From Chrysochromulina tobinii (taxonomy: Eukaryota): a stretch of DNA of 37,325 nt. Shown one piece after another: positions 1-37,325 of the stretch; the stretch's first letter is position 1, and the number at the start of each line of letters is the position of its first letter. Below the pieces are notes generated by a model. The model worked only from the letters and a program-made list of their open reading frames with translations. It did not search any database and was not told where the DNA came from. The stretch is taken from positions 1 through 37,325 of the forward strand of contig JWZX01003190.1 of assembly GCA_001275005.1 (NCBI GenBank), in the 5' to 3' direction. The position numbers and the translations under genes are program-made.

Positions 1-507
1 CCCGCCCACCCCTCTCCTCCCCCCGCCCTGTGCTCATTCGCGCAGCGCCGCGCCCGCCCCGACAAAAAGTAGGTTGCCAAAATGAACGCGCCACCCGAGC
101 CGCCGCCGCCAACCGGGCGGAGCATGCCGCGCGACCCTTATGTGCCGCCCGCGCCGCAGACGCGTGCGCCCAAATTTTGGGGGCGCTTCTGAGGCGGCGC
201 GGAAGCGCATGCCGAGAGCCGGCACGGCGTGAGAAGAGGAAGGAGAAAGAGATCCGGATGGAAAGCTCAAAGCACACAGTGGCCGCGGCACACGGCGCTC
301 TCGGTCTCCCCCCCTTGGCGGCACCACCTCACTCTGGTACGCCGATTAGAGAGGGGCATCAGACTCTCAGCGAAAACCCTTGGAAGAAAAGGGTAAGTGG
401 CCGAAAAGGCGAGCTCGAGTGGAAATGCCGAAACAGAGGTTTCGCGGTTCGCGAAGCTCGAGCTCGCGATCGCCTTTTGCACGGAAAAAACAGCCTTCGT
501 GAGCAAG

Positions 508-1098
508 ATGGCCTCAGCTGATGGCAAGGAAGCCACCGAGCGCTCGGACTTGTCGTGTGCCGCTGGCTGCGGCTTCTTCGGCAGCGCCCACACTGGCGGC
601 ATGTGCTCCAAGTGCTACAAGGAGACGATAAGCAAGAACGGGCTTGCTGCTGCTGCGCAGCCACGGGTGACTGCCACGCCCACGCCGCCCCCGCCCGCGC
701 CCGCGCCAGCGCCAGAGGTGGCCATCCCCGCGCCGGAGGAGCCGGCGGCGCCCCAAACAGCTGCCAAGGAGGCCTCGCCGGTGCCGGCTGTGTCGCCGGC
801 AGCGGCTGAGCCGGCCAAGTTCATCGAGGCGGTCTCCATTCTAGAGATGTGCCCGCCGTCGGACGAGGGGACCGAGGTCGAGGCGCCGAAGAAGGTTCAG
901 GTGAACACGAGCCGCTGCTGGACGTGCAACCGGAAAATCGGCCTCACCGGCTTCCAGTGCAAGTGCGAGTTCTTCTTCTGCGCTGAGCACCGCTACTCAG
1001 ACCGCCACGAGTGCGCCTTTGATTTCAAGGCAGTGGGCAAGCAGCAGCTCGCCAAGGCGAACCCGGTGATCGCGCCCGCGAAGCTCAAGACCTTTTGA
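508..1098 (+). CDS. A20/AN1 zinc-finger (stress-associated/ZFAND5-6-like) protein
   Basis: N-terminal A20 finger CAAGCGFFG...MCSKCYK and C-terminal AN1 finger [34 protein letters not shown]; Pro/Ala linker; first in-frame ATG at 508; intronless. Confidence 0.93.
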
Positions 1099-1745
1099 GC
1101 TCGAAAGAGAGAGTCGTCATTTAGCGGATGTCTAAAAAGGCGAAAGCGGTCGTCTAATCGTCGTCGTCGGTCGGTAAGCTGTCCGCTACGATGTGTGCTG
1201 TCGACTGTATCCTCCGCTGTCGACTGTCGTGTCTGTGCTAGCGGGCGCGGACTTTCAAATCAAGCGAGCTGAAACGTCACTACTAACTTTACTATGTAAG
1301 CATTATCGCGACAATAATTAAGCAGGGAACGATAACGAGACGCTCCGGCGAGAAAGGCCGGCACATGTAGGCCCCGGCAGCGCGGGAACGAGCGCCCGCG
1401 TTGGGACCGCGCGCGGCGCGTAACGATATGCACCAAGGGGGGCGGCGGCTCGCGCGGTCGCGCGGCGGCGCCCGCCCCCCGGTCGCCGCCCCAGGCGGGG
1501 TCGGACGCCCGCCCGGGCCGCGTACGCCACGCGCTCGCGCACGACCGGACGTATGAAAACGACCCGAGAAAGCAGAAACGACTCGTGTCTGACGGACTCG
1601 ACCGTCACTGGGACGCTCCCATCCCAAACACGACGGCCTGGTCGGCGTGAGATGATGATGCGTGGCTACCGCAGCCGGTGAAGCCCTCAACCGACCTGGA
1701 CTGGGGGTGCGACGCGCAGCATATGCAGAGGCCCCGTAGAGCGCC

Positions 1746-3386
1746 CTAGCTGGTTGAGGCTCCTTCGCGCCCACGACGACGCGCCTCCTCCAGCAGGCTG
1801 CACGGCCGGCCCGCAAGACCCTCCTCGATAGTGCGCTCAACATGGCGCCTCAGATCCGAGGGGAGCGCCTCGATGCCTTCACGCTCATGGCGCGCTGCCT
1901 CCTTGACGGTGACGAAGAGCACATTGGACACGTCCGCGGGGCACCGCTCATCGAAGCGGCACAGGCAGAAGACCGGGCGCGTCGGGTCGAGTAGGCGCGT
2001 GCCACTGAGCGCCGAACGGCTGCGGAAGATGTCGTTGACGACCAGCGCGACCTCATGGTAGGTGAGAGGCACCTCGCTCGCAGGTCGCTGCTTCTCCTTG
2101 AGCTCCCTTTTTAGGAAGGCGCGGTACAATCGCGTTTGGAAGCCGGCCGACATGGATGGGACAGCACGCGGCGAGGGCACCACCGGGTTGCCCGCGAGGA
2201 CGCTCAGCGAGTGCGCGGCCAGCGCGGCACCCATCGCGGCCGGTAGCGGAGGCAGCACGGGCATCACACGCACTCGGAAGCTCGCTTGAGAGCCCAGCTC
2301 GTTTGCCGTGGCCCCCGAAGGCAGAGGGAGCAATCCGACCTGTGAATGGGGCGAGGAGGGGCGTCATCAGCTCGTCATCAGCTCGTCATCAGCTCGTCAT
2401 CAGCTCGTCATCAAAGTACCATCAGACGCAATCAGCAGGAGGTATCCCACCTGCTGAGGCTCCGACGAGTACACCACAGGCACACGATGGCAGAGCTCAT
2501 CCCACCAACGCTCCGGTGACAGCGCCAACGGCTCGGTGGCAAGGGCTTTGCCATCGCTGCTGCTACATCCTTCCTCCTCGCTGCCGCCGCGCTTTTCGTC
2601 GTCGTCGTCGCCGCCGACGCCGACGCCGCCACCGCCCTCGTCGTCGCCGCCGCCTCCACCGCCCTCGTCGCCGCCGCCGCCTCCACCGCCCTCGTCGCCG
2701 CCGCCGCCGCTCGCCACTGGCGCCGTGGTGGGCGCCTCGTCGTCGGTGCCATCGACGCGCTGCTTCTTGAGCCGTTTGAGCAGCGAGGCCGCGATGGGGT
2801 CGTTGAATACCTCCGACAGCCGGCCTACGTGGAAGGCGCAGCAGTCGCCTTTGCCGCCAGCGCCGAGCGCACACAACACGGGAAGGCCCTCGCGCACACA
2901 ATAGCCGAGCAGTGCCGCCTTCGTGGCGAGGTCGTCGATGCAGTCGACGACGAGCGCCGGCTCACCCGCGAGAAGGCGCGGAGCTGCGGCCGCGTCAAAG
3001 AGTGCGACGATCGCCTCGATCTGCGCTGACGGTGCCACACGTAGCATCTGCTCTCGCAGCGCCACCACCTTGGGCGTGCCCACGTCTGCGCGCACGGCGG
3101 TGGCGTTCCGGTTGAGTGATGAGAGTGTCACCTGGTCAAAGTCGATCAGGCGCAGCCGCCTCACGCCGCCGCGCAGGAGCAGGTTCGCTGTGTGGCTACC
3201 GACGCCGCCGAGGCCGATGATGATGACCAGCGGACCGATGGCGCTGCCGCCGCCCGAAGGGATCGTTGCGCTGGCGACAGAGAGCAGCGTCGCCGCACGT
3301 TTGCGGCTTAGCTCCGTCCAGACCGCGAAGACCGCGTAGGCCACAGTTGCGACGGACGCCACGGTGATCGGGAAAGCCGCGTGCAT
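1746..3386 (-). CDS. ThiF/E1-like tRNA threonylcarbamoyladenosine dehydratase (TcdA/TCD1-2-like), 2 exons (3386-2451, 2339-1746)
   Basis: IIIGLGGVGSH nucleotide-binding motif, LIDFDQVTLSSLNR, VVDCIDD, VVYSSE and FRVRVMP; N-terminal hydrophobic anchor as in fungal TCD proteins; a GT-AG intron at 2450-2340 joins the two ORFs in frame (QQ|VGLLPLP). Confidence 0.85.
2340..2450 (-). other. Repeat-filled intron (111 nt)
   Basis: Minus strand GTGGGA...CACAG; tandem CTGATGACGAG units and TGATTGC; junctions CAG|GTGGGAT and CAG|GTCGGAT are near-identical. Confidence 0.85.
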
Positions 3387-3564
3387 GACTCCGCGAAAAG
3401 GCGTGAACTTCCTAACAAGTCGCACACACATTTGGCTGTGGCACGCATTTAAGATATGATTTTCCGAGGGTCATTTGCGATGTGTGCTTGAGACGGCGGC
3501 CGCCGCGTCCTGGGGACCTGCCTGGGCAGCTGGCGTGAATGCTGCTCTGCTGCGTGCTGCGACC

Positions 3565-5259
3565 ATGCTGATCTTCCGAAAGGGAACACCATGGAGGCTA
3601 ATGTTCCGGAGGGTGGGCTCGGCTATCCTCCCAGCGATGCCCGAGGGCTTATTGGCCGCCATGTGGACTCTCCTGATCGAGTTGATCGTGCCCCGCTCGT
3701 ACATGGACACGCTGCTGCAGCACCCTAATGCATACCATACGTTTGCATTCTTGGCGCTGACGTTGCTCGTGTTCCGCACCAACGTCGCGTACAATCGCTT
3801 TTGGGAGTGCTGCACCTCGGTCACCGTTATGGGAGGCATGTGGGGCGACGCGTTCACCATGGCCATCACGATGGACGAGCTCATCAACACCAACAAGCGT
3901 GAGTACGGCGAGGCGGGCGCTGCGTGGCTCGAGAAGCGGCGGCGGCACCAGATGCTCATGGCCCGCCGCTACTCACTCTGCCACGCGCTCGCACTGCAGT
4001 ACCTGCGCCGCGATGACTGCCTAAAAAACCTGGTCCCGAGCGACGGGCGCCAACCGAAAGTGCCAATGGGGGCTGGGGCGTTTGGCGGCATGGAGCAGCC
4101 GACGAGCCGTGCGGACCCCGAGTGGCAGCAGCTCGAGGTGCTCGGTGGCCTCACCGAGTCTGAGATCCGTTCGCTCGAGAGTAGCCCCGACCGCGTGGGG
4201 TACATCTTCTCGCAGATCATGCACCTGAACGCACAGCGGCGCTGCGACGGCGGCCTGGGCACGGACCCGCCAGTGCTCTCGCGCTACTGGTCGTGTCTCT
4301 CGTCCGGCATGTCGGGCATGCGGCAGGCGCGCAAGGTCGAGGACATCCCCTTCCCGTGGCCGTACACGCAGGCCGTCGCCCTCTGTACCCACTTGTTCGC
4401 CCTCACCTTCCCGCTCGTTCTCGCACACTTTGCCAACTGCGGCTCCGTTTCATGCGCCAGCCCCAACTATTGGATGGGCCCGTTCCTCGCGTTCGTCACG
4501 GTGACCTCCTTCGCGGCCCTTGACCAGGTCGCCGTCGCCCTCGAGGATCCCTTTGTCCACCCGCCCAACGACTTGCCTGCGAACGCGCTTCAGGCGGCCT
4601 TCAACAACCGCCTGAACACCATCCTCGACGCCGTTCGTCGGCCGGCGGATGCTCTCACAACGAACTCGCAACTAGTGTGTGACTTAGACCGTCTCCCCGA
4701 GGGCGACGAGAAGTACTGGGGCGAGTTCGCCGAGCTCGAGGCGACAGACGTGAAGCTTGCGACGGTCAACTTCCTTGGACAGTGGCGCAAGTACACGACG
4801 AAGCACGAGAGGCCAGCCCATACTTTTCGTTCGAAGAGTATGTCGAACATTGCCACGCCAGGGCTGGTCATGCTCTCGTCGGGCCGGGGGAAGCTCAAGA
4901 CGCGCCTCCTGGAAGTCGAGGCTGTCGGGGGTTTCAAGAAATCCTCGTCGGATCCAAACTTGACGAGGCTCGAGGACGGAATCGCCGCCCCCCCCCCAGG
5001 CGCCCCCCCCCCAGGCCGCGGACCCCTTGGCGGCAAACTGGGTAAATTGACGTCGACCTCTCTCGATTTCCTTCCCCAATTTCCGAAGGCGCAGCCCACT
5101 AGCCCAAACAGTTCTAGCACCATCGGCGACACCCTGAATATCTTTAAGCGCTCCCGGGCACTCGGCACGGATCCAACCCTGAGTGATACGGATAGCCCCA
5201 TCGGGACGCCAACGAAGGGGTCCCCTTCTGCTTCGCCCAGCGTGCCCAGACGTGCCTAG
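3565..5259 (+). CDS. Bestrophin-like (UPF0187/bestrophin family) anion channel
   Basis: LLVFRTNVAYNRFWE, PFPWPY and LEDPF...NDLP motifs; hydrophobic segments; low-complexity C-terminal tail; first ATG at 3565. Confidence 0.88.
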   Translation: MLIFRKGTPWRLMFRRVGSAILPAMPEGLLAAMWTLLIELIVPRSYMDTLLQHPNAYHTFAFLALTLLVFRTNVAYNRFWECCTSVTVMGGMWGDAFTMAITMDELINTNKREYGEAGAAWLEKRRRHQMLMARRYSLCHALALQYLRRDDCLKNLVPSDGRQPKVPMGAGAFGGMEQPTSRADPEWQQLEVLGGLTESEIRSLESSPDRVGYIFSQIMHLNAQRRCDGGLGTDPPVLSRYWSCLSSGMSGMRQARKVEDIPFPWPYTQAVALCTHLFALTFPLVLAHFANCGSVSCASPNYWMGPFLAFVTVTSFAALDQVAVALEDPFVHPPNDLPANALQAAFNNRLNTILDAVRRPADALTTNSQLVCDLDRLPEGDEKYWGEFAELEATDVKLATVNFLGQWRKYTTKHERPAHTFRSKSMSNIATPGLVMLSSGRGKLKTRLLEVEAVGGFKKSSSDPNLTRLEDGIAAPPPGAPPPGRGPLGGKLGKLTSTSLDFLPQFPKAQPTSPNSSSTIGDTLNIFKRSRALGTDPTLSDTDSPIGTPTKGSPSASPSVPRRA

Positions 5260-5842
5260 GCATGCGTGGTGTGGCACGCGGAGGGTCCACTCGCGGGTGG
5301 ACCCGTGCCGAGTGCCCTGGAGCGCTTCGAGATGTTTAGGGACGTCGGCTCGTAGGTCGTACTCTGTCACGTATCCTGGGCATAGGCTATAGCGCATGGC
5401 TTTTGTTACATGTTATGAGTTTCGGAGAGTTGCGGCGCGCGGCGACCATTACTACTGTCACATGTAGTACGGTGTAACACACGCGACCGCTGCGCGTCGG
5501 TGATCGGACGCTTTATATTTATCGTCAATCGTGAACGGACGCACCAGCACACGGAAGACGTGCGATGTACGATGAGCACGCAGCGGTGTGATGAGAAGGG
5601 TTTTACATGATGTATACATGGTCGCCTTCTCTGCAGCTCTCACGATCATGCGACAACAACTTTCTACAATTAATTGCCACGTCATTCGTCATGCTGTGAA
5701 GTCGCGATTTCATGTGGGTTCCACCCTTCGCCCATCCCACTCGTGTACCGCCTCTCACGGTCGGCGATTTGAGCATCGTGTGTGCCACGACAGATCAGAC
5801 GCGACTGAGCGCGCTACTAGGTCCCATCGCGTGAAGGCGTGC

Positions 5843-6565
5843 ATGCGCTTGCTGCTGCTCGTGGCTTGCTGCGCATGCGCCGCCGCACGCCCGCGGACGG
5901 GCCGCGATTGGAGCAAGCTGACGGACAAGGACTGGGACCGCATCGAAGACGAGTGGTCAACACCTGAGGAGAAGGAGGAGTACGAGTTCAAGCCGCCGAA
6001 GCCAGGGAAGGGCGTCGACATTGATGCGCTTCAAAAGGCGATGGAGAAGCAGGAAAAACTGAAGAAGAAAGGAAAGCTCAAGAAGGGTGAGCAGAGCCCT
6101 GAGGTCAAGAAGATGCTTGCTCAGACGCAGCAGACCTCGGGGCCAGCGATGCTGTTTGCCACGCTCGACTACGAGGGCTGCTGCAAGAAGAATGAGACGG
6201 AGAAGATTGGCACGCGGTGGGCCACGCTCATGGCCTCGGCGGGTATGGCCGTACAGACGTACGTAATCGACGAGAACATGGTGCTCTACTCCACGCAGGC
6301 GGGCGGGTTCGTCAACGAGATCATCGAGTACGTCACGCAGCAGACGGAGTGCGTCTTCGTCGAGTTCAACAGCCAGCAGACGCCCGGCCCGGCCAAAACG
6401 CCAGAGTGGATCGCCAAAGACGAGGCGAGGAAGGCGGAAATGAAGGCAACGCAAGAGAAGAAGAAGGCCGAGGAGGAGGCCGTCAAGAAGGCCGAGGAGA
6501 AGCTGAAAGCGAAGAAGAAGAAGAAGGGCAAGCAAAGGAAGGCCAATGATAAGGAAGAGATGTAA
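5843..6565 (+). CDS. MESD/Boca-like ER chaperone
   Basis: Signal peptide MRLLLLVACCACAAA; DWDRIEDEW segment; core GPAMLFATL...ETEKIGTRW...QTYVIDENMVLY...EIIEYVTQQTECVFVEFNSQQTPG resembles the MESD core from memory; Lys-rich tail ending KEEM (KDEL-like). Confidence 0.72.
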   Translation: MRLLLLVACCACAAARPRTGRDWSKLTDKDWDRIEDEWSTPEEKEEYEFKPPKPGKGVDIDALQKAMEKQEKLKKKGKLKKGEQSPEVKKMLAQTQQTSGPAMLFATLDYEGCCKKNETEKIGTRWATLMASAGMAVQTYVIDENMVLYSTQAGGFVNEIIEYVTQQTECVFVEFNSQQTPGPAKTPEWIAKDEARKAEMKATQEKKKAEEEAVKKAEEKLKAKKKKKGKQRKANDKEEM

Positions 6566-6958
6566 GGATTACACGTTAGGAGAGACCCACAGCGACAGCA
6601 CGCGCTACTTCCTCAGGTATTAATAGCCAACCGCCGCCGGTACAAAATCGCGAGGCGCAGTCCTTCTCCTGGAGGCCGGACAGACGTGAGACGAGCATTG
6701 AGGCTTCAGTGCGAGCTCGGAGCTCGGGGCATGTTTTGGGCATGTTTATCGTTTTCAGACCGCGCACCCGCGGCGCACCGGGCGGGTCGGCGGCGCGGGG
6801 CGCGGGTTCGTGCCGGCACGCGGTCGTCCCGGGCGGTGAGCCTTTGTGAGCCTCCGAAGACCGATACGTCGACGCGAGGATCTGTCCTTGACTCGTTTCT
6901 CTATATTCATACTGGCGCATGGCCCTAGTCTAAAGTTAGTCGGGCCGAGATGCCCAAG

Positions 6959-7639
6959 TCATCGGTGAAGGGCTCCGCTTCCTTTTGCGGCCTCCTGCTT
7001 CGCGCCAGCGGCCACGACCGCCGCGTGCGCCCACAGCGCCCCGAGGACGCTCGCGCCGGCGCCCCAGATGATGCCGCCCGCGCAAAGGCCGCCGAAGCCC
7101 GCGGTGGGCGGCAGGTTCACCAGGATGCCGCCCACGATGAGGGCGCCGGCGGAGGCCTCGGCGAGGAAGGGCGCGGGCGCCGCGGGAAGCGCGCGAAAGT
7201 AGAGAAGCGAGAGGCCGAGCACAATGTAGCCGATCATGAAGAGGATGGCGAAGGCCGTGTATGCGGAGTCTTTCGGGCCAGTGAACATGAAGCCGTCGAG
7301 GTCGACGGCGGCGGGGAGCGCCCTGGCTATCGGCGGGAAGACGTCGTACGCGATGACGCCGTCCGCGAAGAAGCACGCCTGACCGACGAGGGCGCACGCG
7401 GTGCCGATGAGGCCCCACGCGCCCGTCTTGGGCGCGTGCAGCCCGTGCACGCCCGCCGCGCCCAGGAGCCCCGCGATCGCGGCGATGCAATGGATCACTA
7501 GCACTTGCGAGGCGTTCCAGATGGGGTGGACAGCGGCCGCCGCGCCGTAAAAGGCCGTGTGGGGGTTCGCCGTCGCCCAGAAGATGATAAAGAGGAACCC
7601 GCTGAGGGCGAACGTCGCCGCGCCGAGGAGCGCCGTCAT
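6959..7639 (-). CDS. Uncharacterised multi-pass membrane protein (about 6 TM)
   Basis: 226-aa intronless ORF with ATG start, strongly GC3-biased codons and multiple hydrophobic helices. Confidence 0.75.
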   Translation of the reverse strand: MTALLGAATFALSGFLFIIFWATANPHTAFYGAAAAVHPIWNASQVLVIHCIAAIAGLLGAAGVHGLHAPKTGAWGLIGTACALVGQACFFADGVIAYDVFPPIARALPAAVDLDGFMFTGPKDSAYTAFAILFMIGYIVLGLSLLYFRALPAAPAPFLAEASAGALIVGGILVNLPPTAGFGGLCAGGIIWGAGASVLGALWAHAAVVAAGAKQEAAKGSGALHR

Positions 7640-7943
7640 TGCTGGTCGGGGAGAGGAGTGGGTTGATGGCTTGTTGGCCTCTGTTGCAGGCTCAGTTGCA
7701 GCTCAGTTGCACTGAGAGCGGATCCAAGCTCCGCGCTGCAGCGAACACGCAACCGTTATTTAACTGAGTACAAGTGAACCCACACCCGGTTCCTGTCCAC
7801 ACCTCTCGAACCCCGTTTATCCCGATGGGGGGTGGGTTGGGATCTTTGGGAAGATTCTTTTTGAGTTGGATTCAAGGATTTTCGAGATGTAAATGCTCTG
7901 ACACTCACCGGCCCACAGCCTTGGTTATTTGCCCCAGCGCTCT

Positions 7944-8315
7944 ACCTCGTCCGAGCCGAGGCCATTGGTGGCCGGCTTGGGCTTCCTCGCAACCTTTTTC
8001 CACGACGCCATCGCCCCCGCATCCATATCGACCGCGTTCGCCGACGCCATCGCCTTCTCTGTTCTACTTTTTTCCAGATTCCACAAAAACAGCATAAACA
8101 GAAAAAAACCCCGCCCTTTTCTACTGTGCATTAACTCTAGTATCTTTTGGGGGGCAGCCGTTACGAGTACTTTTACGGTGTGGAGCTCCATTAGATTTGT
8201 TTGCCGTGGCGGAGTAATGGGAAGGCTGGCGCCCTTAATGGCGCCCGCCGTTTCGCGCCCGTCCGGCCACGTGCCCACGTCCAATCCTCCAATGGCTTGT
8301 CGGCTCGGACGAGGT
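7944..8315. mobile_element. Possible MITE-like element with terminal inverted repeats
   Basis: ACCTCGTCCGAGCCGA (7944-7959) is the exact reverse complement of 8300-8315; pairing extends inward with GCCATTGG/CCAATGGC; interior is relatively AT-rich; no clear target-site duplication. Confidence 0.45.
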
Positions 8316-8896
8316 CTCGTCTCTCGACGGGTTGCAGCGAAAAAAAGTTTGGGACTCTCAACTTCCGCAACAGACATGGACATGTTTAACCCAAGTTCGT
8401 ATGTGCAACAATATGCGATAATCCCGCGCTGCAACCACCTGCATGGTACATGTTGTGAGGTATAAACGATTTTTTAAACGAAAGCTCTGAGCACCCTCTG
8501 TGCTGAGCTCATCAAACCGGGGTGACGGGGGGTTTCCTATCGTTTTGAGGGGGGGGGTCCTATCAGAGACGTATCCTGATGTATCCTGATGTATCCTGCA
8601 TGTATCCTGATTGTATCTTGATGTGTCCCGTAAAGAAATGTTGAAAGTAACAGCAAGTCAGATTTAAATTTTGAGATACATCAGGATACACTCAAGATAC
8701 ATGTACATGTACGTGTATCCTTCACGATACATGCAGGATACATCACGATACATAAGGATACGTATCTGATAGGACCCCCCCCAAAACGATAGGAAACCAC
8801 CCCGCACCCCATGAAACAGGAGTACCGGCTTCTAGCCGCCATTTATTCCGCCGCCACCGCCCTTGCGCCACCGCCCCCGCATCCATATCGACCGCG
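8012..8896 (+). repeat. Dispersed direct repeat (two copies, 8012-8036 and 8872-8896)
   Basis: Exact 25-mer CGCCCCCGCATCCATATCGACCGCG in both; each copy is followed by CGCCATCGCC, a T-tract and CAAAA(A)CAGCA-AAACA-AAAAAA. Confidence 0.75.
8519..8810. mobile_element. MITE / non-autonomous DNA transposon with ~90-nt TIRs
   Basis: Left end GGGGTGACGGGGGGTTTCCTATCGTTTTG...GGTCCTATCAGA is mirrored by right end TCTGATAGGACC...CAAAACGATAGGAAACCACCCCGCACCCC; subterminal GTATCCTGAT/ATCAGGATAC decamers; flanks ATCAAACC and ATGAAACA look like a degenerate 8-bp TSD; no ORF. Confidence 0.85.
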
Positions 8897-9074
8897 ATTG
8901 CCACCGCCATCGCCACCGCCATCGCACCTCAGGGCTTACTCAGGGCTGTTTTTATTTTCCCCAAAACAGCAAAAACATAAAAAACACGTGCTCCTCTTCA
9001 CTGTACACGCTACATAATTTGACCTCCCGTTTGACCTTTTTTGTTTTTTGGGGGTGGTCTTGAAATATCTGCGT

Positions 9075-9109
9075 CGGTCGGTCGGCTGTCCCTCCCTCCC
9101 GACCGACCG
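9075..9109. repeat. Short inverted repeat (11-bp stem)
   Basis: CGGTCGGTCGG-13 nt-CCGACCGACCG. Confidence 0.6.
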
Positions 9110-9249
9110 TGGCTCCGACAGAGACCAAAGTCGCCCGCTCGCCCTATCAAGGGTTCAAATAACGCTAGGGACTACATGTAGGATGTACATCACAAATATA
9201 CATACATGTACCTCGCGAGTAAAGGCACCTCCGAGTGGTGCTCGGCTCT

Positions 9250-9412
9250 GAGGCGGCGAGGTTGGAGGAGGCGAGGGTGGAGGAGGCGACGGCGGTGGTG
9301 GCGAGGGCGGCGGCGGTGACGGCTACGGGCGCGGCCTGGGTGACGGTGAGGGTGGCGGCATGATGCCGGTGGTATAGGGAAGTTGGGTGGCAGAGGTGAT
9401 GGTGACGGGTGG
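9250..9412 (-). pseudogene. Degenerate SPPPP (Pro-rich, HRGP-like) coding fragment
   Basis: Minus strand reads ...PSPPPPSPPPPSPPPPSPPPTSPP with synonymous Pro codons, an in-frame TAG (ccg tag ccg) and a frame shift upstream. Confidence 0.5.
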
Positions 9413-9603
9413 AAATCAAGGACTGGGGATGAGCTACTTTGGTTTGCTCATGGGTTTGCTGGGGCCGTCCTGTGGGCTCGCGCGCGCCCTTCTGAGCGGA
9501 CGAGTATTAACAGGCCAGGTTCACACGCCGTGTCTCACACCTGAGTTGCCGATCGCACAGGGTCGGAGCCGCAGCGCCGCCAGCCGCCGTGAAGGCAGAC
9601 GCT

Positions 9604-10323
9604 ATGGGAGCCTTAGCGCCTATGTCGACCAACCGTCTGTTGCTGGAGCTGGCACGCGAGCGAAATGCAGACTTGCGAGAGCAGAACACAGACCTGCGCG
9701 ACGACAACACGCGCCTGCGCCAGGAAAACGCAGTGCTCCGTCACGAACTCGCTGCCGCGAGGCGCACTATTGAGGAGGTGATGGCGGACGCTGCAACCGC
9801 ACGGCGAGCGGCGGCCGCGAAAGTCGCGCAGCCAGCGTCCGCCATCGCCGCGATGCCAGCTTCCGCGCGGACGCCAAATGTAATGCCAGCTTCGCGAACG
9901 TCCCGTTCTGCGGTGAGCGCATCAGTCACGCCCAGTTCGGCATCGCTGGCTGCACCACTTCCGAAGGCTGCCTTTCGCATCGTGCGGGACGCGCCAGCAA
10001 CGCAGCGGCATCAAGGCCTCAAGATAGTATCAGCGCGCCAGCCGGCTTCCGTCGCTGCGGCGGCCGCCGCTGTTGCTGATAACGAGCAGCGCGAGCGCGA
10101 GGCGGAGGCTCGGAACACATGGCGTGCAGAGAGGGCATTGGCTGCACTGGTGATCCAATCGCACGCGAGGGCCTTGCTAGTGCAGCAGCGCCTCAACCTG
10201 GCTCGCGCGAGGTTTGCGGCCGTGCAGAAGCTCCAGGCCGTTGTTCGCGGCAACGCGGCTCGAGGAATCGCGGAACGTCGACGATTCGAAGGGCCATGCA
10301 CTCGGTTTGGATTCAGGGATTGA
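9604..10323 (+). CDS. Coiled-coil protein with two C-terminal IQ-like motifs
   Basis: Heptad region LARERNADLREQNTDLRDDNTRLRQENAVLRHEL; IQSHARALLVQQR and LQAVVRGNAARG match the IQxxxRGxxxR pattern; start at 9604 or 9622. Confidence 0.6.
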   Translation: MGALAPMSTNRLLLELARERNADLREQNTDLRDDNTRLRQENAVLRHELAAARRTIEEVMADAATARRAAAAKVAQPASAIAAMPASARTPNVMPASRTSRSAVSASVTPSSASLAAPLPKAAFRIVRDAPATQRHQGLKIVSARQPASVAAAAAAVADNEQREREAEARNTWRAERALAALVIQSHARALLVQQRLNLARARFAAVQKLQAVVRGNAARGIAERRRFEGPCTRFGFRD

Positions 10324-10837
10324 GGATTGTGTGCGAATCCAGGATAAATAATATGCCTCTTAGGAATCCTACGTTGCCGCTCCAGTCTTAGTCTTCACGT
10401 CTACGTCTACGTGCGCGTGAACCGTGTGATGGCTGGTGTACCGTCAGAGCGGGCGAGAGGCGGCGGGCGGCGGGCGGGCGAGCGGGCGACCGCGCGCAGT
10501 CCGCAGAGAGGCGCGTACGTGACCGACGCGCACGCGGGTCAAGACGGTGCGAGAGGTACCCCGAGATACGTAGTTGGTTTATACATGTAATTGTTGGCTT
10601 CTCTGAACAGGCGCCTGTTTCAACTTCACGTTTCGCAACGCGTGAATTCACGCACTACGAATGTATCGTATTGTCTTCACAGCTGTGCTGCTTACGTGTT
10701 TTGTGTATTAACATGAAATCACGCTGCAAATTCACGCCCGGATGCGAGCGATCGGATAGCTAATCGATGTCGGGTCCTCTGGCAATTGACACCTGCATGC
10801 GCTTGGTCCACTTCAACCGACTCGTGCCCGCGGATGC

Positions 10838-13800
10838 ATGGTGCCGCTGAGCCGCACTTCGCTTCGCCTCATAGGCCTCATCGTGCTCGGAGTCGTGTGC
10901 CATGTGCTCCTGCGCCACCACGCGGCTGAGCTCGCCAAGAGCCGGCGACTACCGCCGAAGCAGCAGCAGGCGAAGCAGGAGCTCGCCCAGGCAGCATCGC
11001 ACGTGCCCAGTACCAGTACCACAGCTGTCGGCAGCGAGGCCTGTCGCACGGGAGCGCCGTTGAGTGTGCTCCTCATCCACGAGCACCACCTCAAGCCGAT
11101 CGGCTCCGACGTTCGGCTGCTCGGGGTCGTCGCGCAGGTGCGACGGGTGCCACGGAGTGCTTGCGCATGCTGCTAAGTGCATGCTGATTACATGCTGATG
11201 ATTTCCTGCTGATTGCATGCTGATGGGTGCCTGCCGCAGCTGCGCGGCCTAGGCCACACTGTCTCGCTGCTTTTCCGTGGCAAGACACCCACTGAGCAGC
11301 GCTCGCCGCCGACGCACGAGCTCGCCGCGCTCCTTGGCGCGGCGCGGAGCAGCGAGACGGAGCTCTCGCCTACAGAGGCCCCGCCGCACGTGCCGTCGAT
11401 CTACGAGTACTCCGAGCTCGATTCGCTCGCGACGCTGGCGCGGCAGGGGTGGTTTGACGTGGTGCTGTGCCCGCTCTGGTTTTGGCGCGACCCGATGGCC
11501 TCGGCCGCCGAGCTTCTGCTCCCGACTCTCGCGCTCCACGCGCCCGAGGGCCGACGGCCCTTCATCGCTGTCCTGTCGGACGACGCACACTCGTATAAGG
11601 CCTCGATGATGGCGGAGTGGGAAACTTCGGTGGAGCGCAAGGCATTTCATCAGGGCAAGGCGCACTCCCTGCCACCCCGCCAGCGCGCCGTGTACGAGCT
11701 CGCCGACGCCGTCGTCCACATCTCTGCGGCTGATTCCGCACTCGAGCGCAGTGCGTTCAACGCGTCGTGTCGCCACTGGCACGTGCTCAAGATGTCGCCG
11801 CGCGGCGTGCGGCTAATGAATACGTCGAGCTCGCGCCAGCTCGCTCAGCGGCGCATGCTCGAACAGGGGCCACAGCCGATACCGCAGGGGCAGCAAGGGC
11901 AGCAAGGGCAGGAGCAGGAGCAGGAGCAGCAGCAGCAGCAGAAGGGCACGGGGCAGCGCAGGCTGCTTCAGCTCAACGAGGGCGAGGAGGCGCCACAGGC
12001 GGAGGCACAGCAGTCTCAGGGCGAGCAGCAGCCGCCGTTACAAGGCTCGGAGGCACAGGAAGAGGTGGGGCGCGATGGGGGACTCCCGGCTGATCCTGCT
12101 GATGAGGCGAATGAGGCGAATGAGGCGAATGAGGCGAATGAGGGGCGCGATGGGGGACTCCCTGCTGACGAGGTGCAAGAGGCTTACACTCAGAGCGATG
12201 AGGCGGCGCAAGGCGATGCTGAGGCTAAGAGCAACGAGGCAGCGCAGGGCGGTCAGGAATCCTCTTTTGAGGAGGTCGAGCAAGCCGACAAGGCGCAAGG
12301 CAAGGAGGCATCACGAGGACAGGCGTCACAACGCGAGAAGCAGCAGCAGCAGAAGGAGGAGGAGGTGGAGGAGGTGGAGGAGGTAGAGGAGGAGGCAGAG
12401 GAAGAGGTGGTTGTGGATCAGGAACCTCCACAAGCGCAGTCACAGCAGGAGGATGCAACCCCTGAGCTGCAGGAGGGGGAGACGGCGGTGCCGGCGGCAC
12501 TGGAGGCGCGGGAGGCGGCGGCGATGGAGCAGACGGCGGCAAAGGAGCAGACGGCGGCAAAGGAAGAGATAGAGGCGAAGGGGGAGACGGTGATGAAGGA
12601 GGCGCCGGAGAAGGTGCCGGAGGAGGCGCCGAAGGAGGCGCCGGAGGAGGCGCCGAAGGAGGCGCCGGAGGAGGCGCCGGAGGAGGCGCCGGAGCTTGCG
12701 CAGGGCGAGCAGCACCCCTCAGACGAAGATGAAGATCATCATCAGCAGCAGGCGCAGGAGGGGGAGGGCCGGGCGGCAGAGGCGGAGGCGCCCGAGCCGC
12801 CATCGGAGCCACCATCGGAGCCGGAGCAGCAGCAGCCTGTACAGCAGCCCGTACAGCAGCCCGTACAGCAGCCTGCGCAGCATTCGGCTGACGATGATGA
12901 GGGCATCATTCACACCAAGAACACCGATGAGTCGTCCTCCACGCCGTCACCCTCGTTGCCGCCCCCGAGCGCATCGCGGACTGCAGAGATGGCACCCTCC
13001 CAAATTAGGAAGGATGATGTGGTCCAAATTAGGAATGCAGCGGCAACGGCGTCCGCAGCGGCAGCAGCCAGCAAGGGCGCGCTGGCCGGCGCCGTCGCGA
13101 GCGGCCTCGAGGGCGCGCTGACCGGCGCCGTCGCGAGCGGCCTCGTCTTCCCGCCCTCGAGGATCGGCTTCATGGGCAACGGCATCACGCCAACGAACCA
13201 TCTTTCTATCGAGTGGTTCCTGAGCGAGGTGTGGCCCGCGCTCAGGACGGCACTACCGAGCGTGCGGCTGCGGCTCGTCGGCTATGCGCCCGATGACCGC
13301 CCGAAGAGGCAGCAGGGCAAGCCGTGCGACGCGCTCAGCTCGCCCGTACGCTGCGGCTGGGCGTGGCGCACCTCGCTGGCGGGGCACGAGGCGGCAGGTG
13401 GCGTGGATGAGCTCGGCTTCATCTCAGATGCGGAGATGGTCGAAGAGCTCCTTAGCTGGCGTGCGATGATCGTGCCGATCCTACGCTCGACCGGCGTGAA
13501 CACCAAGCTGCTGCCTGGCCTCCAGCTTGGCGTCCCCATCGTCCTCACGAGCGTCTCGGCGTCGCCACTCGGCATCCCGACTGACGACTCCGTCGCGCTG
13601 CTCGCCGACGACGCGCCCACGTTCGTGCGCCAGCTGCGTCGGTTGCACGAGCACCCTTTGGAGGCACTCCGATTGGCCGCCTCGGCGCGCCGCCATTGGG
13701 AGCGGCTACTGGATGAGGATCGATCCGCGTCTGATCTCGCGCCGCTGCTGCAGCTGGGGTGCGACGTGCTGCAGCACGTCCCTGAAAGCGAGCGCCCCTT

Positions 13801-15199
13801 GCCGCTACCCAAGGTGCCCAGCACGGCGCGCTCCGCCGCCGGCTTGCGCTCAGACTTTGCCGCCGCCGCGGCCTTGCCGCCTCCGGTGGCCGCTCGCTGT
13901 TGGGGCGCCATGGTGCCGCCTGCGGTCGTCGTCATGATGCATGGCAGCGCGGCGTCGGAGAGCTCGGTGATGCACGCGCACGCACTGTGGGAAGCTCTCT
14001 GCCTCAAATGCAGCCTGCAGTGCGTGCACGGACGCGGCGGCCGCCGCCCGCTACCAAATTGGGACGTCCTGGTGGAGCACGAAGCGACACACTCTGCCGC
14101 CGAGCTCACTGACGCCCTCATGGCCGCCTCAAAGCGCATCTTCCCGCGACCCATGTATCTGGTCCACAACCCAGCCGCGCAGTTCCCCGCCGTGTTCCAA
14201 TACAGCGCACGCGGCGCGACGCTCGCGGCGGTGGCGCGGGGCGAGCGGCTGCGCGCACGGCTGCCCGCGGCCCTGGCCGCCGCGGGCTTCAAGCAGCACA
14301 TGTGGGCGAGCCGACCGCTCGAGCCGCTAGCGAATGGCACTCGAGGCGCCGCGCTCGACGTGGCGTGGCGTGACACATTGACCGCGCTAGGGCTCGCGCG
14401 CTCGTCACTGCCGCCGCTCCTCGCAGTCGCCGAGCGGCTGCGGCTTCGTCTTTCGGCCGACCGAGCTGCCGAGCCTCTGTGGATCGGCTGCTACCGGGAC
14501 AGGGGGCCATCGCGTGACGTGGCCAACGGTCCACGCAACAGCGGGCACACGACGCTCAGCTGTGCAGCCGCCTGCATCGACGCCCCCGTCTTCGCGATGG
14601 CCAACGGCGGACAGTGCTTCTGCGGCACGTCCCTCGCACGTGCGACGAACCACTCGAAGCGCGTGCCGCCCTCGCAATGCGGCGCCATCTGCGAGGCCGA
14701 GGAGGGGAAACTGCCGCCGCGCTACTGCGGCGGCGGCGCGCGCAACGCTGTGTACGTGAGCCGCGGCACTCTCTTGCCCGTGGAGCGCTCGCTCCTGATG
14801 GCGTCGCCGCCGCCGCCCTCCATCCAGGGGCACGCCGCCCACGGGGAGCTCGAGGCCGCAAAGGGTGCTGCCCCGGGCAGGGCCACGCGTGCTGCCGGCG
14901 CCGGCGGTGGCGGTGGCGGCGCCAGCGCTGGCGGTGGTGGCGGCGACGGCGGCGAGGCCAAAGTGAAGGACAGCAAGGGCAACAGCGGAACCAAGGACAA
15001 GAGTGGCAGCAAGGACAAGAGCGTAACCAAGGCGAAAGGCAGTAGCAAGGCGAAGAGCGGCGGCAAGGTCGCGAAGAAGAAAACGTCGGTCAAGAAAGTC
15101 AGCAGCCACGAGAGTAAGAAGAAGCACAAAGCGGCGGCCAAGCCCAAGGCGACGGCCTTTAAGTCCAAGGCAAGGCGCGGCCATGAGAAGAAGAACTAG
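10838..15199 (+). CDS. Type II membrane GT4-like glycosyltransferase with acidic insert, WSC domain and Lys-rich tail; 2 exons (10838-11137, 11240-15199)
   Basis: N-terminal TM; GSDVRLLGVVAQ|LRGLGHTV across the intron; IGFMGNG..TNHLSIEWFLSEVWP..VRLRLVG and IVPILRSTGVNTKLLPGLQLGVPIVLT (GT-B C-domain); WIGCYRD...CAAAC...GGQCFCG...CGG..RNAVY (WSC). Confidence 0.8.
11138..11239 (+). other. Repeat-filled intron (102 nt)
   Basis: GTGCGA...CCGCAG; repeated (CA)TGCTGAT and TGATTGC; junctions CGCAG|GTGCG and CGCAG|CTGCG; an in-frame stop lies within it. Confidence 0.85.
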
Positions 15200-15686
15200 A
15201 GGGCTCGTCCACCGTGCATCATGTGGCACACTAACGCGCGCGGCCGCCGCCTCCCCCGGGCCGCGACTCCCCCGGTGCCCGGTGCGCACTCCGCACTCTC
15301 TCGCGGAGGAGAGCGGTCCGGTTCGATTCCATTTCCACGTGCCGCAACCAAATGGACTCGACCACAACTCTCGGTAGACGGCTCCGACCCGGTTCCGCGG
15401 TTCCGTTCGGCTGCGCGAGTCGCCGACGGCGCGACGGGTGAGTGGGCGAACCGCCCCGCGCCACCGGCCCCGCCCCCGACACGCCCGGTCGTTCGTCCCT
15501 TGATGAGAGTCTGCTCTGCTCTCTCGCTCAGACGTGGATACCGGGCACGTAGAAATACTGTGTACGAGTGCATGAGTCCATTTTCAAGGTGTCTGTTTGC
15601 ATACTTCTACTGTACACGCATGCGCTGCCGCCGAGCTCGGCAAGCCCACCTGGAGATCCTCTCCCTCATCTCTCGCGGCCTCCAAT

Positions 15687-16551
15687 CTAAATGTCCTTGA
15701 CGGTCAGGCCGGGCGGCAGCGACTGCTTCAGCTTGTCGGCCTTCTCGAGGTCCTTCACGCACAGGGTGTACAGGTATTTGCTGCAGCGCACCTTGAACTT
15801 CACGACGTCCTTCGACTTCTTGATCTTAACGGCTGCGGGGAGCGAGCGGGCACGGGGCTGTCAGCAAGGCTGACGCAAGCTATGGCGGATGGCACAAGGC
15901 GTAGCAGCGCAGCAGCACGAGCGTAGCCCCACGATGGGCCGCGCCCCCTACGCTGCTGTGGGCCGGGCCACACTCCGCCGCGCCATGCTGCAGCACTTGG
16001 CAATGATCGAAAGCTGGCTGAGGGCTCACGACTCGCAACTGCGTCCGGCCATATCGATCTCTCGCCTGGACGATACAGAGCAGAGAAGCGATGCGGCCGG
16101 GCGCAGTAGCAAGGGACGGCGAGCCCCTTCAGGCGGCGAGGCGGCGTGCTCGCGGAAGACGCTCCGAAATGCCGCAAAGCACGGTGCAGCTGCACAGAGC
16201 GGTGGTCGCTGCCTCAATGGCTGCTCCGTGCAGCAGCAGCAGCGTGCCTTGCAACATCTCGGTGCGTCTCGCGTGCGCATCGCGCCGCCACCGCCACAGC
16301 GTCAGCAGAGCGCCGCCGATATCCGCTTGACGTCTCTCTCTGGCATGCAGGCTACGGAGCGAAGGCCACGCAGCGCAGGCAGGTTCGTGGCATTCGCTGG
16401 TAGCGTACACTTGGCGTCCTTCCTGCGCGCGGTGAGCAGGAAATCCTTGATCTCGTTGATCTGCTTCGGCTGCGAGCACGCGAGTCCGAGCACGACCCGT
16501 CAGCCAGTCAGGGTCAGGCAAGCGAGGCAGAAGAGGCGCGTCGCTCACCAT
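15687..16551 (-). CDS. RPL38: 60S ribosomal protein L38 (eL38), 3 exons (16551-16549, 16469-16409, 15832-15687)
   Basis: Spliced product [73 protein letters not shown] introns at 16548-16470 and 16408-15833. Confidence 0.95.
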
Positions 16552-16774
16552 GGCTTCCACGCGTTCCACAGAATTCACACGCCGTCGTGGGCACCCGCGG
16601 AGTGAACGCGAAGGCGCGTGCCTGCCGGCGATGGTTCCCCCGACTCCCCCAACCCCCCTTCTGCTCACCCCCATCACGCCGGCGCGAGTTTGACGAACTC
16701 CGCGGACGAGGCGCTCTGGGCCCGCTCTCGTCTCGAGCAAGAGGCACTAGACGAGGGCCGGCTGGCTGCGGCGC

Positions 16775-17890
16775 GTGGCGCTCGCACGTGGTCTTGGCGT
16801 GCTCGAACGCTTCGACTTTGCCGAGCACGCGCCCATCGCCTACGAAACGGGAGCGACGCAGGAGGCGGCGGACGCGCTGGGCAGCGAGCCGCAGCTGCAG
16901 CTACGCACACTGCACGCGATGCTGGCGACATCGCGCTGCCTGCAGTTAAGCACCCTGCACGCACTGCGCCAGCTGCCCGCGACCCCATGGCTTCTTCTTG
17001 GCGACGAAGTGCCTCACGAGCCAGTGCCGCCTGGAGAGCGCGGTTGCGAGCCTGCAGTCACGGGGACGCCAGCCGTCGAAGCGGACCCGACATCACTTCT
17101 TCAACTCATCCGACTCGACGGGCGCGCGAGTGTGTGGTGCTTCTCCGAGGACGTCGCCGCCGTCCTCGAGGGTCTGCCGCCTGCGCTGCCCGGCGGCGCG
17201 CACCTGCGCCTGCGCACAGTTGCCGCCGATGGCACTTTGGCGACGGGCGGACGCGTGTGGCACAGCGCTCCCGCCCTCTGCCGTTGGCTTCTCGCGGAGC
17301 GCGGGAGCATACGAGGCACGGCTGTCTGCGAGCTCGGGTGCGGCACCGGCGCCGTCGGCCTGTACGCGGCGGGGCTCGGCGCCTCGATGGTCGTCCTGAC
17401 CGACGGTGCAAGCGAGCTGCTCCCCCTCATTGAGCACAACGTGCGACGCAACGCACAGCTGGTTGCCGAGGCGGCGTGCCAGGCGGCCCTTGTGCGTTGG
17501 GGCTCAGCGGAGGACCTCGCCGCCCTCGAAACGCCGCGCCTCTCGAGGGGTGATCCCAGCCCTTTGCGCTTCGATTGGATCCTGGGCAGCGACACGATCT
17601 ACGACCCGGCGTCGCACGCCCCGCTGTGCGCCACGCTGCGTATGCTCTTCGACCGGCACGCGGGCACCCCACCGCCGCCGCGCGTCATCTTCGCCACCAT
17701 GCCGCGAAGTCGAACGCCGAGTCCCACCGACCGCTCGCGCTACGTGGACGCTGCGATGGCGAGGTTTGAGGAGGTCGCAGCCGCCCACGGGCTGCGCGTC
17801 ACGGCGATGAAGACCTCGCAGAGCGTGTGGACGGACACGGAGTGGCTCGACGCCGCGCCGTTTGTGTTCGAGGTGGCGCGGGCGGTGTAA
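16775..17890 (+). CDS. Seven-beta-strand protein lysine methyltransferase (METTL21/EFM, Methyltransf_16 type); 5' end uncertain
   Basis: TGGRVWHSAPALCRWL, motif I VCELGCGTGAVG, VVLTD, NVRRN, WG and FDWILGSDTIYD; first in-frame ATG only at 16919. Confidence 0.8.
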   Translation: MALARGLGVLERFDFAEHAPIAYETGATQEAADALGSEPQLQLRTLHAMLATSRCLQLSTLHALRQLPATPWLLLGDEVPHEPVPPGERGCEPAVTGTPAVEADPTSLLQLIRLDGRASVWCFSEDVAAVLEGLPPALPGGAHLRLRTVAADGTLATGGRVWHSAPALCRWLLAERGSIRGTAVCELGCGTGAVGLYAAGLGASMVVLTDGASELLPLIEHNVRRNAQLVAEAACQAALVRWGSAEDLAALETPRLSRGDPSPLRFDWILGSDTIYDPASHAPLCATLRMLFDRHAGTPPPPRVIFATMPRSRTPSPTDRSRYVDAAMARFEEVAAAHGLRVTAMKTSQSVWTDTEWLDAAPFVFEVARAV

Positions 17891-18068
17891 CATGCTTCAC
17901 TTGACGTATGAACAGCCGGGAATTTGATGAAGCACACGAAGGTCCGAAATGAGCGCCAAGTTGAGCTCCCCGACTGTTTCGGCGATCGCGGTCCGCGGTC
18001 ACGGGTGCCTCTGTGAGGGGGAGCGCGCGCCGCCCGATCGCCCGATCGCCGAACATTGTGCGTGCGCC

Positions 18069-18509
18069 ATGGCTGCTGAGAGGCTCCCTCTATTCTCGGT
18101 CGCGGTGAAGGACACGAAGCAAATCGACCATTTGGTCTTCAAGGCCGCTGATCTGGACACGAAGACGACGTCGTGGAAGGTGGAGATTCACGATCAGAGC
18201 TGGCCGCACACCAAGACGCTCACTTACGAGGTCAAAAAGCTGACGAAATCATCGGACTGGGACACGCTCACGGTCAGGATACGGCCGCAGAAAGAGGGGA
18301 GGATGCTGGCGTGGCGGGCCACGTACGTTGCAGGCTCCGTGCAGGGCACGTGGAGTCCCGACTGGACTCCGGTTGTGCCGGCGGACGAGCGGCAGAGGGA
18401 CCTCGACACTGGCAACAAGAAGTGGGAGAAGATCTTTGCGCCGTACGTTCCGTATGTTCCAGCCCCACCTGGGCGTCCGTACGTTCCAGTCATGGCTCAT
18501 GCTTGCTGA
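18069..18509 (+). CDS. Hypothetical 146-aa protein (beta-rich, Trp-rich, PYVP repeats at the C-terminus)
   Basis: ATG in GCCATGG context, GC3-biased codons, natural amino-acid composition; no family recognised. Confidence 0.6.
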   Translation: MAAERLPLFSVAVKDTKQIDHLVFKAADLDTKTTSWKVEIHDQSWPHTKTLTYEVKKLTKSSDWDTLTVRIRPQKEGRMLAWRATYVAGSVQGTWSPDWTPVVPADERQRDLDTGNKKWEKIFAPYVPYVPAPPGRPYVPVMAHAC

Positions 18510-19409
18510 TTGAAAACGAAGAATGGCATTCTAATGGGCCACGTCGATCTCGGATCCTAGAGGTGGAGCCGGAGCGTGCGACTGTGTCCAAGTACCAAAG
18601 CTATTCCACACACATGGCACACATGGTCGAGGCAATCTTCAGCGCTCGAAACATATTAATACCGTGTCCGTGAGGCGACCAGGCGTGTCCGGCTGAGCGT
18701 GCAAGGCCCGCGGACCGCGGACGTCGATAACGAGCCCGGCCGGTGGGGGTTGTGCGACCGGACGTATTCGAGTTATGCGTGTGCCCAACCACAGATTCCA
18801 AGAAAATAAAACATGTATTAACAGCCCATTCACAGGAACCCTTCGAAGCGACGCGCGCGTCCCGCCTGCTACTGCACTCGTCGCTCTTCGTGCTCAACGT
18901 GCGTCGGTGCGACCGCTGCACGCGCACACCGCACCACCTTCGCACACGGAATACATCGAGTCCGCTCCCTGGTAGGTGCTTTCTTCCACACGGAGCCCGC
19001 GGGCACTTGTGCATCTCAGGGAGCACACATGCCCTTGCCCCTACGCCTCCCTTCGTCTCTCTCACGACTGTGGGTTTTTTCGCGTGCCTTTCCGCAGTCG
19101 CGCGCCGACAAAAGTCCGCCTCCCTCCTCTCCGCCCCCGCGCGCTTTGCCGCCACGTGACTGCCCAATCCTGAGTCCCCGAGCTGGGCTGCCTCTCTCGA
19201 GGGCATGCGACTCTCCGTTCGCGATGAGCTTCGGAACTACACTCCGCACGCGATTCCCCTCATCCTCGCGGCACGCTGTTGGTGGTTGCATGTCTGCATC
19301 GAGACCCCTGAAGCGTCCTTCAGCTTGCAGCCTCGTGTGGTCCCATATCTCCATGCTGCCGCGAATACACACGCTGCCTAAGCCTCTCTTCTTCTCTCTT
19401 GTTCGCAGG

Positions 19410-20863
19410 ATGATCGCGATGCTCATCAACTGTGTAGCGGATAAGACCAAGGCCCACAGCGTTGCCATCATCTCGGTCGTCTTTTCGCCCGATGGCACGA
19501 AGATCGTGTCGGGATCGATTGATGGGACGATCAAAGTCTGGGATTTTGGTGCGCCGCGGAGCCTCGAATCGCCCCTCCTTGGCGAAGACTGACGCCATTT
19601 GGCTTGCCTGGCAGACAAACTGGAGCTGTTGAGCGAGAAGACAAACGCCCACAGCGACTGCATCAACTCGGTGGCGTTTTCCCCTGACGGCACCAAGATT
19701 GTGTCTGGATCGTGGGACAAGACGATCAAAGTCTGGGAATCTGGTGCGCCGGAGCCTCGAATCGCCCCTCCTTGGCCAAAACTGACACCTGCTGGCTTGT
19801 CTGGCAGGCAAGCTGGAGTTTCTGAGCGAGAAGACCAACGCCCACAGCAGCTACGTCATGTCGGTGGCGTTTTCCCCGGACAGGACCAAGATCGTGTCTG
19901 GATCGGCTGACGGGACGATCAAAGTCTGGGATTCGGGTGCGCTGCAGCCCTCATATCACCCCTCCTTTTGGCTAAAACTGACGCTTGATGGCTTGCCTGG
20001 CAGACAAGCTGGAGATGCTGAGCGAGAAGACGAACGCCCACAGCCACTGGGTCATGTCGGTGGCGTTTTCCCCTGACGGGACCAAGATTGTGTCGGGATC
20101 GCGCGACGGGACGATCAAAGTCTGGGATTCAGGTGCGCCGCGAGCTCAAAATCGCCCCTCTCCTTGGCCAAAACTGATGCATGTTGGATTGTCTGGCAGC
20201 CAAACTGGAGCAGCTGAGCGAGAAGACGAATGCCCACAGCCAACACCTCACGTCGGTCGCGTTTTCCCCACACGGGACCAAGATTGTCTCGGGATCGGGC
20301 GACAAGACTATCAAAGTCTGGGATTTGGGTGCGCTGGAGCCCTCGAAATCGCCCCTCCTTGGCCAAAACTGACGCCTGCTGGCTTGTCTGGCAGGCAAAC
20401 TGGAGCTGCTGAGCGAGAAGACGAACGCCCACAGAAACTACATCGAGTCGGTCGCGTTTTCTCCGGACGGGACCAAGATTGTCTCGGGAGCGCACGACAA
20501 GACGATCAAAGTATGGGATTCAGGTGCGCCGCGAGCTCAAAATCGCCCCTCCTCGGCCAAATCTGACGCCTGCTGGCTTGTCTGGCAGACAAACTGGAGC
20601 TGCTGAGCGAGAAGACGGACGCCCACCACCACTACGTCAGGTCGGTGGCGTTTTCCCCGGACGGGACCAAGATTGTGTCTGGATCGGACGACGGGACGAT
20701 CAAAGTCTGGGATATGGTCAAGTGGTCTCGCAAAGATCATTTGATGTTCAATGATACCACCCAGCGATTTGTCTTGCTGCTGCTGTGGATGAAAAAATGC
20801 AGTATGAAGTTTCCGGATGATGTGCTAGATCTACTCATCGAAGCTTGCTTGCAAAGCAGGTGA
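19410..20863 (+). CDS. Seven-repeat WD40 protein, one repeat per exon (19410-19548, 19615-19743, 19808-19936, 20004-20132, 20200-20328, 20395-20523, 20589-20863), 352 aa
   Basis: Repeat consensus [12 protein letters not shown]....[22 protein letters not shown]; six phase-1 GT-AG introns of 64-67 nt; spliced length 1059 nt is in frame; a pyrimidine tract plus CAG at 19408 suggests a further upstream exon. Confidence 0.9.
19450..20713 (+). repeat. Tandem exon+intron array, ~193-196-nt period
   Basis: Both the exons and the introns (GTGCGC...AATCGCCCCTCCTTGGCCAAAACTGACG...GGCTTGTCTGGCAG) are repeated with high similarity. Confidence 0.92.
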
Positions 20864-21246
20864 GAGGTGTGGGGTGACGGCGACTGTGGATGTGTCGCAT
20901 CCAATCTGATCCACACGGCTTCGCCGTGTCTAGAGAGTCAATGAGCAGTCGAATGATATTGACTCGATATTGTTGACTTATATCGTATGGAAACCAACGC
21001 CGCTCCCGCTGCCCGGCCGGTGCCGGTATCTCGGACTCGGTGAGTCGGTGTGTCGCGGTTACCACCGTTACCTATGTTGAGAAAGGGTCAGTTGAATCGA
21101 CACACAAGGTACCGACCAGCCACTACCAAACGAAACACAGGACAGACGGGCGCTGTCACCGCGGTCGCGTCGCTCGGTAACTACACCTAACATTCACAGC
21201 TACAACTATAAATGTACGCCGTCAAAGGTGTGAACCCAATTTCCAA

Positions 21247-23441
21247 ATGGAGACGAGTGCGACGTCGCCCTCGAACGCGGTCGCGATGATGACGCAGCAG
21301 GCGGAGGAGCAGTGGCGTCGCGCCGGTGGCCATGTGCTCCCGCCATTCGCACCGATTGCGTGCGCGAGCCGTCGAGCATTTGCGCTCCTGCAGGCGGCTG
21401 CAGCGCTCGACCAGGAGTGCGCACGGCTTCGACAGGAGCTGTGCGAGCTCAACACTGGTGAGGACGCAACGCGCCGCGTGCGCGCGTGCGTCTCGCCAAC
21501 GTCAAAAGCCGGCGCGGCCGCACAGCAGGAGATGGACGATGAGTCCGACGGCAGCGACCTGCAGGGCTCGCTCGTCGCCGCCAATGTGCGGCCCGGGAAG
21601 CCCTTGGTGCTGCTGTCCGCGCGGGACGGGCTCGAGCACCGAGCGCCCGACGGCTCGCTGCGACTGATCGCCGCCGACATGCTCTCCGAGCGAGAGCGCG
21701 AGCAGCTGCTCGCTGGCGGCTTGGTCGCCATGGCCGGCGCCTTCAGCCGCTGCGGCCAGACTACCCTCGGTATCTCCCCGGCTCTCGCGGCGCGTGTGCT
21801 CGCAACGACGGCGTCGGCGTCGGCCGCCTCGGGCGCAGACGGCACCGCAGGCGCTGCGGCCGCGCTCTCCTCCACCGCTATGGCGGGCGCGGACCTTTCA
21901 GGGACGGTGCCGTTGCTCTACCGCGTCGTCGAGCGCGCGCGCCGTCGGGTGGCCGCTGCGTTCGGTGCCGACCTGGCGTCGCTTCGCGTGAGCGACGCCA
22001 CGTTCACACGGCTGCAGCCGGTCAGCACGCCCGGTGCAGGCGGCGCACGCACACGCAAGCCAGGCAGCGCGGCGCGCTCCAGCAGCACCAGCAGCGCGGG
22101 CCACCATGGCAACGATGGCAGCGCTGGCGAGGACGGTGGAGGCGCTTGCACCTGCAGCGAGCACGACGACGTCGTCGACGAGGACGAGCTGCTGGCATGA
22201 GGCCACCGCCGCCTGGTGCTCTCGACGTGGGTCTGCTGCGGCACGATCAGTTCTGCTACTGGCGCGCACACATCGATCAAGTGAGCGCGTCTGAGGACCT
22301 CTGAGGACCTCTGATGACCTCTGATGACCTCTGATGACCTCTGATGACCTCTGATGGCGCGCACACATCGATCAAGTGAGCGCGTCTGAGGACCTCTGAT
22401 GACCTCGGATGACCTCTGATGACCGCTGATGACCGCTGATGACCGCTGGTGACCGCTGATGATCAGGTGAGCGTCGCGGAGTATGAGTACTCGGCACTCC
22501 TCTACCTCACGCGCTATGGTTCGGCCGCGCCCACGGAAGAGGGCGGCACTGGCGCCACTGCCGGCGGCGCCGCTGCCGGCGGCGCCGCTGCCGCCCCAGT
22601 CGGCGATTTTGAGGGCGGGCGGCTCGTCTTCCACGACTTGGACGCCGATCGGGTGGTGCTGCCCGAGCCTGGCGTGCTGGTCGCCTTCGAGTCTGGCGCG
22701 CCCAACCTGCATGCTGTCCAGCGCGTGACGCGCGGCAGCCGCTTCGCGCTCACGATGTGGTTCACAAGCAAGGCAGAGATGCCCGGCGCGGCGGTGGACC
22801 CGACGCACGCGGCGATGCAGCAGTGGGCAGCGGCCCTGCCAGATCCTCGTGTCGATGCCCCGTCCCCCATCACGCCACCGCTCACGGCGGCGCCATCAGA
22901 GGTCATCAGCGGTCATCAGCGGACATCAGTGCTCGCGACAGCGCCGCCGCCGCCTTTGCCGCCGCTGCCAGCGCCACCCTCCTCCAGGCTGCCCTCACGC
23001 GAAGAATCGCTCGTCTCGGCGGCCATCTGTTCTCTACCCGCAAACGATCCGCTCAATCGAGCGCTCGTCATCGCCAACGCCGCGGGCGGCCATCAGCTGG
23101 GTGCCATCCTCGAAAGAGCATTAGGCATCCCTGCTGCTCTAGCATTTGCGACGCCTCGCCCGTCCCCAGGCCAGCCACCGCCGCCGCTGCGGCTGGTGGA
23201 CGGCGTCGGCGGTGCATTGCTTGCGAGCCGCGTCGGCGCGCTCGACGCGCTTCAGACGACGCTGCTGCGGGCTCGGGCCGAGAGGGCAGCTCAGCAGCGC
23301 GCGAAACGGCCCACGCCCACGCAGGCCGTCCCCGGCCTGCAGTCACCGCCTCCAGACCCGCTGCCAGCCCCGCCGGTGGGCGCAGATGCGCCTGCGCCGG
23401 CCAAAAGCGGCGACGATGCCTTCTCCGTGTTCGACTTTTAG
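21247..23441 (+). CDS. 2OG-Fe(II) oxygenase, OGFOD3/prolyl-hydroxylase-like; one intron (22281-22466) and an apparent frame disruption near 22188
   Basis: DATFTRL; HDQFCYWRAHIDQ|VSVAEYEYSALLYL (HxD motif); DFEGGRLVF; NLHAVQRVTRGSRFALTMWF (distal His and Arg). Confidence 0.78.
22281..22466 (+). other. Repeat-filled intron (186 nt)
   Basis: GTGAGC...GATCAG; decamer array CTGA(T/G)GACC(T/G); internal copy of the exon end plus donor (22355-22399 = 22260-22304); junctions GATCAA|GTGAGCG and GATCAG|GTGAGCG. Confidence 0.85.
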
Positions 23442-23950
23442 GAGCCCAGTAACCGATGAGAGGGCCCTGCCCCTGAGATGCACAGGTGCGCTCCAGTTCA
23501 TCGCCGGGCGGCAGGCTCCTGTGTCGTCCTGACTCCTGTGCCACTGTCATACGGAGACAACGGTAACGTTTGCACCACGCCATGCACCACACGCGCACAC
23601 CAATTATACGTAAAAGCCTCCCGCTGCGTTGAGCCTGAGACGGTGTGAATGTATTAGATGTTACATGTCACGAAGCCATTCGAGACGATTGGAAAACGTT
23701 CGGTTCGAGCTTGTGTGACCAGTGATAGCTGGACACGGTTTTACGGCGTCACGCGTAATTATGATTCTTGATTGTTGGCCCTTACGTGTGCCACCACAAC
23801 GAGCCCGGGGACCGGACTGTGCTTCGGGACCGCTGCCGCTAGCGCTCGTAAGTGTTTTGTCTTCATACGGCTCGCGCGCAGCGCGGTGCGCGCGCTCCAC
23901 GAGCTTGCAGCTGGTGCCTTGCAGGCGGCGCGCGCCGTCGGCACGTCGGC

Positions 23951-25212
23951 TCAGTCCTGCACGATGACGTGAGGTTGGCTGTTTCCACCAGGCGCTGCTG
24001 AGGAGACGCCCCGTTTGGCCATGCGGAATTGATTGATCCAGTCCTCCGTCTCGTCGAGCGTCACTCCTTGTAACTCGAACTTCCGGTCGAGAGGGTTGGT
24101 GGGCACAAGATCGAAGCGGTTGGGCATGTCGCTGTCCGCCTCGCGGACGCGTACCACGTCATACTGCCTCACGTCAATGGGTGCGCCGTGGTTGACGGCC
24201 ACGCGCAGTCGCTCGGCCATCGGGCCCGTGGCAGCACCATAGTCCTCCCACGAGCGGAAGTAGAAAAGGTACGGGCCCTGTAGCACGCAGTACCGCCTTT
24301 GGAACTTGTCGGTGCCGAAGAAGGCGCCCTTCTCGCCCTTTTTGAAGAGCCAGCCCTCGTGCTTCGAGCCGCCCATGGGGGAAGGCTCGCGCGCCGCTTG
24401 CCGATCCAAAGCGTTCGGCCTCATCGCCTCCGCCTGTTCCTCGGCGAGGCGCGAGTACGGCGAGAGCGCTGTGGTGAGCACTCGCATGCAAGGCAGGCCA
24501 TCCGTGGCAATCAACGTACCTGTTCCTCGACGAGGCGTGAGTACGGGACCCCGCGAGCCGCGGCCTCGGCGACATTCGGTGGCGCGGCCTGTGCGTTACG
24601 GCTGCTCGGGTTGAGGCGCGCGAGGTCGACGACGGCGTTGCCGCCCGAGGCCGGGTCTGACACGCGCAGAGCGCCCGTCACCAGCTTGTCCTCGGGGATG
24701 TGGAAGATCTCAAACATCGACGTCATGCGCTTGTAGACCGAGAAGGCAAAGACTAGAAAGATGATCGTGACCATCGATGCGGCGGCACCCATCTTGATCC
24801 AGGCCATGAACACGGCCGCGCTCACGAGGAAGGCGAGCGAGAGCGCCGCCATCGCGAAGATGTGGATGCGGTGGTCGATCAGGATGTGCACGGCGCGCTC
24901 GAGCGAGCCGTGCGGGCCCTGCAGCGCGAGCCGGTGGCCGAAGACGCAGGCGAAGGAGGCGATGCAGAGCACGTAGAGCGAGAGCGCCATCGCCGACGCG
25001 CCGCACACAAAGTAGCACGCCGAGAGCAGCGGCGGCGTGCCCTCGGGGACCTCAAGCTCCACGAGGCTCTCAAAGGAGAAGCCGGCGACAACCGAGGCCT
25101 GCGTGGCCAGGTTGGTGTAGCGCTCGACGTGGAACTCAAGCTCGCGCTGGCGCAGCTCGAGCGCGTTGCGCTTGACGCCCGCGAGCAACACCTGCTTATC
25201 CGCCTGCAGCAT
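23951..25212 (-). CDS. Orai-like four-TM protein fused to a C-terminal PH domain; 2 exons (25212-24520, 24433-23951), 391 aa
   Basis: TM1 QASVVAGFSFESLVEL parallels Orai TM1 SALLSGFAMVAMVEV; four hydrophobic helices; PH domain HEGWLFKKG...FQRRYCVLQGPYLFYF...RKFELQG...TEDWINQF; phase-0 GT-AG intron. Confidence 0.72.
24434..24519 (-). other. Intron (86 nt) whose 3' end duplicates the upstream exon end
   Basis: Minus strand GTACGTTGATTGCC...GCATGCGAGTGCTCACCA...GAACAG; 24434-24460 matches 24520-24546 at 25 of 27 nt. Confidence 0.85.
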
Positions 25213-25289
25213 CGATCACACGACTTCCGCGGAATCGCGCACGCACAAACCCAAACTCGGGGGCTCCGTGTGTTTGACTATTAAAATGC

Positions 25290-27101
25290 ATGAAACGCCT
25301 ACACGGAATCCATGAAGGTCACGCAGGATTAGGTGCTCGTCGTCGTTCGGTCGTCAAGTGTGTGTACATACCGTACGTGCCGCGTGAAAAGATTTATGTG
25401 AATACAAATTCCATGCATTTCACGGCATCCTTCGTCGCCCTGGGTTCACCAACGACCCTGAGTCCGAAAATGAAACACCGCGACGGCGTGAAGAATGTGA
25501 AAAGAGTTGGGGAAAAGCGAGCGTCCCACACGCTCTCACTTGGGACGCGCGCAAAAACATTGCAGTTCGTGACAATGAAGCGGTCTCTGCAGATGACGCA
25601 GGAGTTCCATCAGCGTACGCCGACTGAGAACACCATCAGCAATCTGAAGAGGTTCCGCGTGTTCCTTGAACAATTCGACGTCAGCCCGGACGGCACCAAG
25701 ACGCAACTGCACGAGCCCGTGCGCTACCGCTTCGACCTCTTCTTTTCGAATGCGCACTGTCTCGAGGGGTGTAAGGCCTGTCTCGAGGGGTGTTGTCTCG
25801 AGGGGTGTAAGGCTTGCAATGAGAGCATGATCCCTTGCACTCCACCGCCGTGCGTATTGCTCAGGGGCTGGGACGGCACGACCGGCCCGACCGGCACCGA
25901 GGTGGAATGCAAGGGCAACAGAAAGACGGTGACTCTCCAGGTGGGACATACGGTCTCATCGTACGAATGGCGCGCCCACAGGCTGCCACGCGAGAAGAAA
26001 GCGGTCTTTCCACGCTTCCGGCTGCGAGTCGCGCCCGTCGATGAGGTCCTCGCCGCCACGCATCCCTGCCTCACGGTGTTCGGTCCGGAATTCAAGGTGG
26101 TGACGAAGCTCACCACGCCACAACCCATGGCGCAGCCTCTGACGCTTTTCGCCTTCTCGGGGAGTGTCTCGGATTCCTCATCTGCCGCAGCCACCGCCTC
26201 CGTGGGGACCTCGCAGTCTCTGCACCCTGAGCAGTTGCTGAGCGACACGGCGGACGCGGAGTCCGCGCCCTCCGCACGCAATCGAACAGTCGACCAGCGG
26301 ATGAGCGGCAGTTCACCGGTCGCGGAGGCGGGCCAGGCTGCGGACGAGGCAACTATTGAGCAGCTGCTGAGAGACACGGCGGACCCGTTGCCAATAGCAC
26401 CGGGCGAGTGGCAAGGCCCATTGCTAATAGCATCAGGCGAGTGGCAAGGCCAGGAGGCGGATCCGGAGGCGGAGCTGGTCCCGCTGTCGCGCCAGCGGGG
26501 CGAACCCAGCTCCGAGGACCGCTCGCCGACCAAGCGGCGCGCCTCATCGTCCACCGATACGTCCTCGCGTGAATGCCCCTCCCTAGCTGCACCTTTCCTT
26601 GAGGAGCCTATCGCTGAAGCGGAGGGCGAAGCAGTTCTGGACCACCTGTTCAGCGCGGATGAATTTGCCAACATGTTCAGCGTTCTTGATACTGAACTTT
26701 CGCTGAGCGGCCCGATGTTTGGCGGCAACAGCTCCACGTCCACCGAACCCACCGCCTCCCTCGCCACCACCACCGTCTCCACCGCCTCCTTCGCCCCCTC
26801 CACCATCACCACCACCTCCGTCACTGCCCGTAACTTTTCCACCACCACCACCGTCGCCGCCACCACCGACGCGACTGCGCACAGCCCGGAGCTTGACGGC
26901 GGCGCGTACCGCTCGCTGAGCACCGCAGCTACCCCACCACTGATGGAAGAGGTGCTCTCAACGGCCGAGCTCAGCTCACGCGTCGCAGTGCAGAATCAGA
27001 TTATCGGTGCGCTGATGCGCCAGCGAGGCGAGCTCATGAATCAGCTCACGGAGATCAAGAGCGACCGGCCACCCACCACCAACCTGCCGCGCGGGCTCTA
27101 G
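25290..27101 (+). CDS. Hypothetical protein with a beta-rich N-terminal domain (possibly DNA-binding), acidic low-complexity middle and C-terminal coiled coil; start uncertain
   Basis: 603-codon ORF; SSYEW...RFRLRVAPVD...LTVFGPEFKVVTKL; NLS-like SPTKRR; terminal coiled coil; several alternative ATGs (e.g. 25470). Confidence 0.6.
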   Translation: MKRLHGIHEGHAGLGARRRSVVKCVYIPYVPREKIYVNTNSMHFTASFVALGSPTTLSPKMKHRDGVKNVKRVGEKRASHTLSLGTRAKTLQFVTMKRSLQMTQEFHQRTPTENTISNLKRFRVFLEQFDVSPDGTKTQLHEPVRYRFDLFFSNAHCLEGCKACLEGCCLEGCKACNESMIPCTPPPCVLLRGWDGTTGPTGTEVECKGNRKTVTLQVGHTVSSYEWRAHRLPREKKAVFPRFRLRVAPVDEVLAATHPCLTVFGPEFKVVTKLTTPQPMAQPLTLFAFSGSVSDSSSAAATASVGTSQSLHPEQLLSDTADAESAPSARNRTVDQRMSGSSPVAEAGQAADEATIEQLLRDTADPLPIAPGEWQGPLLIASGEWQGQEADPEAELVPLSRQRGEPSSEDRSPTKRRASSSTDTSSRECPSLAAPFLEEPIAEAEGEAVLDHLFSADEFANMFSVLDTELSLSGPMFGGNSSTSTEPTASLATTTVSTASFAPSTITTTSVTARNFSTTTTVAATTDATAHSPELDGGAYRSLSTAATPPLMEEVLSTAELSSRVAVQNQIIGALMRQRGELMNQLTEIKSDRPPTTNLPRGL

Positions 27102-27853
27102 TTCGTGCGCAGCTCTGTGGCATCTCCGCTCTCGAAGCCTGCCCGGTCTCTGGGCACGCCTCGAGTGGTGGAATGTGGGCTCAGTCCCTCAGTGGTACAC
27201 AATACAGTGACGGCAGCCCGTGACGTGGGGGGGGGGCAGTGTGCGCTGACCATCTGTATGTATAGCCGAGTCTGAGACGGCAGTTATAGGCTTGGGCAGA
27301 CGCGAACGAATCGCGATCTCGTCCTTCCTGGACCGGACGGGGCGTCCTGACGCTCCTGACGCGCGCCCGGGTCCGCGCGGTAAGAACCGACCGCCCCCCG
27401 ATCGCCGTGACGGCCGAATGCGGTACGGTCTACGGACCTGCGCGCTGCGGACGGAGCGGAGCGCTTTTTCTTAACGTCCGGGTCTTTGTCCGCGAGAGCT
27501 GTGAGAGGTCAATCCGCAGCCGCGTCAGGAGCCACTCGCCAATGCCAGTGACGCACGCAACTAGATATTCTAGACGATACTCATACTGCGCGCTTACACC
27601 TTATTCGTTACTGGAACTTCTGATGCGTTCTGGCTTCTGGGACCCCCCGGTGGCTACACATACGACACACTGCCGTCCTCGTGGCAGCGAGCGGCTCTCA
27701 CGCCAAACAGCGACTAGACTGAAGGCGCCCCTAGACTGAATAGTGACCGTTGCCCTTACGTTGCCCTGGGGCTGCAATACATGTAGGCCCACTCGACTCA
27801 GGCTCCTGGAGCGAGCGTTGGATCTGCTTTGCACCTTGCTGAGCGCGGCCCGT

Positions 27854-30688
27854 TCAGGGCGCCTTGCTTTTCATTTTGAGCGACAGCTTGTCTCCGAGCG
27901 AGAGTGCGATGCCCTGCGTCTTGGAACGAATGCGAATATATCCACAGAGGCTTCCGCCAGCGCGCTTCTCAAGCGACAAGTTGACTAAGGCATCCTCTCC
28001 AAAGGTGGACTTTGCGTACAGATTTGCAGCGAGGAACGCCGAATCCCCTTCGAGCGCCGACGCGGGAGTGAGGCACTTCATATTTGTCGACTTGACCACG
28101 TGGGCAAGGAATGTGTCCACGTCCGTGATGTCCGTGTTGATTGCAACCTTGTTTTCCCATTCGAACTCGGCCCACATGGCACGGAACGCCAAGTCTGAGC
28201 ATGACGCGGGCGCAATGTAATCCATGATGTCAATGTGAATGTCGTTGAGCACCACGCAGTTCCGATCTAGCGGGGCGGCGCCGGCAGCGCCGGGCGCCGT
28301 TGTGTCGTAGACGATCGTCCCAAACACGATGCCAGTCTCGGTGGAAGACACCTTGATATTCGCCTTGATGTGCTTGCTTTCGCCGGGCTTGAGAGTGTAG
28401 GTCTGCGGCCTCTCGCAGAGCTTGAGATCACCGACGGTCGCCAGCTCGAGACACGTGTTGTACATGGTCTCTTTGGACTGGTTGATCAGCATCAGGTCCA
28501 GCATTATGTCGTACGACTGCACGGTGACGTACGCTTCCGCGTACACCGCGTCCGAGAGCCCGGTCAGCTGTGTCACTCGCTTGAGACGCTGTGCAAAGTC
28601 CTCTTGCGAGTCCGCACCTGTGGCTTTGTTCAAGGCGGCGTCGTCGTCATCGTCCAGATCCATCATGCCCTTGTCAGCCGCACGGCCACGGAGCTGACGC
28701 ACAGAGATGAGGTCGTCTGTTTGGCGATTCACCTCGAGCTCGTCCGCCTTTGGAGTGTCCGCAGCTTCGGAAGCAAGGCGTTCGGACAGCATGGCCGAAA
28801 ATGCCTCGCGGCAATCGGTCAAGCAGAGCCGGTTGAGCTCCTGGGACGGATAGGAGAGGACCTGCAGGTTGATGGTGATGCGCTCCTGCGAGTCTGCGTC
28901 GATCTGCGGCATGCCTTGCCCCGCGTGCCCGAGCTGCAAGAGGCCAGTCAAGATCAGGATCACATCCGCAGTCACCAAATTTGCTGTCTGAGGGGGCACG
29001 TGCGCACGCGTGCGAAGCGCGAGCTTCGTCAGCGTCGTTGCGACAACGGTTGCGAGGAAAAAGTCGCCCGCGCACAGCAGCCCCCGCAGCTTGCCAGTAT
29101 CTTGGGCAGCTGTTTGGGCAGCCACGGCCGCCGGTTGATGGCCATAGGTACCATCTGCGAGGACTACCGGGCGCCCGGTTGACTTTGGCGGCGGCGGGGC
29201 AGCGGGTGCCTCGTCAGCGACGCGCGCAGCAAAGGGCAAGTCGCCCATGCTCTGTTTCAGCGTGGTGAACGCGAGCGCCACGTCCTGCGCCTCGGTGCAG
29301 TACTCGCCGATCATCCACAGAGCGACCCGAGCGATTCGAGAGGCATGGATGGACGGGAACGCGTGCAACAGCTTGCGCATGCTGTCGTCGCGCAGGTGTG
29401 GGTAGGTCTCGACGATCTCTCGCACGTACGTGATCACGTCGAGTGCGGACGCCTGGTTGCTATCGCCCAAAAAGTCCATCAAGATGGGGATCGCGGTGGA
29501 GACAGCATCGGGGAACTTGGTCGTTGACTTGTGGATGGAGGTGATCAGCATGGCGCGATACTCAGCGCTCTTGTCGCCGTCCTCGGCCGTCTTGACCACC
29601 TCCTTCTTGAGCACCTGCATCACCTCCCCAATGGTCCCCGGGGTGACGAGGTCGAGGATGATGTCGAGCGTCTTCTTGCGGATGTCGAGGTTGGCCGAGG
29701 CGAGGGCCCGCAGGATATCCATGATGAGCTCGGTGACCACCTTCGGGTGCTTCTTCTTCAGGTCCTGTAGGCGCTCCAGCACGATCAGCTTGATATTGTT
29801 ATCGGATTGCGAGGAGAGCAGCTGCGTGTACGAGCTCGCCGCCGCGCGGATCGCGGTGACGGAAGACGACAGCGCAATCATGGCTGAAGCGCATTCGTAC
29901 ACGACCGCGGTCGACGACGAGTTGAACAGCGTGAGGATGCAGCGTATATACTTTGACTTGTCGTTCGGGTTGGAGCGCACGACCTTGCGAATGAGCTCGA
30001 GGACGACGAGCTGTAGCGTGTCGCTATAGCTGGCAACCTGGTCGATGTTGTTCGAGAGGAAGTGGACTGCGCGCTCCTGATCGGCTTGGAAGAGCATGAG
30101 GAAGGCGTTGCGCTTGCACGAGGGGTCGGCCTCGGCCTGGAGCACCTTCTCCACCAGCTCTGGCCCGTCGGGAAGCAGGTGCTCGAAGGACTTGTAGATG
30201 GCGGATACGGCGAGCACAGCGTTCCGGCGCACAAATGCGTGACGGTGCTCAAGGTTGCTCTTCATCATGGGGATGAGCGGCTCGAGGATTTCGGTCTCCT
30301 TGAGCTTGCACATCAAGCGAAGCGTGCACCCGCGGATCCACTCATTCGGATGATTGAGGTCGTTTCGGAGGAAGTTGGTCACGAGGATCATCTCTGGCAG
30401 CATCTTGCCATCGGGTCCGTGCTTATCCACTACCTCGTAGTACACGAGAAGTAGCTTCTTGATCTTGTGGTCGTCGCAAGGGACGCAGAAGCGAATAACC
30501 GTCATGAGCAATTTGGGCATGGCCTCCCCGGTCAACAGGAGCGAGATGAGCTTCTTCAAGCCCCCAATCTTCTTTTCGGTGTCCTTGGACTCAAGGTCCT
30601 CGCGGATCTCATCCTCGTTCGGGGGCGTCTTCTTGTCAAAGTTCATGAGCACGGTGCAAAATCGTTCATTCACCGAGGAGGGCAGCAT
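27854..30688 (-). CDS. COPB1: Coatomer subunit beta (beta-COP)
   Basis: Intronless 944-aa ORF; DLNHPNEWIRGCTLR, QLTGLSDAVYAEAYV, FRAMWAEFEWENKV, IRIRSKTQGIALSLGDK. Confidence 0.97.
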   Translation of the reverse strand: MLPSSVNERFCTVLMNFDKKTPPNEDEIREDLESKDTEKKIGGLKKLISLLLTGEAMPKLLMTVIRFCVPCDDHKIKKLLLVYYEVVDKHGPDGKMLPEMILVTNFLRNDLNHPNEWIRGCTLRLMCKLKETEILEPLIPMMKSNLEHRHAFVRRNAVLAVSAIYKSFEHLLPDGPELVEKVLQAEADPSCKRNAFLMLFQADQERAVHFLSNNIDQVASYSDTLQLVVLELIRKVVRSNPNDKSKYIRCILTLFNSSSTAVVYECASAMIALSSSVTAIRAAASSYTQLLSSQSDNNIKLIVLERLQDLKKKHPKVVTELIMDILRALASANLDIRKKTLDIILDLVTPGTIGEVMQVLKKEVVKTAEDGDKSAEYRAMLITSIHKSTTKFPDAVSTAIPILMDFLGDSNQASALDVITYVREIVETYPHLRDDSMRKLLHAFPSIHASRIARVALWMIGEYCTEAQDVALAFTTLKQSMGDLPFAARVADEAPAAPPPPKSTGRPVVLADGTYGHQPAAVAAQTAAQDTGKLRGLLCAGDFFLATVVATTLTKLALRTRAHVPPQTANLVTADVILILTGLLQLGHAGQGMPQIDADSQERITINLQVLSYPSQELNRLCLTDCREAFSAMLSERLASEAADTPKADELEVNRQTDDLISVRQLRGRAADKGMMDLDDDDDAALNKATGADSQEDFAQRLKRVTQLTGLSDAVYAEAYVTVQSYDIMLDLMLINQSKETMYNTCLELATVGDLKLCERPQTYTLKPGESKHIKANIKVSSTETGIVFGTIVYDTTAPGAAGAAPLDRNCVVLNDIHIDIMDYIAPASCSDLAFRAMWAEFEWENKVAINTDITDVDTFLAHVVKSTNMKCLTPASALEGDSAFLAANLYAKSTFGEDALVNLSLEKRAGGSLCGYIRIRSKTQGIALSLGDKLSLKMKSKAP

Positions 30689-30967
30689 GGCCACGCACCC
30701 ACCACTGGACAGCTGGGGGGCGAGGTCCTCCGCCTGCCGTCACGCGAATGCGCTGCGGAGCGCAGAAAGCGACGGCATGAAGTTCCGGATCGCGTCTCGG
30801 CGGGCGACCTCTGTCGCGTTTCGCGCATATGAAAAGATCGAAGATAAAGAGGTCACAATCCGAGACTGCACCACCCCGCGTATGCACACAACAGAGGGGT
30901 TGCACGCCTTCCCGTGACCCTTCCAAGTTTGCTAGGATCCTGTTCACGGGAACGCCACGTCATTACG

Positions 30968-33688
30968 ATGCGGCGCGGGAACCTGGCCTTGCTGTGCGGC
31001 CTGGCGCTCCTTGCCAGGCCGCTGTGCGCGCAGCAGCCTGTGCGTGGCGTGCCACGCTCAGAGTGGGCCGCGTACACCGGCCCCACATTTGCGTGCCGTG
31101 ACGGATCGGGCTCCTTGCCCATCGCGCAGCTGAACGATGACTACTGTGACTGCACCGATGGCTCGGATGAGCCGGGCACATCGGCATGCGCCAACACGGG
31201 CGGCCGCTTCTACTGCGCCAACAAGGGCTTCAAGCCCACTTACGTGCGCGCTGGCCTCGTGGGCGACGGCATCTGCGACTGCTGCGATGGAACCGACGAG
31301 TACGCGCGCCCGGGCGCGTGCACTGATACATGCATCCAGGCGGGCGAGGCGGCGCGCGCGGTGGCGGCGGCGACGCTGAGCAGCGTGCTCGGCGGGCTCC
31401 AAAAGGCGCAGCAGTGGGAGGCCGAGGCGGCCACCAACACTGGCAAGTGGGACAGCGAGATAGCGGCCCTCAAGGTGAGCCTCATTGAGAAGAAGGCAGC
31501 GGCCGACGCCATCCAGGTCGAGAAGGCGGCGGCCGAGCTGCGCGAGAGCGAGGCGCGCAAGGAGTTTCTCGAGAAGAAGGCGGCCGAGGAGGCCGCCAAG
31601 CAGGCGGAGGAGGAGGCCAAGGCGGCGACCGCCGCTGGCGCCGGCGCCGAGATGCCCTCGGGCGCCTCTGTAGAGGACTCCGTAGAGGACTCCGTAGCGG
31701 CAGCAGCAGCAGCAGCGGCAGCAGCAGAGGCAGCAGCAGAGGGCGTCCCTCCTGCGGGCGTCGAGAGGGGCCAACCGGCAGCGCCGGCCTCAGCCGAGGG
31801 CGTTGAGGCTGCCACCGCCGCCGCCGCAGCAGCAGCAGCAGCGGCAGCAGGAGGAGCAGCAGCAGAGGGCGCCGTGGCGAGCGACCATGATTTGTCGTAC
31901 CCCTCCGTCGACCATCATCCAGACGAGGTCGGCCCCGAGGGCGAGTACCCGGCGGATGACTACATACCGCCCGAGGGCGACGCGCCGTACGGCGACGACC
32001 CTCATTTGGAGGATGCCGAGTACCGCGCGCGCTACCGTGACGATTACGGCGAGGGTGGGGAGCGGTTCGGCGGCGAGGACGAGGACGAGCATCGGCCATG
32101 GAGCGAAGGAGACGACGAGCCTAATTTGGACGACGAGCCGGGCGACGACGAGGAGGGTCGAGGGAGGCGGGCGACGTGGCACGAGGAGGACGAGCACGAG
32201 GCGGCGCAGGCCACGGAGACGGACGAGGCGGCCCCGAAGGATCCAGGTATGTGCCACGCACGTGGCCTGCGCTGCGCGCGCCGGAGGTGCACGTGGCCTG
32301 CGCGTCCCTGGCCACCGCACACACATTCCCGCCTACTCCCTTCCCAGCACACATACACACGGCGGCGGCTGCCATGGCCGCGTCGCGTCGATGAGCGCGG
32401 CCGGCACGGCGCGGTCCTTTGACCGATTTGGCACGGCGAGGTCCTTCTGTGGAAGGTCCTTCTGGGGCGGCCGTCGAGGCGGCATGGGCGCTGTGGCCAG
32501 CTGGCAATCATCTGGCGGCCAGTTGGCGGCCAGTTGGCGGGGAGGGGCGGGGGCGCGCTGGGGGAGGGCGGCGGGATCCCCACGTCGGTCCCACGCCTAG
32601 CGCCCCCCGCCAGCGCACAGAGCGTGGGATGGGGTGGCCGCGGAGGGCTGTGTCGGACCCGACTGGTGACCTACCCGCGCCCTTACCCTCTGCGTGGCCG
32701 CCCCATCCCCGTGTGCCACAGGCAGCAGCAGCAGCAGCAGCAGCAGCATCAAGAGCGACAGTGGCCGCACTGGCAGCAGCAGCAGCAGTGGCAGCGTGTG
32801 GAGCGGCATAGGTCGAGTCATGACGGGCGCAGTGAGCTTCGGCCTCAATGGTTTCAGCTGGGTGGCCAACGGCGCCAGCTGGGTCGGCAGCCTCTTCAGC
32901 AGCAAGAAGAAGAGCGGCAAATCACCGAAGCGGCCGTTCGACGACTTCTCCACCCCAGGTCGACCCACCGGCTGTGGCCATCGGCTGCAACCACCGGCTG
33001 TGGCCATCGGCTGTAACCACCGGCTGTGGCCATCGGCTGTGGGGCCTTTCTTTCGCCCGATGGGCACACCTCCCTTGTTCGCCTGCCTCCCTTCCTGATG
33101 AGGAATGTATCGCCTCTGTCCAGTTGAGCTGACGCGCCTGTCTCGTGCCTGCACCCTCCCCGCGCCTCGCCCCTCGTCGTGTGCTCCTTTCCAGAGGCCG
33201 AGGCGCTGCGCACGAAGCATCGCGAGGCGATGGACGCCATTGACGATCTCGAGCGCCAGATGCGCGAGCTCGAGAGCAAGAAGACGGTCGACTATGGGCC
33301 CAACGGTCGCTTCGAGCCGCTCTCGCGTGAGTGCTATACCTCAGCGCTCGGGGGCGAGTGGAACTACGAGATCTGCCCCTTCAAGAACGCGGCCCAAAAG
33401 GGCCAATCGGGCGGTTCGACCACCATCGGCAATTGGGAAGGCTTCGCAGATGACTACAAGACGCTCAAGTTCACCAACGGCCAGCACTGCTGGAACGGCC
33501 CGGCTCGCTCCCTGACCGTGAGCCTCGAGTGCGGCGCTGAGAGTGAGGTTCTCTCAGTGGATGAGCCTGAGGTCTGCAAGTACACGATGCGCTTCCGCAC
33601 GCCCGCCGCGTGCACGCAGGCGCAGGCCGACGCGGCGAAGACCGAGCTGGACGCACTCGCGCCCGAACGCGTGCACGATGAGCTTTGA
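30968..33688 (+). CDS. PRKCSH: Glucosidase II beta subunit (PRKCSH/GTB1), exons 30968-32246, 32722-32958 (probable), 33195-33688
   Basis: Signal peptide; LNDDYCDCTDGSDEPGTSAC and DGICDCCDGTDE (LDLa-like); coiled-coil and acidic region; MRH domain YEICPF...FTNGQHCWNGPARS...EPEVCKY..TPAAC; C-terminal HDEL; phase-1 introns. Confidence 0.93.
32965..33040 (+). repeat. 26-nt tandem repeat x3 in PRKCSH intron
   Basis: CCACCGGCTGTGGCCATCGGCTG(C/T)AA at 32965, 32991 and 33017. Confidence 0.85.
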
Positions 33689-34262
33689 AGAAAGCTACTG
33701 TCCCGCAGTGCCATCGAGGACCCCACGCACGTACGTACACCCTGTGCCCAGTCTGTCGTCCCGCCACGGCTCGCACCTTTCTGGCCCGATGGAGATCTCG
33801 CATTTCCTTTACGTAGTACTTGCCCGGCATCTGACAATTATCTGACAATCATCTGGAAGTGTCCTTCTTGTCTCGCGGCGCGGGATCATCATCGGCGTTT
33901 CCGGATAGGCCGCTTAGGGCCCGATTTAGTGAGTTCGTGACTTCGTGTACACGCGGGTGGTAGCTGGTACGCCGGTCGCGTAGACGGAACCAACGGAACG
34001 AAGGATGGATACGTGGAATCGGAAATGATATACGCGCGCGGATTCATACGCCGTCCCGTCGGCGCTCGGAACACGCGACCGCGGGACGGGCGCAAACACA
34101 CACGTCGGGACGGGATGCCGACCCTCACCCTACTGTGTATCACCGCACGCGCCATGTCACGCCCCCGCCGGTCCGCGTGTGCGATCGTCACGCACGGCCG
34201 CACTCGACAGACGACCGAGACGTACGACACCCCACCACGTCGCAGACCACTCCCAAGAACAG

Positions 34263-34506
34263 TCATCTCCCCACAATCATCTCCCCACAATCATCTCCCC
34301 ACAGTCATTGCACCGCACGAAAGGAAGACGCAGAAGCCAGGCGCCGTAACTCTTGTAATCGTACCCCAGACAGCAGGAATGCCTCATAGACCACTGTAAT
34401 CGTACCCCAGGCAGCAGGAATGCCTCATACTGTGATAGCCCACTGCCATGCCGCTGCCCACTGTGATGCCGCTGCCCACTGTAATGCATCATAGACCACT
34501 GTAATC
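34263..34506. repeat. Compound tandem repeats in intergenic/3' region
   Basis: TCATCTCCCCACAA x3 (34263-34304); ~41-nt unit TGTAATCGTACCCCAG.CAGCAGGAATGCCTCATA x2 from 34354; CCCACTG..ATGCCGCTG units. Confidence 0.75.
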
Positions 34507-34527
34507 TCCCTCCCCATCCCACGCTCT

Positions 34528-34559
34528 GGGCCGCGCGACTCGTGGGAGTCGCGCGGCCC
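34528..34559. repeat. Perfect 14-bp GC-rich hairpin
   Basis: GGGCCGCGCGACTC-GTGG-GAGTCGCGCGGCCC. Confidence 0.85.
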
Positions 34560-34603
34560 TGCCGCGTCCTCCATCTCGCCCACATCTCACCCTCACGGCA
34601 TCC

Positions 34604-37074
34604 TCACAGCCTCCTCACGGCGACATCTTGGATGCGTGCGCGACGACGTGTGTGGCACGTGGTGGTGGGAAGGGGGAGCGGCCTCGAGAGCGCCAGGCAC
34701 TCAAGCGGCAGAACATAGTCCTCCTCGGGTAATCTCCGCCAATGCGAGATCGAGTCGAGCAGCCATCTCGCGTCGAGCAGTTTGAGCGTGGGCAACAGCT
34801 TATGCGCCTGCGCCTGCCGTAACAGCTGGCGCGTGCGCTCGCAGTGGACGGAGCCCTCAGCCAGCAAGGCAGGCGGCACGAGCATGTGGGTCGAGCTGGG
34901 GAGTACCTGAGGAGGGAGGCAATCAAGTGCAATTAGTGATCATCAGATGGCAATCAAGAGCATGTGGGTCGAGCTGGGGAGCACCTGATGAGGGAGGCAA
35001 TCAAGTGCAATTAGTGATCATCAGATGGCAATCAAGAGCATGTGGGTCGAGCTGGGGAGCACCTGATGAGGGAGGCAATCCGGTAATCAGCGATGAGGAA
35101 GCACTCAGAGGTCATCAGCGATGAGGAAGCACTCAGAGGTCATCAGAGGTCGAGCTGGGGCTGATGACGAAGCACTCAGAGGTCATCAGGGGTCGAGCTG
35201 GGGCGCACCTCGGCATACACCGCAGCCCCGCACCGACGCGCGAGCTGCACCTCCGGAGGCACTACCCCATCGACAAACAGCAGAGACGAGGGGCCGACGA
35301 AGGTACAGGCCACCCCAGAGAGGAGCCTGCCGCACTGCGCTAGCAGCAGCTCGCGAACGTCTGCCGCTGGGCGCACCGGCATGAACATCTCAGTGCTGCT
35401 CGTGCTGCTCGTGCCGCTCGTGCCGCTGCTGCCGCCTGCGCCGGTACTGCCGCTGCTCGTCGACGGAGCGGCTGCGGCTGCGGCACCAGCGGGAGGCCGT
35501 GGTGCCGCCACCTCCTCGTCGCCGCCGCCGGCCATTGTCATCGCCGTCGGCAAGCACAGCTCCGCGGGCGCCTCCGCTGGCGCCGCTGCTCGTGGCGGCG
35601 GAGGCGGCGCCGCCTCCGCCGCTGCTGTCGGCGCCGCCTCCGCCAATGCGGACGAAGCGGACGTGTAGGACGCGACTTCGTACGAGCCAAGCGACGGAAC
35701 TCGGTGGAGACGCGAGGGGGCGCTGTCCTGCGGAGCGCCGTCCTGGGCGCCCGTCCACGAGGCTTGTTGGGCTGTCGACGACGCCATGAGGGGCGAGCGT
35801 GGTGCTGAGCGGCCTCCCTGGCTGAGTGCATGCGTGCCTCCCTGGCTGAGTGCATGCGTGCGCAAGGCGCTGCCTTCGCGGGACGCACGCCGGCTTACAC
35901 CGTCCTGTGGAGCGCCGCACTGGGCGCCTGAGCACGGGGCTGTGTGGGCAGTCGACGGCGCCATGATGAGCGGCGAGCGTGGTACTGAGCGCGCTGGCTG
36001 CCCGCTGCCGTTGCCGTCCACACCACCAGCGACGCCGGCTCCGGCGCCGGCTCCTGTGGAACCTGGGGAACTCTCCGCGACCGGCGAGAGGGGCTGTGGG
36101 CAATGTCGAATCCCAGCGGTGGCATTGTGCAGTGAAAATGGGGAGAGGCCGCTGGATGGGCGCACGGTCAAGCTTCGTGGCGATCGCGGCGGCCTGTCAT
36201 AGCGCTCGAAGTACGCCCGATGGATGGCCTTCAGATGCTCCGCCACGCGGGGGAGCGACACGTCTGTGGGCGCGCCTACAAATCGATCGATCAGCACCAG
36301 ATTGGGCACGTGATTCGCCCACGCGATCGGCGAGTCGTCGACGATGAGGACGAGCTCGGGCACGCAAAGCAGCCGCTGGAGCGTCTTGGTGGTGCGGTCG
36401 AGCGCAGGGTGCCATGCAAGCACCTGCCCGGGCTTGAAGATCTCATGCTTCGGGTCGAGGTAGTGCAGCGCCTGCTGTACGTACCTGCGCAGGGAAGGCG
36501 AGGCGCCATGGTGAGCACTATGCCGGGAGGGCGCGGCGCCGTGGTGAGCACTATGCCGGGAGGTTGCGGCGCCATGGTGAGCAATGGTATGCTTCGGGTG
36601 CAGCGAGGGCGGCTTGATGCACGCACTCGCGCGAGCCCATCACCTGATGAGGGTGGCAATCAGCATGCACTCAAGGGCATTCCGCATAGTCCACGCACTC
36701 GCGCGAGCCCATAGTGTACAAATGGACGCAGAAGAGGTCGGCCATCTGTCCCAGGAACTCGTGGACACCCGGGCGCAGCCGCATCTCAAACTCCACATTC
36801 TGCACGCGCAGTGTCACCTCTGTCACCCCGCCTCCCTCGGCATCCGCCGCCGCGTCGCTGCCGCCGAAGCTCACTGAGGCCAGCCCAGCAGACGACTTGT
36901 CGGCGTTGTCGCGAGCGGAGGAGGGAGCGCCACTGCCTGCGGCAGGCGCCACACCGGGCGGCAACGGACCGATTGCGGACGGCGCCACCGGTCCCGGCTC
37001 AGGCACCGGTATGGAGCTATCACTGGTGCCCTCACTATTGCTACTACATGAGCGGCTGCCGAATGACGTGGCGG

Positions 37075-37152
<78 letters not shown>

Positions 37153-37325
37153 TATCCTGCGCGCTGCTACGGCCGCCGGCAGTGCCACTGCTGCCCTCGC
37201 CGCGCGCCGCCTCGTCGGTTTCGTGAACGGCTTCAACTCCCGACTGGCCTGCGCCTGCCAGATCGCTCTCGTCGACATCGTCCTCCTCCTCCTCCTCCTC
37301 CTCCTCCTCCTCCTCCTCCTCCTCT
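34604..37325 (-). CDS. RNA polymerase II CTD phosphatase FCP1/CPL-like (FCP domain + BRCT), 5'-truncated by the window; exons >37325-36699, 36484-35209, 34906-34604
   Basis: MRLRPGVHEFL...HLYTMGSRE|YVQQALHYLDP...VLIVDDSPIAW..NLVLIDRF (FCP domain); LLSGVACTF...ARRCGA...AE|VLPSSTHML...WLLDSISHWRRLPEEDY (BRCT); the catalytic DxDxT motif is not seen and is presumably off-window. Confidence 0.85.
34907..35208 (-). other. Repeat-filled intron (302 nt)
   Basis: Begins GTGCGCCCCAGCTCGACC, copying the downstream exon start GTACTCCCCAGCTCGACC; 78-nt tandem units with further exon-start copies; CTGATGACCT and TGATTGCC motifs. Confidence 0.82.
36485..36698 (-). other. Repeat-filled intron (214 nt)
   Basis: GA|GTGCGT...CGCAG|G restores Glu-Tyr; internal 21-nt copy of the exon end plus donor (36620-36640 = 36692-36712); three (G/T)TGCTCACCA(C/T)GGCGCC units. 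Confidence 0.85.
37076..37150 (-). repeat. CAG microsatellite encoding ~25 Gln; a GAG/poly-Glu run follows at 37281-37325
   Basis: (CTG)n on the plus strand with one TTG interruption, in frame with the FCP1-like ORF. Confidence 0.9.

Follow-up and report, generated by a model that had tools for sequence, protein, structure and literature searches.

It has long been asked how new spliceosomal introns originate; mass gain is credited to transposons, and break repair is invoked for isolated single cases. Six introns in five genes of the freshwater alga Chrysochromulina tobinii raise the question again within a single window of 37,325 nucleotides (positions 1–37,325 of contig JWZX01003190.1, the whole stretch of DNA analyzed here). 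A preliminary description, made from the letters of the window, read them as variable mosaics of short repeats set between duplicated exon flanks, and suggested that iterative templated synthesis or break repair creates introns at AG|GT-like sites. Which process would leave introns of this kind? The first interpretation is partly supported by what follows.

Six introns and their junctions

All six introns have the GT..AG boundaries initially assigned to them. A single open frame is obtained after removal of 2340–2450, likewise of 11138–11239 and of 24434–24519, and when 34907–35208 and 36485–36698 are both removed (five introns with open frames). RNA contigs are joined over 24434–24519 in runs X14 and X19 and over 36485–36698 in runs X14, X16, and X19; the DNA run X11 has neither join, and its contig covers 36485–36698 with 0 differences. 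Splicing, which had been left for RNA to confirm, is thus borne out in these two introns. At 34907, two RNA contigs end (34904 and 34908) and the DNA contig continues to 34941, a weak hint of splicing; an RNA join at 22281 is absent among the matches listed. In runs X20 and X21, next to none of the family words are present.

Junction duplications had been claimed for all six and, against mixed donor and acceptor contexts, four are significant (P from 0.0007 to 0.031). The predicted intron 2340–2450 (minus strand) of a ThiF/TcdA-like gene has a 16-base junction duplication, 13 bases of which are identical (P = 0.031), around an 11-base repeat array (2362–2413). The predicted intron 22281–22466 (plus strand) of the 2OG-Fe(II) oxygenase gene, with CTGATGACCT arrays, has a duplication of 13 bases with 12 identical (P = 0.006); it contains a 95-base tandem unit, the exact 44-base start of which (22261–22304, repeated at 22356–22399) spans the exon end and the donor. 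In 24434–24519 (minus strand, PH-domain gene, RNA join; of the right-edge type defined below), a fixed donor-to-branch cassette (24471–24519, 46/49 as in other copies) is accompanied by a copy, at 24434–24460, of the exon end 24520–24546 (identity 25/27 to 26/28; P = 0.0007). The predicted left-edge-type intron 34907–35208 (minus strand) of an FCP1-like phosphatase gene ends in the acceptor module, and 35190–35208 is a copy of the next exon start (identity 17/19 to 19/21; P = 0.0014). Two more exact copies of 22 bases (35036–35057 and 34958–34979) lie there within a 78-base tandem.

The outer junctions of the two remaining introns are not significant alone, since P is 0.057 for 11138–11239 and 0.40 for 36485–36698. 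The former, predicted on the plus strand of a glycosyltransferase/WSC gene, contains CTGATTGCATG-type units and a junction duplication in which 9 of 10 bases agree. The latter, in the same phosphatase gene as 34907 (minus strand, RNA join), is composite, with an outer duplication identical at 9/12 bases: acceptor-module filler separates the exon end plus donor (36692–36712) from an exact internal copy of its 21 bases (36620–36640), and 33-base branch-module repeats follow (36492–36583). The 21-nucleotide copy reported earlier as an exon end does exist, but comprises 14 exon and 7 intron bases. In ten control introns (two of PRKCSH, six of WD40, and two of RPL38, with one RPL38 donor off by one base), no more than 4 bases are shared at the junctions, in agreement with the remark that the RPL38 and WD40 introns lack this architecture.

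A duplicated target around a shared insert

The family was surveyed in 703 kb of related DNA (mixed strains, with loci picked via one 19-base motif). By extrapolation, the family events number in the thousands. The layout in these sequences is X-E-X, where X is a copy of the adjoining exon, variable in length (9–55 bases in one measurement; 12–60 bases with a median of 25 in another), and E a piece of intron shared within the family. Of 173 terminal acceptors, 72 have the start of the next exon copied upstream (score of at least 10; permuted and offset controls, 0.6% each); the other 101 have no exon copy at that score. Without the acceptor motif as criterion, duplication is present at 75/235 repeat blocks (1.1% in controls), so that flank duplication greatly exceeds background across the genome-wide family, as anticipated.

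X+E can be excised exactly as a GT/GC–AG intron in 53 of the 75 duplications, against 212 of 750 for shifted lengths, with the splice site at the left edge of X (27 cases), at the right edge (11), or inside it (15); exact excision is impossible in 22. If an intron end is part of E, then E goes no further than the splice site. The two flanking reading frames concur in 21 of the 22 confidently coding cases, and the lengths modulo 3 are distributed as 25/19/22. With a median identity of 94% and perfect copies in 11 of 46, the duplications would be recent. At the left join, microhomology of at least 3 bases is found in 19 of 40 cases (21% simulated, P = 5e-5). This test took the innermost copy, which is frequently the product of a later tandem re-duplication, and slippage may therefore account for part of the microhomology. 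At the right join, at least 4 bases are shared in 14 of 31 cases (8.9% simulated, P = 1e-4). Such microhomology is what the break repair or templated synthesis initially suggested would leave.

An AG|GT-like target holds for some insertions but is not always needed, AG being found before the donor in just 25 of the 66 left-edge cases. The idea that the acceptor end pairs as a whole with the target was considered and rejected, exon 1 ends matching only at position −1 (G in 53/66) and weakly at −2 (A in 30/66). Improvement of the donor after insertion fared no better: mismatches are not commoner in the first six bases (19/276) than beyond (55/757).

A vocabulary in intron order

E draws on a vocabulary made, in intron order, of a donor cassette, 10–11-base CTGAT repeats, a branch module (CTCAC), and an acceptor module, and can hold its 3′ part, its 5′ part, or only its middle. 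Modules are near-identical between loci, but whole introns are not. The cassette formed by the first 49 bases of 24434–24519 has 10 matches in 7 sequences (mean identity 90%), the branch module 105 matches, and the acceptor module 378, which contradicts the notion of variable mosaics with no identical copies. Repeat units are spaced by 10 (949), 11 (197), or 12 (118) bases and occur in at least 30 variants, the commonest type averaging only 66% of a block; some inserts are unit arrays alone, with microhomology at the joins. Repeat number changes after insertion (an 80-base difference between strains is seen), and the few overlapping loci aligned between strains differ in repeat number and none in intron presence.

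The acceptor module ends in 7 bases whose reverse complement opens the commonest unit; this is the sole inverted relation, and no terminal inverted repeats are present at insert ends in the sequences inspected. Four family stretches (z from −0.33 to 0.81) and one control show no excess folding relative to shuffles. Rfam gives 0 matches at gathering score in the window, L014, and L067, a search that a decayed tRNA, 7SL, or 5S head would escape. Two motif scans of viral contigs gave 0 matches, and 5 isolated 19-base matches in prokaryotic genomes were judged to be chance.

The preference for gene-sense orientation noted at first is confirmed: among 188 repeat blocks, 162 are sense and 7 antisense, and random positions are symmetric. 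Of the antisense blocks, two clear ones lie in exons, keep the frame (81 and 51 bases), and have copies on either side. The one in the window (22880–22945, block 22894–22930, minus strand) comprises 51 bases in frame within the coding exon of the 2OG gene; its flanking copies are 15 bases long with 12 identical, a match that is weak alone (score 7.5).

Empty and shared sites in relatives

Relatives were compared at the protein level, the genomic origin of the proteins being deduced from read-through or contig size. In the NDUFS1 gene, four family intron sites are uninterrupted in 4/4 relatives (contigs of 6–19 kb), and 16/16 site-by-relative comparisons are empty, in a search that returned only proteins of at least 371 residues and therefore excluded relatives split at the sites. 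The 2340 intron is common to 8 close relatives and absent from P0042 and P0057; P0042 reads into a filler-type intron of its own about 50 codons on. The 24434 site is uninterrupted in P0001 and the 36485 site in P0159. Three paralog or repeat comparisons also give empty sites. Separately, the aligned part of the paralog pair L069/L079 and of the pairs L022/L029 and L024/L066 contains no family intron. The check in orthologs proposed at the outset thus yields mostly empty sites, but in P0166 the codon boundary of 34907 is occupied by an intron outside the family, and P0067 and P0157 exit the frame about 0–5 bases from the 2340 and 36485 sites (near-coincident introns). With one position common to a non-family intron of a relative, certain positions may be ancient or may have been targeted on two occasions. 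On the practical side, read-through of family introns contaminates predicted proteins.

Origin of the inserts

We propose, with a probability of roughly 0.55, that family introns arise when a break with staggered ends in a coding exon is filled by copying part of a family intron already present, selection likely retaining those that are spliced out exactly. The copied piece is likely to be excised intron RNA or its cDNA. Two nicks 10–55 bases apart would leave 3′ overhangs; one end would prime on the template via 2–6 bases of microhomology, copy part of it, and rejoin, with duplication of X. The product would hold, as in the sequences, a target X of 10–55 bases twice with E between, E being a 3′, 5′, or middle stretch of one intron-ordered vocabulary, and X would supply the missing splice signals (GT at the left edge, AG at the right edge, or AG|GT inside). 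Every new intron may serve in turn as template, and the family would therefore be self-feeding without terminal repeats. Later slippage, visible in part between strains, would alter the unit number and re-duplicate X+E.

That E ends at a splice site speaks for an RNA template, but selection alone would leave the same ends. The antisense inserts speak against a route strictly coupled to splicing; their exonic, in-frame location is what a selection filter predicts. Templating within the same transcript was also considered. Neighbors on the same strand share their unit type more often than expected (0.228 vs. 0.151, P = 0.0045, 51 groups), and the strand-specific signal was dropped because opposite-strand neighbors are equally alike (0.242 vs. 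0.150, P = 0.055, 16 groups); locality and strain are inseparable here. A more specific version can be offered only tentatively: a transposase-free, self-feeding intron maker, in which fragments of excised spliceosomal intron RNA would be copied by reverse transcription into staggered breaks in exons that are transcribed; the missing splice sites would come from the duplicated exon, and the products would become templates. It would have made thousands of the alga's introns and gone unnoticed in introner surveys because each whole intron differs from every other.

L1-type insertion leaves long duplications of variable length, an invariant 3′ end, and microhomology at the 5′ end, all of which are combined in the left-edge cases. 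A non-autonomous non-LTR retroelement (a SINE-like introner), which would insert through target-primed reverse transcription and leave the 3′ end fixed and the 5′ end truncated, is nonetheless improbable. That form is restricted to the 27 left-edge cases, whereas in the 11 right-edge cases the 5′ end is fixed and the 3′ end varies, and in the 15 inside cases neither end is present; the sequences inspected have no poly(A) tail, with repeats upstream of the fixed end, and the Rfam search of the window, L014, and L067 is negative. Non-LTR elements represent about 5% of classified introners in the accessible text of a 2025 survey (PMC12130899). Far less likely is a classical cut-and-paste DNA-transposon introner (MITE), later decayed, although the splice sites co-opted from the duplication in the 53 exactly excisable cases recall Polarella classes as excerpted (bioRxiv 10.1101/2020.10.14.339549), the near-identical cassette and the 7-base inverted relation would suit it, and introners with a 4-bp TSD are listed for a marine Chrysochromulina genome in the available part of PMC9860276. 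Published TSDs are, in the same partial texts, 3–9 bp (PMC9860276) and fixed per class (bioRxiv 10.1101/2020.10.14.339549), whereas X varies from 9 to 60 bases even in perfect copies; this length range largely refutes the DNA-transposon reading, and the joins have microhomology rather than clean ends, with no excess folding in the four family stretches.

The introns could instead occupy old positions, their sequence having been overwritten by tandem duplications across the junctions, by the growth of minisatellites, and by gene conversion from one intron to another. The non-family intron of P0166, the near-coincident introns of P0067 and P0157, repeated events at an existing junction in three of the six window introns, and the 80-base difference between strains point that way. 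We consider it unlikely all the same: presence and absence are reciprocal with P0042, the NDUFS1 sites are empty in all 16 site-by-relative comparisons, many introns are entirely X plus vocabulary with no remnant, exonic in-frame antisense inserts require de novo insertion, and shared cassettes would still require copying between loci. Iterative addition of 10–11-base units to broken ends by a telomerase-like enzyme with one short RNA template would account for the unit spacing and for the pure unit arrays with microhomology at their joins; a single template of this sort is quite unlikely, however, because of the many unit variants and of a repeat number still changing after insertion, and long non-repetitive cassettes travel with the units. 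An assembly artefact is barely credible: short tandem units do trouble assemblers, and a 2-base error is apparently present in the window at 21149–22289, but RNA joins skip the stretches, a second DNA run covers 35117–37000 without difference, and the layout recurs among contigs of many assemblies.

Relation to known systems

In tandem duplication of an AGGT-containing exon stretch, both splice sites come from the duplicated exon, as in our inside-type cases; unlike it, the present family has a foreign insert with branch-point motifs between the copies. This genomic duplication is a named route of intron gain in the accessible text of PMC3296678. Intron gain by double-strand-break repair (Daphnia, Drosophila, and Aspergillus; PMC3020277, PMC3296678), as far as those partial texts describe it, is similar in its direct repeats over splice sites, its capture at staggered ends, and its microhomology, but concerns short repeats, exogenous filler, and single cases, while the filler of the present family consists of intron sequence common to its members and provided with splice signals, in what would be, by extrapolation, thousands of instances. 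Introners (Polarella glacialis, Symbiodinium, Micromonas, Aureococcus, and a marine Chrysochromulina MAG), in the available portions of bioRxiv 10.1101/2020.10.14.339549, PMC9860276, and PMC12130899, also provide many related introns per genome, take one or both splice sites from a duplicated target, and are strongly gene-enriched. The present family differs from them in its 9–60-base variable duplication (vs. 3–9 and fixed), its lack of terminal inverted repeats, its insert (a variable piece of a modular vocabulary), and the microhomology at its joins. The sister stwintrons of the Hypoxylaceae and fungal introner-like elements are likewise related introns at new positions, and excised intron RNA was proposed as their break-repair filler; in the part available (PMC8469720), they have no duplication on insertion and carry 45–55-base inverted repeats.

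A literature search found no description of the family; subscription papers and some supplementary files, beyond its scope, may bear on novelty. The 2013 genome paper of Emiliania huxleyi reportedly mentions, in a remark on repeat content, 10–11-base tandem repeats in introns, thus of the same period, in the same compartment, and in a related alga; to our knowledge, they have not been linked to intron creation. An E. huxleyi introner family of 5 copies, with "10bp terminal direct repeats" and of unknown class, appears in the accessible part of PMC12130899; it may be related to the present family. The C. tobin genome paper mentions introns once in its main text (PMC4580454, available in part), and the 2025 survey gives C. 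tobinii 0 introner families (PMC12130899, same portion).

That survey, based on whole-intron similarity, scored as introner-free a species with such a family and, so far as its available text goes, this demonstrates a blind spot. The long variable duplications do not fit DNA-transposon introners. As the alga is cultured and has population data, empty alleles and donor–recipient pairs are directly searchable. The family unites the two sources to which intron gain is credited, with the footprints of break repair at genome scale and a shared modular insert.

Splicing and junction copies of the six introns

In the window (63.8% G+C), GT..AG ends are found in all six introns, 2340–2450 (ThiF), 11138–11239 (glycosyltransferase), 22281–22466 (2OG-Fe(II) oxygenase), 24434–24519 (PH-domain), and 34907–35208 and 36485–36698 (FCP1-like). 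Removing the introns yields a single frame in four genes (ThiF, glycosyltransferase, PH-domain, and FCP1-like). Independently of its intron, the 2OG gene is frameshifted further upstream (21247–22280), probably an assembly error because the contig of DNA run X11 differs there by two gaps and is two bases shorter. The RNA check of junctions proposed in the preliminary description gave a partial answer: RNA contigs are joined across 24434–24519 and 36485–36698, and also across a PRKCSH intron, with none of these three joins among the matches listed for X11.

Junction copies of the kind claimed are visible in all six introns (13/16, 9/10, 12/13, 26/28, 19/21, and 9/12 bases identical over aligned); measured against a null built by mixing real splice contexts, they exceed expectation at P<0.05 in four of the six and not in the other two. 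Ten control introns have at most 4 bases common to both junctions. In X11, summed contig depth, ∼40–60 in the background, peaks at 63,216 in the bin with the 22281 intron, with lesser peaks of 4,920 and 3,603 in the bins of two other introns; these peaks, which are not a copy number, show that many other contigs contain the same words.

Other repeats occur in the window. The PRKCSH intron (32959–33194) has its own 13-base tandem array, one unit shorter in RNA run X19, and no flank duplication on junction comparison. The WD40 gene (19482–20713) has a 196-base repeat in six copies with one intron per unit, and a paralogous region is found in locus L056. Short tandem arrays (11, 14, and 18 bases) occupy the interval separating the PRKCSH and phosphatase genes or the ends of these genes (33828–33855, 34259–34621), with several small indels in X19.

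Flank duplications in related loci

A scan with the 19-base acceptor module recovered at least 133 loci (783 kb) from cultures and lakes, probably with strains mixed. Removal of 15 overlapping loci and addition of the window gave 119 sequences (703,420 bases) with 408 acceptor-like sites, 173 of which were retained as terminal acceptors with sufficient flank. The next exon begins with GT in 134 and with GC in 22 of these. A copy of its start (score ≥10) is present upstream of 72/173 acceptors, against 0.6% with permuted exons and 0.6% with sequence 60 bases downstream. The outer exon copy begins with GT in 51/66 cases and GC in 4/66. Cutting at the copy preserves the reading frame in 21 of the 22 cases that are confidently coding; lengths modulo 3 are even across the 66.

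By a second, acceptor-independent route, 267 repeat blocks were collected (235 testable), with numerous unit variants and unit spacings of 10 (949), 11 (197), and 12 (118). Direct repeats (score ≥12) flank 75/235 blocks vs. 1.1% in the control, so that by both routes flank duplication lies well above the background frequency that would have spoken against the initial proposal. With X the duplicated exon stretch and E the insert between its copies, X+E is exactly excisable as GT/GC..AG in 53 of the 75 (control, 212/750), the cut falling at the left edge of X in 27, at the right edge in 11, and inside in 15; the other 22 fit none. Duplications are 12–60 bases long (median 25), the lower bound being imposed by the score threshold. 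Left-edge and right-edge types occur together in a CoA-transferase-like gene (L066, 1790–3165), where 1.4 kb contains no fewer than five family introns.

Modules, joins, and age

Three fixed modules occur in the inserts: a donor-to-branch cassette of 49 bases (10 matches averaging 90% identity across 7 sequences, the 24434 intron among them), a branch module of 24 bases (105 matches across 36 sequences), and, with 378 matches, the acceptor module, which is the motif used to select the loci. Their order is that of an intron, and arrays of units separate them; the 3′ part is found in left-edge introns, the 5′ part in right-edge introns, and the middle alone in inside introns. The mosaics first described are thus parts of one shared intron plan. 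Two inserts of 51 bases (L011, plus strand, 14953; L074, minus strand, 3533) contain the branch module only, between 26-base copies, with no sense GT/GC–AG cut; they may be translated or be portions of larger introns. A foldback or MITE-like element at window 8519–8810 (arms 36 and 61 bases long in inverted orientation, partly 10-base GTATCCTGAT units) has the 10-base period and CTGAT in common with the intron filler.

Among the 40 of 60 left-edge events whose insert begins in the shared vocabulary, exon copy and vocabulary overlap by ≥3 bases in 19, vs. 21% when clean joins are simulated (P=5e-5). For the right join, covered by 31 of the remaining 48 events, overlaps of ≥4 bases occur in 14, vs. 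8.9% (P=1e-4). Later slippage may account for part of this microhomology; in one intron, unit number varies among strains by 80 bases. Exon copies are perfect in 11/46 cases with a median identity of 94%, which points to insertion events that are recent and spread in age.

Orientation and genomic place

A dicodon model divides the sequences past the acceptor (n=173) into 121 sense-coding, 16 antisense, and 36 non-coding cases (calibration, in the same order: 60/5/8 of 73 known exons; 411/418/671 of 1500 random windows). The reported preference for gene-sense orientation holds in the repeat blocks (n=188), of which 162 run in sense and 7 in antisense, 16 are mixed, and 3 give no signal. On visual check only two antisense calls are genuine; both lie in frame within coding exons with flanking copies, and insertion therefore occurs, at least sometimes, in both orientations. 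One of the two (L022, minus strand, ∼10835) is an in-frame antisense filler of 81 bases that lies inside a long open frame, flanked by 16-base copies. Intergenic copies are rare. Far from the selecting motifs, there are 70 blocks across 283,591 bases; extrapolation to 59 Mb (PMC4580454) gives about 14,600 blocks, a figure that leans high, given that the loci are a selected set and a block is not an intron.

Intron sites in relatives

Positions were compared on relatives' proteins alone, with genomic origin inferred. Translation into the 2340 intron is common to eight close relatives (86–98%). The site is unbroken in P0057 and in P0042, which enters a filler-type intron ∼50 codons on, with the peptide encoded by the 11-base unit array of L018; P0067 loses frame two residues past the site. 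The 24434 site is unbroken in the PH-domain protein P0001, which has, where the window is uninterrupted, an in-frame repetitive insertion of ∼50 residues, apparently a read-through intron of different repeat vocabulary. At 36485, P0159 is unbroken and has a separate intron three codons further along; P0157 loses frame just ahead of the site. Four family introns in NDUFS1 of L020 are uninterrupted in 4/4 relatives (long contigs, 70–78% identity; only long proteins were searched, a bias), and paralog or internal-repeat comparisons are empty in 3/3, with a filter able to show only empty sites. Most of the sites compared are uninterrupted in relatives; at 34907, P0166 carries a non-family intron at the identical boundary. 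Most of the evidence points to gained positions, with some overwriting or some reuse of AG|GT sites.

Mechanism and relation to known families

The family introns combine an X-E-X layout, a modular E, splice sites supplied by X, microhomology, sense and exon bias, and ongoing slippage. A staggered break in an exon could start the process, microhomology would prime copying off a family intron already present, and products that splice exactly would be retained by selection. Intron RNA or its cDNA seems slightly likelier than DNA to be the template, because inserts end at splice sites and are seldom intergenic; the antisense cases and selection weaken this preference. Gene enrichment alone is no proof of an RNA route, since marine Chrysochromulina introners are reported as 98% genic.

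The outcome resembles that of introners and the footprint that of break-repair gain. However, the introns lack the fixed short TSD and inverted repeats of introners (published TSDs are 3–9 bp, PMC9860276; TSD length is fixed per class in Polarella, bioRxiv 10.1101/2020.10.14.339549) and the unrelated filler of break-repair gain. A 2025 introner survey gives zero families for C. tobinii, and our literature search, with most subscription papers outside its reach, found no account of this intron family. The family is real and widespread, and is accounted for by no described family.

What the first reader, a model, noticed from the sequence alone, without database searches (positions are those of the whole stretch)
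19410..20863. Modular WD40 receptor-like gene: one exon per blade, conserved introns, hypervariable surface codons
Seen: seven WD repeats, each in its own exon. The five internal exons are exactly 129 nt and all introns are phase 1, so any exon can be skipped, duplicated or swapped without a frameshift. The introns are themselves near-identical. The scaffold is almost invariant, but two patches differ in every repeat. After the His they read SVAII / SDCIN / SSYVM / SHWVM / SQHLT / RNYIE / HHYVR, and after SG they read SIDG / SWDK / SADG / SRDG / SGDK / AHDK / SDDG. Established: the equivalent top-face propeller positions are under diversifying selection in Podospora HNWD (het-d/het-e) non-self receptors, and one-repeat-per-exon shuffling is described for Ectocarpus LRR-ROCO and NB-ARC-TPR genes. 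Inference: this is a candidate algal immune/recognition system that diversifies by exon-cassette recombination.
Basis: partly seen in the sequence, partly recalled or inferred. Interest (0 to 1): 0.85.

Follow-up and report, generated by a model that had tools for sequence, protein, structure and literature searches.

The report
Algal patch-swapping WD40 recognition gene family
This gene, likely from a freshwater alga, is one of dozens of scattered copies that encode a seven-repeat binding protein with one repeat per exon; five codons per repeat change far faster than silent DNA and the same repeats are shared with immune-type NTPase genes, so it is likely part of a fast-evolving system for recognising intruders, though no target is known.

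Summary
Observation confirmed: seven WD40 repeats, five 129-nt internal exons, six phase-1 GT-AG introns (76-94% alike, not near-identical), a 352-aa ORF with a 49-aa helical tail of no known family. The host is likely a Chrysochromulina haptophyte. The gene is one of about 30 dispersed arrays in assemblies that appear to be one strain. In 237 related exons five codons (four match the selected HNWD codons) show dN/dS about 4-6.5 against 0.15-0.17 in the scaffold, with 0 stops against 31 expected. Flank-matched alleles differ mostly there. Repeats form one pool across loci, shared with NACHT-STAND genes and a U-box-dynamin gene. Exon skipping is unshown. The gene has no NACHT, so it is not an HNWD member; it works like one's sensor domain. 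An immune role is inferred. The scan noted similar WD40 patterns on other protist DNA. New variant of a known kind.

The parts
18879..19409 (+). 5' untranslated region shared by the family, with two likely introns (about 18976-19097 and about 19360-19408)
   Evidence: Homology with many paralogs begins near 18879; frame-breaking indels among 15 aligned copies mark it non-coding, and the GT/AG sites are mostly conserved; RNA contigs start near 18874 and four end at 19361. The second donor is unresolved.
19410..19548 (+). Coding exon 1 (139 nt): start codon and WD40 repeat 1
19549..19614 (+). Cassette intron 1 (66 nt, phase 1)
   Evidence: spliced-junction loose end at 19614 in RNA contigs
19615..19743 (+). 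Exon 2, WD40 repeat 2 (129 nt); hypervariable codons start at 19656, 19659, 19665, 19713, 19719
19744..19807 (+). Cassette intron 2 (64 nt)
19808..19936 (+). Exon 3, WD40 repeat 3 (129 nt)
19937..20003 (+). Cassette intron 3 (67 nt)
   Evidence: junction loose end at 20001
20004..20132 (+). Exon 4, WD40 repeat 4 (129 nt); 3 nt from an exon in another array (L081)
20133..20199 (+). Cassette intron 4 (67 nt)
   Evidence: junction loose end behind 20130
20200..20328 (+). Exon 5, WD40 repeat 5 (129 nt)
20329..20394 (+). Cassette intron 5 (66 nt)
   Evidence: junction loose end at 20394
20395..20523 (+). Exon 6, WD40 repeat 6 (129 nt)
20524..20588 (+). Cassette intron 6 (65 nt)
20589..20713 (+). 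Last exon, WD40 repeat 7
   Evidence: PF00400, E 1.5e-12
20714..20863 (+). 49-aa C-terminal three-helix tail and stop codon; no known family
   Evidence: omega 0.49 over 32 tails
20864..20960 (+). 3' untranslated end; homology to paralogs ends raggedly between about 20853 and 20977

Best explanation
This is an intact member of a large, dispersed, likely Chrysochromulina family of stand-alone WD40 genes whose five predicted top-face codons per repeat are under diversifying selection, and it likely acts as an intracellular binder of fast-changing foreign proteins. Shown: (1) each gene is a tandem array of a 195-nt intron+exon unit; (2) units form one pool across loci and gene classes (exons within a locus differ by 20.2 nt, between loci by 20.8); (3) new codons at five sites are favoured while scaffold, reading frame and usually the count of seven are preserved; (4) the same cassette sits in NACHT-STAND genes and in a U-box-dynamin-ARM gene. 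Inferred: the pool is stirred by ordinary homologous conversion and unequal crossover in the germ line, mostly in tracts shorter than an exon that move one patch, sometimes a whole intron+exon unit, with crossovers favoured in the invariant TIKVWD-donor stretch; the near-equal intron sequences are a product and a facilitator of this, not a dedicated cassette switch. Inferred: the seven repeats close one propeller whose top face binds a virus or parasite protein, and the conserved helical tail docks the complex on a common host partner (a degradation or signalling machine), in place of the NACHT switch that the sister genes carry.
For: Selection: omega 4.1-6.5 at five codons against 0.15-0.17 in the scaffold, 237 exons without the window's own; tree-free per-site ratios 2.05-7.0 at these five, at most 1.22 at the other 37; 0 stops in 1185 codons against 31 expected; silent diversity at these codons not clearly raised; the four codons named in advance by the HNWD paper give omega 4.0 and 6.7, 2dL 55 and 343. 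Four flank-matched allele comparisons: 20 of 80 hypervariable codons changed, all amino-acid changing, against 9 changing and 16 silent of 553 scaffold codons and 10 of 803 intron bases. Position: spacing equals HET-E codons 7, 9, 25, 27 on the propeller top (PMC1805685) and WDSP hotspots R1-2, R1, D-1 (PMC4383882); the model of relative P0018 puts them in the d-a loop, the start of strand a and the b-c turn. Exchange: r2 falls from 0.052 to 0.006 within an exon (distance trend p=0.001, 537 of 543 site pairs show four gametes); an exon identical over its 42 compared codons at position 5 of L016 and position 3 of L063; a patch-only swap between alleles L027 and L069. Shared cassette. Expression of the family.
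Against: No ligand, phenotype or infection response is known; the immune role rests on analogy and on gene context in sister loci. The tail matches no family by sequence or fold, so the adaptor step is a guess. Tree-based omega and the p-values are inflated by recombination, and allele differences within one tract are not independent events. Environmental contigs are short-read assemblies and can be chimeric across repeats. RNA contigs cannot be assigned to this locus. The full seven-repeat protein was not folded; only a three-repeat natural relative was (pTM 0.53). Cytosolic location was judged from the sequence, not with a predictor.
Confidence: 0.62

Rival explanations
1. One reading: diversity comes mainly from whole exon cassettes being skipped, duplicated or swapped at the conserved introns, possibly by alternative splicing or somatic rearrangement.
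For: Symmetric phase-1 exons with stop-free junction codons; whole-unit transfer seen (L016/L063; six between-locus exon pairs within 4 nt); about a third of pairs sharing patch 1 share the unit from the preceding intron to patch 2; 3 to 10 cassette exons in NACHT genes and one inverted orphan exon near L015; precedent in brown algae (PMC3341825, PMC11378527).
Against: Linkage is lost inside exons; excess identity drops at codons 36-42, before the intron; 18 of 24 complete stand-alone genes have seven repeats; alleles often keep order and differ by codons; the window array is the same in a second assembly; skipping joints come from paralogs at 88% likeness and prove nothing.
Confidence: 0.15
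2. The stand-alone genes work in self/non-self or mate recognition between algal cells or strains, or in an internal genetic conflict, rather than against parasites.
For: [quoted passage not shown]
Against: About 30 loci with a shared pool that includes NACHT and U-box-dynamin genes fits broad surveillance better than a few compatibility loci; no signal peptide or membrane anchor is evident in the sequence.
Confidence: 0.12
3. The stand-alone genes are mainly a reservoir of repeat variants, or decoys, for the NACHT-WD40 receptors and need not bind anything useful themselves.
For: Exons are as close between classes (20.6 nt) as within the stand-alone class (20.3 nt).
Against: Intact ORFs through the tail in 22 of 24 automatic gene models; seven repeats mostly kept; tail under purifying selection (omega 0.49); tail-region RNA contigs present; stand-alone genes outnumber NACHT genes in the sample.
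Confidence: 0.07
4. A self-spreading repeat or mobile gene whose variable codons are merely unconstrained or sit in mutation hotspots.
For: Copies lie in unrelated flanks with a fairly sharp 5' edge.
Against: Amino-acid change exceeds silent and intron change several-fold, silent change at the same codons is not clearly raised, stops are absent; no shared termini or target duplications were seen and the 3' edge is ragged.
Confidence: 0.04

Closest known systems
Podospora anserina HNWD/NWD receptors (HET-D, HET-E, HET-R); PMC1805685, PMC2873952, PMC4986451 (passages read)
   Same: Pool of WD40 repeats exchanged within and between loci; selection on the same four codons; short conversion and unequal crossover as mechanisms.
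   Different: The window gene has no HET or NACHT domain and ends in an unclassified helical tail; each repeat carries its own intron; a fifth codon (14) is also selected; repeat number is mostly fixed at seven; host is likely a unicellular haptophyte.
[quoted passage not shown]
   Same: One repeat per symmetric exon, diversifying selection on binding positions, exchange within and between genes in an alga.
   Different: WD40 rather than LRR or TPR; short homogenised introns; no ROC-COR or NB-ARC in this gene; closed propeller limits repeat number; alternative splicing not shown; exchange largely below exon size.
[quoted passage not shown]
   Same: Clonal arrays of equal-length exons with one intron phase, spread over many loci and fused to other domains in a protist.
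   Different: LRR, phase 2, thousands of genes, retrotransposon association; no such element was seen here.
Highly repetitive bacterial WD40 proteins (PDB 2ymu, 5yzv)
   Same: Best solved-structure matches to the repeat of relative P0018 (E 6e-105 for 2ymu).
   Different: Intronless bacterial proteins; no tail.
Chrysochromulina tobinii KOO20820.1 (P0011)
   Same: Same first repeat type, repeat scaffold and tail (88% in the tail).
   Different: Annotated as UDP-N-acetylglucosamine diphosphorylase with three repeats; likely a gene model fused to its neighbour, so the family appears unrecognised in that annotation (inference).

Membership tests
WD40 beta-propeller proteins | WD40 repeats with conserved His, Ser, Asp, Trp scaffold | tested here: met
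   PF00400 on repeats 1 and 7; H12 241, S30 244, D34 233, W40 244 of 244 exons.
WD40 beta-propeller proteins | Closed seven-bladed propeller | tested here: inconclusive
   Seven repeats present; only a three-repeat relative was folded and matched WD40 propellers.
HNWD/NWD fungal NLRs | Central NACHT domain | tested here: not met
   The 352-aa ORF is repeats plus tail; upstream region non-coding. Met in sister loci L017 and L039.
HNWD/NWD fungal NLRs | N-terminal HET or other effector domain | tested here: not met
   The ORF starts inside repeat 1.
HNWD/NWD fungal NLRs | Diversifying selection at repeat codons 7, 9, 25, 27 | tested here: met
   Equivalent codons 15, 17, 33, 35: omega 4.0-6.7, tree-free ratios 7.0, 3.6, 3.7, 2.05; positions from PMC1805685.
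HNWD/NWD fungal NLRs | Concerted evolution of repeats across loci | tested here: met
   Within-locus 20.2 nt against between-locus 20.8 nt, 105 exons of 23 loci.
HNWD/NWD fungal NLRs | High internal conservation (85% identity over 100 aa, PMC4986451) | tested here: inconclusive
   Window internal repeats: 89% at scaffold, 12% at the five variable codons, about 80% overall, just under the published line.
HNWD/NWD fungal NLRs | Triggers cell death on non-self recognition | not testable with these tools
   Needs experiment.
Ectocarpus-type exon-shuffled receptors | One repeat per equal-length, same-phase exon | tested here: met
   exon lengths in 24 gene models.
Ectocarpus-type exon-shuffled receptors | ROC-COR or NB-ARC signalling domain with LRR or TPR repeats | tested here: not met
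Ectocarpus-type exon-shuffled receptors | Non-coding or inverted repeat exons beside the array | tested here: inconclusive
   None in the window on either strand; one inverted exon downstream of the array in L015.
Ectocarpus-type exon-shuffled receptors | Alternative splicing of repeat exons | not testable with these tools
   Only collapsed contigs of RNA runs were available; joints mix paralogs.
WD40 substrate receptors of cullin ligases (F-box, SOCS-box) | F-box or SOCS/BC-box adaptor motif | tested here: inconclusive
   No such Pfam or PDB sequence match for the tail; three-helix model gave only generic helical matches, best Z 5.6, rmsd 2.2, 48 aligned. The likeness of FPDDVLDLL to an F-box start is recalled, from no call.
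Helitron-carried gene | Shared 3' hairpin and CTRR terminus marking the end of homology | tested here: not met
   The hairpin before CTAG near 20930 is perfect only in this copy, and homology with close paralogs runs past it. The Helitron end rule is recalled.

The most novel reading that the evidence does not exclude
A unicellular alga keeps an antibody-like repertoire of free cytosolic propeller binders, actively diversified by targeted patch-level conversion from a genome-wide pool shared with its NLR-like and dynamin-like defence genes, and couples each binder through a new class of adaptor tail to destruction of giant-virus or virophage proteins.
Probability: 0.15. Interest if true: 0.92.

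Novelty: new variant of a known kind. Interest (0 to 1): 0.68.

Why it matters
How bloom-forming microalgae recognise viruses and parasites is largely open. This family gives a concrete, countable candidate repertoire in a culturable haptophyte genus for which a giant virus and virophages are reported (PMC6459981, search listing only): about 30 arrays, five defined variable codons per repeat, and one sensor cassette wired to three different outputs. It extends the fungal HNWD selection pattern, codon for codon, to a distant eukaryote lineage and to receptors without an NTPase. It also shows that one-repeat-per-exon structure does not by itself mean exon-level shuffling, which bears on the brown-algal hypothesis. 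The tail is a conserved domain with no family.

Tried and rejected
No whole genome is held for the window, so family size is a lower bound from a truncated scan. Viral origin: 0 matches of the junction pattern and no tail relative among 90 pattern matches in viral contigs. Tail identity: no Pfam hit for the window tail, one weak DUF7703 hit (E 0.06) in 1 of 10 aligned tails; 0 PDB sequence hits; no Foldseek hit at E 0.001 in PDB or viral models; VIA only generic; among 18 hits in the 50% library, the 13 read were WD40-tail relatives or tail fragments (10) or repetitive chance hits (3); the protein atlas gave no answer. A search for a natural full-length seven-repeat protein returned, among the 120 listed, long multi-repeat WD40 proteins, the named ones mostly fungal and bacterial, so the whole protein was not folded. 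Helitron or other transposon ends: rejected. An upstream coding extension (open frame 18822-19592): rejected because paralogs carry frame-breaking indels there. Mutation hotspot at the variable codons: not supported. Skipping joints and the three-repeat protein P0018 were not taken as evidence of exon skipping, since both can arise from paralogs or collapsed assembly. M7/M8 site models were not available; partitioned GY models, tree-free counts and allele counts were used instead. Left out of the pooled allele count: L031/L051 (arrays differ throughout, 89% overall), L014 against L062 and L073 (repeats replaced, partial), L003/L029 and L027/L013 (one repeat each, replaced), window/L122 (only 35 flanking bases). 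A strict laying of DNA and RNA runs on this locus was not obtained, so expression of this exact copy is open. Paper searches listed no description of this family in haptophytes; the library lacks most subscription journals and no supplements were read.

Full report
Observation. The gene structure is as described. Six GT-AG introns of 64-67 nt separate a 139-nt first coding exon, five 129-nt exons and a 275-nt last exon; the spliced frame gives 352 aa, seven WD40 repeats and a 49-aa tail. Junction codons are GAC, GGC or GCC. The array has period 196 and score 1567, and a second assembly (L032) carries the same seven repeats with 100% identical flanks. Introns are 76-94% alike, exons 80-88%, so 'near-identical' overstates it. 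RNA contigs from 4 runs of 3 studies carry loose ends that read exon end into exon start at 19614, 20001, 20130 and 20394; a few low-depth contigs span introns unspliced; cover starts near 18874 and ends near 20960. These contigs are mostly paralogs, so they show splicing of the family, not of this copy.

Organism and family. The tail finds 19 of 21 candidates, among them Chrysochromulina tobinii KOO20820.1 at 88%; the host is therefore likely a Chrysochromulina, by this one named relative. A tail profile finds 535 proteins at E up to 1, and the 120 listed all carry WD40; relatives at about 47-60% show the same repeat-plus-tail end, so the family is likely older than one species. Sixty-six loci from assemblies labelled mixed culture or with neighbouring record names fall into 34 distinct arrays, some fragmentary; identical arrays recur across these assemblies, so about 30 per strain is my estimate and the one-strain grouping is inferred. 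Flanks are unrelated beyond about 18879 and 20853-20977, with nested longer matches in a subfamily, which fits repeated whole-gene duplication without transposon ends.

Three host architectures. Class A, like the window gene, runs from the start codon through the repeats to the helical tail. Of 24 complete models 18 have seven repeats, 3 five, 1 six and 2 eight (my reading, counting introns the script missed; L035 and L101 are the same array); 22 of 24 read through to the tail under automatic splicing. Class B arrays lie inside long genes with NPHP3_N/NACHT and APAF1_C domains (L017, L039; weaker in L057) and hold 3 to 10 cassette exons. In L007 seven cassette exons interrupt a U-box-dynamin-ARM gene. 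The window gene itself has no NTPase; its upstream region is non-coding.

Selection. From 382 clean internal exons, 244 unique, five codons stand out: 14, 15, 17, 33, 35 (2.2-3.8 bits; all others at most 1.5). Removing the window's 5 exons and 2 misaligned ones leaves 237. The five were chosen after looking, so I also tested the four fixed in advance by PMC1805685, whose selected codons 7, 9, 25, 27 have the same spacing around conserved positions: omega 4.0 and 6.7, 2dL 55 and 343 against omega 1. Recombination inflates these. Tree-free pair counts give 3.06, 7.02, 3.56, 3.66 and 2.05 times the scaffold silent rate; codons 1 and 4 reach 1.2 and 1.1, the rest stay below 0.7; two-fold silent diversity at the five is 0.008-0.08 against a scaffold mean of 0.12, four-fold 0.001-0.475 against 0.23; stops are 0 of 1185 against 31 expected. 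In four flank-matched allele comparisons 20 of 80 variable codons differ, none silently, against 9 amino-acid and 16 silent changes in 553 scaffold codons and 10 of 803 intron bases (Fisher p 4e-6, overstated because changes come in tracts). Codons 15, 17 and 33 have the spacing of the top-face hotspots R1-2, R1 and D-1 of PMC4383882, and the model of P0018 places the five in the d-a loop, the start of strand a and the b-c turn.

How repeats move. Exons differ by 20.2 nt within a locus, 20.8 between loci, 20.6 between classes A and B: one pool. Whole units do move: the fifth repeat of L016 and third of L063 are identical in all 42 compared codons with one mismatch in the next intron, and six between-locus pairs lie within 4 nt. 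But the exon is not the usual unit. Mean r2 within an exon falls from 0.052 at 3-10 nt to 0.009 at 60-100 nt and 0.006 at 100-130 nt, the background level, and is no lower across an intron at like distance. Pairs sharing patch 1 share patch 2 in 37 of 166 cases (null 3.5%). Among 136 pairs with an identical patch-1 DNA string, excess identity is 0.26-0.41 from the preceding intron to patch 2 and drops to 0.11 at codons 36-42 and 0.02-0.06 in the next intron: about a third share the unit, with the border in the invariant exon end, and the rest share little more than the patch. Alleles L027 and L069 show it directly: in repeat 1 one carries the patch of repeat 2 and the other that of repeat 3, silent base included. 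Short conversion and unequal crossover are what PMC2873952 reports for HNWD. Recurrent mutation adds to the decay, and environmental contigs may be chimeric.

The tail. Predicted helices 6-11, 14-28 and 35-47, pLDDT 78; omega 0.49 over 32 copies; invariant W, S, R, V, L, W, P, D, C. No sequence or fold assignment. An adaptor role is inferred from its constancy beside a variable binding face.

Mechanism and verdict. Shown: structure, family, selection, shared pool, exchange below and at unit size, three architectures. Inferred: closed propeller, cytosolic location, foreign ligand, adaptor tail. It works like the sensor domain of HNWD receptors and is built like the brown-algal and Tetrahymena exon arrays, but is a member of neither. 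Papers seen: PMC3341825 abstract and sections 15 and 17; passages of PMC1805685, PMC4986451, PMC2873952, PMC4383882, PMC6564038, PMC13449251, PMC11378527; PMC6459981 as a search listing only; no supplements. Searches listed no account of this family. Earlier notes of this scan report a stand-alone WD40 family with a helical tail and a protist NLR with five variable codons on other DNA (unchecked); a sequence look-up around this locus found nothing. New variant of a known kind, interest 0.68.

Noticed in passing
L017:4300-4800: The NACHT-WD40 gene carries an insert with a weak RelA/SpoT match (PF04607, E 0.074, below the curated cut-off), a possible nucleotide-signal effector inside the STAND module.
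   Followed up: partly
L007:2473-6400: U-box + dynamin GTPase + ARM gene with seven cassette exons inserted between ARM-like repeats; an unusual candidate defence protein.
   Followed up: partly
L015:7300-7900: Inverted cassette exon and introns next to a second single exon with the class B tail, downstream of a nine-exon array; recalls the inverted orphan exons of Ectocarpus.
   Followed up: partly
L039:1038-5618: NACHT gene with a stop at 4395-4397 and a duplicated APAF1_C stretch with an extra cassette intron; internal duplication or broken copy.
   Followed up: no
P0011 (KOO20820.1): Public C. tobinii gene model joins a family member to a UDP-GlcNAc diphosphorylase, likely by reading the stop region as a splice donor.
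   Followed up: partly
window 21075-21176: Short element found in RNA contigs of all four runs with unrelated sequence before it; likely a dispersed repeat.
   Followed up: no
window 18069-18509: Upstream 146-aa gene with no Pfam match whose cluster has 45 members; possibly another variable or multi-copy family.
   Followed up: no
window 11213-15199: 1328-aa open frame with glycosyltransferase-1 and WSC domains and long low-complexity linkers.
   Followed up: no
window 22260-22462: 10-bp tandem repeat inside a likely intron that splits a 2OG-Fe(II) oxygenase gene; similar repeats occur in many fetched loci.
   Followed up: no
window 19353-19409: An ATG at 19353, present in most aligned paralogs, would add two in-frame codons if the last 5' intron uses a GC donor at 19358; start site unresolved.
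   Followed up: partly

Follow-up and report, generated by a model that had tools for sequence, protein, structure and literature searches.

Exon 2 of a 2OG-Fe(II) oxygenase gene in the freshwater haptophyte alga Chrysochromulina tobinii carries, in frame, a short reversed copy of the decamer repeat that fills introns of the same DNA. We analysed positions 1 to 37,325 of contig JWZX01003190.1 (assembly GCA_001275005.1), a stretch of 37,325 bases that we refer to as the window; its DNA is GC-rich and eukaryotic, and a GC content of 63.4% is given for C. tobin (PMC4580454). Our confidence is a little better than even that the insert is a one-time templated filler from break repair or template switching, probably accompanied by a short target duplication and tolerated as a stop-free sequence. 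It is a real, modest case of a known type of mutation, attached to what is possibly an undescribed route of intron gain. Coordinates are collected in Table 1.

Table 1. Features of the oxygenase locus and RNA contigs over the insert, in window positions
Feature	Position	Strand	Remark
Oxygenase exon 1	21247..22280 (approx.)	+	window has 2 extra bases, 22194 and 22212
Upstream intron, GT..AG, 186 bases, sense decamers	22281..22466	+	orthologs read HIDQ|VSV across
3' part of upstream intron, predicted to pair with the insert in pre-mRNA; candidate local template	22421..22461	+	fold z -4.98
Oxygenase exon 2	22467..23441	+	PF13640; open from 22467 to stop 23439-23441
Left flank repeat, LTAAP codons	22881..22894	+	candidate first copy of a putative target duplication
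Reversed intronic decamer copy, 3.6-3.8 units	22892..22929	-	in coding exon; + strand codes (P)SEVISGHQRTS
Right flank repeat, LATAP codons	22932..22945	+	51 bases after left copy
Gap-free RNA contig over insert (X11)	22570-23494		
Gap-free RNA contig over insert (X15)	22762-23227		polyA run
Gap-free RNA contig over insert (X13)	22770-23040		
Gap-free RNA contig over insert (X14)	22808-23040		

An antisense decamer copy in the oxygenase gene

The reverse complement of positions 22894-22929 matches the periodic unit CTGATGACC[T/G] of the intron decamer at 35 of 36 letters, and the segment is translated in frame as PSEVISGHQRTSV. The first-pass annotation had described an antisense decamer copy inside a coding exon, and its coordinates, letters and reading frame are confirmed; compared with the upstream intron itself, 33 of the 36 letters agree. 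The insert measures 36-38 bases and is identical in L001 and L003, which are further assemblies of this DNA. A 16-letter pattern of two units occurs 19 times in the window, three of them within the insert, against 0.03 occurrences expected from shuffled sequence. As found, the insert has no stop codon in any of the three plus-strand frames, and when flipped it has stops in all three. Since antisense decamers are stop-free and sense decamers contain stops, selection alone accounts for the antisense orientation of the exonic copy. No inverted termini were seen in the insert sequence.

Because the insert is inverted and lies ~430 bases outside the intron, it cannot have arisen by slippage within that intron. 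The earlier preference for insertion over slippage is upheld to this extent; it does not carry over to the intron arrays, which also duplicate and change their number of units (the 95-base duplication described below, and the unit loss in relative P0004). Insertion and slippage are compatible within this repeat family.

The exon 2 frame identifies the gene as a 2OG-Fe(II) oxygenase, and the insert forms residues 143-155 of the 324 that the exon encodes. Both extra bases in exon 1 are missing from L001 and L003, where the frame is open, and from an RNA contig (X16), so that the two exon 1 frameshifts are errors of this assembly. Named homologs come from Haptolina brevifila and Prymnesium parvum, and the near-identical relatives from lake and culture samples. 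A single-protein homolog search returned 8 distant homologs and no full-length spliced version of the oxygenase, an alignment-based search confined to 964-2750 residues gave no longer homologs, and an Atlas search recovered the oxygenase family again and nothing else, with all scores <0.9.

The insert is located in a Pro/Ala linker, which has 68 residues here and 41-91 residues in the 23 distant orthologs measured. Subtraction of 17 codons leaves 51 residues; the row placed closest in the tree, a weakly supported placement, has 52. Residues 124-175 are without secondary structure in a structure model (low confidence, mean pLDDT 50.5). The linker is a hypervariable region that likely tolerates added sequence.

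Presence in RNA and among relatives

RNA contigs span the insert without a gap in four of six runs; being contigs, they may include DNA or pre-mRNA. Among the contigs of all six runs no splice-like joint removes the insert, and retention in the mature mRNA, on which the first-pass reading depended, is likely. The contigs of X12 and X16 end within the repeat and carry no information on splicing, and no contig of the six runs was seen to bridge the upstream splice joint at the 22281-22466 intron. One apparent joint in X16, between 22595 and 22942, was rejected as a mis-laid repeat: it has 28 letters on one side, ends in CC..AG and is GCC-rich.

We examined 32 close relatives, drawn from clusters of 44, 16, 1 and 1 members, of which 29 cover the site. 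The insert is present in all 29, and none represents an empty allele. Its peptide is unchanged in 26; one relative has S replaced by L, in P0044 the first unit is altered to match the neighbouring unit, and P0004 (one sequence, two contigs) has lost one unit of 10 bases with a frameshift, a loss that may be an assembly collapse. The insert-bearing relatives form two clusters that are ~87-91% alike in protein. Given its presence in every relative that covers the site, the insert appears to be older than the split of these two lineages. The rest of the linker is about equally conserved among the close relatives, and conservation of the plus-strand protein is seen to either side of the insert.

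None of 26 distant orthologs carries the peptide, which disposes of the objection that the segment might be conserved as protein sequence. The 17-residue indel that had been expected from such a comparison cannot be read from the alignment, because the linkers of the distant orthologs cannot be aligned.

Flank repeats of the insert and of its family

The two flanks of the insert are alike at 11 of 14 positions in the window and at 10 of 14 in the L002 allele. At 15,707 control positions, taken from 11 coding stretches with approximate boundaries in the window, a likeness of 11/14 occurs by chance at 2.2% and of 10/14 at 6.3%; a variable-length score gives a chance of 3-10%. Taken alone the flank repeat is thus marginal, with a chance of 2-10%, and a target duplication at this site is suggestive only. 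The left flank ends in GCC (22892-22894), three bases that also fit a common variant of the repeat, and many matches start at 22892; these bases may represent microhomology at the junction. Both the 17-codon size and the duplication remain unproven, because an empty allele was not found among the 29 relatives.

The repeat-filled introns of the window present a clearer picture. Junction repeats scoring at least 7 are found in four of the five (9/10, 9/10, 12/13 and 19/21, with 9/12 in the fifth), and these introns begin with a copy of the start of the next exon. Such repeats occur in none of five other introns (at most 4 bases), and 3 of 90 cross pairs reach the same score; the sample is small, with boundaries inferred from reading frames. 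The 12/13 likeness belongs to the oxygenase intron at 22281-22466; it is partly donor consensus, and one cross pair scores equally high. A decamer intron on another contig (L012) is a counter-example, with a junction repeat of CAG|GT only. On the minus strand, the intron at 34907-35208 begins with 21 bases that copy the next exon's start (19/21). Acceptor and exon start together recur twice more inside it, as copies of 78 bases, and three units within it are antisense. Within the minus-strand intron at 36485-36698, in a gene that we take from its motifs to be CTD-phosphatase-like, an exact 21-base duplication at 36620-36712 brackets 51 bases of decamer-family filler; the duplication copies the exon end and donor, and the filler comes with an acceptor cassette.

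In all five repeat-filled introns most of the decamers are sense-oriented. The bias may stem from the likeness of CTGAT to the branch-point consensus and of CATCAG to the acceptor that these introns use. Emiliania huxleyi reportedly has intronic tandem repeats of 10-11 bases, a parallel in another haptophyte, with strand-biased intron filler whose unit spans roughly one helical turn; flank duplications and antisense exonic copies are not said to be part of that report.

A search with the repeat peptide gave 267 matches (E up to 0.001), of which we considered the best 150 (P0061-P0210). They look like antisense readings of introns. None of the 150 is credible as a real protein, and a second exonic antisense case was not found among them, in a search that favours long arrays and is blind to inserts of 12 residues. 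The search therefore lends no support to the suggestion that antisense inserts might be common, and a multiple of three in length as a rule. The one match to pass the Pfam cut-offs, P0179, proved to be an unrelated repeat. For annotators the result carries a warning: the antisense strand of repeat-filled introns is open in all frames and produces many false ORFs, which enter public collections as predicted proteins (here 267 representatives).

After removal of 7 unrelated repeats, 143 antisense ORFs remained. An exact duplicate of at least 6 unique residues surrounds family sequence in 25 of them, and six have one without it; this count sees in-frame spacings only. Cross pairs share a word of at least 6 residues in 21 of 10,153 cases. 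Inspection showed about 5 of the 25 to consist of degenerate repeat units. Many of the others reflect secondary duplications in which flank and array were copied together, as in the 95-base duplication of the oxygenase intron. The repeat family is associated with duplicated flanks, and more clearly so than the single insert shows. The first-pass claim of flank duplication on insertion thus holds for the family as a whole, in introns and ORFs, and falls short for the insert's own flanks. The tie of the family to flank duplication nevertheless suggests that a true duplication at the insert is likelier than the raw chance figure would indicate.

The neighbouring intron and candidate templates

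The match between the reversed insert and the upstream intron includes exact runs of 22 and 20 bases, and both contain the minority G-type unit (51 of ~610 peptide proxies). A 95-base tandem duplication at 22260-22448 takes in the end of the exon, its donor and a portion of the array, and offers a second donor site. The copies are identical over 45 bases, and the duplication is therefore probably recent, and younger than the insert. An intron at this position is also present in the distant haptophytes L010 and P0051 and absent in L004-L007, and the tree settles neither gain nor loss. In relative P0049 the intron-end residues finish in H instead of Q, reflecting either a changed or shifted acceptor AG in this allele or a sequence error.

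Other arrays match as well. One locus, on an RNA contig (X13 record 2), agrees with the insert at 38 of 38 letters, and two DNA runs from the same DNA each contain ~600 contigs that match it at 85% or more. These matches do not extend past the edges of the repeat (22889-22936), and their loose ends vary. Judged from such likeness, both the neighbouring intron and a distant array are possible templates.

Origin of the insert

We hypothesize that four units of an existing array were copied backwards by a polymerase acting at a break or a stalled fork; the source array could be the upstream intron, 430 bases away, or any of hundreds elsewhere. Copying would have been primed by 3 bases of microhomology, and the same step would have duplicated ~14 bases of the target, leaving the exon 51 bases longer. 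The process that formed the insert may also be the source of the flank-filler-flank footprints in introns. Selection would then sort the products: sense filler, with stops in all frames, would persist only where it is spliced, and antisense filler only in frame in a tolerant loop. The peptide encoded by the insert may have drifted to fixation without a function of its own.

The footprints in the window hint that repeat-filled duplications could also create introns in this alga. We speculate, as a tentative and rather doubtful generalization, that an orientation-blind process drops decamer filler between target duplications of 10-40 bases, with sense copies at AG|GT becoming introns and antisense copies becoming linker sequence. 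The earlier statement that sense insertions become introns is plausible, and it gains no support from the neighbouring intron, whose position is shared with L010 and P0051. The origin of new introns is still open outside the Introner lineages. If filler does enter in both orientations with target duplications, antisense copies in exons would represent the raw mutation free of selection for splicing; such copies would form a built-in control for comparison with introns, and would allow a direct test of this route of intron gain. As an isolated event in a flexible linker, the insert is a modest finding. Even as a single case, it shows that DNA of an intron repeat can end up as protein sequence with no new splice site involved. 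Antisense Alu exonisation and the palindromic elements of Rickettsia likewise turn repeat DNA into in-frame protein sequence in tolerant regions. Unlike these cases, the insert uses no new splice sites, and its unit is a satellite-like repeat of 10 bases and not a retroposon or palindrome.

Among the alternatives, the one that survives best is a local template switch without target duplication, in which the 3' end of the neighbouring intron was copied backwards and the copy replaced or added to linker sequence. The flank likeness would then be chance among Ala/Pro codons, which is within reach of the control figures, and the event would be uninformative on the origin of introns. The close match to the neighbouring intron and the shared G-type unit agree with such a switch, and templated insertions copied in inverted form from DNA close by are on record (PMC8421209, PMC5453318). 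We nevertheless judge it unlikely: the match elsewhere is complete, the 20-base run needs the 95-base duplication that is probably younger than the insert, and the family as a whole is associated with duplicated flanks.

A dedicated non-autonomous mobile element of the Introner kind, with its own enzyme, insertion in both orientations and variable target duplications, would make the insert a truncated antisense copy. Introners with 4-base target duplications are reported from a Chrysochromulina genome (PMC9860276), Replitron-1 makes duplications of variable length, and C. tobinii reportedly has one Replitron locus (PMC10288648). Several features render this reading improbable. The insert is a bare periodic repeat that lacks fixed ends, terminal inverted repeats and an acceptor cassette, and the five filled introns differ in unit, in length (102-302 bases) and in their ends. 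Insertion of Replitrons is orientation-specific, a gene for the enzyme was not found, and the exact repeat pattern of 26 letters has no match in viral contigs.

Whatever its origin, the insert might have been kept by selection, if pairing of the pre-mRNA with the 3' end of the upstream intron tuned the splicing of the oxygenase. The predicted duplex (22421-22461 with 22894-22934) has 38 pairs, an energy of -70.9 kcal/mol and a mean pairing probability of 0.89, and ends 5 bases before the acceptor; the predicted fold has -358 kcal/mol against -321 (sd 2.7) in 15 shuffles of the insert. The constancy of the peptide in close relatives would also fit. We regard such a role as quite improbable, as any reversed copy of a repeat would by construction pair in this way, conservation among close relatives is similar in the remainder of the linker, and splicing may finish before the insert is transcribed.

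Finally, the possibility that nothing was transferred from an intron at all, so that the segment would be a cryptic or retained intron, an intron of an antisense gene, or a CATCAG seed expanded in place by slippage, is largely refuted and hardly tenable: 15 in-frame GT..AG pairs at least 40 bases apart can be drawn around the insert on paper, each flank ends in a donor-like pentamer on the minus strand, and slippage-type changes have occurred at the site (P0004 and P0044), but RNA contigs of four of the six runs cross it unspliced, the minus strand has neither an acceptor nor a homolog-supported gene, and slippage from a seed would not yield the full 10-base family unit with its two known variants.

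Relation to known systems

Templated insertions have been described as MMB-TI or MMBIR (PMC8421209), SD-MMEJ (PMC2943611) and short template switches (PMC5453318). As these sources present them, the insert is alike in being short, inverted and copied from existing DNA, with a possible junction microhomology of a few bases. A template match that is often inverted is characteristic of the class, and here such matches are found both in the neighbouring intron and at another locus. Unlike those cases, the template is a genome-wide intron repeat that is not pinned to one locus, and the copy has reached fixation within an algal coding exon, with no known pre-insertion allele.

Intron gain by double-strand-break repair in Daphnia and by tandem duplication of AGGT sites is treated in a review (PMC3443670), which warns that junction repeats need comparison with conserved introns. 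The repeat-filled introns of the window resemble these gains in having filler between short direct repeats at AG|GT (four of five), above the level of the other introns and with L012 as the exception. They differ from the gains described there in that the filler is one recurrent decamer family and the duplications reach 20-40 bases; the insert differs in being an unspliced antisense counterpart and not an intron.

Introners are elements similar from end to end with duplications of 3-9 bases, and some are found in Chrysochromulina sp. (PMC9860276). The decamer family shares with them, in the terms of that work, a repeated intron sequence across many unrelated genes and target duplications able to supply splice sites; the decamer filler is periodic, variable in unit and length, and without defined ends. 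The insert is not an Introner, because it has no defined ends and is unspliced in the RNA contigs. Literature searches, the scope of which stopped short of the Introner-family supplement of PMC9860276, returned nothing on the decamer or on antisense exonic copies.

Occurrence of the repeat elsewhere

With a looser pattern, viral contigs gave 19 single matches without arrays, which we took as chance. In prokaryote genomes one search gave no matches, and another returned one stray eukaryote-like contig, L012. This contig of 1440 bases was assigned to a bacterial genome bin and carries the same decamer intron, in a gene that is presumably radical-SAM-like from its motifs; it is likely haptophyte DNA that was mis-binned.

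Two further repetitive regions were observed in the window. At 8519-8810, between genes, inverted arms of 36 and 61 bases with 89-93% complementarity surround GTATCCTGAT decamers in both orientations, and the whole looks like a foldback or MITE-type element. At 19482-20713, a WD40-like gene contains about 6 tandem units of 196 bases, each with its own short intron.
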